Assembly (NCBI GenBank): GCA_963809485.1 | Contig: CAWEJX010000001.1 | Span: 320,001 to 384,000, forward strand | Direction: 5' to 3' | Length of the DNA stretch: 64,000 nucleotides | Source of the DNA: an uncultured Acidobacteriota bacterium | GTDB taxonomy: Bacteria; Acidobacteriota; UBA6911 | In this document: in pieces, positions 1 to 64,000 of the stretch | Numbering within the stretch: position 1 is the first letter of the stretch | Layout of the letters: each line of letters starts with the position of its first letter | Made by a program: the position numbers and the translations under genes | Notes under the pieces: model-generated | Told to the model about the DNA's origin: nothing | Database searches by the model: none | What the model saw: the letters and a program-made list of their open reading frames with translations, nothing else

Positions 1-165
1 TTCGAGGCGGCTTTCTTCGGATTTGGGAGAGGCAAAACGGGAGAAGAGCTGCTCGAGATCCTCCCCTTTGCAGTACTTGCAGACAGGCCGGAAGGAATCA
101 ACCGACATCACCAGAAAACTCATCTTCCGTCTGCATTTTTTGCAGGAATATTCATAGATAGGCAT
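1..165 (-). CDS. FmdB-family zinc-ribbon protein (3' end truncated by window edge)
   Basis: Manual translation from ATG at 165: MPIYEYSCKKCRRKMSFLVMSVDSFRPVCKYCKGEDLEQLFSRF..., the MPxYEYxCxxC...CxxC FmdB signature; absent from the ORF track. Confidence 0.85.
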   Translation of the reverse strand, partial: MPIYEYSCKKCRRKMSFLVMSVDSFRPVCKYCKGEDLEQLFSRFASPKSEESRLE

Positions 166-223
166 GGCTGTTTCTCGCGCTATGGAGCATACAAAGTAAA
201 TAGTTTACCAGAGACTGCGCAGC

Positions 224-715
224 TCAGGAACTGCTTCGCCGATAAAGGCCGCTCTTCCCGCCGCTCTTTTCAAGGAGCTGTATCCTCTCGATCGAGGCTC
301 CCTTTTCAACGGCCTTGACCATATCGTAGAGCGTCAGGGCAGCTACGGAAGCGGCTGTCAGGGCTTCCATCTCGACCCCCGTAGGTCCGGCGCAGGAAAC
401 AGTGGCCAGGAAGCGCACGCCTCTGCTGCATGGTTCTCCTTCCACATCCACATGGCTCAGAAGCAGGGGATGGCACAAAGGGATGAGATCGGGAGTTCGT
501 TTGGCGGCCAGGATCCCCGCCAGCCGCGCTGTTTCCAGGGGATTCCCTTTGGGCAGCCTCCCTTTGCGGAGCAAAGTCATCGTCTTCCGCGAAAGCCGTA
601 CAAACGATTCTGCAACCGCCCGCCGCGACGTCACGGGCTTCTCCGTAACATCCACCATGCGCGCCCGTCCCTGCGCATCCAGATGCGTCAGTTTTTCAGA
701 TTTATTTTTGGTCAT
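224..715 (-). CDS. moaC: Cyclic pyranopterin monophosphate synthase MoaC
   Basis: [36 protein letters not shown] motifs. Confidence 0.97.
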
Positions 716-759
716 GGGATAAACAAAATCATGGATGATTGATATATGCCTCTGGGTTC

Positions 760-793
760 AAATCGTCAATCGTAAATCGTCATTCGTCAATTG
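760..793. repeat. Heptamer (AATCGTM-like) tandem repeat between moeA and moaC
   Basis: aaatcgtcaatcgtaaatcgtcattcgtcaattg; related to the arrays at 37250 and 42858. Confidence 0.6.
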
Positions 794-2014
794 TCAGCGC
801 TGCCTGACAAAAAAGTCTGGCAGCAGCATTATTTCCACAGTTTCTCCGCGGGGCAGGAAATCCCTGTTTTTGGGGAAAATGAAGGTTGCATTGGCGCGGG
901 TAAATCCGATGATATCGGCCGAGCTCTTCCACTGGAGCGGCTCAACCTTCCACCCGCCTGCTTCCCAAGACACCCATGCAGGCATGTATGCCGTCCTGCC
1001 GGGTGACTGCCGCATGTTACCCAGCAGCTCTCCCCTCATCCTCGGCAATTCCGGGCTCGTCATCCCGCACAGCCTCCCCAGCACCGGTCGCACGAAGCAT
1101 TCAAAAGTCACCAGCGCCGAAATCGGATTACCGGGCAAACCGAAGATCAGCTTATCGCCCTTTCGGGCAAAAACCGTGGGCTTGCCAGGCTTGATAGCGA
1201 CTTTGCTGAACAGGATTTCGAGCCCGAGATCGTCGAAGACATCCCGCACAAAGTCGTATTCGCCCATCGAGACCCCGCCGGTAATGATCAGTACGTCACG
1301 ATCGAGGCCTGCGATCATCTTGCTGCGCAGCTCCTCCCGGTCATCCCGCACGATGCCCAGATAGTCCGCCTCCAAATCCATATAGCGCAACTGGCTCAAC
1401 AGGCAATATGCATTCGAGTTTCGAATCTGATCAGCCCGCGGCGGCTGATCGAATTCCACCAGCTCATCACCGGTTGCAAAGATCGCAACGCTCGGCTTTG
1501 CATACACTTTGACACGGTGGTGCCCGAAAGTAGCCATAACTGCAATTTCAGCCGGCCCGACGCGATGACCGCATGGCAGGACAACCTGACCGGTTTGGCC
1601 TTCGGATCCGCGTGGGGCGATGTTTTCATGGACCTTAACCCCTGTCAATATTTTGACTTTCCGGCCATCGGGCGCTATTTGGGTCTGTTCGACAGGCAGA
1701 ACGGTATCCGCGCCCTCGGGAATGGGCGCTCCAGTCATAATGGCCATGGCCTGGCCGGCCTTCAATGCGCCTGGCATTCCCCCACCGGCGCGGCTTTCGC
1801 CCGCAATCTCGAGTTCGATGGGCACATTCACAACATCGGAAGCCAGGACCGCATAGCCGTCCATCGCAGATCTGTGGAAAGGAGGGATATCGCAAGTGGC
1901 GACGAGATCTTCGGCCAGCACGCGGCCCAGAGCCGCCTGGAACCGGACCTCCTCAATTCTGAGTCCCGGCAGGTCTGAAAGCAGAATTTCTAAAGCTTCT
2001 TCCACGCTTATCAT
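794..2014 (-). CDS. moeA: Molybdopterin molybdotransferase MoeA (gephyrin-like)
   Basis: GRVLAED, SAMDGYA, TGDEL, TGGVSMGEYD, GLPGNP motifs; likely start MISVEEA at 2014. Confidence 0.95.
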   Translation of the reverse strand: MISVEEALEILLSDLPGLRIEEVRFQAALGRVLAEDLVATCDIPPFHRSAMDGYAVLASDVVNVPIELEIAGESRAGGGMPGALKAGQAMAIMTGAPIPEGADTVLPVEQTQIAPDGRKVKILTGVKVHENIAPRGSEGQTGQVVLPCGHRVGPAEIAVMATFGHHRVKVYAKPSVAIFATGDELVEFDQPPRADQIRNSNAYCLLSQLRYMDLEADYLGIVRDDREELRSKMIAGLDRDVLIITGGVSMGEYDFVRDVFDDLGLEILFSKVAIKPGKPTVFARKGDKLIFGLPGNPISALVTFECFVRPVLGRLCGMTSPELPRMRGELLGNMRQSPGRTAYMPAWVSWEAGGWKVEPLQWKSSADIIGFTRANATFIFPKNRDFLPRGETVEIMLLPDFFVRQR

Positions 2015-2073
2015 AAAATCTCCCGGAGTACCTGGCGAATGAAGGGGCAAGAGAACAGGAAGGGAGTTGCCGT

Positions 2074-4584
2074 TTAGCGGCTTTCGGCCTGGGACCGCTT
2101 CGATGCAATTTCCATGCGAATTATCTCTTTGCTCTCACATTCGCCTTTGCCGCAGCCCCCTGATTTGCCTGGGAGCGCCTCTTCCTCTTTGCCGAATTTC
2201 CTCAGGTTCTCGGATAACTCCCTCAAACGCTGTTCGACAAGGTAGTTAACGGTCCCCTCTTCATAGAGATTATGCTCATTCCGCTTTCCGGCCGGAACAC
2301 CTGTAAGTATTTCAATTCCCTCATCGATGGAGCTGACGGCATAGATATGGAATGTTCCGGCAGCCACGGCTTCAACCATGTCGCTTCGCAGCATCAGATT
2401 TCTTACATTCTGTGCCGGAATCATTACGCCCTGCTCCCCGGTCAGGCCTTTGGCTTTGCAGACATCGAAGAAGCCCTCGATCTTTTGATTCACGCCGCCG
2501 ATGGGCTGAACCCGCCCGTTCTGGTCGACGGACCCCGTTACGGCAATGCCCTGCCTGATGGGGATACCCGAGAGGCTTGAAAGCAGCGCGTAAAGCTCGG
2601 TCGAAGAGGCGCTGTCGCCGTCTATCCCCTCATAAGACTGCTCAAAGCAAAGGCTGGCAGCCACAGAAAGGGGTCTCTCCTGGGCGTATCTGGCGCCCAG
2701 GTAGCCGCTCAGGATGAGCACGCCCTTGTCGTAGATCCTGCCGCTCATTTTTGATTCCCGCTCTATATCTATAACCCCGCTCTTCCCGAGATATGTCTTG
2801 GCCGTAATCCGGGAAGGCCTCCCAAACCGGATATCTCCCAGGTCTATGACGGCCAGTCCGTTGACCTGTCCGACCGCTTTTCCCGAAATATCCACAAGCA
2901 GAGTGCCGTCCGTGATGAGGCTCCGGATCTTTTCCTCAAAGAGGCTCGAGCGGTAGTATTTTTCCTCCACGGCCCGCTGGACATGCCCCGCCGAAACGGC
3001 TTCACAGCCCGCGCTCCTGGCCCAGTGGCTCGCTTCCCGGACAATGTCGGCGATGTCGCTGAAGCGTGCCGAGAGCTTTTGCTGATCGTCGACCAGCCAT
3101 GCGCCGTATTCGACGACCCTGGCTACACCTGTCGGATCGAAGTGCAGCAAACCCTCATCGCAGCAGCGGGAGCCGATAAATGCAGCGTAATCATTAAAGG
3201 CCCGGTCATCCCGGGTCATCTCGGAATCGAAGTCTGCCTTGACTTTGAAGATTTTGCGAAAATCCTCATCCAGCCCAAACAGCTCGTGATAAATGAACTG
3301 GTTCCCGATCATGATAACTTTGACATTCACAGAAATCGGGTTTGGCCTCATGCCGGCGACCGGCAGAATGCCGAACTGCTCGCCGAGGTCCTCGATTCTC
3401 ACTTCCTTGTTTTTTACAGTGCGCTTTAGGCTTTCCCAGGCTCCCGGATTCAAAAGAACATCGTGCACGTTGATTACGAGGAATCCGCCATTTGCTCTGG
3501 CACAGGAACCTGCGCGGATCAGGGTAAAGTCTGCCGAAAGGGTTCCGAACTGAGCCCGACGCTCGACGCGTCCGAAAAGGTTGTAATAGGTGGGATTGGT
3601 TTCTATGATTACGGGGGCCCCTTTGAGATCCGTGTTGTCCACAACAATATTGACGCTATATTTTGCAAAGGGATCCGTCGGAGCCTCAAGCCGGATTTGG
3701 GCGGCCCCCGCTGGATCCTGCTTCGAGGAATCCTCGGTGAAATCCTCCAGGTTCGAGAGTATGTGCTCCTGAACATCATTCAGATAGGCAATCACACTTG
3801 GGAACCCGGCATGCTGGTCCCTGATCCCGTCAATCCGTATCCCGACGACATATAGCCCGACTCTCCGGTGCAACTCATTGATCTGGTCACGGCTTTCCTT
3901 GTTGGCGTCACGGACCTGCCGCAGAAAAGCCTGAATATCCTGATCCAGTCCGGACCGGCGCTGGTCAATCTGCTTCTTCGCCTCCGGATCCAGGGATTCG
4001 TATTGTTCGGGCGTAATGGGCTTTCCCTCCAGCATCGGCACCAGGGAGACTCCAACTTTTGTGACCTCAAGCGCAAAACCCTCGCCGCGGGCTTTCTCCG
4101 ACAGCTGGTTAAAGAGCGCCTGCTGCAGCATCTGGTTTTCACGCATGAGCGTGCTGACGCTCTCTTCGTACTCCTTCGATTCAAAGGCCTTGGGGATATT
4201 AATCTTCAGCTGGCGAACCAGCTCTTCCATCTCAGCCTTCAGAACTTTGCCTTGCCCTGCCGGCAGGTTCAGGATGGTGGGGCAGTGGGGATCCCGGAAG
4301 TTATAAACGTAGCACCAGTCATCCGGGCAGGGCATTTGTGCCGCTATTTCTTCCAGGAATGTCTTGATAACGGTTGTTTTTCCGGTTCCGGTCAAGCCGC
4401 TGACATAGATATTGTAGCCCGGAGAAGCGATATCGAGGCCGAAACGAATGGCCCGGGTAGGGCGCTCCTGCTCTATGATGCCTTTCAGCGGAGGCAGCTC
4501 CGCAGTGGTCTTGAATGAAAACACGGAAGGATTACAGTTCCAGCGCAGACTTTCCACCGGCAATTCGTTGCCTTTTTCTGTCAT
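2074..4584 (-). CDS. Lon-like (LonB/LonC-type, AAA_32 + S16) protease
   Basis: Walker A GLTGTGKT, GQVNGL, catalytic GDSAS and GGVNQK (Ser-Lys dyad). Confidence 0.9.
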   Translation of the reverse strand: MTEKGNELPVESLRWNCNPSVFSFKTTAELPPLKGIIEQERPTRAIRFGLDIASPGYNIYVSGLTGTGKTTVIKTFLEEIAAQMPCPDDWCYVYNFRDPHCPTILNLPAGQGKVLKAEMEELVRQLKINIPKAFESKEYEESVSTLMRENQMLQQALFNQLSEKARGEGFALEVTKVGVSLVPMLEGKPITPEQYESLDPEAKKQIDQRRSGLDQDIQAFLRQVRDANKESRDQINELHRRVGLYVVGIRIDGIRDQHAGFPSVIAYLNDVQEHILSNLEDFTEDSSKQDPAGAAQIRLEAPTDPFAKYSVNIVVDNTDLKGAPVIIETNPTYYNLFGRVERRAQFGTLSADFTLIRAGSCARANGGFLVINVHDVLLNPGAWESLKRTVKNKEVRIEDLGEQFGILPVAGMRPNPISVNVKVIMIGNQFIYHELFGLDEDFRKIFKVKADFDSEMTRDDRAFNDYAAFIGSRCCDEGLLHFDPTGVARVVEYGAWLVDDQQKLSARFSDIADIVREASHWARSAGCEAVSAGHVQRAVEEKYYRSSLFEEKIRSLITDGTLLVDISGKAVGQVNGLAVIDLGDIRFGRPSRITAKTYLGKSGVIDIERESKMSGRIYDKGVLILSGYLGARYAQERPLSVAASLCFEQSYEGIDGDSASSTELYALLSSLSGIPIRQGIAVTGSVDQNGRVQPIGGVNQKIEGFFDVCKAKGLTGEQGVMIPAQNVRNLMLRSDMVEAVAAGTFHIYAVSSIDEGIEILTGVPAGKRNEHNLYEEGTVNYLVEQRLRELSENLRKFGKEEEALPGKSGGCGKGECESKEIIRMEIASKRSQAESR

Positions 4585-4614
4585 CGCTTTCCCCCGAACA
4601 TAGAATAGTTCAAG

Positions 4615-5097
4615 TTATCGCTTGTACCCGATCTTTCGCAGAAATTCCCGTCTGGCCTTCACGTCCGGCTCACTTTCCACACCCTTGGGAGAAAAGCCGT
4701 CCACAACGCCCAAAACGCCTCTTCCCTGGCCGGTTTCCGCAATGATGACTTCCAGCGGGTTGGCGGTGGCGCAGAATATGCGGCAAACCTCAGAGCATGA
4801 CTTCACAGCGTTGAGCACATTTATGGGGAACGCCTCCTTGAGCATGATCACAAAGGTGTGGCCGGCTGCCATGCTCATGGCGTTTTCAGAGGCGGTTTTT
4901 TCCAACTCTTCGTCATTCCCTTCAACGCGAATCAGGCAAGGTCCTGAAGCTTCACAGAAAGCTATTCCGAACTTCGCGTGCGGGCAACCGGTTGACAGGG
5001 TTTCAAAAAGGTCCTCAACTGTCTTTATGAAATGACTCTGGCCAACTATGATATTGCAGTTTTCAGGCACGGTCAGCCGGATGCTATGGATTTCCAT
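4615..5097 (-). CDS. Adenosine-specific kinase family protein (DUF355)
   Basis: [45 protein letters not shown]; start MEIHSI at 5097 with GGAGG upstream. Confidence 0.88.
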
Positions 5098-5409
5098 ATT
5101 TAGCCTCCCCCGGGGACGCCAGGTCCCCGGCAGATCGGTTATTGCCACCGGTTGCAGGCGACCTCCGCCAGTGCTATCCGGCTTCAAGCGGACACCGGAT
5201 CGCGGATCAGGGCACAATACAAACAGTTCATGCCTTCTGTTGCCCTGATCCAGGGCATCATCTATAATCGTTGCACGGTACAGAGTCGCCGGCGGGATTG
5301 TAACACAGATATCCATTACTTATGCCTGGGCAAGTGTCTGGCCGATAAGGCAACCGTAGCCCGGGATCCTTCAGGCAATTTCAGCCCAGGCAGGGAGTCA
5401 GAAAGAAAT

Positions 5410-7263
5410 ATGTGCGGCATTGTGGGTTATGTTGGCAAGAAACCGGTTGTTTCCCTTATTGTCAACGGATTGCGAAAGCTGGAATATCGCGGATATGACT
5501 CTGCAGGAATTGCGGTTGTACGAAGCAGGCAGATCCAGGTCCGAAGGGCGCCGGGAAAGCTCGGCAACCTGGTCCGTTCTCTGGCCGCAGAGCCCCTGGA
5601 AGGAGATTACGGAATCGGTCACACCCGATGGGCGACCCATGGGCGGCCCACAGAAGAAAATGCGCATCCCCATCGTGACTGCACCGGAAAAATTGCCGTC
5701 GTCCACAACGGCATCATCGAAAATTATCTCGAGCTGAAAACGAAGCTGCAGCAAATGAACCACCGCTTTGCCACGGAGACCGATACGGAGGTAATCGCGC
5801 ACCTCGTGGAGTCGATGATGCCGGGAAGATCGTTTCCCGAGGCTGCAGGCGCCGCCCTGCAGCAATTGCGCGGAAGCTTTGCCGTTTGCCTGCTTTCCGC
5901 CGAGGATCCGGATACCATCATCGCGGCCCGGAATGGGCCGCCGCTCATCCTGGGCCTCGGAGAAGGCGAGTCCCTCGTAGCGTCCGACGTCCCCGCCCTG
6001 CTAGAGCATACGCGCAGCATGTATTTCATGAGAGACGGAGAAATGGCGGTTCTCTCCCGCGGAAAAGCGGTTCTTCGGGATTTCCACGGCAGGCATTTGC
6101 CGCTTACGCCCCAGGAGGTCCAATGGAGCCCCGAAATGGCCGAGAAGGGAGGCTACAGCCATTTCATGCTTAAGGAAATCCACGAGCAGCCGCGTAGCCT
6201 GCGCGAGACACTCGCAGGGCGGATTTCGCCCGATTTGAAGCGCGTCGTCCTGGAAGAAGCCAACATTCCGGGTGATGCGCTTAAAAAAATCAAGCGGATC
6301 CACATCGTCGCCTGCGGAACATCCTGGCACGCCGCCCTTGTGGGAAAGTTCCTGATAGAGGATTTTGCTCGCATTCCCGTAGAGATCGACTACGGATCGG
6401 AGTTCCGCTATCGCAATCCCCTGGTTGACAAAAGCTCCCTCGTCATCGCCATCAGCCAATCCGGCGAGACGGCGGACACCCTCGCAGCCGTGCGGGAAGC
6501 GCGGGCAAAGCAGGCCAGAATCCTGTCGATCTGCAACGTGGTTGGAAGCATGCTGTCCAGGGAGAGCGACGGCAATCTTTATATACGCAGCGGGCCTGAA
6601 ATCGGGGTTGCCTCGACCAAGGCGTTTACGAGTCAGCTGGCCGTGCTTGTGCTGGTAGCCGTCTATCTGGCGCAAGCGCGAAGGAAGATAGCGCCGGAAC
6701 ACGCAGCTGTCCTGTTGTCGGAGTTGATCCGGGCCCCGCAATGCATTCAGCAGATCCTGGCCCAGAGCCCGGCCTATGAGGAGATCGCCGGAGTAATCTG
6801 CCGCAAGAACAACGCGCTGTACCTCGGGCGTGGCATTCAATACCCCACGGCACTGGAGGGCGCACTGAAGCTTAAGGAGATTTCCTACATACACGCGGAA
6901 GGCTATCCTGCCGGAGAGATGAAGCATGGGCCGAACGCGCTGATTGACCGGAACCTGCCGGTCGTCGCCATCGCTGCCAGGGATCTGCAGAGCTCCAAAT
7001 CGGTACTGCGTTATGAAAAGATGATCAGCAATATCGAGGAAGTGCGCGCGCGTGAGGGAATCATTGTCGCACTGGCCAGCGAAGGGGATACGCAAATCTC
7101 CCATCTGTCCGAGAATATCATCCGCGTGCCGGAAATCACCGACTGCCTGCTGCCGATCCTGTCCATCGTGCCGCTTCAACTCCTGGCGTACCATATTGCG
7201 GTTCTGCGGGGATGCGACGTGGACCAGCCGCGCAATCTCGCCAAAAGCGTTACCGTTGAATGA
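5410..7263 (+). CDS. glmS: Glutamine--fructose-6-phosphate transaminase (isomerizing)
   Basis: Starts MCGIVG, GHTRWATHG, SQSGETADT, ends PRNLAKSVTVE. Confidence 0.98.
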   Translation: MCGIVGYVGKKPVVSLIVNGLRKLEYRGYDSAGIAVVRSRQIQVRRAPGKLGNLVRSLAAEPLEGDYGIGHTRWATHGRPTEENAHPHRDCTGKIAVVHNGIIENYLELKTKLQQMNHRFATETDTEVIAHLVESMMPGRSFPEAAGAALQQLRGSFAVCLLSAEDPDTIIAARNGPPLILGLGEGESLVASDVPALLEHTRSMYFMRDGEMAVLSRGKAVLRDFHGRHLPLTPQEVQWSPEMAEKGGYSHFMLKEIHEQPRSLRETLAGRISPDLKRVVLEEANIPGDALKKIKRIHIVACGTSWHAALVGKFLIEDFARIPVEIDYGSEFRYRNPLVDKSSLVIAISQSGETADTLAAVREARAKQARILSICNVVGSMLSRESDGNLYIRSGPEIGVASTKAFTSQLAVLVLVAVYLAQARRKIAPEHAAVLLSELIRAPQCIQQILAQSPAYEEIAGVICRKNNALYLGRGIQYPTALEGALKLKEISYIHAEGYPAGEMKHGPNALIDRNLPVVAIAARDLQSSKSVLRYEKMISNIEEVRAREGIIVALASEGDTQISHLSENIIRVPEITDCLLPILSIVPLQLLAYHIAVLRGCDVDQPRNLAKSVTVE

Positions 7264-7586
7264 CGCATCCCGATTTTTGATAACTCCTGCATTGGGCGCT
7301 GCAGCAGTTTCAACCGCTGATCTTAATCCTGAGGATCATCGTTCATCAGCGTTTTTGCGGGCATCTGGCAGCGTAACCTGACCCGGGAGGATTACCCCTT
7401 ACCCGCCGTTTTCCCATCCGCCTCCGCGCGATAGCACCCGATATACCCGAAAATAGCCAGGCTGCCGACCGCATATATTTTTAATTCAATTGGGGCAATT
7501 GACCCACCATTTTGGTTTATTTGGCCATATTTAAGCAAATTTTCCGTCAAGAGCACGGATGCATCCGAGCGTTGGCCAAATAATTG

Positions 7587-7608
7587 TTCATACAAATAGT
7601 TGTATGAA
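7587..7608. promoter_or_regulatory. Perfect 9-4-9 palindrome in the AT-rich region upstream of hdrC; candidate transcription-factor site
   Basis: TTCATACAA-ATAG-TTGTATGAA, followed by TATAAT at 7616-7621. Confidence 0.45.
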
Positions 7609-7902
7609 AATAACTTATAATGTGTATATATTTTTTATTCAGATTTTGAAGCAATTGGAATGGCATGTGCATACAAAAAATAGTCGGCAGCAGAACAAGC
7701 CGACATTTATTTCTCCGATCAGTTAGCACGCACACGCTCAAGTTGGCAGTTTGCTCCAATCCGATGATCCAGCTGGGGGAGAGTTAGATCCTCTGGATTT
7801 TGGCCGTTTAACTCGAGCATTACAAGATCAAGGACCAGGGCTCGATCGATCGATCCAACGGGGGATTCAGATTGATTCGGGACGGGGAACCGGAGGCCTT
7901 TC

Positions 7903-8484
7903 ATGAATGGAGTTCAGCAGACGGTGATTTACGAGAAAGCCATGGATCTGCAGTTTCTCAATGAGGTCTATCGCATTCCAGGCGGTGAAAAGATCAAGGA
8001 TTGCATCCAGTGCGGCACCTGCAGCGGATCCTGCCCGGTATCCTGGGCGATGGAGGAAACGCCCCGACAGATATTCGCCATGGTCCGGGCGGGGATGAGG
8101 GATAAGGTATTAGACAGCCTCACGATATGGACCTGTGCGTCCTGCTACCAGTGCATGCATCGCTGCCCTCAGAAGATCAAGATTACAGACATTATGTACA
8201 TGCTTAAGAGAATGGCCATACGGGAGAACCGTCAACGGAGTAAGAATGCGGGCATCATGTCGAGGTCATTCGTGGATATTGTTAACAAGAAAGGCCGCAA
8301 TCACGAGACCTCGCTAATGGTCAAAATCCTGCTGGGCACAAACCCACTTGGGGCGATATCCCTGGCACCTATCGGCATCGGTTTGTACACCCACCATCGC
8401 CTTCCCCTATTCGGGAAAGGAGTTCGCGATATTGTTGGCCTTCGAAAAATCGTTGCCAAAGCTCAAGAATTGGGAGGTGAATGA
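7903..8484 (+). CDS. hdrC: Heterodisulfide reductase subunit C (2x[4Fe-4S])
   Basis: CIQCGTCSGSCP and CASCYQCMHRCP motifs; GGAGG RBS; adjacent to hdrB. Confidence 0.92.
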   Translation: MNGVQQTVIYEKAMDLQFLNEVYRIPGGEKIKDCIQCGTCSGSCPVSWAMEETPRQIFAMVRAGMRDKVLDSLTIWTCASCYQCMHRCPQKIKITDIMYMLKRMAIRENRQRSKNAGIMSRSFVDIVNKKGRNHETSLMVKILLGTNPLGAISLAPIGIGLYTHHRLPLFGKGVRDIVGLRKIVAKAQELGGE

Positions 8485-9350
8485 TGCGTTACGCTTATTA
8501 CCCCGGGTGTTCCCTGGAGGCGACTGGGAGACCCTATGAGGAATCGGTGAAAGCAGTTGCCAAGGCGTTGGGGATTGAGCTGGTGGAGCTTGAAGACTGG
8601 AACTGTTGTGGCGCCACGGCCTATATGAGCGTAAATGAAGTTCTCTCTTTCAGTTTGAGCGCCCGCAACCTGACCCAGGCAAAAAAGATAGGGGACACGT
8701 TGGTCACAGCCTGCAGTGCCTGCTATACGAATTTGCGCAAGACAGAAACCTATCTCGCTGATTTCCCGGAAATTAAGGGCAAAGTTGATGCAGCCCTAGC
8801 AGAGGCGGGTTTAAAGTATGAAGGAGGCGTTGTCACAAAGCACTTTCTTCAGACAGTTGTGCAGGACGTCGGGCTGGATCGGATCAAATCCCTCGTGAAA
8901 ATCCCTCTTTCAGGACTTCGGGTAGCTCCCTATTATGGCTGTCAAATAGCCAGACCTTATGGCATAGAGGACGACTCGGATAATCCGACCATGATGGACA
9001 GGCTGATTGAGGCAATCGGCGCAACTCCGACCAACTATCCGATGAAGACGATGTGCTGCGGCGGCTCTTTGATGGGAATACGCAAGGAGGTTGCGCTTCG
9101 CCTCTGCCGTAATTTGCTTCTCTGCGCCCAGCAGTATGGCGCGCAATGCGTTGTAGTAACGTGCCCGCTATGTCAAATGAACCTGGATGCGTTTCAATCG
9201 GCCATTAACAAGGCCTACGGCACGAGCTTCAATCTTCCAATAGTTTATTTCACTCAATTGATGGGCCTTGCGTTTGGACTGGATTCGAGGGGCCTGGGGC
9301 TGAAGGATTGCATCGTCTCGGCGACGGAAGCCATCGCGAAATACGCATAA
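8481..9350 (+). CDS. hdrB: Heterodisulfide reductase subunit B (two CCG domains)
   Basis: YYPGCS, WNCCGA, ACSAC, YYGC, CCGG, CPLC motifs. Confidence 0.95.
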   Translation: MMRYAYYPGCSLEATGRPYEESVKAVAKALGIELVELEDWNCCGATAYMSVNEVLSFSLSARNLTQAKKIGDTLVTACSACYTNLRKTETYLADFPEIKGKVDAALAEAGLKYEGGVVTKHFLQTVVQDVGLDRIKSLVKIPLSGLRVAPYYGCQIARPYGIEDDSDNPTMMDRLIEAIGATPTNYPMKTMCCGGSLMGIRKEVALRLCRNLLLCAQQYGAQCVVVTCPLCQMNLDAFQSAINKAYGTSFNLPIVYFTQLMGLAFGLDSRGLGLKDCIVSATEAIAKYA

Positions 9351-9359
9351 GGAGATCGC

Positions 9360-10223
9360 ATGAGTACCAAAATTGGCGTCTATGTGTGCCACTGCGGCAC
9401 GAACATCTCCGGCAAAGTGAACGTTGTTGATGTTGCCCAGTTTGCCAGGACCCTGCCCGGCGTGGTAGTAGCCCGGGAGTATAAATTCATGTGCTCGGAT
9501 CCGGGACAGATACTTATTGAGGACGACATCAAAAACCTGGGCCTTGACCGCATCGTGGTGGCCTCATGTTCCCCGCTGATGCACGAACCCACTTTCCGCG
9601 GCGCGTGCGAGAGGGCCAACGTAAACCGCTATCTGTTCCAGATGGCAAATATACGGGAGCATTGCTCGTGGGTAACCGTGGATCCGAACGCGGCAACCGA
9701 AAAAGCCAAGGCTCTGCTTGCCGGTGCAGTCGCCAAAGCCGGCAATCTCCAATCACTGCCGCACAAAACCGTTCCGGTAAATCCAGCGGCTCTTGTGGTG
9801 GGCGCAGGGATTGCGGGGATTCAGGCAGCTCTGGATATCGCCGATGCGGGGCGGACCGTGTATCTGGTCGAAAAACAGCCCTCGATAGGCGGGCACATGG
9901 CCCTGTTCGACAAGACTTTCCCAACCTTGGATTGCGCAGCCTGCATTCTGACTCCCAAGATGGTGCAAGTTGGCAAACATCCGAATATAAAGCTGATGCC
10001 TTCCAGCGAAGTTGAAAAAGTTGAAGGGTTTGTCGGCAACTTCAGTGTAAAGGTCCGACATAAGGCCACTTACGTCGATGCCACCAAATGCACCGGTTGT
10101 GGGCTTTGCTGGGAATCGTGCCCGGCGAGGAAAATCCCTGCAACCCGCGTAATACGCAAAGGCCAACTGGTTATAGGCAGCAGCAAGGGCGGCAACGGAT
10201 TCCTGAAAAGCTCTGTTCGATAA
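9360..10223 (+). CDS. hdrA: Heterodisulfide reductase subunit A, N-terminal half (split HdrA)
   Basis: VYVCHCGTNI, ASCSPLMHE, NIREHCSW, FAD motif GAGIAG, DKTFPTLDCAACIL; ends after one ferredoxin motif CTGCGLCWESCP. Confidence 0.9.
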   Translation: MSTKIGVYVCHCGTNISGKVNVVDVAQFARTLPGVVVAREYKFMCSDPGQILIEDDIKNLGLDRIVVASCSPLMHEPTFRGACERANVNRYLFQMANIREHCSWVTVDPNAATEKAKALLAGAVAKAGNLQSLPHKTVPVNPAALVVGAGIAGIQAALDIADAGRTVYLVEKQPSIGGHMALFDKTFPTLDCAACILTPKMVQVGKHPNIKLMPSSEVEKVEGFVGNFSVKVRHKATYVDATKCTGCGLCWESCPARKIPATRVIRKGQLVIGSSKGGNGFLKSSVR

Positions 10224-10239
10224 TAGATGAAGGCAAAAA

Positions 10240-10605
10240 ATGACAAGCTCGAAAAGCCCCCATTCGATCACACTCGAAGAAGTGAGAAAGCTGCTGGAAG
10301 CAGAGGTGCTTAACGGCAACGACCTCTCGATAAAAGTCGCGGCTGTCGGAGCTGCGGACTTGCTGAGCGACGTGCTCAATACAAGCAAGACGGGAACACT
10401 GCTTTTAACCGGACTGGTCAGCCCACAAGTAATAAGGACTGCCATCGTGGCTGACCTCTGCGGCGTGGTTTTTGTACGCGGGAAGAAGCCCGGGGATGAG
10501 ATTCTCGCGCTCGCGCGGGAATCGAAAATTCCGGTTCTCGGCACGCGGCTCAAGATGTTTGAAGCCGCGGGGCGCCTATACACGGCAATTTCAGGGAACC
10601 GATGA
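10240..10605 (+). CDS. DRTGG-domain protein (hydrogenase regulatory cassette)
   Basis: AADLLSDVL...LLLTGL...VIRTA...VFVRGK pattern. Confidence 0.8.
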   Translation: MTSSKSPHSITLEEVRKLLEAEVLNGNDLSIKVAAVGAADLLSDVLNTSKTGTLLLTGLVSPQVIRTAIVADLCGVVFVRGKKPGDEILALARESKIPVLGTRLKMFEAAGRLYTAISGNR

Positions 10606-11033
10606 TGCATGAGGCATTCGAAAGTGTATATAACGTCCTGGGAAGGGACTTCTCCAATGCCGGAAAGGTTTCCACATCCATCAAGGATACGCTCAAGCGC
10701 CTTGGCGTCAGCCCCACGGTGGTGCGCCGCGTCGCAATCGTGTCCTACGAGGCAGAGATGAACCTGGTCATGTATGCGCATCGGGGAAGGGTCTCGCTCA
10801 GTGTCAGCCCGGATGCGGTGACGCTCAGCATCGACGATGAGGGGCCGGGGATCCCGAATATAGATCTCGCAATGCAGGAAGGCTACTCCACGGCTACTCC
10901 CGAAATGAGGGAAATGGGGTTCGGCGCGGGCATGGGGTTGCCGAACATTAAAAAAAACGCGGATGAATTTGACATCCGCTCCGAAGTCGGTCAAGGCACA
11001 AGCCTTTTCATTCGTGTAAGACAGGCTGCATAG
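10602..11033 (+). CDS. Anti-sigma-factor-like Ser/Thr kinase (RsbT-like GHKL)
   Basis: YEAEMN, DEGPGI, AMQEGYSTA, GFGAGMGLPN. Confidence 0.88.
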   Translation: MMHEAFESVYNVLGRDFSNAGKVSTSIKDTLKRLGVSPTVVRRVAIVSYEAEMNLVMYAHRGRVSLSVSPDAVTLSIDDEGPGIPNIDLAMQEGYSTATPEMREMGFGAGMGLPNIKKNADEFDIRSEVGQGTSLFIRVRQAA

Positions 11034-11039
11034 ACGATA

Positions 11040-12359
11040 ATGGCCCAATACCATCATTCATTGCGTTTTGATCCCGAAAGATGCGAAGGATGCATGTCCT
11101 GCATGCGCGCCTGCCCGACGGCGGCTGTGCGCATCCGCAAAGGCCGGGCCGTAAAACTAGCGGACCGGTGCATCGATTGCGGCGAGTGCATCCGGGTCTG
11201 TCCGCGGGCGGCGATCGTGCCCCTGACAGACCAGATGGCCGACCTGTCCAATTTCGAGCTGAAGGTGGCAATTCCCTCGCCTGCGTTGTACTCCCAGTTC
11301 GACTCGGAAGTTTTCCCGAGCATGATCTTTTCAGCGCTGAAACAATGCGGCTTCGACGACGTCGAGAGCGTTTCCCCCGCCTGCGACGCCGTGACCATTG
11401 CCACGGAGATTTTCCTGAACGAATATCGCGGCGAATACCCGCTGATTTCATCCTTTTGCCCGACAGTCGTCCGCCTCCTTCAGGTCAAGTATCCCGAGCT
11501 GGTAGATCAGCTTCTGCCCGTGCTGGCGCCCAGGGAAATTTCAGCCCGGGATGCGAAGGCGCGCAAATCCAGGGAAACAGGGCTGCCGTCCGAAAAAATC
11601 GGAGCCATCTACATCACGCCGTGTCCCTCCAAGATCGTCGCGATCCTGGAACATCCGGGGATGCGCCGATCCTACCTCGATGCCGCGGTATCCATAAGCG
11701 ATCTGTTCCAGACTCTGGCCGCTGCCGTGTCAAGGATTCAGGAGACCGAGCCTAACATCGACACTGTAGAATCGGCTTCGGGCCTCAGCTGGTCATTCCT
11801 GGAGAAGTTTCCACGGTCGCTGCCTGCGGAAAACACCCTGTCGGTTGCCGGACTGCCGAACGTCATACGGATCCTGGATGACATCGAAAAGGGGCGGCTG
11901 CGCAAATACCGGTACATTGAATGCCACGCTTGCCCCGAAGGATGCGTGGGAGGATGCCTTACTGTCGAAAATCCCTATCTGGCGCGCGGAAAGGCGATCA
12001 AGCTGCAGCAAAGCCTGCCTGCCGGGTGCATTGTGGACAGGCGCGAGGTCGAAGTTTCCTACCGGAAGAAGGAATTTTTAATGGATGAATACCTCGCAGG
12101 CCGTCCGTTGCGGCCATTGGATGCGGATATTTCGGCGGCCATTCATAAAATGAAGGAGCGGGACCGTATTTATGCAGACCTCCCAAAAATCGATTGCGGA
12201 GCTTGTGGCGCGCCTTCTTGCCGGGCATTCGCCGAAGACGTCGTGCTGGGAGAAGCCGACAAGGCTTCCTGCGTTTTTTTCTGGCAGAGAGATCTTGAGA
12301 ATCGCATTGAGCAGCTTGCCGACTTGGTCAGGACTCAAAAGCGAAGCATCGGAGGGTAA
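11040..12359 (+). CDS. [FeFe]-hydrogenase-like Fe-S protein (putative sensory type): N-terminal 2x[4Fe-4S], H-cluster-like domain, C-terminal FeS domain
   Basis: Ferredoxin motifs; variant H-cluster motifs SSFCP / ITPCPSK / ECHACPEGCVGG; C-terminal DCGACGAPSC. Confidence 0.82.
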   Translation: MAQYHHSLRFDPERCEGCMSCMRACPTAAVRIRKGRAVKLADRCIDCGECIRVCPRAAIVPLTDQMADLSNFELKVAIPSPALYSQFDSEVFPSMIFSALKQCGFDDVESVSPACDAVTIATEIFLNEYRGEYPLISSFCPTVVRLLQVKYPELVDQLLPVLAPREISARDAKARKSRETGLPSEKIGAIYITPCPSKIVAILEHPGMRRSYLDAAVSISDLFQTLAAAVSRIQETEPNIDTVESASGLSWSFLEKFPRSLPAENTLSVAGLPNVIRILDDIEKGRLRKYRYIECHACPEGCVGGCLTVENPYLARGKAIKLQQSLPAGCIVDRREVEVSYRKKEFLMDEYLAGRPLRPLDADISAAIHKMKERDRIYADLPKIDCGACGAPSCRAFAEDVVLGEADKASCVFFWQRDLENRIEQLADLVRTQKRSIGG

Positions 12360-12361
12360 CC

Positions 12362-12712
12362 GTGAACATCGCTGATGCCGCAAAAAAGATCGACGGAACC
12401 ATAGTGGCCGGGACCGGAGCTGCCGGTCGTGAGATTCAGGGCGGCTATGCTTCGGATCTGCTCTCGGACGTCATGGGAAACAGCCGGGAGGGCGATATAT
12501 GGGTGACGATGCAGAAGCATGTGAACATCGTCGCCGTCGCCCAGCTGAACGGCCTGGCGGCAATTGTGCTGGTTAACGGGCGGGTGCCTGAGCCGGACAC
12601 GCTGTCCAGAGCCGAAGAAATGGCAATCCCGATCATATCCACTCCGCTGCAGGCTTTTGATGTCATCGGCATTCTATACGGTTTGGATATTCGCGGAAGG
12701 AGGCCCGTCTGA
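12362..12712 (+). CDS. DRTGG / HPr-kinase N-terminal-like protein
   Basis: GGYASDLLSDVMGN...WVTMQKHVNIVAVA pattern; GTG start after GGAGG. Confidence 0.8.
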   Translation: MNIADAAKKIDGTIVAGTGAAGREIQGGYASDLLSDVMGNSREGDIWVTMQKHVNIVAVAQLNGLAAIVLVNGRVPEPDTLSRAEEMAIPIISTPLQAFDVIGILYGLDIRGRRPV

Positions 12713-12714
12713 GG

Positions 12715-14013
12715 GTGTTCATGGTCGATACACACATTCACACCTGCCTCTCACCTTGTGCGGAGCTGGACATGCATCCGGCGGCGCTGATCGATGCCGC
12801 CGTCTGCGCGGGGCTGGATTCCATCGCCATATGCGACCACAACTCGGCCGAGAACGCCGGTGCGGTTCAGCGCGCCGGGCTTGCGGCGGGGCTGGCCGTC
12901 ATCCCCGGGATGGAAATCACCAGTGCAGAGGAAGTTCACATCCTGGGGCTGCTGCCCGACCTGGAATCCGCAATGGCTCTCCAGTCCAAAGTTTACAGGT
13001 CGCTGCCCGGGCGAAACGACGAAAATACATTCGGGATGCAGGTCGTGGCGAATGAGTTCGCCGAAGTCCTCGGATTCAATGAGCACTTGCTCGCGGGAGC
13101 GACAACTCTGAGCCTCGAGGCGGTTGTGGCGGCGATTCACTCCGTGGATGGACTGGCTGTAGCTTCCCACGTGGACCGGGAAGGTTTTGGAATCATCGGC
13201 CAGCTGGGCTTCATTCCCCCGGAACTGCCCCTGGATGCGATCGAAATATCGCAGCGAATGCCGCTGACCCGGGCGCGGGCAACCTACGCTCCCAGAGGGG
13301 AGCACCCGATTCTCTGCGCATCCGACGCCCATGAACCCAAGGATATCGCACGGGCGGCGACCTATATCCTGATGGAGCAGGCCACTCTGCAGGAACTGCG
13401 CCGGGCCCTGACCGGAGAGGGAGGGCGCACAATTCTCGGCGGAGGAAGGCCCATGGAAGATCTTGCATTGCACATCCTGGATATAGTGCAGAACAGTCTG
13501 GAGGCCGGCGCGGCGATGATCGAGATCGGGATTAGCGAGGATCCAGGGGAAGACCGGATGACGATCGAAGTCCGGGACAACGGACGCGGAATGGATCCGG
13601 AAACCGTCGCGAAAGTCACCGATCCGTTTTTCACCACGCGAACAACCCGCAGGGTCGGCATGGGGCTTCCCCTTCTGGCCGCCGCAGCCAAAGCGGCCGG
13701 GGGAGAGCTTACCGTCGATTCAAAGCCCGGATCGGGGACACTTATCCGCGCGACCTTCCAGCACGGTCACATGGACAGGGCGCCGCTGGGCGATATCGAA
13801 ACGACTCTGATGGTGCTCCTGGCGGGTCAGCCGGACCGGAACATATGCTTCAGGCACCGGGTGAATGACCGGGAATTCGAGCTGGATTCCCGGGATTTCC
13901 TCGCGGCGGACATTGATCTGTCCTCGCCGATCGGGCTGGCGATTTTACGGGAGGCGATCCGTAAAGGCGAGGCCGGCTTGCAGTTTTCCGTACACGGCCG
14001 CCGTGGAGTGTAG
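12715..14013 (+). CDS. PHP-domain phosphoesterase fused to a stand-alone HATPase_c (histidine-kinase-like) domain
   Basis: DTHIHTCLSPC, CDHNS, SDAH (PHP), then MEDLALHILDIVQNS, DNGRGM, DPFFTT, GMGL (GHKL). Confidence 0.85.
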   Translation: MFMVDTHIHTCLSPCAELDMHPAALIDAAVCAGLDSIAICDHNSAENAGAVQRAGLAAGLAVIPGMEITSAEEVHILGLLPDLESAMALQSKVYRSLPGRNDENTFGMQVVANEFAEVLGFNEHLLAGATTLSLEAVVAAIHSVDGLAVASHVDREGFGIIGQLGFIPPELPLDAIEISQRMPLTRARATYAPRGEHPILCASDAHEPKDIARAATYILMEQATLQELRRALTGEGGRTILGGGRPMEDLALHILDIVQNSLEAGAAMIEIGISEDPGEDRMTIEVRDNGRGMDPETVAKVTDPFFTTRTTRRVGMGLPLLAAAAKAAGGELTVDSKPGSGTLIRATFQHGHMDRAPLGDIETTLMVLLAGQPDRNICFRHRVNDREFELDSRDFLAADIDLSSPIGLAILREAIRKGEAGLQFSVHGRRGV

Positions 14014-14090
14014 GAAATGCCATTAACTGCGCCGGACGGAGTCGGCACCCCGTCCTTAGACAGAGCGCGATCAGTGAATCGGAGGCAAAT

Positions 14091-14597
14091 ATGGTTGATG
14101 TTTCGAAGGTAAAGGAAATCCTGGATCGGCACGGTGCGAAGCGCGAGCGCATGATTGCCATACTGCTCGACTGCCAGGAGGAATATTATCACCTGCCACG
14201 CGAAGTGCTGGAAGCAGTCTCGGCAGGAGTCAATATCCCCCTGGCATCGGTCCTGGCGATCGCGACCTTCTTTAAGGCCTTCAGCCTAAAACCAATCGGG
14301 CGCTATCCGATCCGCGTCTGCAACGGTACAGCCTGCAACATCAAGGGCGGACCTCTGCTGGTGGATGCCTTGGAGCGCGAACTGAAGATCAAGAAGGGAG
14401 ACACGACAGCGGACAACCTGTTCGGGCTGGACACGCTGAACTGCGTCGGCTGCTGCGGACTGGCTCCGGTCATCACGGTGGGCCAGGACGTGCACGGGAA
14501 AGTGAAGATATCCTCCATACCCAAGATGGTTAAGCAATACCGTCCGAAGGACCGGACGGATTCGAAGGAGGGGCAAGATGGCGAGACTGTCCATTGA
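14091..14597 (+). CDS. NuoE/HydC/HndA-like [2Fe-2S] subunit
   Basis: VCNGTAC...NCVGCCGLAPV thioredoxin-like [2Fe-2S] motif. Confidence 0.92.
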   Translation: MVDVSKVKEILDRHGAKRERMIAILLDCQEEYYHLPREVLEAVSAGVNIPLASVLAIATFFKAFSLKPIGRYPIRVCNGTACNIKGGPLLVDALERELKIKKGDTTADNLFGLDTLNCVGCCGLAPVITVGQDVHGKVKISSIPKMVKQYRPKDRTDSKEGQDGETVH

Positions 14598-14961
14598 TGA
14601 CCTGAAGAAAATCCGGGAGGACGCAAAGCGCACATTGACTCTGAGATCGGGCGAAGCGCGCGCCAAGGTTACCATTCACATGGGCACCTGCGGCATTTCC
14701 GCAGGTGCGCGCAATGTCATGGGCGCCCTGCTGAAAGCGATTGAAGACCTCAAAATAACCGACGTGATTGTCACGACTTCTGGCTGCGCCGGACTGTGCA
14801 GCCGGGAGCCGATGGCGACAGTCGAAATTGCGGGTCAGACCCCCGTAAAATACGCGGACCTGAAACCCGAGTCCATCGTGAGAGTGCTCAAGGATCATGT
14901 TCTCGAGGGCAAAATTGTCACCGAGTATGCCCTCGCAAGCGGCTGTGAAACTACCGGCTAG
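14578..14961 (+). CDS. Thioredoxin-like [2Fe-2S] ferredoxin (HndB/HydD-like)
   Basis: MGTCGISAGAR...SGCAGLCSREP; lies between nuoE-like and nuoF-like genes. Confidence 0.88.
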   Translation: MARLSIDDLKKIREDAKRTLTLRSGEARAKVTIHMGTCGISAGARNVMGALLKAIEDLKITDVIVTTSGCAGLCSREPMATVEIAGQTPVKYADLKPESIVRVLKDHVLEGKIVTEYALASGCETTG

Positions 14962-14978
14962 ACAGCCGGCTGGGAGGT

Positions 14979-16829
14979 GTGAATATCATGGCATTCCGCA
15001 CACATGTGTTGGTTTGCGCAGGAACCGGATGCGTTTCCGGCAACTCTTACGCAACGGCAACGGCTCTTGAAACCGAAATTTTTAAAAAAGGCCTCGCACA
15101 GGAAGTACAGGTCATCCGGACGGGTTGCCAGGGATTCTGCGCTGAAGGCCCCATCGTCATCGTGCAGCCGGATGGGGTTTTCTATTGCGGCGTCAAAGCG
15201 AAGGATGCGCCTTTCCTTGTCGAAGAACATCTCGTAAAGGGCCGGCCCGTTAAAAAGCTGATGTATACGCCGCCTGAGACCAAGGGCCCGATTCCGGCAC
15301 TGAAGGAAATTCCTTTCTTCGCCAAACAGAAACTGGTGGTGCTCAGGAACCGGGGCGTCATCGATCCGGAAAAAATCGATGATTACATCGCGGTGGACGG
15401 CTACACGGCGATTGAAAAGGCTTTGTTCCAGATGACTCCGGAACAGATCATCTCGGAGATCAAGCGATCAGGACTGCGCGGCCGCGGCGGCGGCGGATTT
15501 CCGGCCGGTGTCAAGTGGGAGACATGCCGCCATGCCGCACAGCACCGCGGCGTGGAACCGGTGATCGTGTGCAATGCCGACGAGGGGGATCCCGGCGCCT
15601 TCATGGACCGCAGCATTATCGAAAGCGATCCGCATTCTGTGATCGAGGGAATGATCATTGGCGCCCGGGCGATCGGATGCAAGGAGGGATTTGTTTATAT
15701 CCGCCGAGAGTATCCCATCGCACGGGAGCGCCTTCTGAAAGCCCTGGAACAGGCGCGCGCATACGGCCTCCTCGGCACCGATATCCTGGGCAGCGGGATG
15801 GATTTCGACATAGAGATCGTCCAGGGTGCCGGAGCTTTCGTATGCGGCGAGTCCACGGCCCTGATGGCTTCCCTGGAAGGGAATGTCGGGGAGCCGAGAG
15901 CTAAATATATCCATACTGTCGAGTATGGATACAAGAACCGCCCGACAAATCTCAACAACGTGGAAACCTGGGCCAACGTGCCGCTGATCATAAACCGCGG
16001 CGCGCACTGGTTCGGCTCGATGGGAACCGGCAGCGTCGCCGAAAACCCGTGGAGCGGCAGCAGCGGAACAAAAGTCTTCTCGATGGTCGGGAAGATCAAC
16101 AACACAGGCCTGATCGAAGTCCCTATGGGCATCTCGCTGCGCGAGATAATTTTCGACATCGGCGGAGGGATCCCCGGAGGCAGAAAGTTTAAGGCCGTTC
16201 AGACCGGAGGGCCTTCCGGCGGTTGTCTGCCTGAATCCCACCTCGACATGCCCGTCGATTTCGACAGCCTGACGGAAGCGGGTTCCATGATGGGCTCGGG
16301 CGGGATGATCGTGATGGACGACCAGACCTGCATGGTGGATGTGGCCCGCTACTTCATTGCCTTCCTGACAGAGGAGTCGTGCGGCAAATGCTCCCCCTGC
16401 CGTGAGGGACTCAGAACCTCCCTCGATGTCCTCGACCGGATCACCCAGGGCAAGGGAGCGCCGGGCGACATTGAGCTGCTCCAGGAAATTGCAGAGGTCA
16501 TGCAGGACTGCTGCCTCTGCGCCCTCGGGACCTCGGCGCCGAATCCCGTTCTCTCGACCCTCCGCTACTTTAAGGATGAGTACGATGCGCACATCAAAGA
16601 GCATCGCTGCCCGGGTGGAGTCTGCAAGGAACTGATCGAATACACCATCGATCCTGATAAATGCGACGGATGCCACGCCTGCGTGCGGGGTTGCTCGGTA
16701 CAGGCTATTACGGGTGATGTAAAGAAAACTCATACACTGGACAAGGCCAAGTGCATCAAATGCGGGGCGTGTATCGAAGCCTGCAAGCGTGATGCAGTCC
16801 AGAAGGTACCCAGGAGCTATGCGGCATGA
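14979..16829 (+). CDS. NuoF/HydB/HndC-like FMN- and NAD(P)H-binding subunit with N-terminal [2Fe-2S] and C-terminal 2x[4Fe-4S]
   Basis: RGRGGGGFP, NADEGDPGAFMDR, GGPSGGC, ESCGKCSPCREG, HRCPGGVC, two C-terminal ferredoxin motifs. Confidence 0.95.
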   Translation: MNIMAFRTHVLVCAGTGCVSGNSYATATALETEIFKKGLAQEVQVIRTGCQGFCAEGPIVIVQPDGVFYCGVKAKDAPFLVEEHLVKGRPVKKLMYTPPETKGPIPALKEIPFFAKQKLVVLRNRGVIDPEKIDDYIAVDGYTAIEKALFQMTPEQIISEIKRSGLRGRGGGGFPAGVKWETCRHAAQHRGVEPVIVCNADEGDPGAFMDRSIIESDPHSVIEGMIIGARAIGCKEGFVYIRREYPIARERLLKALEQARAYGLLGTDILGSGMDFDIEIVQGAGAFVCGESTALMASLEGNVGEPRAKYIHTVEYGYKNRPTNLNNVETWANVPLIINRGAHWFGSMGTGSVAENPWSGSSGTKVFSMVGKINNTGLIEVPMGISLREIIFDIGGGIPGGRKFKAVQTGGPSGGCLPESHLDMPVDFDSLTEAGSMMGSGGMIVMDDQTCMVDVARYFIAFLTEESCGKCSPCREGLRTSLDVLDRITQGKGAPGDIELLQEIAEVMQDCCLCALGTSAPNPVLSTLRYFKDEYDAHIKEHRCPGGVCKELIEYTIDPDKCDGCHACVRGCSVQAITGDVKKTHTLDKAKCIKCGACIEACKRDAVQKVPRSYAA

Positions 16830-18583
16830 AAACCATCAAAATTAAGATCGACGATATCGAAACCGAAGCCGAGGACAGGACACCGATCCTCTCCATTGCG
16901 CAGAAACTCGGGATCAAGATCCCGACCCTGTGTCACCACCCGCTCCTGGAGCCATACGGCGTCTGCCGCATATGTACCGTCGAGGTAAGATCCGGCAAAC
17001 GTGTCCGCATGGTGACGGCGTGCAATTACCCCGCAACCAACGGCATCGAGGTTCTGACGAATTCGCCCCGCGTCCGGCGCGACCGGAGACTGATCCTCGA
17101 GTGGATGATGGCACGCTGCGGGCATGTCAAAGTCATCGAGGATCTGGCTGCAGAGTACGGCATCAAAGAACCCAGGTTCGGGCGCGGCGACGATGACTGC
17201 ATCCTGTGCGGGCTGTGCGTGCGCGTATGTTCTGATGTCGTCGGCGCCAATGTGCTCGGCTTCTTCAACCGCGGAGCGACGCGCGAGGTTTCGACTGCCT
17301 ATGGCGAAACCTCGGACAAATGCATCGCGTGCGGGTCCTGCGCTTTCGTATGCCCGACAGGAGCGATTCAGATAGAAAACGACTCGGCCCTGGTCCGCGA
17401 GGCTCTTCCGCTCGGTCCGCTGACTCCCATTCACGTCCCCTTCCTGCAGGCTGTGCCGCACCAGCCGGTAATCGATCGCGACTCCTGCATCCATTTCAAG
17501 ACCGGTGGATGCAAGGTCTGCGAAAAAGTCTGCGAGGTCAAGGCTGTGAATCATGCCCAGGAGGATGTGATCGAAAATATCGAGGTTGGAGCGGTTATCC
17601 TCGCCACAGGCTTTCAGCAGTTCGATGCCAAAAGAGTCTCGGAATACGGCTACGGCGTCTACCCGAATGTATTGACCGGCCTCGAGTTCGAAAAGATGAA
17701 CAGCGCTTCGGGCCCGACCGGTGGACAGATTATGCTGCAAAACGGGCAGGCGCCGAAAAGCGTGGGCATTATCCACTGCGTCGGAAGCCGCGACGAGCGC
17801 AACAATAAGTACTGCTCCCGCGTCTGCTGCATGTACGCATTGAAGTTCGCCCACCTGATCAAGGAAAAGACCGGAGCGGACGTGTATAACTTTTACATCG
17901 ACATGCGCTGCTTCGGGAAGGGCTACGAGGAATTCTATCACCGCCTGCTCGAGGAAGACGTGCGCTTCATCCGCGGACGCGCCGCGGCGATCACGGATTT
18001 CCCGTTCAACGAGCAGGAAGTCGGCAAACTGATCATCCGTGTGGAAGACACATTGATCGGCCAGGTGCGGCGCGTCCCTGTCGACATGGCCATCCTGGCT
18101 ACCGGCCTTGAGCCGGCGGCGGACGCCACGGATGTCGCCCATACTTTCAACATAAGCTGCGGTGGCGGATTCTTCACGGAACGGCATCCGAAACTTGCTC
18201 CGGTGTCCACCCCAACGGACGGCATATTTATTGCGGGCACGTGCCAGGGCCCGAAAGACATCCCTGATACGGTTGCACAGGCTGGCGCCGCCGCGTCCGC
18301 AGTCCAGTCCCTCATATCCAGGGGGGAGATCGAGGTTGAGTCGGCCACCAGCGTAGTGGATGCGGAAAAGTGCTCAGGCTGCCGACTCTGCAACACTCTC
18401 TGTTCGCTCTCGGCCATCACATTTGACGAAGAGAAAAAGGTCACCGTTATTAATGATGTATTGTGCAAGGGATGCGGCACCTGTGCCGCCGCGTGCCCCA
18501 GCAGCGCCATTCTGGCGCGGCACTTCACCGATGAACAGTTGTTCTCCGAAATAGAAGGGGTGCTGTATGACGTTCGAGCCTAA
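16826..18583 (+). CDS. hdrA: Fusion of a NuoG/HydA-type N-terminal Fe-S domain ([2Fe-2S] + 2x[4Fe-4S]) with the C-terminal half of HdrA
   Basis: IPTLCHH..GVCRICTVE..TACN, CILCGLCVRVC, CIACGSCAFVCP, then HdrA motifs PFLQAVP, ILATG, CVGSRD, YCSRVCCMYALK, GTCQGPKDI and C-terminal ferredoxin. Confidence 0.9.
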   Translation: MKTIKIKIDDIETEAEDRTPILSIAQKLGIKIPTLCHHPLLEPYGVCRICTVEVRSGKRVRMVTACNYPATNGIEVLTNSPRVRRDRRLILEWMMARCGHVKVIEDLAAEYGIKEPRFGRGDDDCILCGLCVRVCSDVVGANVLGFFNRGATREVSTAYGETSDKCIACGSCAFVCPTGAIQIENDSALVREALPLGPLTPIHVPFLQAVPHQPVIDRDSCIHFKTGGCKVCEKVCEVKAVNHAQEDVIENIEVGAVILATGFQQFDAKRVSEYGYGVYPNVLTGLEFEKMNSASGPTGGQIMLQNGQAPKSVGIIHCVGSRDERNNKYCSRVCCMYALKFAHLIKEKTGADVYNFYIDMRCFGKGYEEFYHRLLEEDVRFIRGRAAAITDFPFNEQEVGKLIIRVEDTLIGQVRRVPVDMAILATGLEPAADATDVAHTFNISCGGGFFTERHPKLAPVSTPTDGIFIAGTCQGPKDIPDTVAQAGAAASAVQSLISRGEIEVESATSVVDAEKCSGCRLCNTLCSLSAITFDEEKKVTVINDVLCKGCGTCAAACPSSAILARHFTDEQLFSEIEGVLYDVRA

Positions 18584-19007
18584 AATCGTTGGCATTCTCT
18601 GTAACTGGTGTTCCTACACCGGCGCGGATCTGGCGGGCACATCCCGCATCAAGTATTCACCAAACGTCCGGGTCGTCCGCGTCATGTGCTCCGGCAGGGT
18701 CGATCCCACCTTCATCCTGAAGGCGTTTGCCGACGGCGCGGACGGCGTGCTGGTGGCGGGCTGCCATCCCGGCGACTGCCATTACATCGAAGGGAATTAT
18801 AAGACCATTCGCCGCATGGCCCTTCTGAAGCACATGCTGGCGGACTACGGAATAGAGCCGGAGCGGTTTCGACTGGAATGGGTGTCGGCAGGCGAAGGAG
18901 ATCGTTGGGCTCATGTGGTCAATGCAATCACCGAAGATGTTCGGAAACTTGGGCCTACCAAAATAAAGCCACGGGCCAGAAAAAAGACATCTTCATCAGC
19001 GGCATAA
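18567..19007 (+). CDS. mvhD: Methyl-viologen-reducing hydrogenase delta subunit MvhD/FlpD
   Basis: LCNWCSYTGADLAG, VMCSGRVDP, GCHPGDCHY. Confidence 0.95.
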   Translation: MTFEPKIVGILCNWCSYTGADLAGTSRIKYSPNVRVVRVMCSGRVDPTFILKAFADGADGVLVAGCHPGDCHYIEGNYKTIRRMALLKHMLADYGIEPERFRLEWVSAGEGDRWAHVVNAITEDVRKLGPTKIKPRARKKTSSSAA

Positions 19008-19084
19008 GGGACATTAAGATGCGGTCGCAAGTCGCAAACCTGAGACCTGGGACCTGGGACTGAATTTTGAAAGTGGAGGCATGG

Positions 19085-20041
19085 ATGGCAAAACTTAAGC
19101 TGGCATCATATTGGGCTGCAGCCTGCGGAGGATGCGATGTCGCCATCCTCGATTTACACGAGAAAATACTCGACCTCGCCGCCGCAGCGGACATCGTCTT
19201 TTGGCCGATTGCCACGGATTTCAAATACAGCGATGTGGAGGCAATGCCCGACGAAAATATCGACGTAACTCTCTTCCACGGAGCCGTGCGCAACTCGGAA
19301 AATGAGCACCTGGCCCGTCTTTTGAGGGCAAAATCCAAGGTTCTTGTGGCATTCGGATCGTGCGCCCATATCGGCGGAATTCCGGGGCTGGCAAACCTTT
19401 TCACAAAAGAAGAGATTTTCAAGCGCATCTACCACGAAACGCCGTCCACCGTGAATGCGGAGAATTTCGAGCCTCAGCCGAAGCTGGCGGTAGCCGAAGG
19501 AGAGGTGACAATCCCGGAATTCTACAACACGGTCAAGACGCTCGACCAGACGGTGGACGTCGACTATTACATGCCCGGCTGCCCCCCGACGCCCAAGCAG
19601 ATCTGGAATGTCGTCCAGGCGATTGTGGGCGGGCAGCTTCCGCCCAAGGGTTCGGTTATCGGGGCCTCCGAAAAGACCCAGTGTGACGAATGTCCGCGCC
19701 CGAGGAAGGAAAAGAAGATTACGGGTTTCAAGCGGATAGCAACCGCCCAGCCGGATCCGGACACCTGTTTCCTGGAGCAGGGATTTCTGTGCCTGGGTCC
19801 CGTTACGCGAGGCGGATGCGATGCCCGGTGCCAGAATTCCGGCGTCCCCTGCCGAGGCTGTTATGGTTCTCCGGCCGGTGTCCTTGACATGGGGGCCAAA
19901 GCCATATCGGCGATAGCATCGGTCATCGAGGCTAAAGAAGAAGCCGAAGTGGAACGTATCATCCAGCAAATCCCGGATACTCTCCGCAGTTTTAACCGGT
20001 TCGGAATTCCAGCATCACTCATCACAAGGAAAATATCATGA
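19085..20041 (+). CDS. mvhG: Group 3c [NiFe]-hydrogenase small subunit MvhG
   Basis: ACGGCD, GSCAHIGGIPG, PGCPP, CLGPVTRGGC..C...PCRGC; ATG 19085 after GGAGG. Confidence 0.92.
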   Translation: MAKLKLASYWAAACGGCDVAILDLHEKILDLAAAADIVFWPIATDFKYSDVEAMPDENIDVTLFHGAVRNSENEHLARLLRAKSKVLVAFGSCAHIGGIPGLANLFTKEEIFKRIYHETPSTVNAENFEPQPKLAVAEGEVTIPEFYNTVKTLDQTVDVDYYMPGCPPTPKQIWNVVQAIVGGQLPPKGSVIGASEKTQCDECPRPRKEKKITGFKRIATAQPDPDTCFLEQGFLCLGPVTRGGCDARCQNSGVPCRGCYGSPAGVLDMGAKAISAIASVIEAKEEAEVERIIQQIPDTLRSFNRFGIPASLITRKIS

Positions 20042-21501
20042 AACGCATTTCGATTGATCCCATTACAAGGCTTGAAGGGCATGGAAAGATAGACATCTTC
20101 CTCGCAGACGACGGAAGTGTAGCGAACTGCTACTTCCAGGTGCCCGAGCTGCGCGGATTCGAGAAGTTCGTAGAGGGGATGCCGATAGAGGAAGTCCCGC
20201 GGGTGGTGTCGCGGATCTGCGGCGTCTGACCGGCCTCACACCACCTGGCCTCGGGTAAGGCCGCAGATGCAGTCTACAAGGTCGATCCGCCTCCTGCAGC
20301 AAAAAAGCTCCGCGAGATGTACAACGCGGCAGCCTTCGTTCATAGCCACATCGCCCACTTCTATGCCCTCGCAGCACCGGACTTTGTCTTGGGTCCTGAT
20401 TCCGATCCCGCAAAACGCAACATTTTGGGTGTCGTTGAAAAAGTGGGCATACCGATAGCAGGCGAGGTTTTGAAACACCGCGCCATCGCCCAGGATATCC
20501 AGATTACGGTGGGGGGCAGGTCTACGCATCCCGTGTGGACTCTTCCCGGAGGAGTATCCAAGGGAATAACCGAAGAGCAGCGCAAAGAAATAATAGAAAA
20601 AGCAAAATCCTGCGTGGAGTTCTCAAAGTTCTCCCTGAAGCTGTTCGAAGACGTAGTGCTGAAGAACAAGGCCTACCTGGATATCATCCTGTCCGACATT
20701 TTCGAAATGGACAGCTACTGGATTGGCACTGTCGATTCAAAGAATTGCGTGAACTTCTACCATGGCGATCACAGAATAGTGGATCAAAAAGGCAAGGAAG
20801 TATTCCGGTACAAGGACCACGAGTATCTCGACTTCATCTCGGAGCGCGTGGAGAAATACAGCTATCTGAAATTCCCATATCTGAAAAAGATCGGCTGGCA
20901 GGGGTTTGTGGATGGGCCGTCTTCGGGTGTGTATATGGCAACTCCGCTGTCCAGGCTGAACGCAGCCGATGGCATGGCTACTCCATTGGCCCAGGAAGAG
21001 TATGAAAAAATGTACAGCACTCTGGGAGGCAAGCCCATAAAGAAGCTTATGGCGACGCACTGGGCCAGGCTTGTCGAATTGCTTTATGCAGCGGAAAGAC
21101 TGCTGGAACTGGCACAGGATCCGGAGACAGCTTCGCCCAACATCCGGACGCTTCCCACGGCAACGCCTGAAGAGGGCGTGGGAATCGTGGAGGCGATGCG
21201 CGGAATTCTCACCCATCATTACAAAACGGACAAGAACGGCCTTGTTACGGAAGCCAACCTGATCGTCGGCACGACCAACAACAATGCTCCGATCTCGATG
21301 TCCATCAAACGTGCCGCGCAGAAATTGATCCAGCCGGGCAAGGAAGTCGGACAGGGTCTGCTGAACATGGTCGAAATGGCCTTCCGGCTCTACGATCCCT
21401 GCTTCTCCTGCGCGACGCACTCGCTGCCCGGCCAGATGCCCTTAATCGTGGAAGTGATCAACGCCGACGGAAAAATCATTCATCGGGAGGGCCGGAACTA
21501 G
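20038..21501 (+). CDS. mvhA: Group 3c [NiFe(Se)]-hydrogenase large subunit MvhA, 487 aa, read through TGA (probable selenocysteine) at codon 64
   Basis: Track ORFs 20038-20229 and 20317-21501 are in the same frame: ITRLEGHG...RICGV(TGA)PASHH...YDPCFSCATH plus cleavable C-terminal tail. Confidence 0.9.
20245..20266 (+). promoter_or_regulatory. Putative bacterial SECIS hairpin
   Basis: GGCCT-CGGGTA-AGGCC (20247-20262); apical loop begins 22 nt after the TGA at 20227-20229, with G in loop position 2. Confidence 0.65.
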
Positions 21502-21661
21502 CGGGCGCAGAGGACCTCCGCCAGGTTGAACGGTTGCACCTTGAACGTTGAAAGAACACCCTGGGTCCACAAGGCGACATGGAAAACCTTTGAGCTCGGA
21601 TACGAACAATCCCGGTCCCGACACCTTGAAATCTGCACGCATTGGCGGGGCGACAAAAACC

Positions 21662-22165
21662 ATGAAGGTCCGCATTATCGGTCTGGGCAACTCGATACTC
21701 ACCGACGACGGCGTTGGCATCTACACCGCCCGCGAGGTGGCAAGACGTCTATCCGCGGCCGGCCTCCGGGACCGCGTGGACATTGTGGAATCGGAAGTGG
21801 CAGGGTTTGCCCTTATGGAACTGATGGCCGGTTGGGATCGCATCATTCTGATCGATTCCGTCCAATTCGAGGGATTGGAATCCGGCACAGTGATCCGTAT
21901 CGCGCCCGAAGATCTTCACACGTCCCTGCGACTGCGTTCCGTGCACGACATCGATCTGCCGACAGCGCTTGAACTGGCCCGACGGATGGGAATCGCCATG
22001 CCCCGCGATCTCATGATTTTCGGCATTCAGGCGGAGGACTGGCTGACGCTCGGCGAATCCCTGACCGATGCGGCAGAACGCGGCATGAAGACAGCCGCAG
22101 ACCTCGTCCTTTCCGAACTGGATCGGGAAGGAGCAATGAATCCGAGATCCGAAATTCGGAACTGA
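21662..22165 (+). CDS. Hydrogenase maturation endopeptidase (HycI/HybD family)
   Basis: IIGLGNSILTDDGVG, ILIDS, SVHD; directly after mvhA. Confidence 0.92.
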   Translation: MKVRIIGLGNSILTDDGVGIYTAREVARRLSAAGLRDRVDIVESEVAGFALMELMAGWDRIILIDSVQFEGLESGTVIRIAPEDLHTSLRLRSVHDIDLPTALELARRMGIAMPRDLMIFGIQAEDWLTLGESLTDAAERGMKTAADLVLSELDREGAMNPRSEIRN

Positions 22166-22270
22166 GTGCGGCAATTTAGGGACTGCGGAGATCGGCCCGG
22201 CGGCAAGCGCCTCCAGGCCGATGCGAAGCCCCAACTCTCGAATCGCGCATTTTTAGTCCGGGTGCCGACC

Positions 22271-24265
22271 ATGGTTGCCAGCGACAACATAATCCGATCC
22301 AGCATCAAGGCTCGCCTCATCAAAGTCTTTACCCTCGCCATTCTGATTCCTTCCGTGGTTACCGCCGTCGTTGGCGTATTGATGATCCGCAAACAGGTCA
22401 ATGTCCAGGCTCAGGCCCGGGTCACATCGGATCTGGAGGCGGCCAAGGAGATCTATCAGAACTACCTGGAACGTCTCAAAGATTCCTTGCGGATCCATGC
22501 CACCCGGATGATCGTTTACGGGGCCCTTGAACGGAGGGACCCGTCCGCGCTCGATGCCGAAATGAAGCGGATTCTGAAGGCCGAGCGGCTGGACATCCTC
22601 ACCCTGACGGATGCATCCGGAAATGTGTTCTACCGCACCCGCAATCCTTCCCTCGTGGGCGACGATGACCGCGGGGACATTTTCGTAAAGCACGTGCTGC
22701 GAAATAAGCAGCCGGCTTCGAGTACGGACACGATCCCCCGGAGTGAACTCCTCAAGGAATCGCCGGAGCTGGCAGACCAGGCATCCATGGACATCACGCC
22801 GACCCGGATGGCCGGCCCCTCCGCAAAAACACGGATCCAATCGGGCATGGTGCTGAAAGCCGCCGCACCCGTGTTTACGGCAAGCGGGCGATTTGTCGGG
22901 GTTCTTGTCGGCGGGATCCTTTTGAACAGAGATTACGAGATTGTCGACAGAATACAGACGACCGTATTCAAGGGAGAGTCCTACAAAGGCCAGCCCGTGG
23001 GGACCGCCACGATTTTCCAGGACGACGTCCGGATTTCCACCAATGTCAGGAATGTCGACGGCAGCCGTGCCATCACAACGATTGTCTCCGCCGAAGTTGC
23101 GGACGCAGTCCTGGGACGGGGGGACACCTGGCGCAGCAGGGCGTTCGTGGTGAACGACTGGTACATATCGGCATACACGCCAATCCGTAATCTGGCCGAC
23201 AAAACCATCGGGATGCTTTATGTGGGCATCCTCGAACGGCCTTACAACGACACCCTCTGGAAAAACCTTTCCGTGTTTCTCGGCATCACGCTCCTGGCCA
23301 TGGGTTTGATCAGTGTCGTTGCCATGGTTGTGGCTTATCAGATCTCCCGCCCGATTCGTGCCATGGCCGACGCTGCGAAGAAAATAGCCGAGGGAGACTA
23401 TTCTCAAAAAGTTGAAGTGTCGTCCGACGACGAAATCGGATTTTTGGCGAATAACTTCAACAATATGGTTTCCGAGCTCGTAGGAGCGCATCAGGAACTC
23501 AAGGAGTGGGGCGAAACACTGGAGCGCAAGGTAGAGAAAAGAACAGCCGAGCTGAAAGCAATGCAGGCCCACTTGATTCAATCGGAAAAGCTGGCTGGCG
23601 TCGGGAAGCTGGCTGCCGGCGTCGCCCACGAAATCAACAATCCCCTCACCTGCGTCCTCACCAACACGAGTTTGATGCTGGCGGATCTTCCTCCGGAAGA
23701 TCCCCGGCGCGAAGACCTGCAAACCGTTGTGGATGAAACCTTGCGTTGCCGCAAGATCGTCAAGGGCCTGCTGGATTTCGCCCGGCAGACAAAACCGCAG
23801 AAACAGTCCCTGGACCTCAATAAGGTGGCGGACGATGTTCTCAGCCTGGTTCGGAACCAGGCCTCGTTCCAGAACATAACGATTCGCACGGAGCTGGATC
23901 CGGGGATTCCCACGGTCCTGGCCGATGCGGACCAGATGCGGCAGGTGGTTCTCAATATCATTCTGAATGCAGCCGATGCGATGCCGCAAGGCGGCAATCT
24001 CCGAATCCGAACATGCCAGGAGCCCGGATCCACCAGGGTAATGCTGAAAATCTCCGACACTGGACCGGGAATCCCGGCAGAGATCCAGGACAAACTGTTT
24101 GAACCCTTTTTCACAACAAAAAAGACCGGGACCGGACTGGGACTGGCCATCGCTTACGGAATCATGGAACGGCACAAGGGAGAGCTCAAACTGGAGAGTT
24201 CGCTGGGCCATGGCACCACGGTAAGCGTGATTCTGCCCACCGATGTCCAGGCGATTGATGATTAG
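22271..24265 (+). CDS. Sensor histidine kinase (TM-Cache-TM-HAMP-HisKA-HATPase, NtrB class)
   Basis: Two TM segments, GTATIFQDDVRISTNV Cache motif, AHEINNP, DTGPGI, FEPFFTTK, GTGLGL. Confidence 0.92.
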   Translation: MVASDNIIRSSIKARLIKVFTLAILIPSVVTAVVGVLMIRKQVNVQAQARVTSDLEAAKEIYQNYLERLKDSLRIHATRMIVYGALERRDPSALDAEMKRILKAERLDILTLTDASGNVFYRTRNPSLVGDDDRGDIFVKHVLRNKQPASSTDTIPRSELLKESPELADQASMDITPTRMAGPSAKTRIQSGMVLKAAAPVFTASGRFVGVLVGGILLNRDYEIVDRIQTTVFKGESYKGQPVGTATIFQDDVRISTNVRNVDGSRAITTIVSAEVADAVLGRGDTWRSRAFVVNDWYISAYTPIRNLADKTIGMLYVGILERPYNDTLWKNLSVFLGITLLAMGLISVVAMVVAYQISRPIRAMADAAKKIAEGDYSQKVEVSSDDEIGFLANNFNNMVSELVGAHQELKEWGETLERKVEKRTAELKAMQAHLIQSEKLAGVGKLAAGVAHEINNPLTCVLTNTSLMLADLPPEDPRREDLQTVVDETLRCRKIVKGLLDFARQTKPQKQSLDLNKVADDVLSLVRNQASFQNITIRTELDPGIPTVLADADQMRQVVLNIILNAADAMPQGGNLRIRTCQEPGSTRVMLKISDTGPGIPAEIQDKLFEPFFTTKKTGTGLGLAIAYGIMERHKGELKLESSLGHGTTVSVILPTDVQAIDD

Positions 24266-24266
24266 T

Positions 24267-25673
24267 ATGGATGCGCCGAAAGCCCTTGTAGTCGACGACG
24301 AGCCCGCAATCTGCAGATCCTGTGAAAAGATCCTGTCCCGCGAGGGCTACCTGGTAAAAATCGCCTACTCCGGCAAACAGGCAATCCACCTGCTCGAGCA
24401 GGAGCCCTTCGACATTATTTTCACCGACCTGAAAATGGCTGAAATGGGCGGCATGGAATTGCTGGAAACGCTGCGTTCACGCTTTCCCGATGTCGTGCCG
24501 GTGGTTATCACCGGCTACGCCACGATCGCTTCCGCAGTCGAAACAATGAAGATGGGCGCATTCGACTATCTTCCCAAGCCTTTTACTCCCGATGAGATGG
24601 CGGCTGTAGCGAAAAAAGCCTGGGACAAGAGGCAGAACCTGATTGAAAGCCGGGCCATCGCCCACGGGGAAATGCTTCCCGAATTCTGCGGCATTGTGGG
24701 AAAAAGCCCGAAAATCCAGGAAATCTTCCGAATGATCCGCAAAGTTGCGCCCACCTCCAGCACGGTATTGATTGTGGGAGAAACCGGCACGGGCAAAGAG
24801 CTTGTGGCACGGGCGATTCATGCATCAAGCCCGAGGAGCGAGCACCGGTTCTGCGCGGTCGATTGCGGGACCCTTTCCGTCGAGCTCCTCGAAAGCGAGT
24901 TGTTCGGCCATGTCAAGGGAGCGTTCACAGGGGCAGTCGCGAACAAGCAGGGGATCTTTGAAGCAGCCGATGAGGGGACGGTATTCCTGGACGAAATCTG
25001 CAACATTAACCTGGAGATCCAGGGCAAACTGCTGCGCTTCATTCAGGAGCGGGAATTCCTGCCGGTAGGGGGTACGGAAACCAAGCATGTGGACATCCGG
25101 CTGATTTTCGCAACCAACCGGGACCTGGAAAAAATGGTGGCGGAGGGCACATTCCGGGAAGATCTCTATTACAGGCTCTATGTCTATCCGATCCAGCTCC
25201 CTCCGTTGAGAGAGCGCCGGGAGGACATCCCGGTGCTGGCCTATCACCTGCTTTCAAAAATGCAGGCCCAGGACGAAAAAAGAGTGGCGACCATATCCGA
25301 AGCCGCTCTCAAGGTGATCGAGCGTTACGACTGGCCGGGCAACATCCGCCAGCTCGAAAGCACTATTGAGAGAGCCGTCATCACGTGCGAAGGGACTGTA
25401 ATCGAGCCGCACCACCTTCCCCTGGCCGTTACGCGGGCGGGGCTGCCCGAATCCTATCCGGTGCCTCAAAACAACAGGGAGTTTCTTGCGCTGAAGAAAA
25501 AACTGCGGGAGCAGGCAATCGGCGAACTGGAGCGGGAATTCGTTCTCGAGGCTCTGCAGAGGAACGAATGGAACGTCACGCGGGCGGCACAGGAGGTAGA
25601 CATCCAGCGGCCGAACTTCCAGGCGCTGATGCGCAAACACGGGATCCGGTCGGGACGTACCGATTCGGAGTAG
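24267..25673 (+). CDS. Sigma-54-dependent response regulator (REC-AAA-Fis HTH)
   Basis: VVDDE, TDLKM, GETGTGKE, GAFTGA, WPGNIRQL. Confidence 0.95.
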   Translation: MDAPKALVVDDEPAICRSCEKILSREGYLVKIAYSGKQAIHLLEQEPFDIIFTDLKMAEMGGMELLETLRSRFPDVVPVVITGYATIASAVETMKMGAFDYLPKPFTPDEMAAVAKKAWDKRQNLIESRAIAHGEMLPEFCGIVGKSPKIQEIFRMIRKVAPTSSTVLIVGETGTGKELVARAIHASSPRSEHRFCAVDCGTLSVELLESELFGHVKGAFTGAVANKQGIFEAADEGTVFLDEICNINLEIQGKLLRFIQEREFLPVGGTETKHVDIRLIFATNRDLEKMVAEGTFREDLYYRLYVYPIQLPPLRERREDIPVLAYHLLSKMQAQDEKRVATISEAALKVIERYDWPGNIRQLESTIERAVITCEGTVIEPHHLPLAVTRAGLPESYPVPQNNREFLALKKKLREQAIGELEREFVLEALQRNEWNVTRAAQEVDIQRPNFQALMRKHGIRSGRTDSE

Positions 25674-25688
25674 GGAATCCTCCCGGTG

Positions 25689-26083
25689 AGTCAGGTACCT
25701 CCCGCAAAGCCGGAGACTTGAAGGATTTGAACCGCTCAAAGCGGTTGGACTAGTTACGCCGGTCTTGAACGCTGACTTACGTGGGCAAAAGCCGATGAGG
25801 CGCTTCCGATCCCCGCAGGGGCCAGCGCTCCGCGCTGGACAGTTTTCTGCGGCGGCACTGTGGCAAGCGCCGTGCGGCAAGGAGATGAAGGGTATGAGAA
25901 ACCGGGCGTTTGCCACAGTGCCGCCGCAGAAAACTCCATCGGAAGCGCCTCATCGGCTTTTGCTCGCCGACCCTCGCCGAACAAATCGGCGTTTGTCAGC
26001 GCTTTTTTCAGCGTTTCTCAGCGTTTCAAAATACGGAGCTGTCAAACTCTTTGAGTCCCCCGGCAGAGCCGGGGGATTACCAA
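25689..26083. mobile_element. Non-autonomous palindromic element (MITE/PATE-like) with IS200/IS605-type terminal hairpins, copy 1
   Basis: Nearly identical to 45561-45951; end hairpins CCCCCGGC-AGA-GCCGGGGG (26057-26075) and AACCGC-TCAAA-GCGGTT; two nested 26 bp inverted repeats (25785-25810/25938-25963 and 25841-25866/25910-25935); no transposase ORF. Confidence 0.75.
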
Positions 26084-26289
26084 TGTAATTACGCGAGTTG
26101 ATCCATCCGATCCGCGCACATGCTGATTTGGCTTTCGCAGAATTCGCCTGAATTCGCAGGGAAATGCAGAGCGGCACACGGCTCAATGAATCCCGGTTGT
26201 CGGCCTGCGACCTCAAACCTGCGACCCTTAGTCAACAGCATCTGCGCCCGCCAGCGCCGCCTCAGAAAAGAGTGTTGAGAAATCCCGAG

Positions 26290-26775
26290 TTAAGCGAGCT
26301 TTGATCCGCATTGACCGCAAAAGGAACCTGCGACTGCGGGGGCGCCGCACTGAGGGCAGAAACGGCTTGCCGCCGGAGCGGCAGCCTCCGGTTGGGGAGG
26401 CGCATTGGCGGCCTCTCCCGCAGCGGCGTCCGGTGCTTTAGCAGCCTTATCCTCAGCCCTGATGGCCTCAATCTCGGCCCTTTTCTTTGCTATCTCGGCT
26501 TCAGCCGAGGAAATCTGCTGCTCGACACCGGTGATCTGATCGAGCAGCGCCTTCATCTCCGGTGAGTCCAGGGTTTCGGCACGCAGCATTGCGATGGCCA
26601 TTTCGCCGATATTCAGCTTGCTCTGCTGGATCTGGCCCTTGTATTCGCCGATCGTCTTTTCAAAATCGCCGATCTGGCCGTTGATTTTCTGGATCCGCAT
26701 AAATTGATCCACTTCCTTCTTACCGCGATCCACCACATCGCCAACCGCTTTGGTTACACGATCCAGTATCGACAT
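26290..26775 (-). CDS. Coiled-coil protein with C-terminal double zinc ribbon
   Basis: MSILDRVTKAVG after GGAGG; ends FCPQCGA...FCGQCGSKL. Confidence 0.82.
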   Translation of the reverse strand: MSILDRVTKAVGDVVDRGKKEVDQFMRIQKINGQIGDFEKTIGEYKGQIQQSKLNIGEMAIAMLRAETLDSPEMKALLDQITGVEQQISSAEAEIAKKRAEIEAIRAEDKAAKAPDAAAGEAANAPPQPEAAAPAASRFCPQCGAPAVAGSFCGQCGSKLA

Positions 26776-26874
26776 CCCACACCTCCTTGTGGGGAATACA
26801 ATACCACGAGATGCACGGCAGCGGATGTCAGACTCTTCTCGCTTTCTAACCTGCTTCCGTGGATAATTGAGATT

Positions 26875-27390
26875 ATGGCATGGGGGGTTAACGACTCTTC
26901 CGGACTGGAAATGCCGCCGGGACAGGGCACGATCCGAATCGATCCGGAAGGGGCATGGTCCTACAAAGGCGTGGAAATTCCGCGGCGCGACCTCATTGCG
27001 TACTTTTACCGGAACCTTCGCCGGGATGAATCCGGACACTACTTCATCGAGATCGGTCGGCAGCGCTGCGACCTGGATGTAGACGATACGGCGTATGTTG
27101 TCTGGGCCGTCCATCGGGACAACAGCCGCGGCGCCGGGGAATCCATCCGGCTGCACCTCTCAGACGACAGCTTCGAGGATCTGGATCCGGGCACGCTCCG
27201 GATTGGACAGGATAATGTCCTTTATTGCAGGGTCAAGCAGTTACTTTTTGAAGCCCGCTTTTCCAGATCCGGCTACTACCAGATCGTCCAACATATCCAA
27301 TATGACCCGGATCGCGATGCCTGTTTTCTTTCGCTCGGCGGACAACGACACTACATCGTCGACAGCGCGCTGGGATTGACCGCGGATTGA
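26875..27390 (+). CDS. DUF1285-like hypothetical protein
   Basis: IRIDPEGAWSYKGVEI, VDDTAYVV, LYCRVK...EARFSR pattern; start uncertain. Confidence 0.65.
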   Translation: MAWGVNDSSGLEMPPGQGTIRIDPEGAWSYKGVEIPRRDLIAYFYRNLRRDESGHYFIEIGRQRCDLDVDDTAYVVWAVHRDNSRGAGESIRLHLSDDSFEDLDPGTLRIGQDNVLYCRVKQLLFEARFSRSGYYQIVQHIQYDPDRDACFLSLGGQRHYIVDSALGLTAD

Positions 27391-27459
27391 GGCACTGGGA
27401 TCCGCCCGGAATGCCGCTACGGGCTGCAGTTACATCCAGGCCGGTTGTGGAAATTGCGT

Positions 27460-27915
27460 CTAACGTCGCGAAGCAAAGAAAGCCTTCAGTATCTGTCCGC
27501 ACTCCTCCTCGAGTATCCCCGGAGTCACCCGGATCCTGTGATTCAGCCAAGAAGAGTCCGCGAGCCGGAAACAGGACTGTATCGCGCCGGCTTTGGGATC
27601 GGCAGCCCCGAAGATGATCTCTTCCACGCGGGCATGGATCAGGGCCCCGACACACATGACGCACGGCTCGACCGTGACGATCAGGACCGAGCCCGGAAGC
27701 CTGTAATTCAGGCTGTTATGGCAGCCCTGGCGCAGGGCGACGATTTCCGCGTGAGCCGTTGGATCATTCAGCCGGATAGAGCTGTTATGACCGCGGCCGA
27801 CAATCTTCTCATTCACCAGAAGCACAGCGCCCACTGGAACTTCTCCCTCGACTTCGGCATTACGCGCCTCTGACAGAGCTTCCCGCATCCAGCATTTTGC
27901 CGTTTCCAAATCCAT
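27460..27915 (-). CDS. tadA: tRNA adenosine(34) deaminase
   Basis: EVPVGAV, DPTAHAE, TVEPCVMC, DPKAG. Confidence 0.95.
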   Translation of the reverse strand: MDLETAKCWMREALSEARNAEVEGEVPVGAVLLVNEKIVGRGHNSSIRLNDPTAHAEIVALRQGCHNSLNYRLPGSVLIVTVEPCVMCVGALIHARVEEIIFGAADPKAGAIQSCFRLADSSWLNHRIRVTPGILEEECGQILKAFFASRR

Positions 27916-28179
27916 GGAATCCCCCAAGGGCATTCATCGCCCGGAACCGGATAGCCACATTTCCCAGGCTTTCTGCTTCAGCACCGGATCCGGGCCGGCT
28001 TGCAGTGTTCAAGGCGCCAGCCTGCAACGGACAGGTCCTGAAATGTTTGTGCCGCCTCGCCGCGAAAATATTTATGCAGAGCGATCCACCCAATGATTTC
28101 ACAAATTTCGCGGAGATTATCAACGGATTTTTGTGAAATCTGCAAGATATATGTTCCATTATCGAATACAATGCGCGAC

Positions 28180-29175
28180 ATGGCTGTTCCCAGAACAATG
28201 TTGAGTTTTTTCAAGCTTGCCCTCACCCTGCTGCTTCTGTTTCTCGTTTTCCGCTCCGTCGATATTTCCAGGATCCGCGGGGATCTGCATGCATACGACC
28301 GCGTATCGTTGCTCCTGCTCCTGGTTCTTCTTTGGGCGGGCCAGCTTGTCTGTTCGGAGCGCTGGCGCATCTTTGCCGCATCCTTTCAAATGCGGGGAAG
28401 CTATCTGAGTTTCGTCCAGATGTATTTCACCGGTATGTTTTTTAACATAGGGCTACCCTCACTTATCGGGGGGGATGCGGTTAAAGCTTACATCGTCAGC
28501 AAAAAACACGGCCGGCCTCTGCAGGCAGGATTGGTTTCCGTCCTGCAGGACAGGGCCGTGGGACTGGTTTCGCTTCTCTTTTACGGAACTCTGGCGATCC
28601 TGTTTTGCCCGATCCGGTGGAGAGGCTTCCCTTTGTGGATGGCCTATTTTTTTTCCTGGGCAGCTTTCGGCATCTGTATCTGGGCGGTTTTGAAAGGCGA
28701 AAAATGGCACTCCCGGCTTGTCAAGCAGGGCCGTTCGACCCCCCTGCAGAATATGCTTCAAACCGTCGCGGGATTTCATCGGGATCTGGGGACCTGCCGC
28801 CTGCGGCCGGCTGAAATTTCCTGGATTTCTTTTTATTCATTGCTGAACTCGGCTTTGGTTTTGTGGATCTTCCGGCAGGTGACCGTAGCGGCGGGTCACG
28901 AGGTGCCTATCGTTAGTTTTTCGGCGCTGTATCCGCTCGTCACGCTCGCAACCATGCTCCCTATAACACTCGGCGGGCTGGGCGTGCGCGAGTGGTTTTA
29001 TGTCGAAGCACTGTCTCTCGTGGGAATCCCGGGAGCCCCTGCTCTGGTAATTTCTCTTGCCACATCGGCGCTGATTCTGCTATGCAATCTTGCCGGCTTG
29101 TTTTTTTTGCCCGGCATCCCGATCGATTTTCGGCTTCGGGCCGGGAATCCATCGACGGATAGCGGCCGCCCTTGA
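28180..29175 (+). CDS. Lysylphosphatidylglycerol-synthase TM / flippase-like (UPF0104) membrane protein
   Basis: Multiple TM segments, FFNIGLPSLIGGDAVK, QDR, LPITLGGLGVRE; start uncertain. Confidence 0.85.
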   Translation: MAVPRTMLSFFKLALTLLLLFLVFRSVDISRIRGDLHAYDRVSLLLLLVLLWAGQLVCSERWRIFAASFQMRGSYLSFVQMYFTGMFFNIGLPSLIGGDAVKAYIVSKKHGRPLQAGLVSVLQDRAVGLVSLLFYGTLAILFCPIRWRGFPLWMAYFFSWAAFGICIWAVLKGEKWHSRLVKQGRSTPLQNMLQTVAGFHRDLGTCRLRPAEISWISFYSLLNSALVLWIFRQVTVAAGHEVPIVSFSALYPLVTLATMLPITLGGLGVREWFYVEALSLVGIPGAPALVISLATSALILLCNLAGLFFLPGIPIDFRLRAGNPSTDSGRP

Positions 29176-29230
29176 GAGGACAGGGCATCGAATGTCCTGG
29201 GAGTGATATAATTTGAAAAACAGGTTTACT

Positions 29231-30685
29231 ATGGATAACTCAAACGAAGAACGCCTGAAGATTGCAGTGTTCATCGATTTCGACAACATTGCGATCGGTG
29301 TAAAACAATCCCTCAACCGCAACTTTGATGTCGGCACCGTCCTCGAGGCGATCAAAGAAAAAGGTGAGGTAGTGACAAAAATCGCATACGGGGACTGGAA
29401 ACGCGCGGAGGATTTCAGCCGGGCCATGACCCAGCATGCCGTCCAGATGGTGCAGCGGAATCTCACGCCGGGTGGCGATAAAAACGGGGCCGATATCGCT
29501 CTCGCGCTGGACGCTCTCGAGATGGCCTTCACTCGCGACCATATCAATGCATTTGTCATCGTGGGCGGAGACAGCGACTTCATAGCGTTGGTTGAAAAGC
29601 TGAAGCAATACGACAAAACGGTTTTCGTGGTCGGAGGACGCGCGTTCACAAGCGTCATCCTTCAGAAAAACTGCCACGAGTTCATCTCCTATGAAAACCT
29701 TGTCGGCATTCACACAGGGGCCCGGAAGGCTTCCGGCAAATCCCAGGGTTCCAGCACCTCGTCCCTGGGGAATGCCCTCCCGATTATCCGCAGAGCTCTC
29801 AAGATCCTCTCCGACCGCGAGGTGTCGCCGCAACTGGGATTGCTGAAAAGCACCCTGCTCCAGCTCGATTCGACTTTTTCGGAAAGAGACTATGGAGTCA
29901 GCAGCTTCCGCGATTTCATCCAGAAACTGGCGGACGCCGGACATGTCCACCTGAAACAGGTTGACCGGAGCCTCCTGGTCGAACTCAAAGAAACCGAGGA
30001 AGCGCAAAGGGAAAGGGATGATGCGGAACCCCCCGCAGCCGCACCGGAGCCTTCGCCCGAACCTGCCGCGGCGGCCCCGGAACAACCGGCGAGCTCAGCC
30101 CAGGCATCCGAGGCTATCCGTGTTTTGCAGGACCTCCTCCGGGAATCGAGATTCAAACCACACTGGCCGATGTATTTGCGGACTTTCAAGCAGCTGTTGA
30201 GATCCCTGCAACCGCCCTTCGATGAACACCAGTACGGCTTGTCGAGCACTTACGACCTGGTCCGACAGGCCCAAAAAGACGGGCTTCTCCGCGTCGAACG
30301 CAACCGGCAGGGGATCCTGCGCATCTTCCCGGCCGAAAGGTATCCCAAGCCCTCTCAGGAACAGCCTTCAGAAGAGCAGGCCCCCGTTGAATCGATCCAG
30401 TCCGAATTGGATATGTCAGTTTCGGAAACCGAGAGGCCGATGCCGGAAGCCGTCGGGCCTCTGCCGGAGCCTCCTGCAGAGGCCGCTGAGCCCATTGCGG
30501 CAAAGGAGACAGCCGCCGAAATTCTGCCGGAAGAGGTTAAGCAAACGCCGGCGCAGAAGCCGAAAACAAGGCGCAGGAAGACAGCCTCAACAGCTTCTGC
30601 GAAATCCGGGAAAGGCAAGAAGCGCAGGACGAAGCCTGCGAAAGAAAAAACGAAGGAAAGTCCAAAACTGCCGCGAATGGATTAG
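29231..30685 (+). CDS. NYN (LabA/DUF88) PIN-like domain protein with two OST-HTH/LOTUS domains and low-complexity tail
   Basis: VFIDFDN, KNGADIALALD, GGDSDF; LOTUS-like FSERDYGVSSFRDF and FDEHQYGLSSTYDL. Confidence 0.88.
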   Translation: MDNSNEERLKIAVFIDFDNIAIGVKQSLNRNFDVGTVLEAIKEKGEVVTKIAYGDWKRAEDFSRAMTQHAVQMVQRNLTPGGDKNGADIALALDALEMAFTRDHINAFVIVGGDSDFIALVEKLKQYDKTVFVVGGRAFTSVILQKNCHEFISYENLVGIHTGARKASGKSQGSSTSSLGNALPIIRRALKILSDREVSPQLGLLKSTLLQLDSTFSERDYGVSSFRDFIQKLADAGHVHLKQVDRSLLVELKETEEAQRERDDAEPPAAAPEPSPEPAAAAPEQPASSAQASEAIRVLQDLLRESRFKPHWPMYLRTFKQLLRSLQPPFDEHQYGLSSTYDLVRQAQKDGLLRVERNRQGILRIFPAERYPKPSQEQPSEEQAPVESIQSELDMSVSETERPMPEAVGPLPEPPAEAAEPIAAKETAAEILPEEVKQTPAQKPKTRRRKTASTASAKSGKGKKRRTKPAKEKTKESPKLPRMD

Positions 30686-30811
30686 GAATCGATCAAGAGA
30701 ACGCCGGGCCACGGATTGCACGGATCAGCGGATGCTCGCGCATCCGGGCTTGATCTCAGGCAATACTCACCGATTTCCGGAAATTATGTTCCATCGCTCG
30801 AGGGATTTCCT

Positions 30812-31024
30812 ATGAACTGGGAGTGGATCTCCGAAAAAGGCACGAGCTTGATGGCCGGCATTGCCGGGCTTTTTTTTATCGCTGTGGCGTTGCTGGACAG
30901 CCGGTATCGATACTTTTTCCTGTGCGCAGCCGTCATCGCTTTCTACTGTGCCTATAGGCAGTACAAAAAGCGCGACACCCCCTTTGAGAAGCATGAAAGG
31001 GAGATTCGACGCAAGCGTTTGTAG
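30812..31024 (+). CDS. Small two-TM hypothetical membrane protein (70 aa)
   Basis: MNWEWISEKG... two hydrophobic helices and a basic tail; GAGGG upstream. Confidence 0.6.
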   Translation: MNWEWISEKGTSLMAGIAGLFFIAVALLDSRYRYFFLCAAVIAFYCAYRQYKKRDTPFEKHEREIRRKRL

Positions 31025-31036
31025 CGGAGGGGGAAA

Positions 31037-31065
31037 GGGGGTAAAAGAGTCTTCCCTTTACCCCC
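31037..31065. terminator. Hairpin between convergent genes
   Basis: GGGGGTAAA...TTTACCCCC inverted repeat; no clear U-tract. Confidence 0.4.
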
Positions 31066-31091
31066 CCGGGGACCCACCGCGGGCGAAGCGG

Positions 31092-32606
31092 CTACTTGGT
31101 GCGCCGGTTGATCATGATCAGCATATTCTTGGCGCTTTCCAGCTTGGCCTCGTCCTTGCCGGTCTCAACGTATTTTGTCAGCAGTTCCTTGGTGCGGCTG
31201 TCTTTTTCTTTGCCATCCGCATAGTACATCTGCCCAAGATCGAAATAGGCATCCGAATTATCCGGATTTACTTTCAGAAGCCGCTCCAATGCGGCTTCAG
31301 CGAGCTGAGGCTGTTTGTTCTTGGAGCTCGCCGCCAATGCGAGCAGGGTTTGTTCCGGGCTTTGGGATCCTGCCGCCTTCGGATCTGCCAGCACTTCAAC
31401 CGCTTCGTCGTATTTCTTGCCGTCCAGGTAATATTGCGCAAAGGAGTTGCGGTATTCGCTTGCTTTATCGGCGGGAGCAAGCTCGATCGACTTTTTGAAC
31501 GCAGCCACAGCGGCGTCTTCCTGATTCAGCTTGGCATGCGCACGGGCCATCTGCCGCCACAGCGGCGATTGCTTGTCCTGCGCCACCAGGGCTTTGGATT
31601 CCTCATATTTTTTGAGCGCGCCCGCGGCGTCTCCATCCTGAAGCAGCTTGTTCCCTTCGTTCATGAAGGTCTGGGCCTTGTCCAGAACCATGCCTTCTTT
31701 CCTGGCATTAATCTGAGCTTTCAGGTCGGTGTATGCTTTTTCCGTCGGTTTCAGTTTGAGGGCATTTTCCAGAGACGCCAGCGCCTCGTCAAACTGCTTG
31801 GCGTTCGTCAGCGCAATGGCAAGATTGGCATGATATTCGGAATTGTTCGGATCGGATTTGACGGCTTCCTTGAACTGGACAACGGCCTCGTCATATTTCT
31901 GCTGCCTGAGGGCGGATTCCCCCCTGAGCGCCGGCATTCTCTTGAGCAGCTGCTGTGCGTTTTGACTCATCTGTTCGTAGGGATTCGGACCGTTGGGATT
32001 CGGCGACGGCAGAGTCAAATACGCGCTCGAAAGCTCGATTGTCCTTTTCAGCATCTCAATGCCCTGATCGAATTTTGACTGCTGCAGATAGGCGACCGAC
32101 AGGTAATAAACGGCATCGGGGTTGGAGGAACTAATCTCGACCGACTGAAGAAACAATTTCTCGGCATCCGCGAATTTGTTCTGCTTGTAGCTTTCAAGCC
32201 CCTGCCTCAGCAGATCGAACGCCCGGTTCTCCTCTGCCGGATCCTCGAAATGAAGTTTCTTGTCCGCGCCGGGAGCGAACTTGAGCGTTATGGTTTGCGG
32301 GCCTCCGCTGACCATCGCGAACTCATAAAGTGCAGGAACAAAACCCTCCTTGCGCCCCACAATTCTATAGGCTCCATCCTCAATTTTCCCGAAATCGGCG
32401 ATCCCCTGGGCGTCCGACTTCTTGTCCTTGGCTTTCTGGCTTTTAAGCTGAACCGCTACAACCTTGACACCCGGCACAGGATTTCCTGAGGCATCCGCGC
32501 ACTTCACTTGAAGCGTGCCGTTTTCAGCGAAAGCCGGGAAAGCAGCAAACAGCATTGAAAAGGAAATGAAACAGACACAAAAAGCTTTCCAGCATCCTAT
32601 TTTCAT
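31092..32606 (-). CDS. Exported TPR protein with N-terminal carboxypeptidase-regulatory-like domain
   Basis: Signal peptide ending AFA, DASGNPVPGVKV beta-sandwich, many TPR repeats. Confidence 0.85.
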   Translation of the reverse strand: MKIGCWKAFCVCFISFSMLFAAFPAFAENGTLQVKCADASGNPVPGVKVVAVQLKSQKAKDKKSDAQGIADFGKIEDGAYRIVGRKEGFVPALYEFAMVSGGPQTITLKFAPGADKKLHFEDPAEENRAFDLLRQGLESYKQNKFADAEKLFLQSVEISSSNPDAVYYLSVAYLQQSKFDQGIEMLKRTIELSSAYLTLPSPNPNGPNPYEQMSQNAQQLLKRMPALRGESALRQQKYDEAVVQFKEAVKSDPNNSEYHANLAIALTNAKQFDEALASLENALKLKPTEKAYTDLKAQINARKEGMVLDKAQTFMNEGNKLLQDGDAAGALKKYEESKALVAQDKQSPLWRQMARAHAKLNQEDAAVAAFKKSIELAPADKASEYRNSFAQYYLDGKKYDEAVEVLADPKAAGSQSPEQTLLALAASSKNKQPQLAEAALERLLKVNPDNSDAYFDLGQMYYADGKEKDSRTKELLTKYVETGKDEAKLESAKNMLIMINRRTK

Positions 32607-32988
32607 GGCGAATCTCGTTGATTTTTTGTTTGTAAAAAGCAAAGCCTGCCTCTTTTCGGCAGGCGCCGACGAAGCTTTGTTTCCGGTGAACTCCAAGCCA
32701 GCCCGCACTTGCCCACACCCCCGATTGGCCCCATAGACATTACACGCAACAGGCCGATCTTGCAACTAATGATCGCAGCGGCAGGCAAAGGTTGCACAAA
32801 TTCCAAAAAAGTCCTCAATCCAGGCTGCAGCGAAGCGCGCACGAGCCAGGCAGGCCCCCCAATCAGCATTGAGCCGGTACATTCCCAAAGCCGCAAGCAT
32901 TTCAATCCCGCGACCTCCGCGTCCCTGCATAAGTCTCAGGAATATAGTGCTTTGCCTCGCCGGGAATTGCGGCTCGTTACCTCCTTTG

Positions 32989-35225
32989 CTAAGGGATTTT
33001 CACAACAAGCCTGGCGGTTCCGGTGTTGCCGTCCCCGTCGCTGGCACGGATTCCGATCAGGTGTTCTCCCGTTGAAAGCTCAGAAGTCGCTATTCTGTAT
33101 TCCTCCTGGATCGAGTCGGCGATCCCATCCACGGGAAAGACCAGGAACCACTCGCCGCCATCGATGGAGAACTCGGCCGTAGTGATTCGTCCGGTGAGCA
33201 CCCGTGCCCGGAATTGTGCCTCAACTCTCTTCCCGCTTGTTCTGTTCTCCATGATTTCAACCAGAGGGGTGGCATTGGCAACCACAAACGGGTCCGAAAC
33301 GAGCTCGCCGATGAGGTATTTGTCGTAAGGGTTCGCGGGCGCATCGCTCGCCACAACCTTCAGCCGGTATTGCCATCGGGCAAAGCGGCCGCATTCAAAG
33401 CATAGAAGGAATCGGTGAGCTTTTTCTCAAGCAGTTTCCAGTCCGATTCCACTTCGCCTCTGAAATAAAGCGCGTACTCCAGGGAGTCGTCATTATCGTC
33501 GGTCGCTTTCCAGGTGAAGGATTGGGCTCCCGGCTGAAGGACTTGACGAGGAGCCATGGGCTGCCTCTCCCTTCCCCGTTCCCGCGGGGCATTCAGCGAG
33601 CGTCCGTCCGGGCCGGTGGAAGGGGTGTAAAGCGTCAGCCCCCCCGCAGCCAGCGACGGTTGCTTCTGAAGCTCAATTCCATAAGGCAGCACCTCAATGC
33701 TGGTCACCTGAGGCCTCAGGTTTTGCTGTAAATAGGCCACCTGGACCTGTTCCAACATATCGGCCACGGCGCTGGAAGCCGCGCCGGCACTGTTTTTGAA
33801 TGTTGCACGCCATTGCAGGTAGCGCGCCCGGGGACTGGTTATCTGCTGTCCGGGGCCGCTATAGGCCGGGCTCCAGTCGCTCCAGGAGCTGTCCGCCTTA
33901 TCGGTGTTGCCCGTCCTCGTGGAGAGCTCTACCGTCGCTCCCGAAGGATTGGCAATCCGCCACGAAATTTTCCCCCAGGAGGCAACCGTTTTGGCATCCA
34001 GGGCGCTGGATTCATAGGCGCCTGCCTGGGCCCTTTGCGTCCGTAGCTTGTATACCTTGCCCTGGTTGCTGCTGCTGATGTAGACAGCATCTCCGTCCGC
34101 CAGCAGGCGAGTCAAATCTTCATCGGGAGTGTCCGAAACTACGGTCACCTGCTTGGCGGCATCAATGGAGAAGAGCCGGCCCTTGGGGCCCGCCGCAACC
34201 ATCAGGGATGAATCGCCGCGCACCATCGCGTCAAAGACTGTCTGTTCGTTGGAGCTGTAGACCGTCTCTATGCTTCCATCCTTTGTTATGGCATACACGG
34301 CCGATTTGGCGCCTGCGGATTCCTTCTCTCCGCCGGGTGCCGTGACAACCTTTGTCTCCTTTGCTTTTTCTGCAATCCCCAGCACGGATTCCATCGTGAC
34401 CGTGGCCGAGGAAGCTGTCGTGCCGGGGGCCGATACGGCCGATGGTTTGGGCGCCGGCAGCATATCCACTCCTCTGGCGGAAGCAGCGATAGCGTAGATA
34501 GTGCCGAATCGGTCCATCGTCAGGGAGCGGATTTCCTCAAGGGGAGCATCCATCAGGGCGAATCCCTTTCCTGACGGCGTGATTTCCATGATCAGTCCCG
34601 CGGGCGAGGTCCCGGCCAACAGACTGTTGTTGCTTCCCTTTGCCAGGCACACCACATGATTGTCGCCGCACGTATAAAATGCTGATTTCGCCCCGCTCTT
34701 GTCAACTTTGTAGACGACTCCACTGGCACCCGTTGCAACGTAGAGACTGCCTGCGTCATCAAAAATCAACGACCATATATATTTGCTTTCTGGATTGCAG
34801 AAATCGGTCGCCTGGCCGGGCCCCGTTACCTTGTAGACTTTTCCATCGGGTGAAGTCCCGACATAGAGCGTGTCGGAAGCGTCCAGCGCCATGGCGAAAA
34901 CATTCAGTTCCTTGGCCTGGAAATACAGGCTTCCCTTTCCCTGCGGATCAACCTTGAACACTTTACCCTCATCGCCCGTGCCGATGAAAAGATTGCCCGC
35001 CTTGTCGCGCACCATGGAAAAAACGTAGGATTGGCCCGTGTCATAGACCAGATCGTATGCGGGCGCCGGATATATCTTCCCGTCGGGTGAAAGAGACACA
35101 CGGTCGAACCTGCCCCTGAGCAGTTCCGCTTGCGTAAAATTTTCCCAGAATTGCGGAGTGACGCCCCAGACAGCCATGGACAGGACGAGCAAAACAGGCA
35201 GCAAAACAGGCTTTCGATATCGCAT
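32989..35225 (-). pseudogene. Exported beta-propeller / Ig-like protein interrupted by a 1 nt frameshift near 33370 (pseudogene or assembly error)
   Basis: First frame ends LPDGNTG*; the second frame reads YRLKVVASDAPANP, so adding one base in GGC AA TAC restores a single ORF. Confidence 0.75.
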
Positions 35226-35364
35226 GATGTCTCCCAGTAACTGTGTTTCCGCAAACCGGCTGCGGGCCGCAGGTGCCATGGGCATACCGCACCTCGCGGC
35301 TTTCGTCCTGCGGCCAGATGTCGACGCAAGAGCGCAGGCAAATGGGCGCACTGCAAAGAGCAGG

Positions 35365-37215
35365 TCAAGGTTTTATCACGAGTCTCAAAATTTTTGCGCC
35401 TTCAATCATGAAGTCCGACGGCGGCAGCTCATATTCCAAAAGCGTGGAAGTACGAATCGAGGTGATGGCCCCGGCCTTGCGCTCCGATTTCAGTATGGAA
35501 AGATAGGACGGGGGCAGGCCGGGCATACCTTCCCCTTTAACCAGCACCCCGGGTTCCTGCCGGTAAAATCGAACATAGAGCCGGTCATTCTTCCGAATAT
35601 TGTTGATAAACCTTATGAGTTGCGTGAGGTCGCGCGGGACCAGGATGTCTCCTTCTTCCTTGTCCTCCAAGGACATGATCGCCGTTCCGTCGGCAACCAG
35701 CATCAGCATCGGCCCCGGAGAAGCATTCTCCGGGATCTTGACCGGATAGGTTTCGCGCAGCGACTCCCCGTTCGCTTTCTTGCAGGAAATTGCCAATTCC
35801 AGGGATTCGCCGGCTTTCACCTCGGTGCGGCTGAAACTGATGGAGTCCAGCATGGCCGCCTGATCCGTCTCCTGAGCCGAGATTTCGAGATCGATATTTT
35901 CAAGATCCAAATTCCTATAGCCCGCAGCCATCAGGTAATTGACCGGCACCGCGACGGACAGCGACGCGTCGGAGGGTGCGCCGCCGGTCGAGGAAAAGCG
36001 GTTGTTGACCTCTATCGGCAGTTGGTTCTTGATGTGAATCTTCCCTTTGACCCTCAGGGTCGTGAATCCCTGGGCGCGCTCTGTCGCGACAATGGTGTTG
36101 TAAACCGTGAGGTTGATCAGAAGAGGCGTAAGCAGAGGGTCGCGGGCCAGTTCGTATTTTAAATCCCTCCGGACTCCCCGGCTCGTCGTCAGATGCACAT
36201 TCAGCGGGACCATGCGCGGCATATCCCCGAGAATGCCGTAAATTCCCATTCCCCTGTCCTGGCGGATGGTTCCGGCCTGCTCGCCCGTTTCAAGGATCTT
36301 GAAGGAACTCTCAAGGCTCGGGAATACCGTGATGGCCCGTGCCTTGTGCATGGGCAGTTCCGTGAAACCGAGTTCCAACAGACTGTGGCCGAAAGCGTAA
36401 ACTTTGTTGCCGTCCACATGCGTGACCGTGCCTCCGGCGGAAACATCCAGATCGCCCCGGACCAGAGGAACCACGATATTGGAGCCGGGCTCGAGGGGCG
36501 AATCCTCGGGCTGCCGGGCAGATCGGGAGGCTGGTGAAGGTTTCGAGCCTCCTGTTCCCTGCAACAACGAAAGCCCCATGGCTCGAAGCCGCGGGGCAAA
36601 GGCGTCCAGAGTCGCAGGATGCAGTCCGCCCAGGCTGAGCGGCGTGGCAATGGGCACCAGTGCATGACCCCCGAAGGCGGCAAGGGCCGGCTGTTTTTTG
36701 AGGTCGCCTGTCTGTAGGCGCAGATCCTTGACGCCGTATCTGCCGCCGGAAGGAGGCATAGGTAAATTTTGGAGATCGCTTTTTTTGATAACGCCCTTGG
36801 CTCCGGAAGTCGGATCAGCCGGTTCATCGAACGTTTGAACCATCTGCGTGATGGGCGTAATTCCGCAGATTGGCTCCTTGGCGAATGTATAGGAAAAGGC
36901 AATGGCGCCCAGAAGCTTGCCGTCAATAAACACGGGGCTGCCGCTCATTCCTTCGAAGACGCCCGTCTTGTCGAGCATCTCGCCGCTGAGCCGGGCGAGG
37001 ACCGCGCTGGCACCGGGATTTATGCCGTGAAGAATCCCAAGGATTTCCACCTGGAATTCCTGCGGCGTTGTCCCTTGAAAGCAGGTCCTGCCTGTCCCTC
37101 TCATACCCGGCCGGAGGTCTTCAATCCTAAAAAATTCAGTCTTTGCCCAAAGCGCCGAAAGGGAGAGCAGCATCCATGAAACAGTCAGAGCCGCTGCCCG
37201 GAACCATCTTTTCAT
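35365..37215 (-). CDS. SpoIVB peptidase S55 domain protein, exported
   Basis: Signal peptide, LRPGMRGTGRT, GMSGSPV, GTVT...AFGH. Confidence 0.88.
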   Translation of the reverse strand: MKRWFRAAALTVSWMLLSLSALWAKTEFFRIEDLRPGMRGTGRTCFQGTTPQEFQVEILGILHGINPGASAVLARLSGEMLDKTGVFEGMSGSPVFIDGKLLGAIAFSYTFAKEPICGITPITQMVQTFDEPADPTSGAKGVIKKSDLQNLPMPPSGGRYGVKDLRLQTGDLKKQPALAAFGGHALVPIATPLSLGGLHPATLDAFAPRLRAMGLSLLQGTGGSKPSPASRSARQPEDSPLEPGSNIVVPLVRGDLDVSAGGTVTHVDGNKVYAFGHSLLELGFTELPMHKARAITVFPSLESSFKILETGEQAGTIRQDRGMGIYGILGDMPRMVPLNVHLTTSRGVRRDLKYELARDPLLTPLLINLTVYNTIVATERAQGFTTLRVKGKIHIKNQLPIEVNNRFSSTGGAPSDASLSVAVPVNYLMAAGYRNLDLENIDLEISAQETDQAAMLDSISFSRTEVKAGESLELAISCKKANGESLRETYPVKIPENASPGPMLMLVADGTAIMSLEDKEEGDILVPRDLTQLIRFINNIRKNDRLYVRFYRQEPGVLVKGEGMPGLPPSYLSILKSERKAGAITSIRTSTLLEYELPPSDFMIEGAKILRLVIKP

Positions 37216-37249
37216 AAGGACCCGACCTTTCAAAAAGTGAAGTATATCA

Positions 37250-37406
37250 GAATTACGAATGACGAATGACGAATGACGAATTGAAACATTCCTGCTTTAG
37301 TTCAAACAAGTCACTGTACGAATTTCTCCGAATTTCGAGCTAGAAGGATCGTCAATCCATCGTGTATGTTTTCAATTCGTCATTCGTAATTCGTTATTCG
37401 TCATTT
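37250..37406. repeat. Inverted pair of heptamer (GAATKAC) tandem arrays forming a long hairpin
   Basis: gaattacgaatgacgaatgacgaatgacgaattgaaa ... tttcaattcgtcattcgtaattcgttattcgtcatt. Confidence 0.8.
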
Positions 37407-37465
37407 GCGGTTTGAGGTTTGTCAATTCGCTTGCTATTCCCATTCTGCTGGCCTAATTTCTTTTC

Positions 37466-38119
37466 GTGATCTCAAACGACCTGTGTGCGGTTATCCTGGC
37501 CGGCGGACGCAGCCGCAGGATGGGCGTCAATAAAGCCTTGCTGAAGGTCGGCGGCCAGCCGCTCATTCAAAAACTCATCGACCGGGTGCTTCCACTCACA
37601 TCCCGTATTCTCATATCCTCCAACGATGAGGCCAGTTACGGGTTTCTCAATTTGCCGGTTGTTCCGGACTGCTTTATGGACCGGGGACCCCTGGCCGGCA
37701 TCCACGCGGCCATGAAGCAAAATGCCTGCTCCCTCTACATTGTGCTCGCATGCGATTTACCCAACCTGCGGGACCAGATTCTCCCGAGATTCCTTGAGAT
37801 CGCCGAGGGCTTTGACGGCGTCATTCCCCGCACCAGGGACGGCGTGGCTCATCCTTTATGCGCGATATATCGACGATCCTGCCTCCCTGTCATTGAACAC
37901 GCACTCGAGCGGGGGGGTAGCAAGGTAATTGAGGCCTTTCTTGACGCCAGTCTGTCCATCCGGTGGGTAGATCCGGACGAAGGCCTCTTTCTTGATGCCG
38001 ATCTGGCTAACATCAACACTCCAGAGGATTTACATCGGCTCAGTAGCAGCTCCAGCGAGCCAATGCGCAAAAGCTCTATATGTAGTAGTCCCTCCCCAGA
38101 TAACCCCGATATATTGTGA
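37466..38119 (+). CDS. mobA: Molybdenum cofactor guanylyltransferase
   Basis: ILAGGRSRRMG.NKALL, GPLAGI, ACDLP, HPLCAIY, NINTPED. Confidence 0.93.
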   Translation: MISNDLCAVILAGGRSRRMGVNKALLKVGGQPLIQKLIDRVLPLTSRILISSNDEASYGFLNLPVVPDCFMDRGPLAGIHAAMKQNACSLYIVLACDLPNLRDQILPRFLEIAEGFDGVIPRTRDGVAHPLCAIYRRSCLPVIEHALERGGSKVIEAFLDASLSIRWVDPDEGLFLDADLANINTPEDLHRLSSSSSEPMRKSSICSSPSPDNPDIL

Positions 38120-38282
38120 TTTTTCTTGGTTGCTGCAGAACGGCTATGCTATAGTGGGGGTCGTATTTCAGAACCTCTGAAATGGGCCCTAAGTATTTGA
38201 AAACACTCAGCTGCAGTGGGATTTCTGGCGCCCGCACCCGATGGTATGGGTTTCTTTTGGCGCAGGGTTCGGAGTTTCAGGA

Positions 38283-39194
38283 ATGAAACGGCATGTTTAT
38301 GCAAAAGCCGATGCAGGCAAATACTTGCGGACAGCCCTGCCTGCCGTGGTCCTATTGCTGGGGGGCGTGTTTGCCGCTTTGGGATTCCTGGTATACAAAA
38401 TCACGCACCCGGGAGCAGTCCCGGAGACTGTAAATCCGTCTCATTATCTGTTGCCGTCATTGGAAGTCGCTATTCCCTCGGGCAGAGGGGAGGAAACCGC
38501 GGGGTGGTGGATCCCGGGGCTGAAAGGCGCGCCAGGAGTCCTTCTTGCTCCCGGCTACGGAATGAGCCGTTCGGACGCGCTCAGCCTGGCCGTAATGCTG
38601 CGTGAAAAAGGATTCAATCTTCTGGTTTACGACCAGCGCGGCTGCGGGACCTCTCCAAAGAGAGCCAGCACACTTGGTTTGCGTGAGGCTGAAGATATGC
38701 TGCAGGCGCTCGAGATTCTGCGCAACAGGTCCGAGATCGATGCTTCGCGAGTCGGAATCTGGGGAGTGGATGTGGGCGCGTACGCGGCTTTGCGGGCTGC
38801 TGCATCCATTCCTGAGGTTCGCGCGGTTGTTGCAGACGGGGCGTTTGAATTCGTGCCGGATTTTCTGGACTTAAAAATTTTTGAGGATTTTGGACTGGAG
38901 AGCGGCCCCATCCGGCTCGGCTGCGGCTGGGCATTCGCGCTGTTGCATCTGGGAGACCGTTCGCTGCTGAGCGAGCCTCTTCCGGTCCAGTCGCTTGCCG
39001 GACGGGCGGTTCTCTTTATCCGGGGCGAGAACCGCAAACGGCTGGGAGATTTGACGGCCGCATTGAACGACAGGTTCCGGCCCCGGCAGGAGATGGCTTC
39101 TTTCAAAACGTCGCGCGTTCGACTCATGGGCGGCGAAGATCTCAAGACCTATGACACACAGGTGACCGACTTCTTTCAGGTGAACCTCAGGTGA
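38283..39194 (+). CDS. Membrane-anchored alpha/beta-hydrolase-fold protein (nucleophile motif degenerate)
   Basis: N-terminal TM, YDQRGCGTS, GIWGVDVGA (Asp where GxSxG has Ser). Confidence 0.75.
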   Translation: MKRHVYAKADAGKYLRTALPAVVLLLGGVFAALGFLVYKITHPGAVPETVNPSHYLLPSLEVAIPSGRGEETAGWWIPGLKGAPGVLLAPGYGMSRSDALSLAVMLREKGFNLLVYDQRGCGTSPKRASTLGLREAEDMLQALEILRNRSEIDASRVGIWGVDVGAYAALRAAASIPEVRAVVADGAFEFVPDFLDLKIFEDFGLESGPIRLGCGWAFALLHLGDRSLLSEPLPVQSLAGRAVLFIRGENRKRLGDLTAALNDRFRPRQEMASFKTSRVRLMGGEDLKTYDTQVTDFFQVNLR

Positions 39195-39246
39195 AACAGG
39201 TAATTCAGTACAACAGGCGTTTTTCATCAAACGGGTATAGACCTCA

Positions 39247-42200
39247 ATGAACCAGATCAGGAAATTGGAACTCATCGGATTTAAATCATTCTGCGACCGC
39301 ACTCATATTCCTTTTAACGAAGGAATCACGGCCATTGTCGGACCCAACGGATGCGGAAAGAGCAATATCGCCGATGCCATGAGCTGGGTTGTCGGTGAGC
39401 AGAGCGCCAAGTCTCTGCGCACGGACAAGATGGAGGGGGTGATTTTCAACGGCACCCAGGCGCGAAAGGCCATGGGGTTTGCCGAGGTTGCTCTTACGCT
39501 GGCCCTCGACAACAAAATAGACATCCCCGGAGTGCCGGACTTGAATCCGGACGGCTTCACGGTCGGACGGCGTCTCTATCGCTCCGGCGAAAGCGAGTAC
39601 TATCTGGACGGCCATCGCTGCCGCCTTAAGGACATTCAGGCGCTGTTTGAAGGCACCGGGCTGGGACCGAATTCCTATGCCATTCTTGAACAGGGACGGA
39701 TCGGCCAGATCCTCAGCTCCAAACCCGCTGAACGTCGCGCGCTGATTGAAGAGGCCGCCCGAATCACTCTGTTCAAGAGCCGCCGTTACTCCGCAGAAAT
39801 GAAGCTCGAGATGGCCCAGCAGAATCTGACACGCGCGCAGGACATTATCCGCGAGGTGGTCCGCCAGCTCAATTCGCTCCGAAGGCAGGCCGCGAAAGCG
39901 CGGCGCTACAACCGCCTGCGCGAAGAGTTGCGCTCCGTACAGCGGATAAAACTCGGGATGGAAGAGCGGCAACTCCGGGAAAGGCTTTCGGAGTGCGCCG
40001 CCCGCTTCAGCAGCGCCCAGGAAAGCGAACGGTCGATTCTTTCGGAACTGGAGACCGCCGAAAAATCCCGGCAGTCCGAACGGGAGGAGTGCGACGCGCA
40101 GGAAGAACGGGTCCATCAGACTCGAGAGGTACTCGCCAGCCTGAAAATGGATGCGGGGAACGCGCAGAGTATGCTGGAGAACCAGGAAACGCAACGGCTG
40201 GGCCTTATGTCCCGGACCGGCGAACTGGAACGCGAACAGAAAGCCATTGAAGAGCGCAGGCAGCTCATCTCGAGCGAGATGGAACGCTTGAGCAATTCTT
40301 TTCGCTCGATCACGGACGAGATAGCGCGCGAACAGGAAGCGCTCGAGGCCGAGCAGGCCAAAAGCGACGTGACCCTGGATGCGATCCACCAGACTGAGGG
40401 AAAAATCGACGATCTGCGTTCTTTCCTTTTGACCGGGGCGGGGAGGCTTTCAGACCTGAAAAACCTGCAGGCCCGCTGCCAGGAAAGCCTGGAACGCATC
40501 GCCGCACGAACGTCCCGGCTGGAAGGCGAACGTCAGGCCAAATTCCAGGAACGCGCAGCCCTTGCGGCAGAACTCGAAAATGCCCGCAACGTCTCCGCGC
40601 TGCTGGCTGCGCGGCAGAAGGAGGTTTCCGCAAACTGCGAGGAACTCGAATCCAGAGCGCGGGAGCTTGGTGCCCGCATCGAAAGCGTATCGGAAGAAAT
40701 GTCGGCGCAGGTCAACGAGCACAGCCTGATTCAGCACCGGTTCTCCTCTCTCGAGGAGGTTGAAAGAAGGCGGAGCAACTACTCCGAAGGCGTTCAGAAG
40801 TACCTGTCGACACGGATTCCGGGAGAGGAGCCCTGCAAGGCCAAAACACTGGCCGACCACATTGAAACCGATCCCGCCTACGAAGCGGCCCTGGAAGATT
40901 ACCTGAACGATCCCCTGCAGTACATACTCGTGGAGAGCCGCGAAGACGCGGTGCAGGGGGTGGAACGGCTCAAGCGCATCGGTGCGGGGAAATGCACGTT
41001 CATGACCATACGCAACGGGCACAGCCATGCGGCCGGACCCGGCCGCCCTCCGTTGAGCGGCGATGGCGTGGTTGGTTACCTGGACGATCTCCTGCGCATG
41101 AACCCCGAGGTGAAGCATGCGTTCGAGCGCGCGCTTCCCGAATACGCCTCGACCATCATGGTCTCGGACCTGAATACCGCATTCCGCGTCGCCGAACATG
41201 CGTCGGGCGCCAATTTCCTGACTCTCTCGGGAGAGGCCTACTCTCCGCGCGGAACGCTATCGGCAGTCGGAGAACGCAAATCGATGGCGGGTTTTCTAGC
41301 GCTGAAGCGCGAAAAGCGTGAACTGGAGAAGAAACTGGGTATCCTGCTCGATAAAATCCAGTCGACGCGACAGGAACTCGCCGGCCTGAAACAGGAACAG
41401 GCGGCGGCCGCTGAGTCTCTGAAAGGGCTCACGGCGGAGTCCCGCAAGCTCGAAGTGGATATGGCGCTCGCCGGGCACGAAGTCTCGAGACTCGAGGGCG
41501 AGCTTGATAAGATAGCCCAGGCCGAAAACGTCGCCGACTCCGAGATCTCCCAGCTTGCCGATGAAAAGCGCGACCTCGAATCAAAGCTGAAGGATGCTGC
41601 GGCACAAATCGCGGAAATCGAGGCGCGCAGCGGAAGCGGCTCCGAAGAACTGCAGGAGCTTAACGGCAGGCTGCAGTCGCTGCGATCCGAGAGCGCTGCG
41701 CTCCTGAGACAGCTCGGCAACCTTGTTTCGGCGCACGCGGTTAAGCAGGAACGGCGGTCCGCCATGGGAAACGATCTGCGCCGCCTTGCAACCGAATCGG
41801 ATGACGTCCGCAAACGCGCCGATGTCAACAGCTCCGATGCCGCCCAGGCCCTTGAGAGAATCAAGGAACTTGAAGCGGCTCAGGAGGAAGCCAGGGTGAG
41901 AATTGTCGAATGCGGCCGGGCCGTTCAGGAAACCGGCGAAGCGTTGGAGGAAAAACAGCGGGTTCTCTCTGCCCGGCGCGCCGACCTGGCCGGCCTGGAC
42001 GATAAATTGCGGCAGCTTCACACTGCCCGCGAGGACGCGATGAATGCGCGCAGCAGGATCGAAATCGATAAGGCGCGGCTGGAGAGCGACCTCGAGCACC
42101 TGGAACGCAGCTGCCAGGAGGAATTTCACCTTTCAGTGTCCGAAGTGATCGCCGACATCCAGGAGGCGGACTGGCAGCGGGAATACCAGGAGGTTTCCGA

Positions 42201-42852
42201 AGCGCATGACCGCCTGCGGGAAATCATCGAGAATTTCGGCGCCATCAACATGCGGGCTCTGGAGGAATACAAGGAACTGGATCAGCGCTACCAGTTCATG
42301 AACGGCCAGCGTCTCGACATCGAAAAATCGATTGCCGACACACAGAAGGCAATATCGGAAATCAACCGCCGCTCCGTGGAACAGTTCGAAGAGGCCTTCA
42401 AGGCCATCCGCCAGAATTTCCAGGAAGTGTTTCAAATTCTGTTCGGCGGCGGCCAATGCGACCTCCGCATGCTTGACGAGGGAGACGTTCTGGAAAGCGG
42501 CATCGATATCATTGCGCAGCCGCCCGGCAAACGCCTGCAAAACGTATTGCTTCTTTCAGGCGGAGAGAAAGCTTTGACCGCGCTGGCGCTGCTGATCGCA
42601 ATCTTCCGTTTCCGGCCGAGCCCCGTGTGCGTGCTGGACGAAGTCGATGCGCCGCTCGATGACTCCAACATCGGCCGCTTCACGCGATTGCTAAAGGAGC
42701 TGAGCCGAAACACTCAGTTCATCATTATCACCCACAGCAAGAATACGATGGAGGCGGCGCAGACCCTTTATGGAGTGACCATGGAGGAGCCCGGTGTTTC
42801 CAAGATCATCGGCGTGGATTTCCAGCAGCACCAGGAAGCACTGGCCAGCTGA
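39247..42852 (+). CDS. smc: Chromosome segregation protein SMC
   Basis: GFKSF, GPNGCGKSN, coiled coils and hinge, LSGGEK, LDEVDAPLD. Confidence 0.97.
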   Translation: MNQIRKLELIGFKSFCDRTHIPFNEGITAIVGPNGCGKSNIADAMSWVVGEQSAKSLRTDKMEGVIFNGTQARKAMGFAEVALTLALDNKIDIPGVPDLNPDGFTVGRRLYRSGESEYYLDGHRCRLKDIQALFEGTGLGPNSYAILEQGRIGQILSSKPAERRALIEEAARITLFKSRRYSAEMKLEMAQQNLTRAQDIIREVVRQLNSLRRQAAKARRYNRLREELRSVQRIKLGMEERQLRERLSECAARFSSAQESERSILSELETAEKSRQSEREECDAQEERVHQTREVLASLKMDAGNAQSMLENQETQRLGLMSRTGELEREQKAIEERRQLISSEMERLSNSFRSITDEIAREQEALEAEQAKSDVTLDAIHQTEGKIDDLRSFLLTGAGRLSDLKNLQARCQESLERIAARTSRLEGERQAKFQERAALAAELENARNVSALLAARQKEVSANCEELESRARELGARIESVSEEMSAQVNEHSLIQHRFSSLEEVERRRSNYSEGVQKYLSTRIPGEEPCKAKTLADHIETDPAYEAALEDYLNDPLQYILVESREDAVQGVERLKRIGAGKCTFMTIRNGHSHAAGPGRPPLSGDGVVGYLDDLLRMNPEVKHAFERALPEYASTIMVSDLNTAFRVAEHASGANFLTLSGEAYSPRGTLSAVGERKSMAGFLALKREKRELEKKLGILLDKIQSTRQELAGLKQEQAAAAESLKGLTAESRKLEVDMALAGHEVSRLEGELDKIAQAENVADSEISQLADEKRDLESKLKDAAAQIAEIEARSGSGSEELQELNGRLQSLRSESAALLRQLGNLVSAHAVKQERRSAMGNDLRRLATESDDVRKRADVNSSDAAQALERIKELEAAQEEARVRIVECGRAVQETGEALEEKQRVLSARRADLAGLDDKLRQLHTAREDAMNARSRIEIDKARLESDLEHLERSCQEEFHLSVSEVIADIQEADWQREYQEVSEAHDRLREIIENFGAINMRALEEYKELDQRYQFMNGQRLDIEKSIADTQKAISEINRRSVEQFEEAFKAIRQNFQEVFQILFGGGQCDLRMLDEGDVLESGIDIIAQPPGKRLQNVLLLSGGEKALTALALLIAIFRFRPSPVCVLDEVDAPLDDSNIGRFTRLLKELSRNTQFIIITHSKNTMEAAQTLYGVTMEEPGVSKIIGVDFQQHQEALAS

Positions 42853-42857
42853 AGCAT

Positions 42858-42933
42858 AATTACGAATTACGAATGACGAATTAAACCAACCTGCTCCATA
42901 ATTGGGCATTCGTAATTCGTCATTCGTAATTCG
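42858..42933. repeat. Inverted heptamer arrays (hairpin) between smc and purC
   Basis: aattacgaattacgaatgacgaatt ... attcgtaattcgtcattcgtaatt. Confidence 0.8.
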
Positions 42934-42945
42934 ACGGGAGGGGTT

Positions 42946-43845
42946 ATGGCAAAGGACTTGAATATCTGCATCCAAACCGAACTTAGCGGATTAAGGCTGC
43001 TGCGGAGGGGTAAGGTTCGGGATCTGTATGAGTACGGAGACAAGCTCCTGTTGATCGCGACCGACAGGATCTCCGCGTTCGATGTGGTGCTTCCGACGCC
43101 GATTCCCTACAAAGGCGCCGTGCTCACGCAGTTGTCCCGGTTCTGGTTCCATATGATGCACGATATTGTGCCGAACCACCTGATCAGTTCCAATGTCGAT
43201 GATTTCCCCCAGGATTTGAAGAGGTTCAGCGACACGCTCCGCATGCGCAGCATGCTTTCGGTCAAAGCTGAAATGTTTCCCGTCGAGTGCGTGGCGCGCG
43301 GCTACCTGGCGGGATCCGGATGGAAAGAGTACCGGGAAACCGGCTCCGTGTGCGGGATCCGGCTCCCCGCCGGCATGCAGGAATGCGACCGGTTGCCGGA
43401 GCCGATTTTTTCCCCCGCCACCAAGGCTGAAGAAGGACACGACATCAACATTTCGTTTGAGGATACCGTCAAAATCATCGGGCATGAACATGCAGCTCAG
43501 CTGAGGGATCTGACGCTCAAAATATACTCCCGGGCGGCCGAATATGCGCTCCAGCGGGGCATTATCATCGCCGATGTCAAATTTGAATTCGGGCTGCACG
43601 ATGGGAAAATTATCCTGTGCGATGAGCTTCTGACTCCCGACAGTTCCAGGTTTTGGCCGGCCAGCGGCTATAAACCGGGAAGGCCGCAACCCTCATTTGA
43701 CAAGCAATACGTGCGCGATTACCTCGAGCAGATCCATTTTGACAAGAGGCCACCCGGCCCCGAACTCCCGTCCGAGGTTGTACAGGGAACCACCAACAAA
43801 TACCTCGAAGCCTACCGTCTGCTCACGGGCTCGCCACTGGTGTAG
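42946..43845 (+). CDS. purC: Phosphoribosylaminoimidazolesuccinocarboxamide synthase
   Basis: RGKVRDLY, TDRISAFD, ECVARGYLAGSGW, LTPDSSRFW, SFDKQYVRD. Confidence 0.97.
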   Translation: MAKDLNICIQTELSGLRLLRRGKVRDLYEYGDKLLLIATDRISAFDVVLPTPIPYKGAVLTQLSRFWFHMMHDIVPNHLISSNVDDFPQDLKRFSDTLRMRSMLSVKAEMFPVECVARGYLAGSGWKEYRETGSVCGIRLPAGMQECDRLPEPIFSPATKAEEGHDINISFEDTVKIIGHEHAAQLRDLTLKIYSRAAEYALQRGIIIADVKFEFGLHDGKIILCDELLTPDSSRFWPASGYKPGRPQPSFDKQYVRDYLEQIHFDKRPPGPELPSEVVQGTTNKYLEAYRLLTGSPLV

Positions 43846-44007
43846 CAGGGCATCGAGAACCTCCGGGTGCTTTGGGAAAAAATATCTGTATGCGTCCGCG
43901 AAATCTGTGATACAAACACGCAGCTTTGCGTTGTTTGGGCTAAATTTATCCTTGCCCGCATTATAGGCTGTAATTCATGATCGTCCCGATCAGGACAGGA
44001 GTTGCGC

Positions 44008-44556
44008 ATGCATTGGAGCCAATGGACCTTTTCCGACTGTTTTTTTGCCGGCATAATCCTGCTCTCCACCGGCATCGCTATAGCCAAGGGGTTTGTACGC
44101 GAGCTCGTAAGCCTGGTAGCTTTGATCGGCGGGCTCATTCTTGCCGCCGTGTATTATCCGGTGATGGCCGGCAGACTGATTGAGTTTTGCCGCACCGAGA
44201 CCGTGGCTAACCTGGCGGGATTTGTCATCATTTTTTCCGGCTGCCTGCTCCTGGGAGCCATCATTGGCTTTGTGATCAATCGCTTCATCAAGGCGGCCTC
44301 TCTTGGGTGGATCGACCGGCTGCTGGGGGGAGTGTTCGGGCTTCTGCGCGGCTGGGCCATCGCATCTGTCCTTGTTCTCGGGCTCATTGCTTTTCCGGTT
44401 CGCGAAAACCTGATGTCGCACTCATTCCTGGCTCCCTACCTGCTTGCCGGCGCACGAACGGCCGTTCTTCTGGTTCCGCAGCACCTCAAGGATCAATTCA
44501 ACGAGCAATACAAGAAGGTGCTTCATGCCTGGAACCAAAGCAGGAGCGCATCATGA
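44008..44556 (+). CDS. cvpA: CvpA family membrane protein
   Basis: KGFVRELVSL, DRLLGGVFGLLRG; follows purC. Confidence 0.88.
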   Translation: MHWSQWTFSDCFFAGIILLSTGIAIAKGFVRELVSLVALIGGLILAAVYYPVMAGRLIEFCRTETVANLAGFVIIFSGCLLLGAIIGFVINRFIKAASLGWIDRLLGGVFGLLRGWAIASVLVLGLIAFPVRENLMSHSFLAPYLLAGARTAVLLVPQHLKDQFNEQYKKVLHAWNQSRSAS

Positions 44557-44792
44557 GCGACTCTCAGGTCAAGCCTCCGCTCCGGCTCAAGGAGCGGCTC
44601 GAAATTCTCTGCAGGGAAATGGTCGAAAAAGGGATTTTATTTTCCGAAGCGACCGGGCAATTCGAAAGGTGCTTCATTACCGAGGTATTGCGGAGAAATA
44701 ACGGCAACATCATGCGCACGGCGAACGTTCTGGGCATTCACCGCAACACGTTATCCAAGAGGATCAGCCATAATACAACACGCAACAGGTGA
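44553..44792 (+). CDS. Small Fis-type HTH protein
   Basis: FERCFITEVLRRNNGNIMRTANVLGIHRNTL; ATGA overlap with cvpA stop. Confidence 0.82.
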   Translation: MSDSQVKPPLRLKERLEILCREMVEKGILFSEATGQFERCFITEVLRRNNGNIMRTANVLGIHRNTLSKRISHNTTRNR

Positions 44793-45464
44793 TCAGGGCC
44801 GTTCTTGGATCTGTTCGGCATGATGCCGCACATCGACGCCCTGCACGAAAAACACAACGTCTTCGGCAATGTTTGTGGCGTGGTCGGCCAGCCGCTCCAG
44901 GCCCCTCGCGACAAAAAGATACTCCAGGCCTGGATGAATCCTGCGCGGATCCTCTTCCATGAATTTCAGGATTTCAGCATACATTTTGTCCCGCAGCCTG
45001 TCGACGGCGTCGTCGGACCGCAGGACGCTCCTCGCGAGTATGGCATCCCTCCGCACAAAGGCGTCCAGGCTGTTCCGGATCATGTCTTGGGCAAGTTTCG
45101 CCATATAAGGGATGTCGACCCTCGGGTCCAGCGGCAGCATGCGGATCAGAGAAAGTGCGCATTCGGCGATGTTGACCGCGATGTCGCCCATCCGTTCAAG
45201 ATTGTTGTTGATCTTGATCGACATGGTCACGAAGCGCAGATCCACTGCCACGGGCTGCTGCAGCGCCAGCAGGCGGATGGCAATATTGTCGATGTCGATC
45301 TCCAGCTGGTTAATCCTGCTCTCGTTCTTGAAAACGGTCAGCGCAGCCTGCTCGTCGCGATGAATCACGGCAAGGACGCTGCGGGAAATGGAATCCTCGA
45401 CCAGCCCGCTCATTTCCAGAAGCAGGCGGTTCAGCTCATCGAGTTCTTCAAAAAAGTGCTGCAA
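44793..45464 (-). CDS. phoU: Phosphate signalling protein PhoU (copy 1)
   Basis: LQQPVAVDLR, LERMGD, DDAVD, LERLADHATNIAE; probable TTG start after GGGGAG. Confidence 0.93.
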   Translation of the reverse strand: MQHFFEELDELNRLLLEMSGLVEDSISRSVLAVIHRDEQAALTVFKNESRINQLEIDIDNIAIRLLALQQPVAVDLRFVTMSIKINNNLERMGDIAVNIAECALSLIRMLPLDPRVDIPYMAKLAQDMIRNSLDAFVRRDAILARSVLRSDDAVDRLRDKMYAEILKFMEEDPRRIHPGLEYLFVARGLERLADHATNIAEDVVFFVQGVDVRHHAEQIQERP

Positions 45465-45560
45465 GTTTGGCTCCCCTTTCCCTAAAGGCTCTGCCCGCAG
45501 GACGGGCGGAGTTAACAAAAAGCCGAGGGCCAGGGCGGATCGCCCCCAGGCAGGTTAGGC

Positions 45561-45951
45561 AGTCAGGTACCTCCGGCAAAGCCGGAAGCAAGATTTGAAC
45601 CGCTCAAAGCGGTTGGATGAGTGACGCCGGTCTTGAACGCTGACTTACGCGGGCAAAAGCCGATGAGGCGCTTCCGATCCCCGCAGAGACCAGCGCTCCG
45701 CGCTGGACAGTTTTCTGCGGCGTCACTTTGGCAAACGCCCGGTTTCTCATACCCTTTATCTCCTTGCCGCACGGCGCTTGCCACAGTGCCGCCACAGAAA
45801 ACTCCATCAGAAGCGCCTCATCGGCTTTTGCTCGCCGACCCTCGCCGAACAAATCGGCGTTTGTCAGCGCTTTTGTCAGCGGATCTCAGCGTTTCAAAAT
45901 ACGGAGCTGTCAAACTCCATGAGTTCCCCAGCAGAGCCGGGGGTTTACCAA
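45561..45951. mobile_element. Non-autonomous palindromic element, copy 2, between pstB and phoU; central 43 bp inverted relative to copy 1
   Basis: Colinear with 25689-26083 except core 45735-45777, which is the reverse complement of 25867-25909. Confidence 0.78.
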
Positions 45952-45956
45952 AGGAA

Positions 45957-46811
45957 TTAGCCGAAACGTCCGGTGATGTAATCCTCTGTGCGCTTGTCAC
46001 CCGGATTGGTAAAAATCTGAACTGTCGGGCCGAACTCGGCGAGCTCTCCCTGGAGGAAGAACGCAGTGTAATCGCTGACTCTTGCGGCCTGCTGCATGTT
46101 GTGGGTCACGATTACGATCGTGTACTCCCTTTTCAGCTGGAAGATCAAGTCCTCAATCTTCGCCGTCGAGATCGGGTCCAACGCGGACGCAGGCTCGTCC
46201 ATAAGAAGGATTTCCGGCCGAACGGCAAGGGCTCGCGCGATACACAGACGCTGCTGTTCGCCTCCCGACATGCTCAGGGCGCTTTTGTGCAGCCGGTCCT
46301 TGACCTCATCCCAGATCGCTGCATGGCGCAGAGCCTCCTCCACCCGTGATTCCCTTTCCGCTGCCGAACCGGTGAGTCCGTTGATCCTGAGACCGTAGGC
46401 GACGTTATCAAAAATCGACTTCGGGAAAGGATTGGGCTGCTGGAAAACCATCCCGACATTTCGCCGCAGGGTTACGACATCAATATCAGGCGATATAATA
46501 TTTTGCCCATCCACGATGATCTCGCCCTCCATCCGGATATTGGGAATCACATCATTCATCCGGTTCAGAGAGCGCAGGAAGGTGGATTTTCCGCATCCCG
46601 AGGGGCCGATGATGGCGGTGACCTGGCGCGCGTAGATATCCATGGAGATGTCCCGCAGCGCTTTGTGCGTGCCATACCAGAAATTGAAGCTTTTCGCGGC
46701 GACCCGGATATCGAGTTGTCCGGATGGCTGCTTGGCATCTGGCCGGTCGGGCACCTGGGTACGGATACCCGGGACCTGAGAATTTTGGGAATTTACGACG
46801 GTGGAAAGCAT
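45957..46811 (-). CDS. pstB: Phosphate ABC transporter ATPase (operon 1)
   Basis: [39 protein letters not shown]. Confidence 0.96.
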
Positions 46812-47719
46812 CAGACACTCCGGTGGGCGACGCGCATGCGCGCCCGGATCACGACAGCGACAGCGTTCAGGATAAAGGTCAGAGCCAACAGCACGAATAC
46901 CGTGGAATACAGCAAGGGCTTCGTGGCGTCGACGTTCGGGGACTGCGTGGACATGATGAAGACGTGGTACCCCAGGTGCATGAACTGATCGTTGAGCCTT
47001 GTTGGTATTTGCGGGAGATAATATGCGGCCCCGACAAAGAGAATAGGGGCAACCTCGCCGGCAGCACGGCTGACCGCCAGCACAGAACCCGTCAGTACGC
47101 CTGGCATTGCGTGCGGCAGTACCACCCGGAAAACGGCCTGAGACTTTGTCGATCCCAGGGCGTAGCTGGCTTCCCGGAAACTGCGGGGCACTGCCTGAAG
47201 GGCTTCTTCTACGCTGACCACAACAACGGGCAAGGTCAAAACTGCCATAGTCAGCGCAGCCCAGATCAGCGCAGGCTGCCCATAGGCAAGCTCTCCAGCA
47301 TTTACCGTCTGATCGATCCCCTTGCCGACGAACTGCACAAAAAATCCAAGCCCGAAGAGGCCGAACACAATTGACGGGACTCCAGCCAGATTATTTACCG
47401 CCTGCCTTGAAATGTAATAAAACCATGAGCTGCGATTTGCATATTCCGAAAAGTAGATGGCGACAAACACGCCGGCCGGGGCTACAAATATGGTCATGAT
47501 CACAACGAGCGCCGCGGTGCCGAAGATCGCCGGGAAGACACCTCCGCCGGTCATTCCGTCGGATGGCGCAGCTGTCAGAAACTCCCACGATAGCCTCTCC
47601 CAGCCATGATAGGAGATGTTTCCGATCAGGATCGCCAGGATGGAAATGATGCCTGCGCCTGCCAAGGCTGTAAGCCAGCGAGTCGTGTGGTCCCAAAAAA
47701 ACCTCCGTCCTGTACCCAT
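46811..47719 (-). CDS. pstA: Phosphate ABC transporter permease PstA (operon 1)
   Basis: [29 protein letters not shown]. Confidence 0.95.
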
Positions 47720-47720
47720 T

Positions 47721-48683
47721 CTAGGATTCTCCTGACAGCCGATTTCTGAGCCGTCCTATGACCCAGGAACCGATGCTGTTCAAAACGAAGGTGATCAAAA
47801 AAAGCAGCAGCCCTATGAAAAAAATCACGCGGTAGTGTGGGCTGCCGAAAACAACCTCCGCCAACTCGGCAGCGATGGTGGCCGGAAGGGTCCGGGTTGA
47901 GTCAAAAAAGGACCACGAGGTGATAGCCGCGTTCCCCGATGCCATCAGCACAATCATAGTTTCACCGATGGCGCGGCCGAAACCGAGCACGAAGCCCGCA
48001 AAAATTCCCGGCGTGGCGGCGGGCAAAACAACGTGCAGGGTGGTTTCCGCTTTGGTTGCCCCCAGAGCCCAGGAGGCTTCCCTGAGTTTGCGCGGCACTG
48101 CAGAAAGCGCGTCCTCGCATACTGTAAAAATAATGGGAATAACCGCGAGACTCAGCGCCAGCCCGGCAACGATGGCATTCAGCCGGAAGTTAAAATCGAA
48201 CAAATTCTGAAGCCACGAGGCGAGAACGATGAGCGCAAAAAACCCGAGGACTACCGAGGGAAAACCCGCAAGCAGCTCGACGACCGGCTTGATGGTCTCC
48301 TGCGACCACCTGGGCGCAAATTCCGCCGTGTATACCGCAGCCGCAAGCGATAAGGGAATCGAGAAAATCATGGCAATGAGAGTGACTTTAAGGGTTCCCA
48401 AAAAAAGCGGCATCAGGCTATATTTCGGCTCTGTGGAGACGGGATGCCAGGAATATTCCAGAGGCGCCTCGGGTGTGCCATAGTTTTGAGGAAGAAAAAG
48501 GCGGCTTAATCCGACTTCTGCAACAGACTCCGGCTCGTAGAAAAGCGGCAAGGCCTCCCTCGCGATAAAGACCAGGATGAGAAACATAATTGCGATGGAG
48601 AGCCATGCGCTGACACGAATGAATCGTGCCGTGATCCAATCGCGGGCGCTGCGCCATGAAATTCCGCGGCTTTTTAGTTCCAT
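47721..48683 (-). CDS. pstC: Phosphate ABC transporter permease PstC (operon 1)
   Basis: ELLAGFPSVVLG, GRAIGETMIVLMASGN; start uncertain. Confidence 0.95.
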   Translation of the reverse strand: MELKSRGISWRSARDWITARFIRVSAWLSIAIMFLILVFIAREALPLFYEPESVAEVGLSRLFLPQNYGTPEAPLEYSWHPVSTEPKYSLMPLFLGTLKVTLIAMIFSIPLSLAAAVYTAEFAPRWSQETIKPVVELLAGFPSVVLGFFALIVLASWLQNLFDFNFRLNAIVAGLALSLAVIPIIFTVCEDALSAVPRKLREASWALGATKAETTLHVVLPAATPGIFAGFVLGFGRAIGETMIVLMASGNAAITSWSFFDSTRTLPATIAAELAEVVFGSPHYRVIFFIGLLLFLITFVLNSIGSWVIGRLRNRLSGES

Positions 48684-48770
48684 TTCGGACAATCCCAGTC
48701 TCGGCGCCCCTGAGTCCGGCAGTAGGCCTGCTACGCCGGGACTCAAAGGCTCGAAGACTATTAAATAAGC

Positions 48771-49649
48771 TTACCTTTTGCTAAACTTTGCCAGCACATC
48801 CGGCGGCAGTGGATAATAGCCCACATCATTGACGACAGCCTGCCCTTCCGCTGTCATAACCCAATCGGTCAGCTTTTTAATCTGGTCTTTGGGCTGGCCA
48901 GCCAGGTACCAGTACAGGAAGCGGCTGATGGGATAGATGTTTTTCTGCACGTTCTCCAGAGTGGGTTCAACACCGGGAGTCTTATTGTCCTTTTTGACTT
49001 TGATTGCTTTGACGCCCTTCAGGTATGCAATCCCGCCATATCCGATGCCACGGACATCCTTGGAGACCGCATTAATGACGGCAGCAGTCCCCGGAAGCGT
49101 CTGGGTCGTCGGATAGTAATCTGCATTTTCCAGAACATGCTCCTTGAAGTACGCGTAGGTGCCGGAGCTGTTTTCGCGTCCGTAGAGGATGATGCGTTCA
49201 TCCTTGCCGCCAAAGTCCTTCCAGTTTTTCGCGGCGCCGGTATAGATCTTTTTTAACTGTTCCAGCGTCAGTTCCGCCAACGGATTTGCGGCATGAACAT
49301 ACACTGCCAACCCATCCAGGGCTACCGGCAGCTCGATGGTGGCAAGGCTGCGTTTTTGCTGAAGCTGGCTTTTTTCCGAATCCTTCATCGGTCGGGACGC
49401 TTCCGCGATATCCGTCGTCCCGTTAATCAGCGCCGCGATCCCGACTCCTGAACCGCCCCCCGTAACCTGAATCATGACTCCAGGGTTCTTTTTCATGTAT
49501 GTTTCAGCCCACCTCTGGCCGAGAAGCACCATCGTGTCGGATCCTTTGATGGAGATGTTGCGCGCCTGGGCAGATGCCGGGATCGATCCCGCAGTTCCGA
49601 TAAGGATGCAGAGAATGAATATCGCTGCAATCACCAAAAGTTTTCTCAT
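48771..49649 (-). CDS. pstS: Phosphate ABC transporter substrate-binding protein (cleavable signal peptide)
   Basis: KGSDTM, GGGSGVG, ASRPMK, RENSSGT, YPISR; ASA-Q cleavage site; GAGGAGG RBS. Confidence 0.95.
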   Translation of the reverse strand: MRKLLVIAAIFILCILIGTAGSIPASAQARNISIKGSDTMVLLGQRWAETYMKKNPGVMIQVTGGGSGVGIAALINGTTDIAEASRPMKDSEKSQLQQKRSLATIELPVALDGLAVYVHAANPLAELTLEQLKKIYTGAAKNWKDFGGKDERIILYGRENSSGTYAYFKEHVLENADYYPTTQTLPGTAAVINAVSKDVRGIGYGGIAYLKGVKAIKVKKDNKTPGVEPTLENVQKNIYPISRFLYWYLAGQPKDQIKKLTDWVMTAEGQAVVNDVGYYPLPPDVLAKFSKR

Positions 49650-49725
49650 AGTTTTTTCCTCCTCAAAACACGGCATGTCTATTTCTTCAAGCATAAAGAT
49701 AATTTCATCAAGGGCTCCTGCCTGA

Positions 49726-51333
49726 TTAAAACTTGTAGATCAGGTCAAACTGCAGCCGCTTTAGATAGTTGTCCCTGCAACCCGACTGATCCGATGTGGT
49801 GCATCTGAGAGTGTCGGAGCCGATAGCAAGGTCTTTGTTGTCATAGGGATTTACCAGCTTACCGATCCATCCGGTAAATTGAGCGGTTACGTTGCTTTTG
49901 ATCGTGTATCCGAAACTCAATTTATGATTGAGTACGTTTGTAGATGAACGCAGATCGCTTTCATTCCAGGCGCCAATGACTGCGTCCTTTTCAATCCTGA
50001 TAAGGGCATAGCCAAATTGAACATCCTTGCTCTCCTTAGACCTTCCGACCGTCAATTCCGTCCAGTAGCCGCTCCGCTCACGCGGTCCGCGGACATTGTT
50101 CACAAAGTTGAAAACCAGACTGGTTGGAAAGCGGGCGCCGGTGTCGAAGTCAAGCTTCATGATGGCATCCAGATATGCGAACTTGCTGGCGTAGCCAATG
50201 ACCACATTGCTTGAGTTGCGAACTAAGGTATTGGAATTCGGAAGACTTGGTCTCAGACTGCTTCCCAGCGCCACAGCTATTGGATCGGAGCGGAGGAAAT
50301 CCAGGCCGGAACCATACAGGCCCAAGCGCACCTTGGAGCCCAACTGGAACTGGGCTTGAATCTGTCCGCCCAGAATATAGCTGTCCGCTCTGCCGGACAC
50401 TTCATTGAATGGAAGCTGAAAACCCACAACTGTGAAATTCTTTAAAACTGGTGAATTCACATCAAAGGATAGTGTTTGTGCGAGTCCTTCCACATTCACA
50501 TCGTTATCAAAGGTCATCGGAGTCCGGTACCATGGATAGGCAAACCTCCCCATGTCGAGCTTAAGAAATTGCGCATACTTCGGCTTGTAGGTAATGTATG
50601 CCTTGTCAATTCCAATGTTCTTTCGATTAAAAAAGCTGGTCAGTGTCTGGTTTGTGGAAACCGGATCGTCGAGGGTTCCCGATGCCAAGGAAAATCCTCC
50701 GCTGAACTCATCGGAAATCTTTCCGGTTATGTTGAAACGAAGACGGAATCGCTCACGAGTTCGGGTTTCGGCTCCCTCCTGGAGGAAAGTTTCTACTCGT
50801 GCCCGGATATCCCCGCTGAAGTTGAAATTGCCAAGCTGTTTACCCTTGGCGTCCGTTTCCTTCTTGTTGGCAGCGGTGTCGGTTTCGAGCTTGGTCAGGC
50901 GCTGATTCGCCTGGGCGTTGCTGTCCGCCACAGCTTCCAGCTCGCCCTTTATAAGTTCAATATCATCCACTTTAGGCTGCTGCGCCTGTTCATCCTGAGA
51001 CGGCTGCGCCACGGAGGAAGCTGCCGCGGCGGACGGTCGCGCTGTTCCAGAGCTTGCCGCCATCGCTTCCACCGCTTTGCCTAGTTGTCTTTTCTGCTGC
51101 TCAAGTTCGGACTTAAGCTGCTCTATTTGCCTGCTTTGAAGGTAGATCAGTTCACGCAGCTCATTCAGCTCGGTAGCTACTGAAACGGGAGAGGGCACAC
51201 TGGCATTAAGCATATCCGAATCCGTAGGTATTTCCTCGGCGTGATCGGAAGCCCGCGCAGGTATGTTCAATAATCCGGCAAGCAGGTTCAGGAAGAAGCA
51301 AAGGCCAATCAAAATGCACCTTATATGTCCCAT
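49726..51333 (-). CDS. Putative outer-membrane porin with N-terminal coiled coil
   Basis: Signal peptide, coiled coil, FSGDIRARVE, alternating beta strands, C-terminal LQFDLIYKF; heads pst operon 1. Confidence 0.8.
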   Translation of the reverse strand: MGHIRCILIGLCFFLNLLAGLLNIPARASDHAEEIPTDSDMLNASVPSPVSVATELNELRELIYLQSRQIEQLKSELEQQKRQLGKAVEAMAASSGTARPSAAAASSVAQPSQDEQAQQPKVDDIELIKGELEAVADSNAQANQRLTKLETDTAANKKETDAKGKQLGNFNFSGDIRARVETFLQEGAETRTRERFRLRFNITGKISDEFSGGFSLASGTLDDPVSTNQTLTSFFNRKNIGIDKAYITYKPKYAQFLKLDMGRFAYPWYRTPMTFDNDVNVEGLAQTLSFDVNSPVLKNFTVVGFQLPFNEVSGRADSYILGGQIQAQFQLGSKVRLGLYGSGLDFLRSDPIAVALGSSLRPSLPNSNTLVRNSSNVVIGYASKFAYLDAIMKLDFDTGARFPTSLVFNFVNNVRGPRERSGYWTELTVGRSKESKDVQFGYALIRIEKDAVIGAWNESDLRSSTNVLNHKLSFGYTIKSNVTAQFTGWIGKLVNPYDNKDLAIGSDTLRCTTSDQSGCRDNYLKRLQFDLIYKF

Positions 51334-51422
51334 CTATCATCCCTCCAACATTTGTTTCCACAGGTGTATTCCCGACATTCTTTCCCCAATAGCCAGCCCA
51401 ACAATACACAGCAATAGTTGCG

Positions 51423-51455
51423 ATGAGATGAAGCCTTTGTGAATCTTCTGTTAAA
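51423..51455 (-). promoter_or_regulatory. PHO-box array (3 x 11 bp) upstream of the porin-pst operon
   Basis: Minus strand TTTAACAGAAG/ATTCACAAAGG/CTTCATCTCAT. Confidence 0.7.
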
Positions 51456-51529
51456 TAAATTGCGGTCGTTTTCTTCCTTCAACAAACCTGTCTGCCTCGC
51501 CTGTAACGAATTTCAATCCCCGTCGAAAT

Positions 51530-51573
51530 TTTCATCGCAATTTCACATCCTGTTCACGAAATTTTAACAATTG
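51530..51573 (+). promoter_or_regulatory. PHO-box array (4 x 11 bp) upstream of the hypothetical gene and phoB paralog
   Basis: TTTCATCGCAA/TTTCACATCCT/GTTCACGAAAT/TTTAACAATTG. Confidence 0.72.
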
Positions 51574-51601
51574 AGGTCTTTTCTTATATTCAGGATTGTA
51601 T

Positions 51602-52117
51602 ATGAAGAGCGTGAATCTCAGAGCGCTGATTCGCCGAACAGTCCGCCGTATCAACCGGATACGCTCCGGTATCGGAGCGCCCGTGTATCTCTCCATCCCT
51701 GTCAATCTTCCAGAATGTTCCTGGCGCGACTGCAGCCTTGAAAAACTGATCGAGAGGCTGATCCATTATGCGGCACTGATAGGCAATCCAGCCAGAACCT
51801 TGAGAATTTCGGTGCATCCAAGAAAACAATTACTGGATCTGGATAGATTTTTCGGTGTCTCTCAGGCCCGCTGGGTTCAAATTAGAATCGAGATCGAGTC
51901 TTCAGAATTCGCGACAGGTGCCCAAAAACTCCTGCAGGATCATGGCTATCGCTGTCAGGAATGGATCCCTGTTGAGGGTACAATCACGCAGCTTGGAGCT
52001 TTTCGTTTCCGGTCGGAAGAAACACCTCAGATTCTGTTTCTGGCCCGGAATCATGGTCGCAGAAGCAGCTGCGACTTCCTGATTCCGCTGGCCGATTCGC
52101 TCTCTCTTTCGCGATAG
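51602..52117 (+). CDS. Hypothetical protein, possibly a degenerate GHKL/HATPase-like domain
   Basis: 171 aa ORF downstream of PHO boxes; hydrophobic pattern resembles a kinase CA domain without N/G boxes. Confidence 0.55.
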   Translation: MKSVNLRALIRRTVRRINRIRSGIGAPVYLSIPVNLPECSWRDCSLEKLIERLIHYAALIGNPARTLRISVHPRKQLLDLDRFFGVSQARWVQIRIEIESSEFATGAQKLLQDHGYRCQEWIPVEGTITQLGAFRFRSEETPQILFLARNHGRRSSCDFLIPLADSLSLSR

Positions 52118-52322
52118 CCCGACCTGAGAGATATCCCGATGCTTCCGACACGATCTCCACATAAACAGGACTGGGTGTTATTCGACCTATGAAGAATGCA
52201 AAGCATACGTTCGGTTCGTAGACCGGTTTTTTGATTTATTCCCCATTTCTCATCGATGTAGAATGACCCGGCAGATTCGGGACTTGCAGGGAAGGAATCC
52301 CAAAATTCCGGGAAAAGCATCT

Positions 52323-53018
52323 ATGGCAAAGGGCCGGGTTCTGGTTATCGACGATGAGAAAGACCTGATCGAGCTGGTGCGCTATAACCTCGAGAAGGAA
52401 GGATTTCAGGTAAAAAGCGCAAAGGATGGCGAACGGGGTTTGGCCGCCGCCCTGCAGGAACTGCCGGATATCATTCTCATCGACCTGATGCTGCCCGGCA
52501 TCGACGGGCTTGATGTCTGCCGCTCCTTGCGCACCCACAGCCGGACGGCGCGCATTCCCGTCATTATGCTGACGGCCAAATCCGAGGAATCGGATCGTGT
52601 GCTGGGGCTCGAGTTGGGAGCGGACGACTACGTCACGAAGCCGTTCAGCCCCCGCGAGCTGATCGCCAGAATCAAGGCGGTGCTGAGGCGTACTTCAACG
52701 CCGCAAGCTCCTTCGGATGTGATCCGGCGCGGCGGGTTGATCATCGACCTCATGCGGCGCGAGGTAACCTGCGGGGGAGAGCCTATCCTCCTGACTGCCA
52801 CGGAATTCCGCCTGCTGCAGTTCCTGGCCGATCATCCCGGACGTGTATTCTCGCGCTCCCAGTTGATTGATGGTGCCTTGGGAAGGGATGTTTCGGTCGT
52901 GGACCGCACCATCGACGTTCACATCACAGGACTGCGGAAAAAGCTCGCCGCCTGCGGCGAGTGGATCGAAACCGTCCGCGGCTTTGGATACCGCTTCAGA
53001 GAACAGGCCGGGTCCTGA
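52323..53018 (+). CDS. phoB: OmpR-family response regulator, PhoB paralog
   Basis: VIDDE, DLMLPG, LELGADDYVTKPFS, RTIDVHI, ETVRGFGY; lies in the pst island. Confidence 0.8.
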   Translation: MAKGRVLVIDDEKDLIELVRYNLEKEGFQVKSAKDGERGLAAALQELPDIILIDLMLPGIDGLDVCRSLRTHSRTARIPVIMLTAKSEESDRVLGLELGADDYVTKPFSPRELIARIKAVLRRTSTPQAPSDVIRRGGLIIDLMRREVTCGGEPILLTATEFRLLQFLADHPGRVFSRSQLIDGALGRDVSVVDRTIDVHITGLRKKLAACGEWIETVRGFGYRFREQAGS

Positions 53019-53042
53019 AAGCATCGATTTTGCGGTCGCTGT

Positions 53043-54800
53043 CTATTGGCTGTTCAGAGGCAGGTGCACGTAAAAGGTAGAACCCTTCCCCACTTCGCTT
53101 TCCACCCGTATGCGGCCGCCATGGGCTTCCACAAGATGCTTGACAATTGACAAGCCCAGGCCCGTTCCTCCCGATTCCCGCGACCTCGCGGCATCTGCGC
53201 GATAAAACCTTTCAAAAATTCTATCCTGGTCTGCCTTTGGAATCCCGATACCCGTGTCCGCCACGGACAGAACCATTTCCGAACCCTCAACGGCTGCCTT
53301 CACCTGAATGCTTCCTCCCGCAGCAGTGTACCGTAAAGCGTTACCCAGAAGGTTCTGGAGGATCTCCTGAAAGGATCGCAGGTCGCCGGACAGCAAGGGC
53401 AGATCGGCGCTGTATTCCGCCTCCAGCAAAAGCTGCTTCTGCCGGGCCTCTATCCGCGCTACATCCATGCAGGGATCGATGATTTGTGAAACCGCGACGG
53501 GCTGCTTTTCACAATGCATTTGCCCCGCCTCGATTTGAGCCAGCTTCAGCAGGTCGTCGGTCAGTCGTCCCAGCCGCAGGGTGTGTTCGCGCATAATCTC
53601 CAAAAAACGCCTGCGGTTATGAGCATCCTCGAGTGCGCCTCCGAGCAGAGTCTCCGCAAACCCCTGGATTGCCGTAAGCGGAGTTTTGAATTCGTGCGAA
53701 ATGTTGGCGATGAAATCGCGGCGCGCCCGTTCCAGTCTTCGCATTTCCGTAATATCGTGAAGCACCATGACTGCGCCCTTCGTGGCCCCTTCGGAGCGTA
53801 TCGGCGCCGATGTGACGGCATAGCTGCGTGTCCGGATGGATCCGACGGTCACTTCCCCGCGAAGAGTTTCCCCGCCGGTCAGAGCCTTCAGAATGAAGGA
53901 GAGAAGGTCCGAATGACGGACGAGTTCCACTACGGGGCGCCCCTCGCAGGATATGTTCGGAATGCCTGCCGACTGGCGGAAAGCCCCATTGCAGTAAATG
54001 AGCCGGTTGTCTCCACCGATGACCGCAACTCCCTCTTCCATGCTGGCGAGAATCGCGGAAGACTGGTTCCTTTCCTCCGTCAGGGTTCTTATCGTGTGAT
54101 CCAGCTTCTGTGCCGTTTGATTGAGGGCGCTGGACAATTCGGCCAGCTCATCTCTGCGGCGGTCCATCGGCAGCAGCCGGAAATCGCCCTCTGCAACACG
54201 ACGCGAAAACTCCATAAGGCGTCCAATGCGTGCGGAAAAAGACCGGAAAAACAGCAGCGAAGCGCCTCCCGTCACGACCAGGATCAAAAAGGACATTGCC
54301 CAGAGACGGCTGCGAAACTCTTTGACTGCCTTTTCAAGCCGCTCGAGGGGCAACGACAGTCTAAGCACCAATGGTTGCCCATCATACGCCTGATATCGCT
54401 TTGCGAGATACACAAGGTCGTGCCGGAGCGTAGGGCTGCGCCGGACGGCGCGCCCGGAACTCTTTTCAAGCGCCTCCCTAATTTCCGGACGCGCCAGGTG
54501 GTTTTCCATTTTCGCCGGATCCTCCCCCGAATCCGCCAGCACCTTGCCGTTGCCCGCTACCAGAGTCATCCGGTCATCACTCCGGCCAAACCAGCCTGCC
54601 CATTCTTTCAGGACCGATTCATCCAAAGAGGCGGGGGGACTTGCCAATGCCAGCCTGGAAAGGGAGTCCAAATGCGAAAAAGCCGCGTCCAGGTGCTCGC
54701 GCCTCAAAGACCGGACCACATAGGCGTCCAGAGCGAAGATGGCCAGCAGCAGAAGAAGCAGGTAAAGCAGTCCTATTTTCCAGAAAAGCCTGTTTTTCAT
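53043..54800 (-). CDS. phoR: Phosphate regulon sensor kinase (TM-HAMP-PAS-HisKA-HATPase)
   Basis: MENHLARPEI, FIANISHEFKTPLT, IFERFYR.D.ARSRESGGTGLGL. Confidence 0.9.
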   Translation of the reverse strand: MKNRLFWKIGLLYLLLLLLAIFALDAYVVRSLRREHLDAAFSHLDSLSRLALASPPASLDESVLKEWAGWFGRSDDRMTLVAGNGKVLADSGEDPAKMENHLARPEIREALEKSSGRAVRRSPTLRHDLVYLAKRYQAYDGQPLVLRLSLPLERLEKAVKEFRSRLWAMSFLILVVTGGASLLFFRSFSARIGRLMEFSRRVAEGDFRLLPMDRRRDELAELSSALNQTAQKLDHTIRTLTEERNQSSAILASMEEGVAVIGGDNRLIYCNGAFRQSAGIPNISCEGRPVVELVRHSDLLSFILKALTGGETLRGEVTVGSIRTRSYAVTSAPIRSEGATKGAVMVLHDITEMRRLERARRDFIANISHEFKTPLTAIQGFAETLLGGALEDAHNRRRFLEIMREHTLRLGRLTDDLLKLAQIEAGQMHCEKQPVAVSQIIDPCMDVARIEARQKQLLLEAEYSADLPLLSGDLRSFQEILQNLLGNALRYTAAGGSIQVKAAVEGSEMVLSVADTGIGIPKADQDRIFERFYRADAARSRESGGTGLGLSIVKHLVEAHGGRIRVESEVGKGSTFYVHLPLNSQ

Positions 54801-54919
54801 TTAGGTGCAATTCTCCCGAATATAGGGTCTACGCCGAATTGAAACCCGGCCTCCGGTCCTGCCTTGTGTCAATTCCTGGTTTGCTTCCTACTCTTGAAAA
54901 TTCCGCATCCTGGCAAGAG

Positions 54920-55840
54920 CTAGCAATGCTTGATTACGGCGAGAGTAAGATCATCCGTCTGTTCGGCCTTTGAGCGCCGGTCCCGCAGGATCGCAGAGCA
55001 GATATCCCTGGCGCTCGCATCCTTTGCGCCGGATACAGCCCGTTCAAGGTGTTTCTGAGTATAGGATGAAAAAGGATCCAGCAGGCCATCCGTATATAGC
55101 AGCAACACATCTCCCTGCCCCATCAGGTTGAGTTCATTGACAGTGTATCGCTTTTTGTAGCCGAGGGGCCTCTCATAGTGGCTGGCGTCGGCCTGATCCT
55201 CGCTGGGCTGGAGCCCTATGGGCGGGTAGCTGATGAGCCTGTCCTGGCTTATCTCCACAAAACAATCGTATGCCCTGGAGAAAACCAGCGGCGGCGGATG
55301 TCCCGCACTCACAAACCGGAAACGGCCCGTGTGCGAAATCTCCCCGTAGATCAAAGTGATGAAAGTGTTGGCATCCGGTGTGGCTGCGAGGTTGCGCAGC
55401 GTCGATGACTTTAAAAAGCGCGTGTTTACCTGCTCGAAAAGACGCGTCGTAACCTCCCCATTCAAATCCATCTCATACAGGGCGGCAGTATGGAAAACCT
55501 GGTGCAGCATGAGAGCCCGGATCGCATCGGCAAAAGCGTGCCCGGCGACATCGGCGACCAGGACTCCCCCGCTGCGTTTGAGCCTCTGAAGAGACTTCAC
55601 GACTCCATCCTGTCCCTGTGAAGCGGCAACCCGGATCCGCGCATCCAGATCGAACCGTTCCCGGAAATTCATGTAGGTGATCAGATCCCCGCCCGCGATG
55701 CCGTTAAAGGGTATGGTCATGCCGTAGATGTCCGTGCCGGGGATTTTGGGTATAGCACCGGGCGCCGGCATAAGACGCTGCGACATGTATCGGGCGCCTT
55801 TCCGCAGTTCTTCATCAATAGAAATGTTGGAGTGCTCCAT
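54920..55840 (-). CDS. Stand-alone SpoIIE/PP2C-family protein phosphatase
   Basis: AGGDL, ADVAGH, SAGHPPP, LYTDG, DDLT. Confidence 0.88.
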   Translation of the reverse strand: MEHSNISIDEELRKGARYMSQRLMPAPGAIPKIPGTDIYGMTIPFNGIAGGDLITYMNFRERFDLDARIRVAASQGQDGVVKSLQRLKRSGGVLVADVAGHAFADAIRALMLHQVFHTAALYEMDLNGEVTTRLFEQVNTRFLKSSTLRNLAATPDANTFITLIYGEISHTGRFRFVSAGHPPPLVFSRAYDCFVEISQDRLISYPPIGLQPSEDQADASHYERPLGYKKRYTVNELNLMGQGDVLLLYTDGLLDPFSSYTQKHLERAVSGAKDASARDICSAILRDRRSKAEQTDDLTLAVIKHC

Positions 55841-55965
55841 CCCCTTGCCCAATCTTCTGTGACCATGGGCGCTGCCGGAAGATTGGCCGCGCGGGAATTC
55901 GACCTATGCCCGCGCGCGGCGCCTCCGTCCGCCCTAAAGAAAACCCGGATCCGGCCTCCAATATA

Positions 55966-56673
55966 TCAGGATCTTTGCGGCGGAGGAAACTCTTCACGAA
56001 ATTTATAGCCGAAACCACGGACGGTCTCGATCCAGCCGCCGCATTTGCCCAGTTTTCTCCGCAGCGACATTATGTGAACGTCCATGGTCCTTTCCAGAAC
56101 GGTGACATCCGTCCCCAGAGCGCCGTCCATCATGGCGTTTCGCGAATAAACATACCCGGGGTGCGAGGCAAGGAAGTGCAGGAGACGATATTCGGTGGCG
56201 GTCAGGTCCACAGCCCTGCCGCTGCAGAAAACCTCGTGGCTGGCTGGATCCAGGGAAAGGTTCCCCCGTTTAACGATGGCCGGCTGTTTCCGCAAGTCCG
56301 ACGAGCGCCGTAGTAATGCCTTGATCCTCGCAGTCAACTCCCGCGGGCTGAAAGGCTTTGTCACATAGTCATCCGCTCCGAGCTCCAAGCCCACGACCCG
56401 GTCCGATTCGCCGGTTTTGGCCGTCAGTATTATTGTCGGGATGTGGGATATTCTGACGTCCGCCCTCAGCAGACGGCAAACCTCGAATCCGTCTATACCC
56501 GGAAGCATCAGATCAACGACTATGACATCGGGCTTTTTGCCGGCAGCCATGGACAAACCCGTCTCCCCGTCGCCGGCGCCGATGACCTCGAAGCCCTCTT
56601 TCTCGAGATTGTACCGGACGAGCTCGATAATATCCGCTTCGTCGTCGATTACGAGCACGATTCCTTTGGGCAT
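55966..56673 (-). CDS. phoB: OmpR-family response regulator PhoB
   Basis: VIDDE, DLMLPG, ADDYVTKPFS, ETVRGFGY; follows phoU and precedes phoR. Confidence 0.88.
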   Translation of the reverse strand: MPKGIVLVIDDEADIIELVRYNLEKEGFEVIGAGDGETGLSMAAGKKPDVIVVDLMLPGIDGFEVCRLLRADVRISHIPTIILTAKTGESDRVVGLELGADDYVTKPFSPRELTARIKALLRRSSDLRKQPAIVKRGNLSLDPASHEVFCSGRAVDLTATEYRLLHFLASHPGYVYSRNAMMDGALGTDVTVLERTMDVHIMSLRRKLGKCGGWIETVRGFGYKFREEFPPPQRS

Positions 56674-56683
56674 AACGAAATAT

Positions 56684-57361
56684 TCAGGACCGGGAGGTCC
56701 GCTCGCTGCTTTCATGTTTGTGGCGCACTTCGCGGCCTTCGACCAGGTAAATCACTTCTTCTGCGATATTCGTTGCGTGATCTCCCACGCGCTCCAGGTT
56801 TCGCGAAATCAGGATCAAAGCCAGGGCGCGCTGGATCGTTCCGGGATCGGCCATCATGTAGGTCAGCAGAACGCGAAAAATCTGATCGCGATATGCATCG
56901 ACCTTTTTTTCCTCCTCCAAAACCCTGTTGGCCAGCGTGCAGTCTCTCGCGACCAGCGCCTCGAGGCTGTCGCGCACCATCCGCTCGGCGATCTCCCCCA
57001 TAACCGGCAGATCGACGAAAGGCTTCAAGGGGGGCGCGTTGATCACGTGATGGGCATTTTCGACGATGTTGACCGCCTGGTCGGCGATCCTTTCCAGTTC
57101 CGTGGCAATGCGTGAGGCCATAAAAAGGAACCGCACATCCGTGCCGACAGGCTGCTGCAGGGCCGTCAGCTTTACGGCACTGTCGTCGATTTCAATCTGG
57201 AGTTCATTCACTTCACTCTCCTTGCGGTTCACCTCGTCTGCGAGCGACGCGTTGCGCTCGATCAGGATCCGGAGCGCGGTCTGAACCATCGATTCCGCCA
57301 GCCGTCCCATAAGGAGAAGTTTGTCGAGCAGTTCCTGGATCAATTCGTCAAAGTGGCGCAT
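56684..57361 (-). CDS. phoU: Phosphate signalling protein PhoU (copy 2)
   Basis: LQQPVGTDVR, LERIAD, LERVGDHATNIAE. Confidence 0.94.
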   Translation of the reverse strand: MRHFDELIQELLDKLLLMGRLAESMVQTALRILIERNASLADEVNRKESEVNELQIEIDDSAVKLTALQQPVGTDVRFLFMASRIATELERIADQAVNIVENAHHVINAPPLKPFVDLPVMGEIAERMVRDSLEALVARDCTLANRVLEEEKKVDAYRDQIFRVLLTYMMADPGTIQRALALILISRNLERVGDHATNIAEEVIYLVEGREVRHKHESSERTSRS

Positions 57362-58137
57362 TAGCCGAACCTCCCTGATATATATTGCTCCGTCCTCGGA
57401 TCAGACGGCTTGGTGAAGATGGTCCGGGTCTCCCCATCCTCGACAAGTTCGCCCAGCAGCATGAAGGCCGTGTCGTCGGAGATTCTGGCGGCCTGCTGCA
57501 TGTTGTGCGTGACAATCACAATCGTGTAGTTTGCCTTGAGCTCCAGCATCAGCTCCTCGATCCTTGCCGTGGCGATCGGGTCAAGAGCGGAAGCGGGTTC
57601 GTCCATCAGGAGGACTTCCGGTTCCACCGCGAGCAGCCTTGAGATGCAGATACGCTGCTGCTGCTCCGGGGACAGCGATAGAGCCGACGTCCCCAAACGG
57701 TCCTTCAACGTGTCCCACAGACCGACCGAGCGCAGGCTGTGCTCCACGCGGCCCGCCAGCTCTTCCCCTTTGACCATGTTGTGGATCTTCGGCCCATAGG
57801 CGACATTTTCAAACACGGAGAGAGGGAAAGGATTGGGGCGCTGGAAAACCATTCCGACTCGTTTCCTCAGCTGCCTTAAATCGATGTCGCCGGCATAAAT
57901 GGATTTGCTGTCGAGGAGGACATCTCCCGAAACCCTCACCTTCGGAATGGTTTCATTCATGCGGTTGATGACTCTTAACAGCGTCGATTTTCCGCAACCG
58001 GAAGGGCCGATGATGGCGGTGATAGCCCTGGGACGAATGGAAATGGTGACATTGATCAAGGCGTGAAACTGGTCGTACCAGAGATTCAACGATCGGGCTT
58101 CAATTTTGGTTTCGCGGACATCCGTAATATTTACCAT
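57361..58137 (-). CDS. pstB: Phosphate ABC ATPase with degenerate signature motif (LSPEQ)
   Basis: [39 protein letters not shown]. Confidence 0.93.
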
Positions 58138-58140
58138 AAT

Positions 58141-58932
58141 CTACCCGAATCTTCCGGAAATATAGTCCGCGGTCCGCGGGTCCCTGGGCGTCGTAAACAG
58201 TATTTCAATCGGCTCCAGCTCGATAAGCTCCCCAAAGAAGAAGAAAGCCGTACGGTCCGAAGCTCGTGCCGCCTGTTTGACATTGTTGGTGACGAGGATG
58301 ATGGCAAGATCGGTCTTCAATTGGCGGAGAGCCTCCTCAATTCTTGCCGTGGAAATCGGGTCCAGTCCGGAGCACGGTTCGTCGAGCAGCAAAACCCTGG
58401 GTTCCAGGGCGAGAGTGCGTGCCAGACAGAGGCGCTGCTGCTGCCCGCCCGAGAGGTTGCGGGCAGGCTCGTTCAAACGGTCTTTCATCTCATCCCAAAG
58501 GTAGGCGGCGCGCAGCGCCTTCTCGACGCGATCATCGTAGCGGTCCCGCGACCCCGAATTGAGCCGAAGGCCGAAGGTCAGGTTTTCGTATACCGTCATC
58601 GGCAACGGAATCGGAACGGAGAACACCATTCCCACCTGGCGGCGGAGCATGGCCACATTGCTGTCGTACACAGAACGGCCGTCGAGCAAAATCCTCCCTG
58701 AAACTTCAAGATCCACATCGAGTTCCGTCATCCGGTTAAGGCAGCGCAGGAAAGTGGTTTTGCCTGCCCCGGCAGGCCCGATGATGGAGAGTATTTGCCC
58801 GCGGGGGGCCTCCAGGCTGATCCCTTTAAGTATCTCCACGCCTGCCGTCGAGACCCGCAGATTATCGGTTTTTATCCGGATATCGTTGGAAACTCCCGGA
58901 TTTTCGCTGGCCCCGCTTTGTCTACCGTCCAT
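58141..58932 (-). CDS. pstB: Phosphate ABC ATPase with degenerate Q-loop and H-switch
   Basis: GPAGAGKTT, FSVPIPL, LSGGQQQR, LDEP, VTNN, YISGRFG. Confidence 0.9.
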   Translation of the reverse strand: MDGRQSGASENPGVSNDIRIKTDNLRVSTAGVEILKGISLEAPRGQILSIIGPAGAGKTTFLRCLNRMTELDVDLEVSGRILLDGRSVYDSNVAMLRRQVGMVFSVPIPLPMTVYENLTFGLRLNSGSRDRYDDRVEKALRAAYLWDEMKDRLNEPARNLSGGQQQRLCLARTLALEPRVLLLDEPCSGLDPISTARIEEALRQLKTDLAIILVTNNVKQAARASDRTAFFFFGELIELEPIEILFTTPRDPRTADYISGRFG

Positions 58933-59830
58933 AGCGAAGCCTCTTTCGGATCTGAGCGCGGATGATGAAGGCGCTGAAGTTCAGCAGAAACGTCAGGGAT
59001 AGCAGGACAAGGACCGTTGCATAGAGAAGGGGCTTGGTCGCTTCGACATCCGGAGATTGCGTCGTCATAACGTAAACGTGATAGCCAAGCTCCATGAACT
59101 GATCGCTCAGCTTGCCCGGCAGTTCGGGAAGAAAGTAGGCCGCTCCCGTAAACATGACCGGAGCCACTTCACCGGAACCGCGGCTCACGGCAAGAATCCC
59201 TCCGGTGAGAATACCCCCGACGGCCTGCGGAAGGACCACGCGCCGGATCATCTGCCACCGGGTCGCACCCAGGGAATAGGCAACTTCGCGATAGCTCTGC
59301 GGAATTGCCCGAAGGGCTTCCTCGGTCGCCACGACCACCGTCGGCATTGTAAGGAGGGCGAGTGTCAGTGAAGCCCATATAATCGCGGGCTGGCCGTAAA
59401 CAAGTTTTCCGCCATATAAAGCGTGGTCAATCCCCCGGCCGACGAATTCGATGAAGAATCCCAGCCCGAAAAGGCCGAAAACAATCGCGGGCACGCCGGC
59501 AAGATTCTGAATGGCCAGGCGGACCAGCTGGACCGTGCGGGAACGCTTGGACGCATATTCATGCATGTAAATGGCCGTGGCCACGCCCAGAGGGATAACG
59601 GCAACCGTCATCAGGACAACGAGGGCAAAGGTGCCGAAGATGGCCGGGAAGATCCCGCCCCCGGTCATGCCCATTTCGGGAGCCCGGATCAGGAATTCGA
59701 GCGATATGGAACCTGCGCCATGAAGAAGGATATCCCCAAGGATGATGGCGAGCATCGCGATGATAATCAGGCAGGCGAGGATGCAGATGAACTGGAAGAT
59801 GCCGCCGACAACTTTTGCCCGCTCGAGCAT
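58922..59830 (-). CDS. pstA: Phosphate ABC transporter permease PstA (operon 2)
   Basis: LAGVPAIVFGLFG, SRGSGEVAP; start MLERAK at 59830. Confidence 0.93.
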   Translation of the reverse strand: MLERAKVVGGIFQFICILACLIIIAMLAIILGDILLHGAGSISLEFLIRAPEMGMTGGGIFPAIFGTFALVVLMTVAVIPLGVATAIYMHEYASKRSRTVQLVRLAIQNLAGVPAIVFGLFGLGFFIEFVGRGIDHALYGGKLVYGQPAIIWASLTLALLTMPTVVVATEEALRAIPQSYREVAYSLGATRWQMIRRVVLPQAVGGILTGGILAVSRGSGEVAPVMFTGAAYFLPELPGKLSDQFMELGYHVYVMTTQSPDVEATKPLLYATVLVLLSLTFLLNFSAFIIRAQIRKRLRYGR

Positions 59831-59835
59831 AGGAT

Positions 59836-60801
59836 TTACGAAGCTCCCTGAAGCCTTTTCTGAAGCCGGCCCACCCACCAGTGGCCGAACAGATTGATCC
59901 CGAAAGTGATAAGAAACAGGAACGCGCCTACGAAGAACAGCACGTGATAATGCGCGCTCCCCACCACCACTTCTCCCAGCTCCGCCGCGATAGTCGCCGA
60001 AAACGTGCGGATGGAATCCGTGGGGGACAGAGAGAGAATGGCGGCGTTGCCCGACGCCATGAGAACAATCATCGTTTCTCCGATGGCGCGGCCGAAGCCC
60101 AGAACGCATGCGGCCAGCACGCCGGGCATCGCGGCGGGCAGGACCACGCGGGAGGCCGTTTGCCAGGATGAAGCGCCCATGGCAATCGAGCCGTCGCGGT
60201 AGGTCTGGGGAACCGAGGAGAAGGCGTCTTCACATACGGTATATACGATGGGAATCACAGCCAGGCTCAGCCCGATTCCCGCTGTCACGGCGTTCAGGCG
60301 GAAGGTCCAGCCAAAAATACTGTGAAGCCAGCCGGCCAATACCATGAGGCAGAAAAAGCCCACTACCACACTTGGGATCCCGGCCAGGATCTCAATGGCC
60401 GGTTTGACGGTCTCACGGGCCCAGGGCGGCGCAAACTCCGCGGTGTAGAGTGCGGCAAGGACGGCAAGGGGAATCGCTATCAGAGTGGCAATAATCGTCA
60501 CCTTCAGTGTTCCCGCCAGCAAGGGCAGCAGCGAGTATTTGGGAATCTCCGATATGGGTTGCCACGTGTATTCGGGCGCGGCGCCTTCACGCGCCGGCTG
60601 AGGAAGGAAGAGTCTCCCGAGGCCCGCCTCCTCCCCTATTTCGGCCGAAGTGAATATGGGGAGCGCCTCTTTGCCGATAAAGATGAAAATTAGAATAAGA
60701 GAAATAATCGCCAGGAAGGCGCTGCCGGTTATCGCCAGTCTCGCGATACGGTCGCTCAGAGCCCCGGAGGTTCGTGATTCAGACGACGAAAACATCATCA
60801 T
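59836..60801 (-). CDS. pstC: Phosphate ABC transporter permease PstC (operon 2)
   Basis: EILAGIPSVVVG, GRAIGETMIVLMASGN. Confidence 0.95.
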   Translation of the reverse strand: MMMFSSSESRTSGALSDRIARLAITGSAFLAIISLILIFIFIGKEALPIFTSAEIGEEAGLGRLFLPQPAREGAAPEYTWQPISEIPKYSLLPLLAGTLKVTIIATLIAIPLAVLAALYTAEFAPPWARETVKPAIEILAGIPSVVVGFFCLMVLAGWLHSIFGWTFRLNAVTAGIGLSLAVIPIVYTVCEDAFSSVPQTYRDGSIAMGASSWQTASRVVLPAAMPGVLAACVLGFGRAIGETMIVLMASGNAAILSLSPTDSIRTFSATIAAELGEVVVGSAHYHVLFFVGAFLFLITFGINLFGHWWVGRLQKRLQGAS

Positions 60802-61652
60802 TTCTGCACCAGGGGATAGTAGCCGACCTTTTCACATATTTTTTGTCCCTCGGGGCTCAGCACCCAGTCAATAAAAGCCTCTATTTCACCCGTGGGGGCT
60901 CCCACAGTGTAAAAGAACAGCTGTCTCGACAGAGGATATTCGCCGCTGTCAACCGTCTCCATGGAAGGCTTAACTCCCGAAGAGGATTCATCGCCTCGGA
61001 TGGCGAGGGGCCTGATTCCGGAGGCATAGGCAATGCCCCCATAACCGATGGAAGCAGGATCTTTGGAGACCGCATTGACGATCGCCGCGGTTCCTGGCAA
61101 AGTCTGCACTTCACGGGCAAAGTCCTCGTTGTTAAGAACATGTTCCTTAAAGAATACGTAGGTGCCGGAGTTGTTTTCCCGGCTGTAGGCTACAATCCTC
61201 TGGTCCTTTCCGCCGACATCGCGCCAATTATTGATAGTTCCCGTATAAATGGATTTAAGCTGGGCCATGGTTAGGGACTCGATCGGGGAGGCCTGCGGCA
61301 CATAGATCGCGATTCCATCCAGGGCCACGGGTATTTCGGTCACATCCTTCCCGTGGCGCTTTTGAACCATTTCCTTTTCCTTGTCTTTCATGGGCCTTGA
61401 AGCTTCGCATATGTCCGTACCTCCGTTGATCAGGGCTGCAATTCCGGTCCCGGAACCTCCGCCAGTGACCTGAACTCGCTTGTCCGTGTGGATCTTCATG
61501 TAGGTTTCAGCCCATCGCTGGCCCAGAATGACCATGGTATCCGAGCCTTTGATGGTAATGGACCTGGCCCCAGGCCGGGAATCGCCTCCGCCTCCGCATC
61601 CATAGATTGTCATGGCAAATATAAGGATCAGCGCATACGCCGTGGCTTTCAT
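60798..61652 (-). CDS. pstS: Phosphate ABC transporter substrate-binding lipoprotein
   Basis: Lipobox-like IYGC, KGSDTM, GGGSGTG, RENNSGT, YPLSR; AGGAGG RBS. Confidence 0.95.
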   Translation of the reverse strand: MKATAYALILIFAMTIYGCGGGGDSRPGARSITIKGSDTMVILGQRWAETYMKIHTDKRVQVTGGGSGTGIAALINGGTDICEASRPMKDKEKEMVQKRHGKDVTEIPVALDGIAIYVPQASPIESLTMAQLKSIYTGTINNWRDVGGKDQRIVAYSRENNSGTYVFFKEHVLNNEDFAREVQTLPGTAAIVNAVSKDPASIGYGGIAYASGIRPLAIRGDESSSGVKPSMETVDSGEYPLSRQLFFYTVGAPTGEIEAFIDWVLSPEGQKICEKVGYYPLVQK

Positions 61653-61691
61653 TGTTCCTCCTAAATATAATCTGGCTAAATGTTTACAGAA

Positions 61692-61735
61692 CGAATATGA
61701 AAATCCGACGAGGATTTCGTTAAGATTTGGTTAAG
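61692..61735 (-). promoter_or_regulatory. PHO-box array upstream of pst operon 2
   Basis: Minus strand CTTAACCAAAT/CTTAACGAAAT/CCTCGTCGGAT/TTTCATATTCG, 11 bp period. Confidence 0.68.
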
Positions 61736-61835
61736 ATCCGCGGAGCCGGCAGGAAGATTCCGAACCAGTTTTTTCCATTTTTTGAGCATGCGTACTCCGA
61801 ACCCTCTGAATCCTTCATAAATCTACCGGCCGAGG

Positions 61836-61863
61836 TTGACAATAAAAAGTTCGCTCTTATACT
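61836..61863 (+). promoter_or_regulatory. Sigma-70-type promoter of groESL
   Basis: TTGACA (61836-61841), 16 nt spacer, TATACT (61858-61863). Confidence 0.75.
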
Positions 61864-61864
61864 A

Positions 61865-61891
61865 TTGGCACTCGCTTCGGGTGAGTGCCAA
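61865..61891. promoter_or_regulatory. CIRCE operator (HrcA binding site)
   Basis: TTGGCACTC-N9-GAGTGCCAA, matching TTAGCACTC-N9-GAGTGCTAA, upstream of groES. Confidence 0.93.
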
Positions 61892-61969
61892 GCGAAGCGG
61901 GTATTTTCAACTGATGTTATTTGGGAAGGTCTTATAAGCAATCGCTATAGAGAAGAGAGGAGACCATCT

Positions 61970-62257
61970 ATGAATGTTAGGCCTTTGCATGATCGGGTTA
62001 TCGTAAAACGCATTGAGGAGAAAGAAGTTGTTAAGGGCGGGATCATTATCCCGGACACCGCTAAGGAAAAGCCCATGGAAGGCGAGGTTATAGCCGCCGG
62101 CCCCGGTAAAGTCCTTGACGATGGCAAGCGTGCCGCAATGGACGTGAAAAAGGGAGATCGAATTCTCTTTGGCAAGTACTCCGGCACCGAGATCAAAATC
62201 GATGACCAGGATTACGTCATAATGCGGGAAGAGGAAATCCTCGCAGTTCTTGGATAA
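61970..62257 (+). CDS. groES: Co-chaperonin GroES
   Basis: [29 protein letters not shown]. Confidence 0.98.
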
Positions 62258-63928
<1,671 letters not shown>

Positions 63929-64000
63929 AAGCCCTCAATCACGGATTGCGCGGCGCGGCCGGGCGGCCGCAACCAAATGGATGCGAATTCGCAAGACGGC

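Follow-up and report, generated by a model that had tools for sequence, protein, structure and literature searches.

Described systems combining HdrA and Bfu modules

Class II benzoyl-CoA reductase (Bam-Bfu, BCRII), characterised and now structurally solved, links the same two module types that meet in the operon described here (BCRII preprint). It is the sole solved enzyme with both, and in it the Bfu module serves as electron input to HdrA and not as output; module types are shared with the operon complex, whereas wiring and partners differ. The inserted ferredoxin domain of HdrA is presented as the low-potential output reducing external ferredoxin in section 7 of the same preprint and in extracts of PMC12054007, and the latter extracts describe an archaeal type III HdrA with a GltD NAD(P)H domain beside the inserted ferredoxin domain and mvhADG nearby. 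The remark of the first-pass annotation that it knew no characterised enzyme of this design holds in part: no description of the Mvh-Hdr-Bfu architecture was found in the literature searched, but two bifurcation classes in one enzyme are already known from BCRII, so this principle is not unprecedented.

Gene organization of the operon

Within the window, the whole stretch of 64,000 nucleotides that was analysed, positions 7903-22165 of the + strand carry 16 co-oriented genes according to the ORF list, Pfam, NCBIfam and the sequences, rather than the 15 counted initially, in the order from hdrC to the protease given by the first-pass annotation. Adjacent genes overlap in seven cases, and no gap exceeds 77 bases (ORF coordinates). 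The operon is no mis-assembly, since its gene order is shared by 19 independent MAG loci and independent soil/wetland contigs of ~93-94% identity bridge the junction of hdrA(N) with the regulatory genes (X1 record 2, 9319-12425; X3 record 19, 9286-13463) as well as that of nuoF with the fusion gene (X3 record 22, 16568-17437; X1 record 6).

Split HdrA and the inserted Bfu module

The operon starts with the Hdr genes:

7903..8484, + strand: hdrC, ferredoxin-like subunit with 2 x [4Fe-4S] (Pfam Fer4_8/Fer4_9)
8481..9350, + strand: hdrB, disulfide-reducing subunit (Pfam CCG in 2 stretches, E 2.9e-28)
9360..10223, + strand: hdrA N-half (residues 3-256 align with HdrA 12-266 of PDB 8rvu_a, E 2.2e-98)

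HdrC has eight cysteines forming 2 x CxxCxxCxxxC, and its position upstream of hdrB is kept in related loci. Both CCG motifs of HdrB, which the annotation had described as retained, are indeed complete by cysteine pattern (C10..C42C43..C78xxC81 and C154..C192C193..C228xxC231). The hdrA N-half comprises the N-terminal [4Fe-4S] domain, an initial portion of the FAD domain and the LDCAAC pair. It also holds C244, C247, C250 and C254, which form cysteine motif 1 of the inserted ferredoxin domain, and the cut falls directly past this motif. Lodged in the cut is a HydBC/Bfu-type module made up of BfuC (NuoE-like), BfuB (NuoF-like) and a short BfuA domain that is joined to the second half of HdrA by gene fusion:

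14091..14597, + strand: bfuC / hydC-like (NuoE-like) [2Fe-2S] subunit (Pfam 2Fe-2S_thioredx, E 3.5e-42)
14578..14961, + strand: 127-aa thioredoxin-like, [2Fe-2S]-ferredoxin-like protein (NCBIfam fdxn_Clost, E 4.5e-7, sub-threshold)
14979..16829, + strand: bfuB / hydB-like (NuoF-like) FMN/NAD(H) subunit (residues 5-610 align with 3-597 of PDB 7t2r_B, E 4.4e-233)
16826..18583, + strand: fusion protein of 585 aa, BfuA-like domain plus HdrA C-part (Pfam Fer2_4, Fer4 and HdrA C-part; PDB alignments)

C77, C82, C118 and C122 of BfuC are invariant in 15 relatives. BfuB, which also matches PDB 7q4v_B, 8a6t_B and 7p5h_B, carries a [2Fe-2S] domain at its N-terminus and a 2 x [4Fe-4S] domain at its C-terminus; the cluster cysteines of both are invariant in 14 relatives, and by these sequence features it is a homologue of the full-length bifurcating type. 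The 127-aa protein between them, with cysteines at 38, 70, 74 and 123, gives no Pfam match, just three of the usual four cysteines align, and among the related loci compared it is confined to the long-form ones.

Residues 4-184 of the fusion protein match the 247-aa NuoG-like chain of PDB 9mqx_A (E 4.7e-37) and residues 149-581 match HdrA from about 230 to 651 (PDB 9sfi_A, E 1.6e-116), with ~13 residues between the BfuA-type wire and the HdrA-homologous segment. The BfuA-like domain holds a [2Fe-2S] site and two 4-Cys motifs (2 x [4Fe-4S]), with no His-ligated cluster, while the HdrA part contributes motif 2 of the inserted domain, the remaining FAD domain with the CCMYALK lysine and the C-terminal ferredoxin domain. 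The cysteines of the fusion are invariant in 13 relatives, including its three 4-Cys motifs, so that together with motif 1 in the N-half all four such motifs flanking the cut are conserved. Its length is 581-596 aa in 112 of the best 120 protein clusters.

In a predicted complex of BfuB, BfuC and fusion residues 1-200, the fused domain docks on BfuBC with a score of 0.85 against 0.09 for the best control, a mark that 58 of 80 solved complexes attain, as do 2 of 110 mismatched pairs, although this pass may reflect likeness to, or memory of, solved HydABC complexes. Runs agreed in at least 96% of contacts, partner pLDDT was at least 83, and the modelled interface joins the [4Fe-4S] helix bundle of BfuB (464-513) to the [2Fe-2S] region of the fusion.

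Recurrence of the fusion across genomes

The comparison set comprised 80 related loci, all from named public MAGs and drawn from more than 10 phyla. The BfuA::HdrA fusion is present in 38 of them, and the complete set of hdrCB, hdrA(N), bfuCB, fusion and mvhDGA in 19. bfuB lies immediately 5' of the fusion in 37 of the 38 fusion loci and in none of the 42 others; two loci (L064, L065), counting against a single complex, hold the fusion without bfuB at the locus. An N-half is present in 33 fusion loci, and in 6 of these it shares one ORF with BfuC, as HdrA(N)::BfuC. Of 401 genomes sampled from the window's phylum, 25 gave a match spanning the fusion junction; one of these belongs to the same genus (92% identity) and two to the same family. 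Fusion anatomy, bfuB adjacency, the six HdrA(N)::BfuC loci and the complex model support the linkage of the HdrA and Bfu modules. The hard-wiring of the HdrA and HydABC classes put forward in the first-pass annotation thus holds at the sequence level, as a gene fusion co-inherited with HdrBC, MvhD and MvhGA, and the operon probably encodes a single Mvh-Hdr-Bfu complex with both bifurcating modules.

Very improbably, the genes would encode two or more separate enzymes that are merely co-transcribed, with BfuBC, the fusion and MvhDGA making up a [NiFe] hydrogenase linked to NADH/Fd, where the HdrA C-part serves just as a connector, and with HdrCB and the HdrA N-half being relics or acting elsewhere. 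A bifurcating NiFe-HydABCSL hydrogenase without Hdr does exist, its structure (PDB 7t2r) being the best match of BfuB, and hdrBC or mvhGA are missing beside the fusion in some loci, many of them cut by contig ends. However, the FAD domain is split across both HdrA halves, so that neither is able to bind FAD by itself; all 29 of the split N-halves that reach the motif-1 region retain its cysteines, the six loci mentioned have the N-half joined to BfuC, and hdrCB with hdrA(N) lie upstream in all 19 complete loci.

Mvh hydrogenase and a putative selenocysteine codon

Downstream of the fusion lie the hydrogenase genes:

18567..19007, + strand: mvhD, [2Fe-2S] adaptor between hydrogenase and HdrA (Pfam FlpD, E 7.9e-56)
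19067..20041, + strand: mvhG, [NiFe]-hydrogenase small subunit (Pfam Oxidored_q6, E 8.8e-26)
20038..21501, + strand: mvhA, [NiFe]-hydrogenase large subunit (translation; Pfam NiFeSe_Hases on the C-part)
20246..20263, + strand: SECIS-like hairpin UGGCCU-CGGGUA-AGGCCG, 17 nt past the UGA
21548..22165, + strand: HycI-type hydrogenase maturation protease (Pfam HycI, E 2.2e-13, residues 64-190)

The mvhA frame requires read-through of a TGA at 20227-20229, overlooked in the earlier annotation; the stop-free ORF (20317-21501) is without the N-terminal Ni-binding motif, and the full product carries RICGV-U-P at its N-terminal and DPCFSCATH at its C-terminal side. Among 51 homologues this position is TGA in 7 and Cys in 44. 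The hairpin stands in the same place in the window and in every one of the seven scored loci of the TGA type, and the 44 Cys-type genes show no conserved hairpin; a single-sequence fold of the window sequence is not significant (z -0.04). The source genome encodes tRNA-Sec, selA and selB, and the TGA probably specifies selenocysteine. The HycI protease probably starts at the ATG at 21662, which opens MKVRIIGLGN, rather than at 21548; its relatives align from residue ~37-40.

The interrupted hdrA and the in-frame stop could also be taken as signs of a decaying locus, in which a foreign HydABC cassette destroyed hdrA and a nonsense mutation killed mvhA, the more so as contig C6 of the genome carries another hdrA-mvhDGA-hycI cluster, with hdrA unsplit. 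This is extremely improbable and is contradicted by the observed conservation: split and fusion recur with open frames in the 38 fusion loci, which span many phyla and show 47-68% identity; seven other genomes share the TGA codon and the conserved hairpin after it; and the selenocysteine genes are at hand.

Probable regulatory genes

Between the hdrA N-half and bfuC lie five further genes, and two more follow the protease:

10240..10605, + strand: DRTGG-domain protein (Pfam DRTGG, E 1.8e-8)
10602..11033, + strand: small HATPase_c_2 protein, anti-sigma-F (SpoIIAB)-like serine kinase (Pfam HATPase_c, HATPase_c_2)
11040..12359, + strand: HydS-like putative sensory [FeFe]-hydrogenase homologue (Pfam Fe_hyd_lg_C, E 1.2e-28; FeS PF04060)
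12362..12712, + strand: second DRTGG-domain protein (Pfam DRTGG, E 6.5e-7)
12715..14013, + strand: PHP phosphoesterase fused to a HATPase kinase domain (Pfam PHP, PHP_C, HATPase_c)
22166-24265, + strand: Cache/HAMP sensor histidine kinase (Pfam)
24243-25673, + strand: sigma-54 response regulator (Pfam)

The first DRTGG protein belongs to the operon's long form, seen in 11 complete loci, and the kinase after it matches NCBIfam spIIAB (E 1.1e-11) under the family cut-off. The HydS-like protein has 2 x [4Fe-4S], an H-domain and a C-terminal FeS domain; its motifs, read from the sequence and compared with quoted L1-L3 motifs, are SFCP, TPCPSK and ECHACPEGCVGG. This sensor, the two DRTGG proteins and the two kinase-type proteins are probable regulators of the complex, in a cassette that may have been inherited from an [FeFe]-HydABC-type locus.

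The co-oriented block extends past the protease through the histidine kinase and response regulator (22166..25673). This pair also trails the operon in L019, L020, L037, L038 and L063, and its two members are possibly dedicated regulators of the complex.

Proposed electron flow and its possible reversal

We infer complex formation, the substrates and bifurcation. The product of the operon would be a cytoplasmic multi-subunit [NiFe]-hydrogenase/disulfide reductase of the MvhAGD-HdrABC type, whose HdrA consists of two polypeptides and would be re-formed from its halves, both clusters of the inserted domain being shared between them. Its inserted ferredoxin domain would receive an entire NAD(H)/ferredoxin module of the HydBC/Bfu type, with the BfuA-like domain as docking site for BfuBC in the fashion of HydABC. 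Electrons from H2 would pass via MvhA, MvhG and MvhD to the FAD of HdrA and bifurcate there, the high-potential electron going through HdrC and HdrB to a disulfide. The low-potential electron would leave by the inserted ferredoxin domain, not to free ferredoxin but along the BfuA wire to the FMN/Fe-S site of BfuB, which would reduce NAD+ and ferredoxin, giving a net reaction of about 4 H2 + 2 RSSR' + NAD+ + Fd(ox, 2 e-) -> 4 thiols + NADH + Fd(red). This direction and the exact wiring are proposed tentatively, at somewhat less than even confidence. In a dimeric HdrA, the electron path is not fixed by where the fused domain sits along the chain, a point against the scheme. In Bfu enzymes the third partner is normally near -400 mV, about the potential of H2. 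Feeding low-potential electrons of HdrA into Bfu looks energetically wasteful, which counts against the proposed scheme. No GcvH-like carrier is found near the operon.

It is unlikely, though clearly less so than separate enzymes or decay, that the same complex works with reversed or BCRII-like logic. BfuBC would then confurcate NADH and reduced ferredoxin and donate into HdrA, which would bifurcate to the disulfide at high potential and, via MvhD and MvhAG, to protons with evolution of H2; alternatively, H2 and NADH/Fd would be interchangeable donors for disulfide reduction. Such an input is seen in BCRII, where HydBC-type BamGH(I) feeds HdrA-type BamE, and the authors of PMC12054007 propose for archaeal type III HdrA that NADH is a mid-potential donor with formation of H2, or the reverse. 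The regulatory cassette, of a type accompanying [FeFe]-HydABC hydrogenase loci, points the same way. However, the Bfu wire of BCRII enters by the C-terminal ferredoxin domain and an MvhD-like adaptor, a side taken here by MvhD/MvhGA in canonical gene order; BfuA is attached instead to the HdrA domain used for output. Electron direction itself is not determined by sequence.

H2 is not strictly required by the Bfu-HdrA core, since mvhGA are missing on the same strand in seven fusion loci with at least 6 kb downstream (L024, L039, L040, L041, L042, L047, L050); these loci need another donor or acceptor, a point that also favours reversed flow. The Mvh-Hdr-Bfu design is a common one among uncultured bacteria of soils and sediments.

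Operon layout and expression signals

The operon is composed of sixteen co-oriented genes, which in the ORF list either overlap or are separated by short gaps. Its 5' part contains, in order, hdrC, hdrB, the N-terminal half of hdrA, a DRTGG gene, genes for a SpoIIAB-like kinase and an [FeFe]-hydrogenase-like protein, a second DRTGG gene and a PHP-HATPase gene, and its 3' part contains genes for a NuoE-like subunit (BfuC), a 127-aa small protein, a NuoF-like subunit (BfuB) and a 585-aa fusion protein, followed by mvhD, mvhG, mvhA and a HycI-type protease gene. Gene families named in the first-pass annotation received the same assignments from Pfam and NCBIfam, and its gene order stands, but it had counted fifteen genes and had overlooked an in-frame TGA in mvhA. 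Its reading of HdrB as retaining both CCG sites is borne out by two Pfam CCG domains and the Cys pattern, with both motifs complete in the sequence, while HdrC exhibits two four-Cys ([4Fe-4S]) motifs in its Cys pattern. MvhD, MvhG, MvhA and the protease correspond to Pfam FlpD, Oxidored_q6, NiFeSe_Hases and HycI, respectively. The main features are as follows.

7903-22165, + strand: operon from hdrC to the HycI-type protease gene
9360-10223, + strand: N-terminal half of hdrA, HdrA(N)
14091-14597, + strand: bfuC, NuoE-like subunit
14979-16829, + strand: bfuB, NuoF-like subunit
16826-18583, + strand: fusion of a BfuA-like N-terminal domain to the C-terminal part of HdrA, BfuA::HdrA(C)
20038-21501, + strand: mvhA
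20227-20229, + strand: in-frame TGA of mvhA, with a downstream hairpin (region 20227-20263)
22166-25673, + strand: genes for a histidine kinase and a response regulator

The operon is preceded by glmS and downstream of it the strand switches, with the co-oriented block running on to 25673 through two further genes identified by Pfam, one for a sensor histidine kinase with Cache and HAMP domains and one for a response regulator of the sigma-54 type. This pair lies directly 3' of the protease gene, and such a pair is also located 3' of the operon in five related loci from public MAGs (L019, L020, L037, L038 and L063). A search for the sigma-54 promoter TGGCAC-N5-TTGC with up to two mismatches gave 62 matches as compared to 67.9 expected, none of them on the + strand between glmS and hdrC, and sigma-70 promoter-like sites numbered 8 as compared to 8.7 expected. 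Terminator-like sites were found 30 times with 20.0 expected, none convincing within the operon, and one of them, at 25822-25838, follows the response regulator gene. Promoter and terminator scans hence yield no firm operon boundaries. The protease ORF as listed opens with TTG at 21548, and it contains an ATG (MKVRIIGLGN) at 21662 that is probably the true start, because relatives align only from residue ~37-40. Soil and wetland contigs of independent origin, all of them DNA only, span the critical junctions of the operon.

HdrA is split and fused to a BfuA-type domain

The hdrA gene is cut at 10223/16826, with 6.6 kb between its halves. Residues 3-256 of HdrA(N), a protein of 287 aa, align to residues 12-266 of the solved HdrA 8rvu_a (E 2.2e-98). 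This aligned stretch takes in the N-terminal cluster and, from the FAD domain, its GxGxxG; it also holds the LDCAAC pair and, within the inserted ferredoxin domain, its first CxxCxxCxxxCP motif (motif 1). Residues 149-581 of the fusion align to HdrA 230-651 (9sfi_A, E 1.6e-116), and both halves taken together span HdrA residues about 5-652. Following the five-domain description of HdrA in PMC12054007, the N-terminal cluster, the FAD-binding thioredoxin-reductase-like part and the inserted and C-terminal ferredoxin domains are all present, on two polypeptides. A single-polypeptide HdrA with a free inserted ferredoxin domain is not encoded in the operon, as the BfuA-like domain is fused beside motif 2 of the inserted domain.

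The fused part (residues 4-184) matches the 247-aa NuoG-like chain 9mqx_A (E 4.7e-37) and also the N-termini of bifurcating HydA subunits. It contains a [2Fe-2S] motif (C36, C47, C50, C66) and two four-Cys motifs (C125-C135 and C166-C176), and inspection of this N-terminal domain revealed no motif for a His-ligated cluster. Only ~13 residues lie between the second of these four-Cys motifs and the HdrA-like segment just before motif 2, which the alignment places at C221-C236. Four conserved four-Cys motifs therefore flank the cut, three in the fusion and motif 1 in HdrA(N), where it is kept in 29/29 N-halves reaching that region. This pattern suggests two dicluster domains, one of BfuA type and the other the inserted domain of HdrA, reassembled from both polypeptides. 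Neither half of HdrA shows a GltD-type domain in Pfam or NCBIfam, and what has been added consists of Fer2_4 and Fer4.

In six related loci (L031, L037, L041, L045, L050 and L064), HdrA(N) and BfuC form one open frame, with Pfam 2Fe-2S_thioredx at residues ~280-425 (E 1e-43 to 1e-47), and in these the Bfu trimer is predicted to be tethered to HdrA at both ends. The earlier proposal that the HdrA and Bfu module classes are joined by gene fusion thus holds for BfuA::HdrA(C) and extends to HdrA(N)::BfuC in these six.

Five Chloroflexota fusion loci have a TGA at the second Cys of LDCxxC in HdrA(N) (L036:5676, L046:2218, L047:2090, L048:3207 and L049:7161), and a scan of this motif over 80 loci gave 10 with TGA/stop and 58 with Cys. 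The Chloroflexota TGA matches the HdrA 'CxxU' known as a selenocysteine site (PMC13188914).

The Bfu module and the regulatory cassette

Over its full length, BfuB aligns to HydB/BfuB subunits of solved bifurcating enzymes, namely 7t2r_B (E 4.4e-233), 7q4v_B, 8a6t_B and 7p5h_B. In 14 relatives there is no variation at C13, C18, C50, C54, C562-C572 and C592-C602, cysteines that correspond to an N-terminal [2Fe-2S] and a C-terminal pair of [4Fe-4S] clusters. Both the FMN/NADH site and the extra clusters are found. It is the extra N-terminal [2Fe-2S] cluster and the C-terminal dicluster that set bifurcating BfuB apart from NuoF/HoxF (Schut et al. 2022, PMC9304861). BfuC is recognized by Pfam 2Fe-2S_thioredx (E 3.5e-42) and has four invariant Cys residues, as expected for one [2Fe-2S] cluster, and the BfuA-type wire to a third-substrate module is provided by the N-terminal ~185 residues of the fusion.

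The first-pass annotation had placed the NuoEF-like subunits and HdrA in one complex, for which multimer modelling was positive in the case of BfuB, BfuC and fusion residues 1-200, with a score of 0.85 as compared to 0.09 for the best control, at a score mark reached by 58/80 solved complexes and 2/110 mismatched pairs. Model runs share at least 96% of contacts with a partner pLDDT of at least 83, and the modelled interface sets the [4Fe-4S] bundle of BfuB (464-513) and BfuC 50-60 against the [2Fe-2S] region of the fusion. Since HydABC complexes have already been solved, the model shows likeness rather than binding, and its pass may stem from this likeness.

The five regulatory genes within the operon resemble the sensory cassette reported beside group A3 [FeFe]-hydrogenase genes, and the HydS-like protein keeps the cluster cysteines with 'SFCP' in place of the TSCCP of HydA. 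It appears that a HydABC-type locus recombined into hdrA, losing its H-cluster domain.

An in-frame TGA at a nickel-binding motif of MvhA

The mvhA gene is complete only with read-through of its TGA. Both Ni-binding motifs are present, N-terminal RICGV(TGA)P and C-terminal DPCFSCATH, and the TGA occupies one ligand position, the second Cys of the N-terminal RxCGxC. At the same codon, 7/51 homologues have TGA and 44/51 have Cys, with all seven TGA-type homologues residing in unsplit-type loci of Krumholzibacteriota, UBP1 and Dehalococcoidales. A hairpin UGGCCU-CGGGUA-AGGCCG, or a close variant, begins 17 nt after the UGA in the window and in 7/7 other TGA genes, and no conserved hairpin was found in the 44 Cys-type mvhA genes. 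This cross-locus comparison took the place of the single-sequence SECIS fold, which downstream of the TGA gave a non-significant z of -0.04 for the one sequence used. The window's genome also encodes tRNA-Sec, selA and selB.

The second N-terminal Cys of MvhA is a Ni-Fe bridging ligand, and the hydrogenase would then carry selenocysteine (Sec) at a metal-bridging position. In this it differs from catalogued MvhA/VhuA/VhuU, whose Sec lies in a C-terminal UxxC, while the TGA here is in the N-terminal CGV-U (CxxU). The C-terminal DPUxxC Sec of catalogued [NiFeSe] hydrogenases is absent, since the MvhA of the window has DPCFSC at its C-terminus. In a 2026 review, UxxC is entered as the Sec motif for MvhA/VhuU (PMC13188914), and a text from 2009 mentions a bacterial MvhA2 with Sec but does not give the position. 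Probable Sec at the N-terminal Ni-binding motif is of separate interest for hydrogenase chemistry.

Other Hdr clusters in the same genome

The genome is a draft of 21 contigs with a contamination estimate of 7.3%. Outside the window, contig C6:331596-339730 contains two hdrA-like genes, hdrC, mvhD, mvhG, mvhA and hycI, with HdrA unsplit, and hence the organism has both HdrA designs; the mvhA of this cluster aligns in three pieces, so that frameshifts or stops are possible. On the minus strand of C1:477477-485629, also outside the window, are located two HdrA-like genes, mvhD, nuoE-like and nuoF-like genes and a BfuA-like gene, the alignment of the nuoF-like gene not reaching over the C-terminal dicluster and the BfuA-like gene having one internal TGA, in a layout that recalls the BamEFGHI electron module. 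Contigs C3:459-6924 and C17:165565-170371 both contain hdrC-hdrB-hdrA-like stretches with identical identities and scores to the queries, which may represent a duplication or a redundant contig.

Conservation and spread

Relatives of the fusion number in thousands, and lengths of 581-596 aa are seen in 112 of the 120 best clusters. Among one-per-species genomes, a relative is encoded in 585/599 candidate stretches. The loci were compared by local tblastn using the best 80, MAGs throughout. This search for proteins combining Fer2_4, Fer4 and the C-terminal part of HdrA, together with their neighbourhoods, established that the arrangement recurs, as against the earlier concern that it might exist on this contig only: the full fusion is found in 38/80 loci, with bfuB directly upstream in 37/38 as compared to 0/42 of the others. 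One more locus, L065, is fusion-like with its N-part in another frame. The complete set of hdrCB, hdrA(N), bfuCB, fusion, mvhD and mvhGA is present in 19 loci, 11 with the regulators and 8 without, and mvhGA is absent from the neighbourhood of seven fusion loci whose flanks are long enough to show it. In 36 of the 42 non-fusion loci, an hdrA(N)-like sequence is directly joined to the C-part, and such unsplit hdrA operons are the nearest relatives.

Named carriers among the best 80 loci include members of Acidobacteriota, Aminicenantes, Zixibacteria, Ignavibacteriota, Calditrichota, Verrucomicrobiota, Planctomycetota, Chloroflexota, Armatimonadota, Myxococcota and Desulfobacterales, besides one 'archaeon', and the closest named homologues among the best clusters and loci are Acidobacteriota MAGs. 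Of 401 sampled genomes from the window's own phylum, 25, the window's genome counted, have a junction-spanning match in a 533-618-aa frame; one of them shares the genus of the window's genome (92% identity) and two more share its family.

Some loci depart from this pattern. In L064:8637-11743 and L065:9129-11775, BfuA::HdrA(C) is kept with no bfuB between the halves, HdrA(N)::BfuC being directly followed by the fusion in L064 and hdrA(N) by the frameshifted fusion in L065; bfuB may lie elsewhere or be lost. Two phylum-sample genomes have junction-spanning matches of 38-42% identity (G133:C16:28371-29159 and G291:C23:6843-7631) in open frames of 1076 and 1085 aa, which may encode still larger fusions.

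Evolutionary history of the fusion

A quick IQ-TREE analysis of the HdrA C-part with 80 rows does not separate fusion from unsplit forms but intermixes them, with 11 changes. Seven rows were dropped after the first tree had been inspected, namely L051, L060, L062 and L079 as truncated by contig ends, L065 for the frameshift in its fusion, L043 as unclear and L064 for its long branch, leaving 6 changes in 73 rows. With these seven ambiguous rows removed post hoc, the AU test on the 73 rows rejects a single fusion clade (p 0.00014). Owing to this interleaving and rejection, a single origin of the fusion is not upheld on the HdrA C-part and none is claimed from it. The C-part of the window groups with an Acidobacteriota fusion and with unsplit Krumholzibacteriota operons, which also have TGA-type mvhA. 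Such a distribution suggests a mosaic history, either by exchange of the hdrA(C)-mvh block with resident hdrA-mvh operons or by repeated precise loss of the cassette, where removal of the stretch between the two similar Cys motifs would give back a normal hdrA.

Comparison with known systems

This operon has all six subunit families, in the same gene order, of MvhAGD-HdrABC from methanogens (PDB 5odc, 8rvu) and of the group 3c [NiFe]-hydrogenase operons hdrCBA-mvhDGA-hycI from bacteria. Differences lie in HdrA being two polypeptides, in its ferredoxin-reducing inserted domain bearing the BfuA wire with BfuBC encoded in the gap, in the five regulatory genes within the operon and in MvhA, whose N-terminal motif has TGA in place of its second Cys. 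The tested Mvh-Hdr features are all in place except that HdrA is not a single chain and its exit domain is not free. FlxABCD-HdrABC of sulfate reducers also links NADH to an HdrABC module, through an MvhD-like protein. Its NADH module is of the FlxA family, and it is not known to have a NuoEF/Bfu core, an HdrA fusion or a hydrogenase; on the side of the operon, this comparison draws on Pfam content.

The operon likewise shows those features of the Bfu family that were tested, BfuB and BfuC being full-length homologues of solved bifurcating enzymes with conserved cluster ligands. The BfuA-like domain has [2Fe-2S] and two [4Fe-4S] clusters without the His-ligated cluster, a set ascribed to Type 2 / clade 45 (PMC9304861). 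Unlike in the known family, the 'third substrate' module would be HdrA, a second bifurcating flavoprotein, with its hydrogenase and disulfide reductase. In the HdrA passages of PMC9304861, Bam-Bfu is the sole Hdr-containing Bfu class.

The Bam-Bfu enzyme, class II benzoyl-CoA reductase (BCRII), is Bam[(BC)2DEFGHI]2 (Appel et al., bioRxiv 2026, 10.64898/2026.04.10.717634), and couples a HydBC-type module (BamGH with the BamI wire) to the HdrA-type BamE in one complex, with an MvhD-like adaptor, an HdrBC/HdrD-like output and an inserted ferredoxin domain as the low-potential exit. However, its Bfu wire leads to the input side (C-terminal ferredoxin domain and BamF) and its exit to a tungsten active site with ETF as the high-potential acceptor, whereas in the operon the wire is fused at the exit, a [NiFe] hydrogenase is on the input side and HdrB keeps both CCG clusters. 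Hallmarks of BCRII are the tungsten-pterin BamB/BamC and BamE as a fused HdrA dimer (PMC9304861; 10.64898/2026.04.10.717634). No tungsten/AOR-type or double-HdrA protein was found by Pfam among the 18 genes scanned, and membership in BCRII is ruled out by the lack of both and by the intact HdrB.

Type III HdrA of ANME-1 and Bathyarchaeota, described by prediction only, has a GltD NAD(P)H domain beside the inserted ferredoxin domain, which is argued to block ferredoxin access and re-route electrons to or from NADH (PMC12054007). It shares with the operon a pyridine-nucleotide module at the same spot of HdrA and, in the Bathyarchaeota cluster, mvhADG. It is one polypeptide with a GltD insert, whereas the operon has a split hdrA and a three-subunit Bfu module attached via the BfuA wire, and the C-terminal dicluster domain of BfuB can still serve ferredoxin. 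Membership is rejected as neither HdrA half has a GltD-type domain, and type III HdrA is a convergent analogue at the same HdrA site. Full-text literature searches confined to main texts found no description of a split-HdrA/Bfu/Mvh operon.

Proposed electron flow and energetics

In HdrA, the input is formed by MvhD with the C-terminal ferredoxin domain, and the inserted ferredoxin domain is the low-potential exit reducing external ferredoxin (10.64898/2026.04.10.717634; PMC12054007). The operon has canonical mvhD-mvhG-mvhA genes at the input side and the Bfu wire at the exit, and the simplest reading of this arrangement would be a cascade within one Mvh-Hdr-Bfu complex. The FAD of HdrA would be reduced by H2, one electron would pass through HdrCB to a disulfide, and the other, of very low potential, would travel from protein to protein along the BfuA wire to the FMN/Fe-S site of BfuB, which would reduce NAD+ and ferredoxin. 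Putative activities are H2-dependent reduction of heterodisulfide and ferredoxin and NAD(H)/ferredoxin bifurcation. We tentatively propose a widespread class of 'cascade' bifurcating hydrogenases in which the low-potential branch of HdrA feeds BfuB and yields NADH and reduced ferredoxin from H2 with a disulfide spent, a possibility we regard as serious but somewhat less likely than not. Electrons may instead enter through the Bfu module, as the same module type is the input in BCRII (10.64898/2026.04.10.717634), and the seven fusion loci without nearby mvhGA would fit this direction too.

Returning to the cascade, with potentials of -414 mV for H2, -140 mV for heterodisulfide, -280 mV for NADH and -500 mV for ferredoxin (PMC9304861), our Nernst arithmetic gives a mean acceptor potential of about -265 mV, as compared to -320 mV for canonical Mvh-Hdr. 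If the cascade is true, the H2 threshold would be ~70-fold lower, falling from some 70 Pa to about 1 Pa, an estimate valid only with a CoM-S-S-CoB-like disulfide, and this could explain the frequency of the operon in uncultured soil, wetland and sediment anaerobes. As for lipoyl carriers, four GCV_H matches are present in the genome, none of them on contig C1 near the operon.

Significance

Electron bifurcation is the route by which strict anaerobes obtain low-potential reductant on little spare energy. To our knowledge, before 2026 every known complex had been described with one bifurcation site. BCRII established that two module types can be stacked (10.64898/2026.04.10.717634), and to this the operon would add a second stack with another wiring, namely hydrogenase input with disulfide and Bfu outputs. 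Its spread, with 25 of 401 sampled genomes of one phylum and named MAGs of more than ten phyla, is far wider than BCRII-type aromatic degradation suggests. It offers a natural test case for the electron hand-over between HdrA-type and HydBC-type sites and points anew to the question of the disulfide substrate of bacterial HdrBC enzymes. Genes annotated as 'group 3c hydrogenase' in soil and sediment metagenomes need rereading, since they may link H2 to NADH besides ferredoxin.

Follow-up and report, generated by a model that had tools for sequence, protein, structure and literature searches.

A heterodisulfide reductase-type HdrA encoded in two pieces, the second fused to a BfuA-type domain, in uncultured Acidobacteriota

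The window analysed here is a stretch of 64,000 nucleotides from an uncultured Acidobacteriota bacterium, and it carries on its plus strand a row of redox genes in which HdrA, a subunit of heterodisulfide reductase, is encoded in two pieces. The row begins with HdrC, a 2x[4Fe-4S] ferredoxin-like subunit (7903..8484, Pfam Fer4 dicluster families), and HdrB with two CCG domains (8481..9350, PF02754 in 2 stretches, E=3e-28), followed by the first HdrA piece of 287 aa (9360..10223). A block of regulatory genes comes next. It encodes a DRTGG-domain protein (10240..10605, PF07085, E=2e-8), an anti-sigma/kinase-like HATPase_c protein (10602..11033, PF02518, PF13581), a HydS-like putative sensor related to [FeFe] hydrogenases (11040..12359, PF02906 with E=1e-28, PF04060, Fer4), a second DRTGG-domain protein (12362..12712, PF07085) and a protein combining PHP and HATPase_c domains (12715..14013, PF02811, PF13263, PF02518). 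The HydS-like protein carries degenerate H-cluster motifs (SSFCP, TPCPSK, CPEGCVGG) and matches HydA H-domains weakly. This block was found in 18 of the 22 loci compared below, and its HydS-like, DRTGG, HATPase and PHP genes probably form an optional regulatory unit for H2 sensing.

Further downstream, also on the plus strand, lie genes for a NuoE/HndA/BfuC-like [2Fe-2S] subunit (14091..14597, PF01257, E=4e-42), a small thioredoxin-fold protein without a Pfam match (14578..14961, present in 21/22 loci), which from its position and Cys pattern we take to be HndB-like, and a NuoF/HydB/BfuB-like FMN/NAD(H) subunit (14979..16829). The NuoF-like protein was assigned by Pfam (Complex1_51K, NADH_4Fe-4S, Fer4; an N-terminal [2Fe-2S] and a C-terminal 2x[4Fe-4S] domain) and by full-length likeness to bifurcating HydB chains, its residues 5-610 matching residues 3-597 of 7t2r_B (E=4e-233) and further matches being obtained to 7q4v_B, 9mqx_B and 8a6t_B. 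The second HdrA piece of 585 aa (16826..18583) is followed by MvhD (18567..19007, PF02662 FlpD, E=8e-56), an MvhG-like [NiFe] hydrogenase small subunit (19067..20041, PF01058, Oxidored_q6), an MvhA-like large subunit (20038..21501, PF00374 with TGA read as U) and a hydrogenase maturation protease with an uncertain start codon (21548..22165, PF01750 HycI). The MvhA-like ORF reads through an in-frame TGA (20227-20229, RICGV-TGA-PASH) at the second Cys of L1, a site at which TGA and Cys alternate among MvhA orthologues. Its motifs RICGV(TGA)PASH and LYDPCFSCATH, together with the presence of MvhD and MvhG, correspond to Group 3c [NiFe] hydrogenases, whose MvhA is marked by ICGxCxxxH (L1) and DPCxxCATH (L2) (PMC6085437). 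The NuoF stop codon overlaps the start of the fusion gene (ATGA), and the fusion and MvhD genes overlap by 17 nt, which suggests co-translation. A scan for promoters and terminators gave counts not above those of shuffled sequences and no intergenic terminator on the plus strand. One sequencing run, guessed to be RNA, yielded 39 partial reads, all but one less than 95% alike and nearly all in NuoF bins.

The 287-aa ORF comprises, in this order, an N-terminal cluster domain (VCHCGTNI), the GxGxxG strand-helix-strand of the FAD domain (GAGIAG, residues 148-153), a DCAAC motif and M0, our name for the inserted ferredoxin's first Cys motif (residues 244-254, within CTGCGLCWESCP at 244-255). A tail of 32 residues follows CTGCGLCWESCP before the stop codon, with the pattern CPxRxIPxxRxIxKGxLxI after M0. 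Solved HdrA chains align to residues 3-256 of this ORF, 5odc_A with its residues 5-258 (E=1e-97). The ligands of the N-terminal domain (C10 and C12 of VCHCG, C45 and C70) are nearly invariant in the alignment, and DCAAC includes C195, which by eye from the alignment is the equivalent of Cys197 of solved HdrA.

The 585-aa ORF, which begins 6.6 kb downstream, starts with a [2Fe-2S] domain and continues with the Cys motifs M1 (residue 125) and M2 (166), a linker, a further motif M3 (CIHFKTGGCKVCEKVC, residues 221-236) and the remainder of HdrA. Its N-terminal domain shows PF13510 and two CxxCxxCxxxC motifs; residues 4-184 match the NuoG-like Type-2 BfuA chain 9mqx_A (E=5e-37). Residues 156-582 match residues 236-652 of 5odc_A (E=3e-109), the homologous HdrA part beginning at the segment PIHVPFLQAVP. 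Residues 79-126 hold one Cys and one His only, hence no site for a His-ligated cluster is present, and this count together with the 9mqx_A match bears out the first-pass annotation, which had described a [2Fe-2S]+2x[4Fe-4S] domain lacking that cluster. By domain content the locus thus shows the features of the Bfu family, namely BfuB- and BfuC-like subunits and clusters A1, A2 and A4 in the BfuA N-domain. In the remainder of the thioredoxin-reductase domain lie Cys318/330/334/335 and Lys340, the equivalents of Cys386/399/403/404 and Lys409 of 5odc, which are invariant or nearly so in the alignment; the motifs of the C-terminal ferredoxin follow at 516 and 547.

All features quoted in the first-pass annotation were recovered in place, and the 5odc_A alignments of both ORFs agree with its reading that HdrA breaks off behind the first inserted-ferredoxin motif and that the second half occupies the place of the catalytic domain of a HydA/BfuA subunit. 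It had also called the halves complementary and non-redundant. No essential gap was found, residues 5-258 and about 268-652 of 5odc being covered; non-redundancy did not hold in the alignments, in which HMMER and MAFFT matched a single HdrA motif both to CTGCGLCWESCP in the 287-aa ORF and to CIACGSCAFVCP in the 585-aa ORF, so that the halves overlap by one motif. Within the BfuA-type 2x[4Fe-4S] domain CIACGSCAFVCP serves as the second motif, at canonical spacing to CILCGLCVRVC. The GxGxxG motif was found in the 287-aa piece and nowhere in the 585-aa ORF, which contributes Lys340 and the cluster Cys; with the parts of the cofactor site divided in this way, the FAD site would form across the subunit interface. 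Its assembly in trans, already proposed in the first reading, is well supported by motif distribution and modelling. Across the two chains the marks of HdrA were found, i.e. the N-terminal cluster Cys, the divided FAD site and the motifs of the inserted and C-terminal ferredoxins. A single polypeptide of ~650 aa was not, since two ORFs 6.6 kb apart take its place in 22/22 loci, and we therefore filed the locus as a split HdrA variant and not as a canonical member.

A complex model of the 287-aa and 585-aa proteins reached an ipSAE of 0.80 (0.80, 0.84 and 0.80 in separate runs) compared to 0.00 for the best of 3 controls, so that the halves, as anticipated, co-fold in the model. Among solved complexes 58 of 80 pass the mark applied, among mismatched pairs 2 of 110; these counts are rough here, the alignments being self-built. 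The runs shared at least 90% of contacts, and partner pLDDT was 86-88. On the 287-aa side the modelled interface comprises M0 and the tail (residues 243-275), on the 585-aa side Cys221/229/232/236 of M3, M2 (166-175) and strand 253-260, whose pairing partner in the 287-aa piece is strand 143-148. The model demonstrates likeness rather than binding, and it may have scored well because solved single-chain HdrA was known to the predictor.

The gene order HdrC-HdrB-HdrA(N)-[regulators]-NuoE-HndB-NuoF-[BfuA-N::HdrA-C]-MvhD-MvhG-MvhA recurs in 22/22 loci. These represent 13 or more families within a single phylum, which goes by the name of Acidobacteriota, Aminicenantes or Fischerbacteria depending on the source. 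HdrC, HdrB and HdrA(N) lie directly upstream in all 22; the same upstream genes, with NuoE/NuoF between the halves, were seen in 17/17 distant loci and 4/4 complete congener loci. MvhD-G-A comes next in 19 of the 22, and the absence of MvhGA beside the core in the other 3 indicates that the hydrogenase is not obligatory. M0, M1, M2, M3 and both C-terminal motifs are intact and the tail after M0 is kept in every locus, at protein identities of 50-94% among split loci. Within the genus the fusion ORF is complete in 9/24 congeners and partial in 3 more; one copy in congener G018 has 6 in-frame TGA codons. Of 401 genomes sampled across the phylum, 25 (13 families) encode ORFs that span the junction. 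A spread beyond the phylum may be indicated by 13 of the best 150 cluster representatives (50% clusters), which also span it, and by one source name, Ca. Sumerlaeota. Both split junctions are bridged by independent metagenome contigs of relatives (5 records), whose listed pieces differ from the window at about 5-8 of every 100 letters; the split is therefore not an assembly artefact. The breakpoint is thus conserved among homologues, and the uniqueness implied at first gives way to an old, widespread operon type rather than a local event.

Compared with 4 congeners, dN/dS was 0.03-0.05 for the 287-aa piece, 0.06-0.11 for its tail, 0.02-0.05 for the BfuA domain, 0.01-0.05 for the junction and 0.04-0.06 for the HdrA-C part. 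These values are approximate because dS was near or past saturation in many comparisons, those with saturated dS being left out. The genes adjoining the HdrA halves gave similar values. Relaxed selection, which had been named as a sign of an inactivated gene, was not seen; judged by substitution rates, both halves are under strong purifying selection and this is not a broken gene.

Natural variants connect the halves in other ways. P0133 (660 aa) is a single chain that runs from the FAD strand with M0 through a BfuA-like domain to M3 and HdrA-C, and so keeps M0, M1, M2 and M3 together. In G022, NuoE carries the FAD strand-M0 piece as a fusion partner, and a protein of 1102 aa includes the BfuA-N::HdrA-C unit. 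In the more distant fusions P0125, P0129 and P0143 the canonical HdrA linker EFDxGL...PFPQAVP follows M2. HdrA modules are widely shuffled among homologues, and the source genome itself encodes many HdrA paralogues, ORFs of 1035-1532 aa among them. The trees of both halves are broadly congruent. The HdrA of the unsplit HdrCBA-MvhDGA locus in G030 falls inside the split clade, with local supports of 0.95-0.98 in the C-half tree and weakly (0.56) in the N-half tree. An origin by simple insertion into a G030-like unsplit operon was considered and may apply. The C-x7-C form of M3 was rejected as a mark of the split clade, as 29/150 representatives have it, unsplit forms included.

Three other explanations have to be weighed. 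A foreign hyd-type cassette could have inactivated hdrA, leaving the ORFs as remnants and only the NuoEF/BfuA or Mvh part working; the order of the genes does resemble HdrCBA-MvhDGA broken by 6.6 kb, such an unsplit locus exists in G030, and the block between the halves has a lower dS versus G006 than the Hdr and Mvh genes. Remnants, however, would hardly stay split in all 22 loci and 13 families at 50-94% identity with every cofactor motif intact, nor does decay agree with the low dN/dS of both halves and the tail or with the occurrence of fused variants, and we regard this explanation as highly improbable. It is also quite improbable that two separate enzymes are encoded by interleaved genes, one being an NAD-linked hydrogenase of NuoEF-BfuA::HdrA-C-MvhDGA without HdrBC and the 287-aa piece, the latter serving another HdrA-like partner with its gene elsewhere in the genome. 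The many paralogues and the shuffling of HdrA modules would permit such an arrangement. Yet a 585-aa protein devoid of GxGxxG cannot bind FAD alone, HdrC, HdrB and HdrA(N) keep their position directly upstream in each of the 22 loci, and the congruent half trees as well as the two-half model speak for a common complex.

The remaining alternative concerns the clusters: M2 and M3 of the 585-aa protein might form the inserted ferredoxin in cis, with the BfuA domain keeping one [4Fe-4S] or pairing M1 with M0, while the FAD domain would still be formed in trans. In its favour, M2 falls exactly on the first HdrA motif in HMMER and MAFFT alignments, and the linker in P0125, P0129 and P0143 is canonical for HdrA. 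On the other hand, the M1/M2 spacing is canonical for BfuA/NuoG, 9mqx_A matched by residues 4-184 is a solved stand-alone BfuA, and M0 keeps its four Cys in 22/22 loci and coexists with M1, M2 and M3 in the single chain of P0133. Sixteen Cys fit four clusters only as M1+M2 and M0+M3, and the modelled M0 contacts the M3 region. We consider ligation in cis unlikely and infer that M0 and M3 together ligate the two clusters of the inserted ferredoxin in trans, as the first reading had proposed.

The reading we prefer, and hold to be probable, is one Mvh-Hdr-Bfu supercomplex with HdrA in two polypeptides and its low-potential arm hard-wired to a HydBC-type module; its composition, electron path, substrates and direction are inferred. 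An Hdr-type bifurcating module of HdrB, HdrC and two-piece HdrA would have as its partners a HydBC/Bfu-type NAD(H)/ferredoxin module (NuoE, HndB, NuoF) and, in most genomes, an Mvh-type [NiFe] hydrogenase (MvhD, G, A). The 287-aa piece would provide the N-terminal cluster domain, the dinucleotide-binding strand-helix-strand for FAD and M0, and the 585-aa piece would add M3, the remaining part of the FAD domain including the [4Fe-4S] site and flavin-adjacent Lys, and the C-terminal ferredoxin. Because the BfuA-type domain is fused directly ahead of M3, its distal cluster should lie beside the inserted ferredoxin of HdrA. The first-pass annotation had electrons pass from NuoF into HdrA, a direction not supported as written: in solved Hdr complexes low-potential electrons leave for free ferredoxin through the inserted ferredoxin (PMC9012536), and flow from HdrA to the Bfu module is hence at least as likely. 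Hard-wiring of this arm would put the bifurcation sites of HdrA (FAD) and NuoF (FMN/FeS) in series. In the oxidative direction high-potential electrons would reduce a disulfide at HdrBC and low-potential electrons would pass via BfuA to NuoF/NuoE, reducing NAD+ and ferredoxin; in reverse, NADH and reduced ferredoxin may drive H2 formation. A further step, which we put forward tentatively and with more doubt than confidence, is a double bifurcation machine in which low-potential electrons from the HdrA flavin enter a second, HydBC-type site through the trans-assembled ferredoxin domain and the BfuA adaptor, none being released to free ferredoxin. It would couple H2, a disulfide, NAD(H) and ferredoxin, and the divided flavin site would make HdrA assembly dependent on the Bfu module.

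Electron bifurcation is the way by which strict anaerobes reach very low redox potentials. The operon has a wide distribution among uncultured Acidobacteriota (Aminicenantes, Fischerbacteria and relatives) of soils, wetlands and the subsurface. It would be a natural case of a flavin site, and probably also a two-cluster ferredoxin fold, built over two polypeptides, and the fused and re-fused natural variants allow comparison with the split form. The halves currently bear the labels 'heterodisulfide reductase subunit A', '4Fe-4S binding protein' or 'hypothetical', and owing to these labels such genomes will be misread in automated counts of HdrA, HydABC or group 3c hydrogenases.

In the literature searched we found no description of a split HdrA with a BfuA fusion; an earlier mention may exist. 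The MvhADG-HdrABC complex of methanogens (solved as 5odc, 8rvu, 7bkb and 9sfi) shares the subunit set of HdrB with two CCG domains, HdrC, MvhD, MvhG and MvhA, and all HdrA domains and cofactor motifs are present here, the halves matching HdrA at E about 1e-98 and 1e-116. Unlike in methanogens, HdrA is divided into two polypeptides behind the first inserted-ferredoxin motif, a BfuA-type domain forms the N-terminal part of the second one, NuoE, HndB and NuoF genes stand between the halves, and the host is a bacterium without CoM/CoB. With the Bfu family (HydABC, NiFe-HydABCSL, NfnABC, Stn, Wor-Bfu; Schut et al. 2022, PMC9304861) the locus shares the BfuB-like NuoF and BfuC-like NuoE, and its BfuA N-domain has the cluster set described there for clade 45 (Bam-, Wor-, F420- and FdhH2-Bfu), i.e. 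[2Fe-2S] and two [4Fe-4S] without a His-ligated cluster. It differs in the module carried by BfuA, which here is the C-terminal two thirds of HdrA completed by a second polypeptide. The main text of that survey, which excluded metagenomic data and left 18/57 clades uncharacterised, contained no split-HdrA-type Bfu in the portions consulted.

Class II benzoyl-CoA reductase BamBCDEFGHI (BCRII) likewise combines a HydBC-type module (BamGHI) with an HdrA-type module (BamE with BamD and BamF) and, according to bioRxiv 10.64898/2026.04.10.717634, is the first supercomplex described with two bifurcation modules. Its HdrA domains are permuted or fused; HdrA is duplicated and fused in BCRII whereas it is split here, and among the 16 genes of the locus Pfam gave no AOR family match as would correspond to the tungsten AOR-type BamB subunit. 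In BCRII electrons from the BfuA homologue BamI enter BamE at its C-terminal ferredoxin and not at the inserted one, so that the wiring from BfuA to the inserted ferredoxin proposed here would be without solved precedent; if true, the operon encodes a second, differently wired supercomplex of two bifurcation modules. In HdrA9-11 of ANME-1 (Chadwick et al. 2022, PMC9012536) a foreign redox domain likewise interrupts the inserted ferredoxin of HdrA. There, an NfnB-like insertion of roughly 500 aa within one polypeptide adds a second potential bifurcation site, whereas in the present locus a BfuA-type FeS domain takes that place, and the split gene has the NuoE, HndB, NuoF and regulator genes between its halves.

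An ORF reading of the window, with genes assigned by Pfam and PDB searches, placed sixteen genes on the forward strand between positions 7903 and 22165, with gaps that are short or replaced by overlaps. HdrC, HdrB and a 287-aa HdrA fragment (9360-10223) come first and are followed by a five-gene block encoding a DRTGG protein, a HATPase_c protein, a HydS-like relative of [FeFe]-hydrogenases, a second DRTGG protein and a PHP+HATPase_c protein. NuoE, an HndB-like protein and NuoF come next, then a 585-aa protein (16826-18583) and finally MvhD, MvhG and MvhA, subunits of a group 3c-type [NiFe] hydrogenase, with a HycI-type protease. The stop codon of the NuoF gene is shared with the start of the 585-aa ORF in an ATGA, and the 585-aa ORF overlaps mvhD by 17 nt.

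The first-pass annotation had read the two ORFs as one HdrA, cut after the first motif of its inserted ferredoxin and resumed about 6.6 kb downstream, and alignments bear this out. Residues 3-256 of the 287-aa ORF match solved HdrA chains (5odc_A residues 5-258, E=1e-97), and this ORF stops 32 residues past CTGCGLCWESCP, the motif in question (M0, residues 244-254); residues 156-582 of the 585-aa ORF match 5odc_A residues 236-652 (E=3e-109). Alignment to an unsplit HdrA from a plain HdrCBA-MvhDGA locus (genome G030) located the breakpoint at the same place: the 287-aa ORF aligns up to the first ferredoxin motif and the 585-aa ORF from this motif to the end. As had also been noted, the 585-aa ORF opens with a HydA/NuoG-type domain, residues 4-184 resembling the stand-alone NuoG-like BfuA chain 9mqx_A (E=5e-37), which a search listing assigns to the Wor-Bfu paper PMC12318220. 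Between residues 79 and 126 there is a single Cys and a single His, and the His-ligated cluster of HydA and NuoG is therefore missing.

The halves proved complementary in their cofactor sites, but their description as non-redundant needs one correction. The N-terminal cluster Cys, GAGIAG and DCAAC of HdrA lie in the 287-aa piece; the equivalents of 5odc Cys386/399/403/404 and Lys409, namely Cys318/330/334/335 and Lys340, lie in the 585-aa piece, as do motif M3 (residues 221-236) and the C-terminal ferredoxin. A search of the 585-aa ORF for GxGxxG found none. Aligners put CIACGSCAFVCP of the 585-aa ORF and CTGCGLCWESCP of the 287-aa ORF on one HdrA motif, and the halves therefore overlap by one motif in the alignment. 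The CIACGSCAFVCP motif (M2, residue 166) and CILCGLCVRVC (M1, residue 125) are parts of a BfuA-type 2x[4Fe-4S] domain.

Judged by sequence, neither HdrA piece should be able to bind FAD alone. A flavin site assembled in trans, as originally proposed, is well supported, with GAGIAG in one piece and the cluster Cys and Lys340 in the other. Motifs M0-M3 together provide sixteen Cys in four CxxCxxCxxxC-type motifs, which fits four clusters. M1 and M2 show the canonical BfuA spacing, and HdrA's inserted ferredoxin contributes its two motifs as M0 and M3; in the simplest reading M0 would pair with M3 across the subunit interface, and the ferredoxin clusters would likewise be assembled in trans.

Natural fusions support a physical association of the two HdrA pieces. 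The natural variant P0133 (660 aa) is a single polypeptide in which the FAD strand and M0 are followed by a BfuA-like domain and then by M3 with HdrA-C. In two genomes of the window's genus (G022 and G023), NuoE is fused with the FAD strand and M0 (310 aa), NuoF is joined to an NfnB-like domain (1065 aa), and the BfuA-N::HdrA-C unit runs on into an HdrA N-domain (1102 aa). This form, found at 5545-13065 of locus L039 in G022 and at L038 in G023, is paralogous and has MvhD after the 1102-aa protein.

The heterodimer modelling suggested earlier gave a score of 0.80 for the two window proteins (runs 0.80, 0.84 and 0.80) and 0.00 for the best of three controls. Of 80 solved complexes, 58 reach the mark that was passed, against 2 of 110 mismatched pairs; as own alignments were used, these counts are only roughly valid here. 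The runs share at least 90% of contacts with a partner pLDDT of 86-88. The modelled interface packs strand 143-148 of the 287-aa protein against strand 253-260 of its 585-aa partner, and M0 and the tail behind it (243-275) contact M2 and the Cys positions of M3. Since solved structures of single-chain HdrA exist, the pass may reflect memory of that fold; it indicates likeness, not binding.

The split HdrA is real and functional, not a broken gene. Of 24 other species in the genus, 9 have a complete fusion ORF and 3 a partial one; at four complete congener loci all sixteen genes recur in unchanged order, with 72-98% protein identity. An ORF spanning the BfuA/HdrA junction (533-618 aa) was found in 25 of 401 genomes drawn across the phylum, representing 13 families, its first 300 residues being 46-91% identical; the same draw includes two more genomes with long forms of about 1080 aa. 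At all 17 distant loci retrieved, from 16 of these genomes, HdrC-HdrB-HdrA(N) lies upstream, and the halves are separated by NuoE and NuoF among other genes. Counting the window, the four congeners and these distant loci, the split is conserved in 22 of 22 loci, with M0, M1, M2, M3 and both C-terminal motifs (516 and 547) intact. The first piece ends 22-45 residues past M0 at every locus, with a conserved tail (CPxRxIPxxRxIxKGxLxI). HndB is present at 21 loci, and MvhD-MvhG-MvhA follow at 19. Both junctions are bridged by relatives' contigs from independent metagenome runs.

Relaxed selection, which would mark an inactivated gene, was not observed in pairwise comparisons of the window with the four congeners, the ratios being approximate as dS often exceeded 1 and was saturated in some pairs. 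The dN/dS values were 0.03-0.05 for the 287-aa piece (0.06-0.11 for its tail), 0.02-0.05 for the BfuA domain, 0.01-0.05 for the junction and 0.04-0.06 for the HdrA-C part; neighbouring genes show similar values. Compared with the closest congener (G006, locus L033), several genes within positions 8481-16829 (HdrB, most of the regulator genes, NuoE, HndB and NuoF) gave a dS of 0.22-0.39. Values of 0.69-1.55 were obtained for HdrC, HdrA(N), the HydS-like gene, the fusion and MvhDGA, a mosaic that may stem from recombination or codon bias. The fusion gene copy of one congener (G018:C9:123725-125189) has in-frame TGA at 6 positions of a match with 79% identity and could be frameshifted, decayed or an assembly problem.

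The 90% cluster of the window fusion protein has 155 members, and source names of cluster members include Acidobacteriota, Candidatus Aminicenantes/Aminicenantales and Candidatus Fischerbacteria. Since 13 among the best 150 of 18,435 representative matches span the junction and one related cluster member carries the label Ca. Sumerlaeota, the architecture is probably not confined to one phylum.

FastTree phylogenies were built for the C-half (55 sequences over 301 columns, none dropped) and for the N-half (32 sequences). The subclades into which they sort the 22 loci broadly agree, which fits co-inheritance of the halves. The unsplit HdrA of G030 (L040 9252-11354, minus strand) is nested in the split clade (local support 0.95-0.98 for the C-half, 0.56 for the N-half) and may be a secondary re-fusion; the split clade itself has support of only 0.69 and 0.33, respectively, and misrooted trees would be an alternative to such a re-fusion. 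The window's own genome also encodes several giant HdrA-like ORFs of 1035-1532 aa (C1:477477-486000, C3:1938-6380, C17:137373-170371) composed of repeated or permuted HdrA parts, one of them next to a NuoG-like ORF that contains an in-frame TGA; this is reminiscent of Bam-type clusters.

In HdrA, as described in PMC9012536, one electron pair exits via the cluster of the thioredoxin-reductase domain to HdrBC and the other via the inserted ferredoxin to free ferredoxin. For Bfu enzymes, PMC9304861 presents BfuA as the electron relay that links a third substrate with the BfuBC core, where NAD(H) and ferredoxin are handled; BfuA subunits whose cluster set is limited to A1, A2 and A4 make the connection at A4. 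As the BfuA domain is placed directly ahead of M3 in the fusion, the low-potential arm of HdrA would most simply be wired to the Bfu core. The C-terminal arm would be left for MvhD and MvhAG, and this wiring would put two bifurcation sites in series. We infer an overall reaction that couples H2, a disulfide at HdrBC, NAD(H) and ferredoxin. Electron flow from NuoF into HdrA, the direction first suggested, would be possible if the complex ran in reverse, but what this arm does in known enzymes does not favour it.

The regulator block resembles the regulator sets beside HydABC operons. It is optional (18 of 22 loci, one of these without the HydS-like gene) and probably serves regulation by H2. 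The HydS-like protein (11040-12359) has only degenerate H-cluster motifs (SSFCP for TSCCP, TPCPSK for MPCxxK, CPEGCVGG) and a PF04060 FeS domain at its end, a composition that would fit a sensor rather than a catalytic hydrogenase. At 5 of the 22 loci (L049, L050, L052, L053, L056), NuoF is extended to about 1020-1046 aa (e.g. L050:6823-9957) by an NfnB/GltD-like domain (Fer4_20 and Pyr_redox_2) at its C-terminus; with it the complex would gain a third flavin site and perhaps NADPH.

In the N-terminal [NiFe] motif encoded by mvhA (20038-21501), an in-frame TGA at 20227-20229 stands at the second Cys position (RICGV-TGA-PASH), with a predicted hairpin 3' of it. Among 21 loci with a match, 6 have TGA and 14 Cys at this position, the remaining match (L046) being a distant paralogue, and the genome contains a 640-aa SelB-domain ORF; the codon probably encodes selenocysteine. 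Known [NiFeSe] enzymes, in contrast, carry selenocysteine at the C-terminal motif.

MvhADG-HdrABC and the Bfu family are among the systems closest to the window type. No description of a split HdrA with a BfuA fusion was found in the literature searched, although an earlier listing elsewhere is possible. Class II benzoyl-CoA reductase also joins a HydBC-type module (BamGHI) to an HdrA-type one (BamE), but there the junction is BamE's C-terminal ferredoxin, whereas in the window type it would be the inserted ferredoxin; its tungsten subunit is absent at the window locus. In ANME-1 HdrA9-11, an NfnB-like domain breaks the same inserted ferredoxin within one chain. The window type differs from its closest systems in the splitting of the gene at the inserted-ferredoxin site, in the BfuA domain fused to the second half, and in the NuoE, HndB and NuoF genes between the halves, with optional regulators. 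It is a new variant joining two known bifurcating systems.
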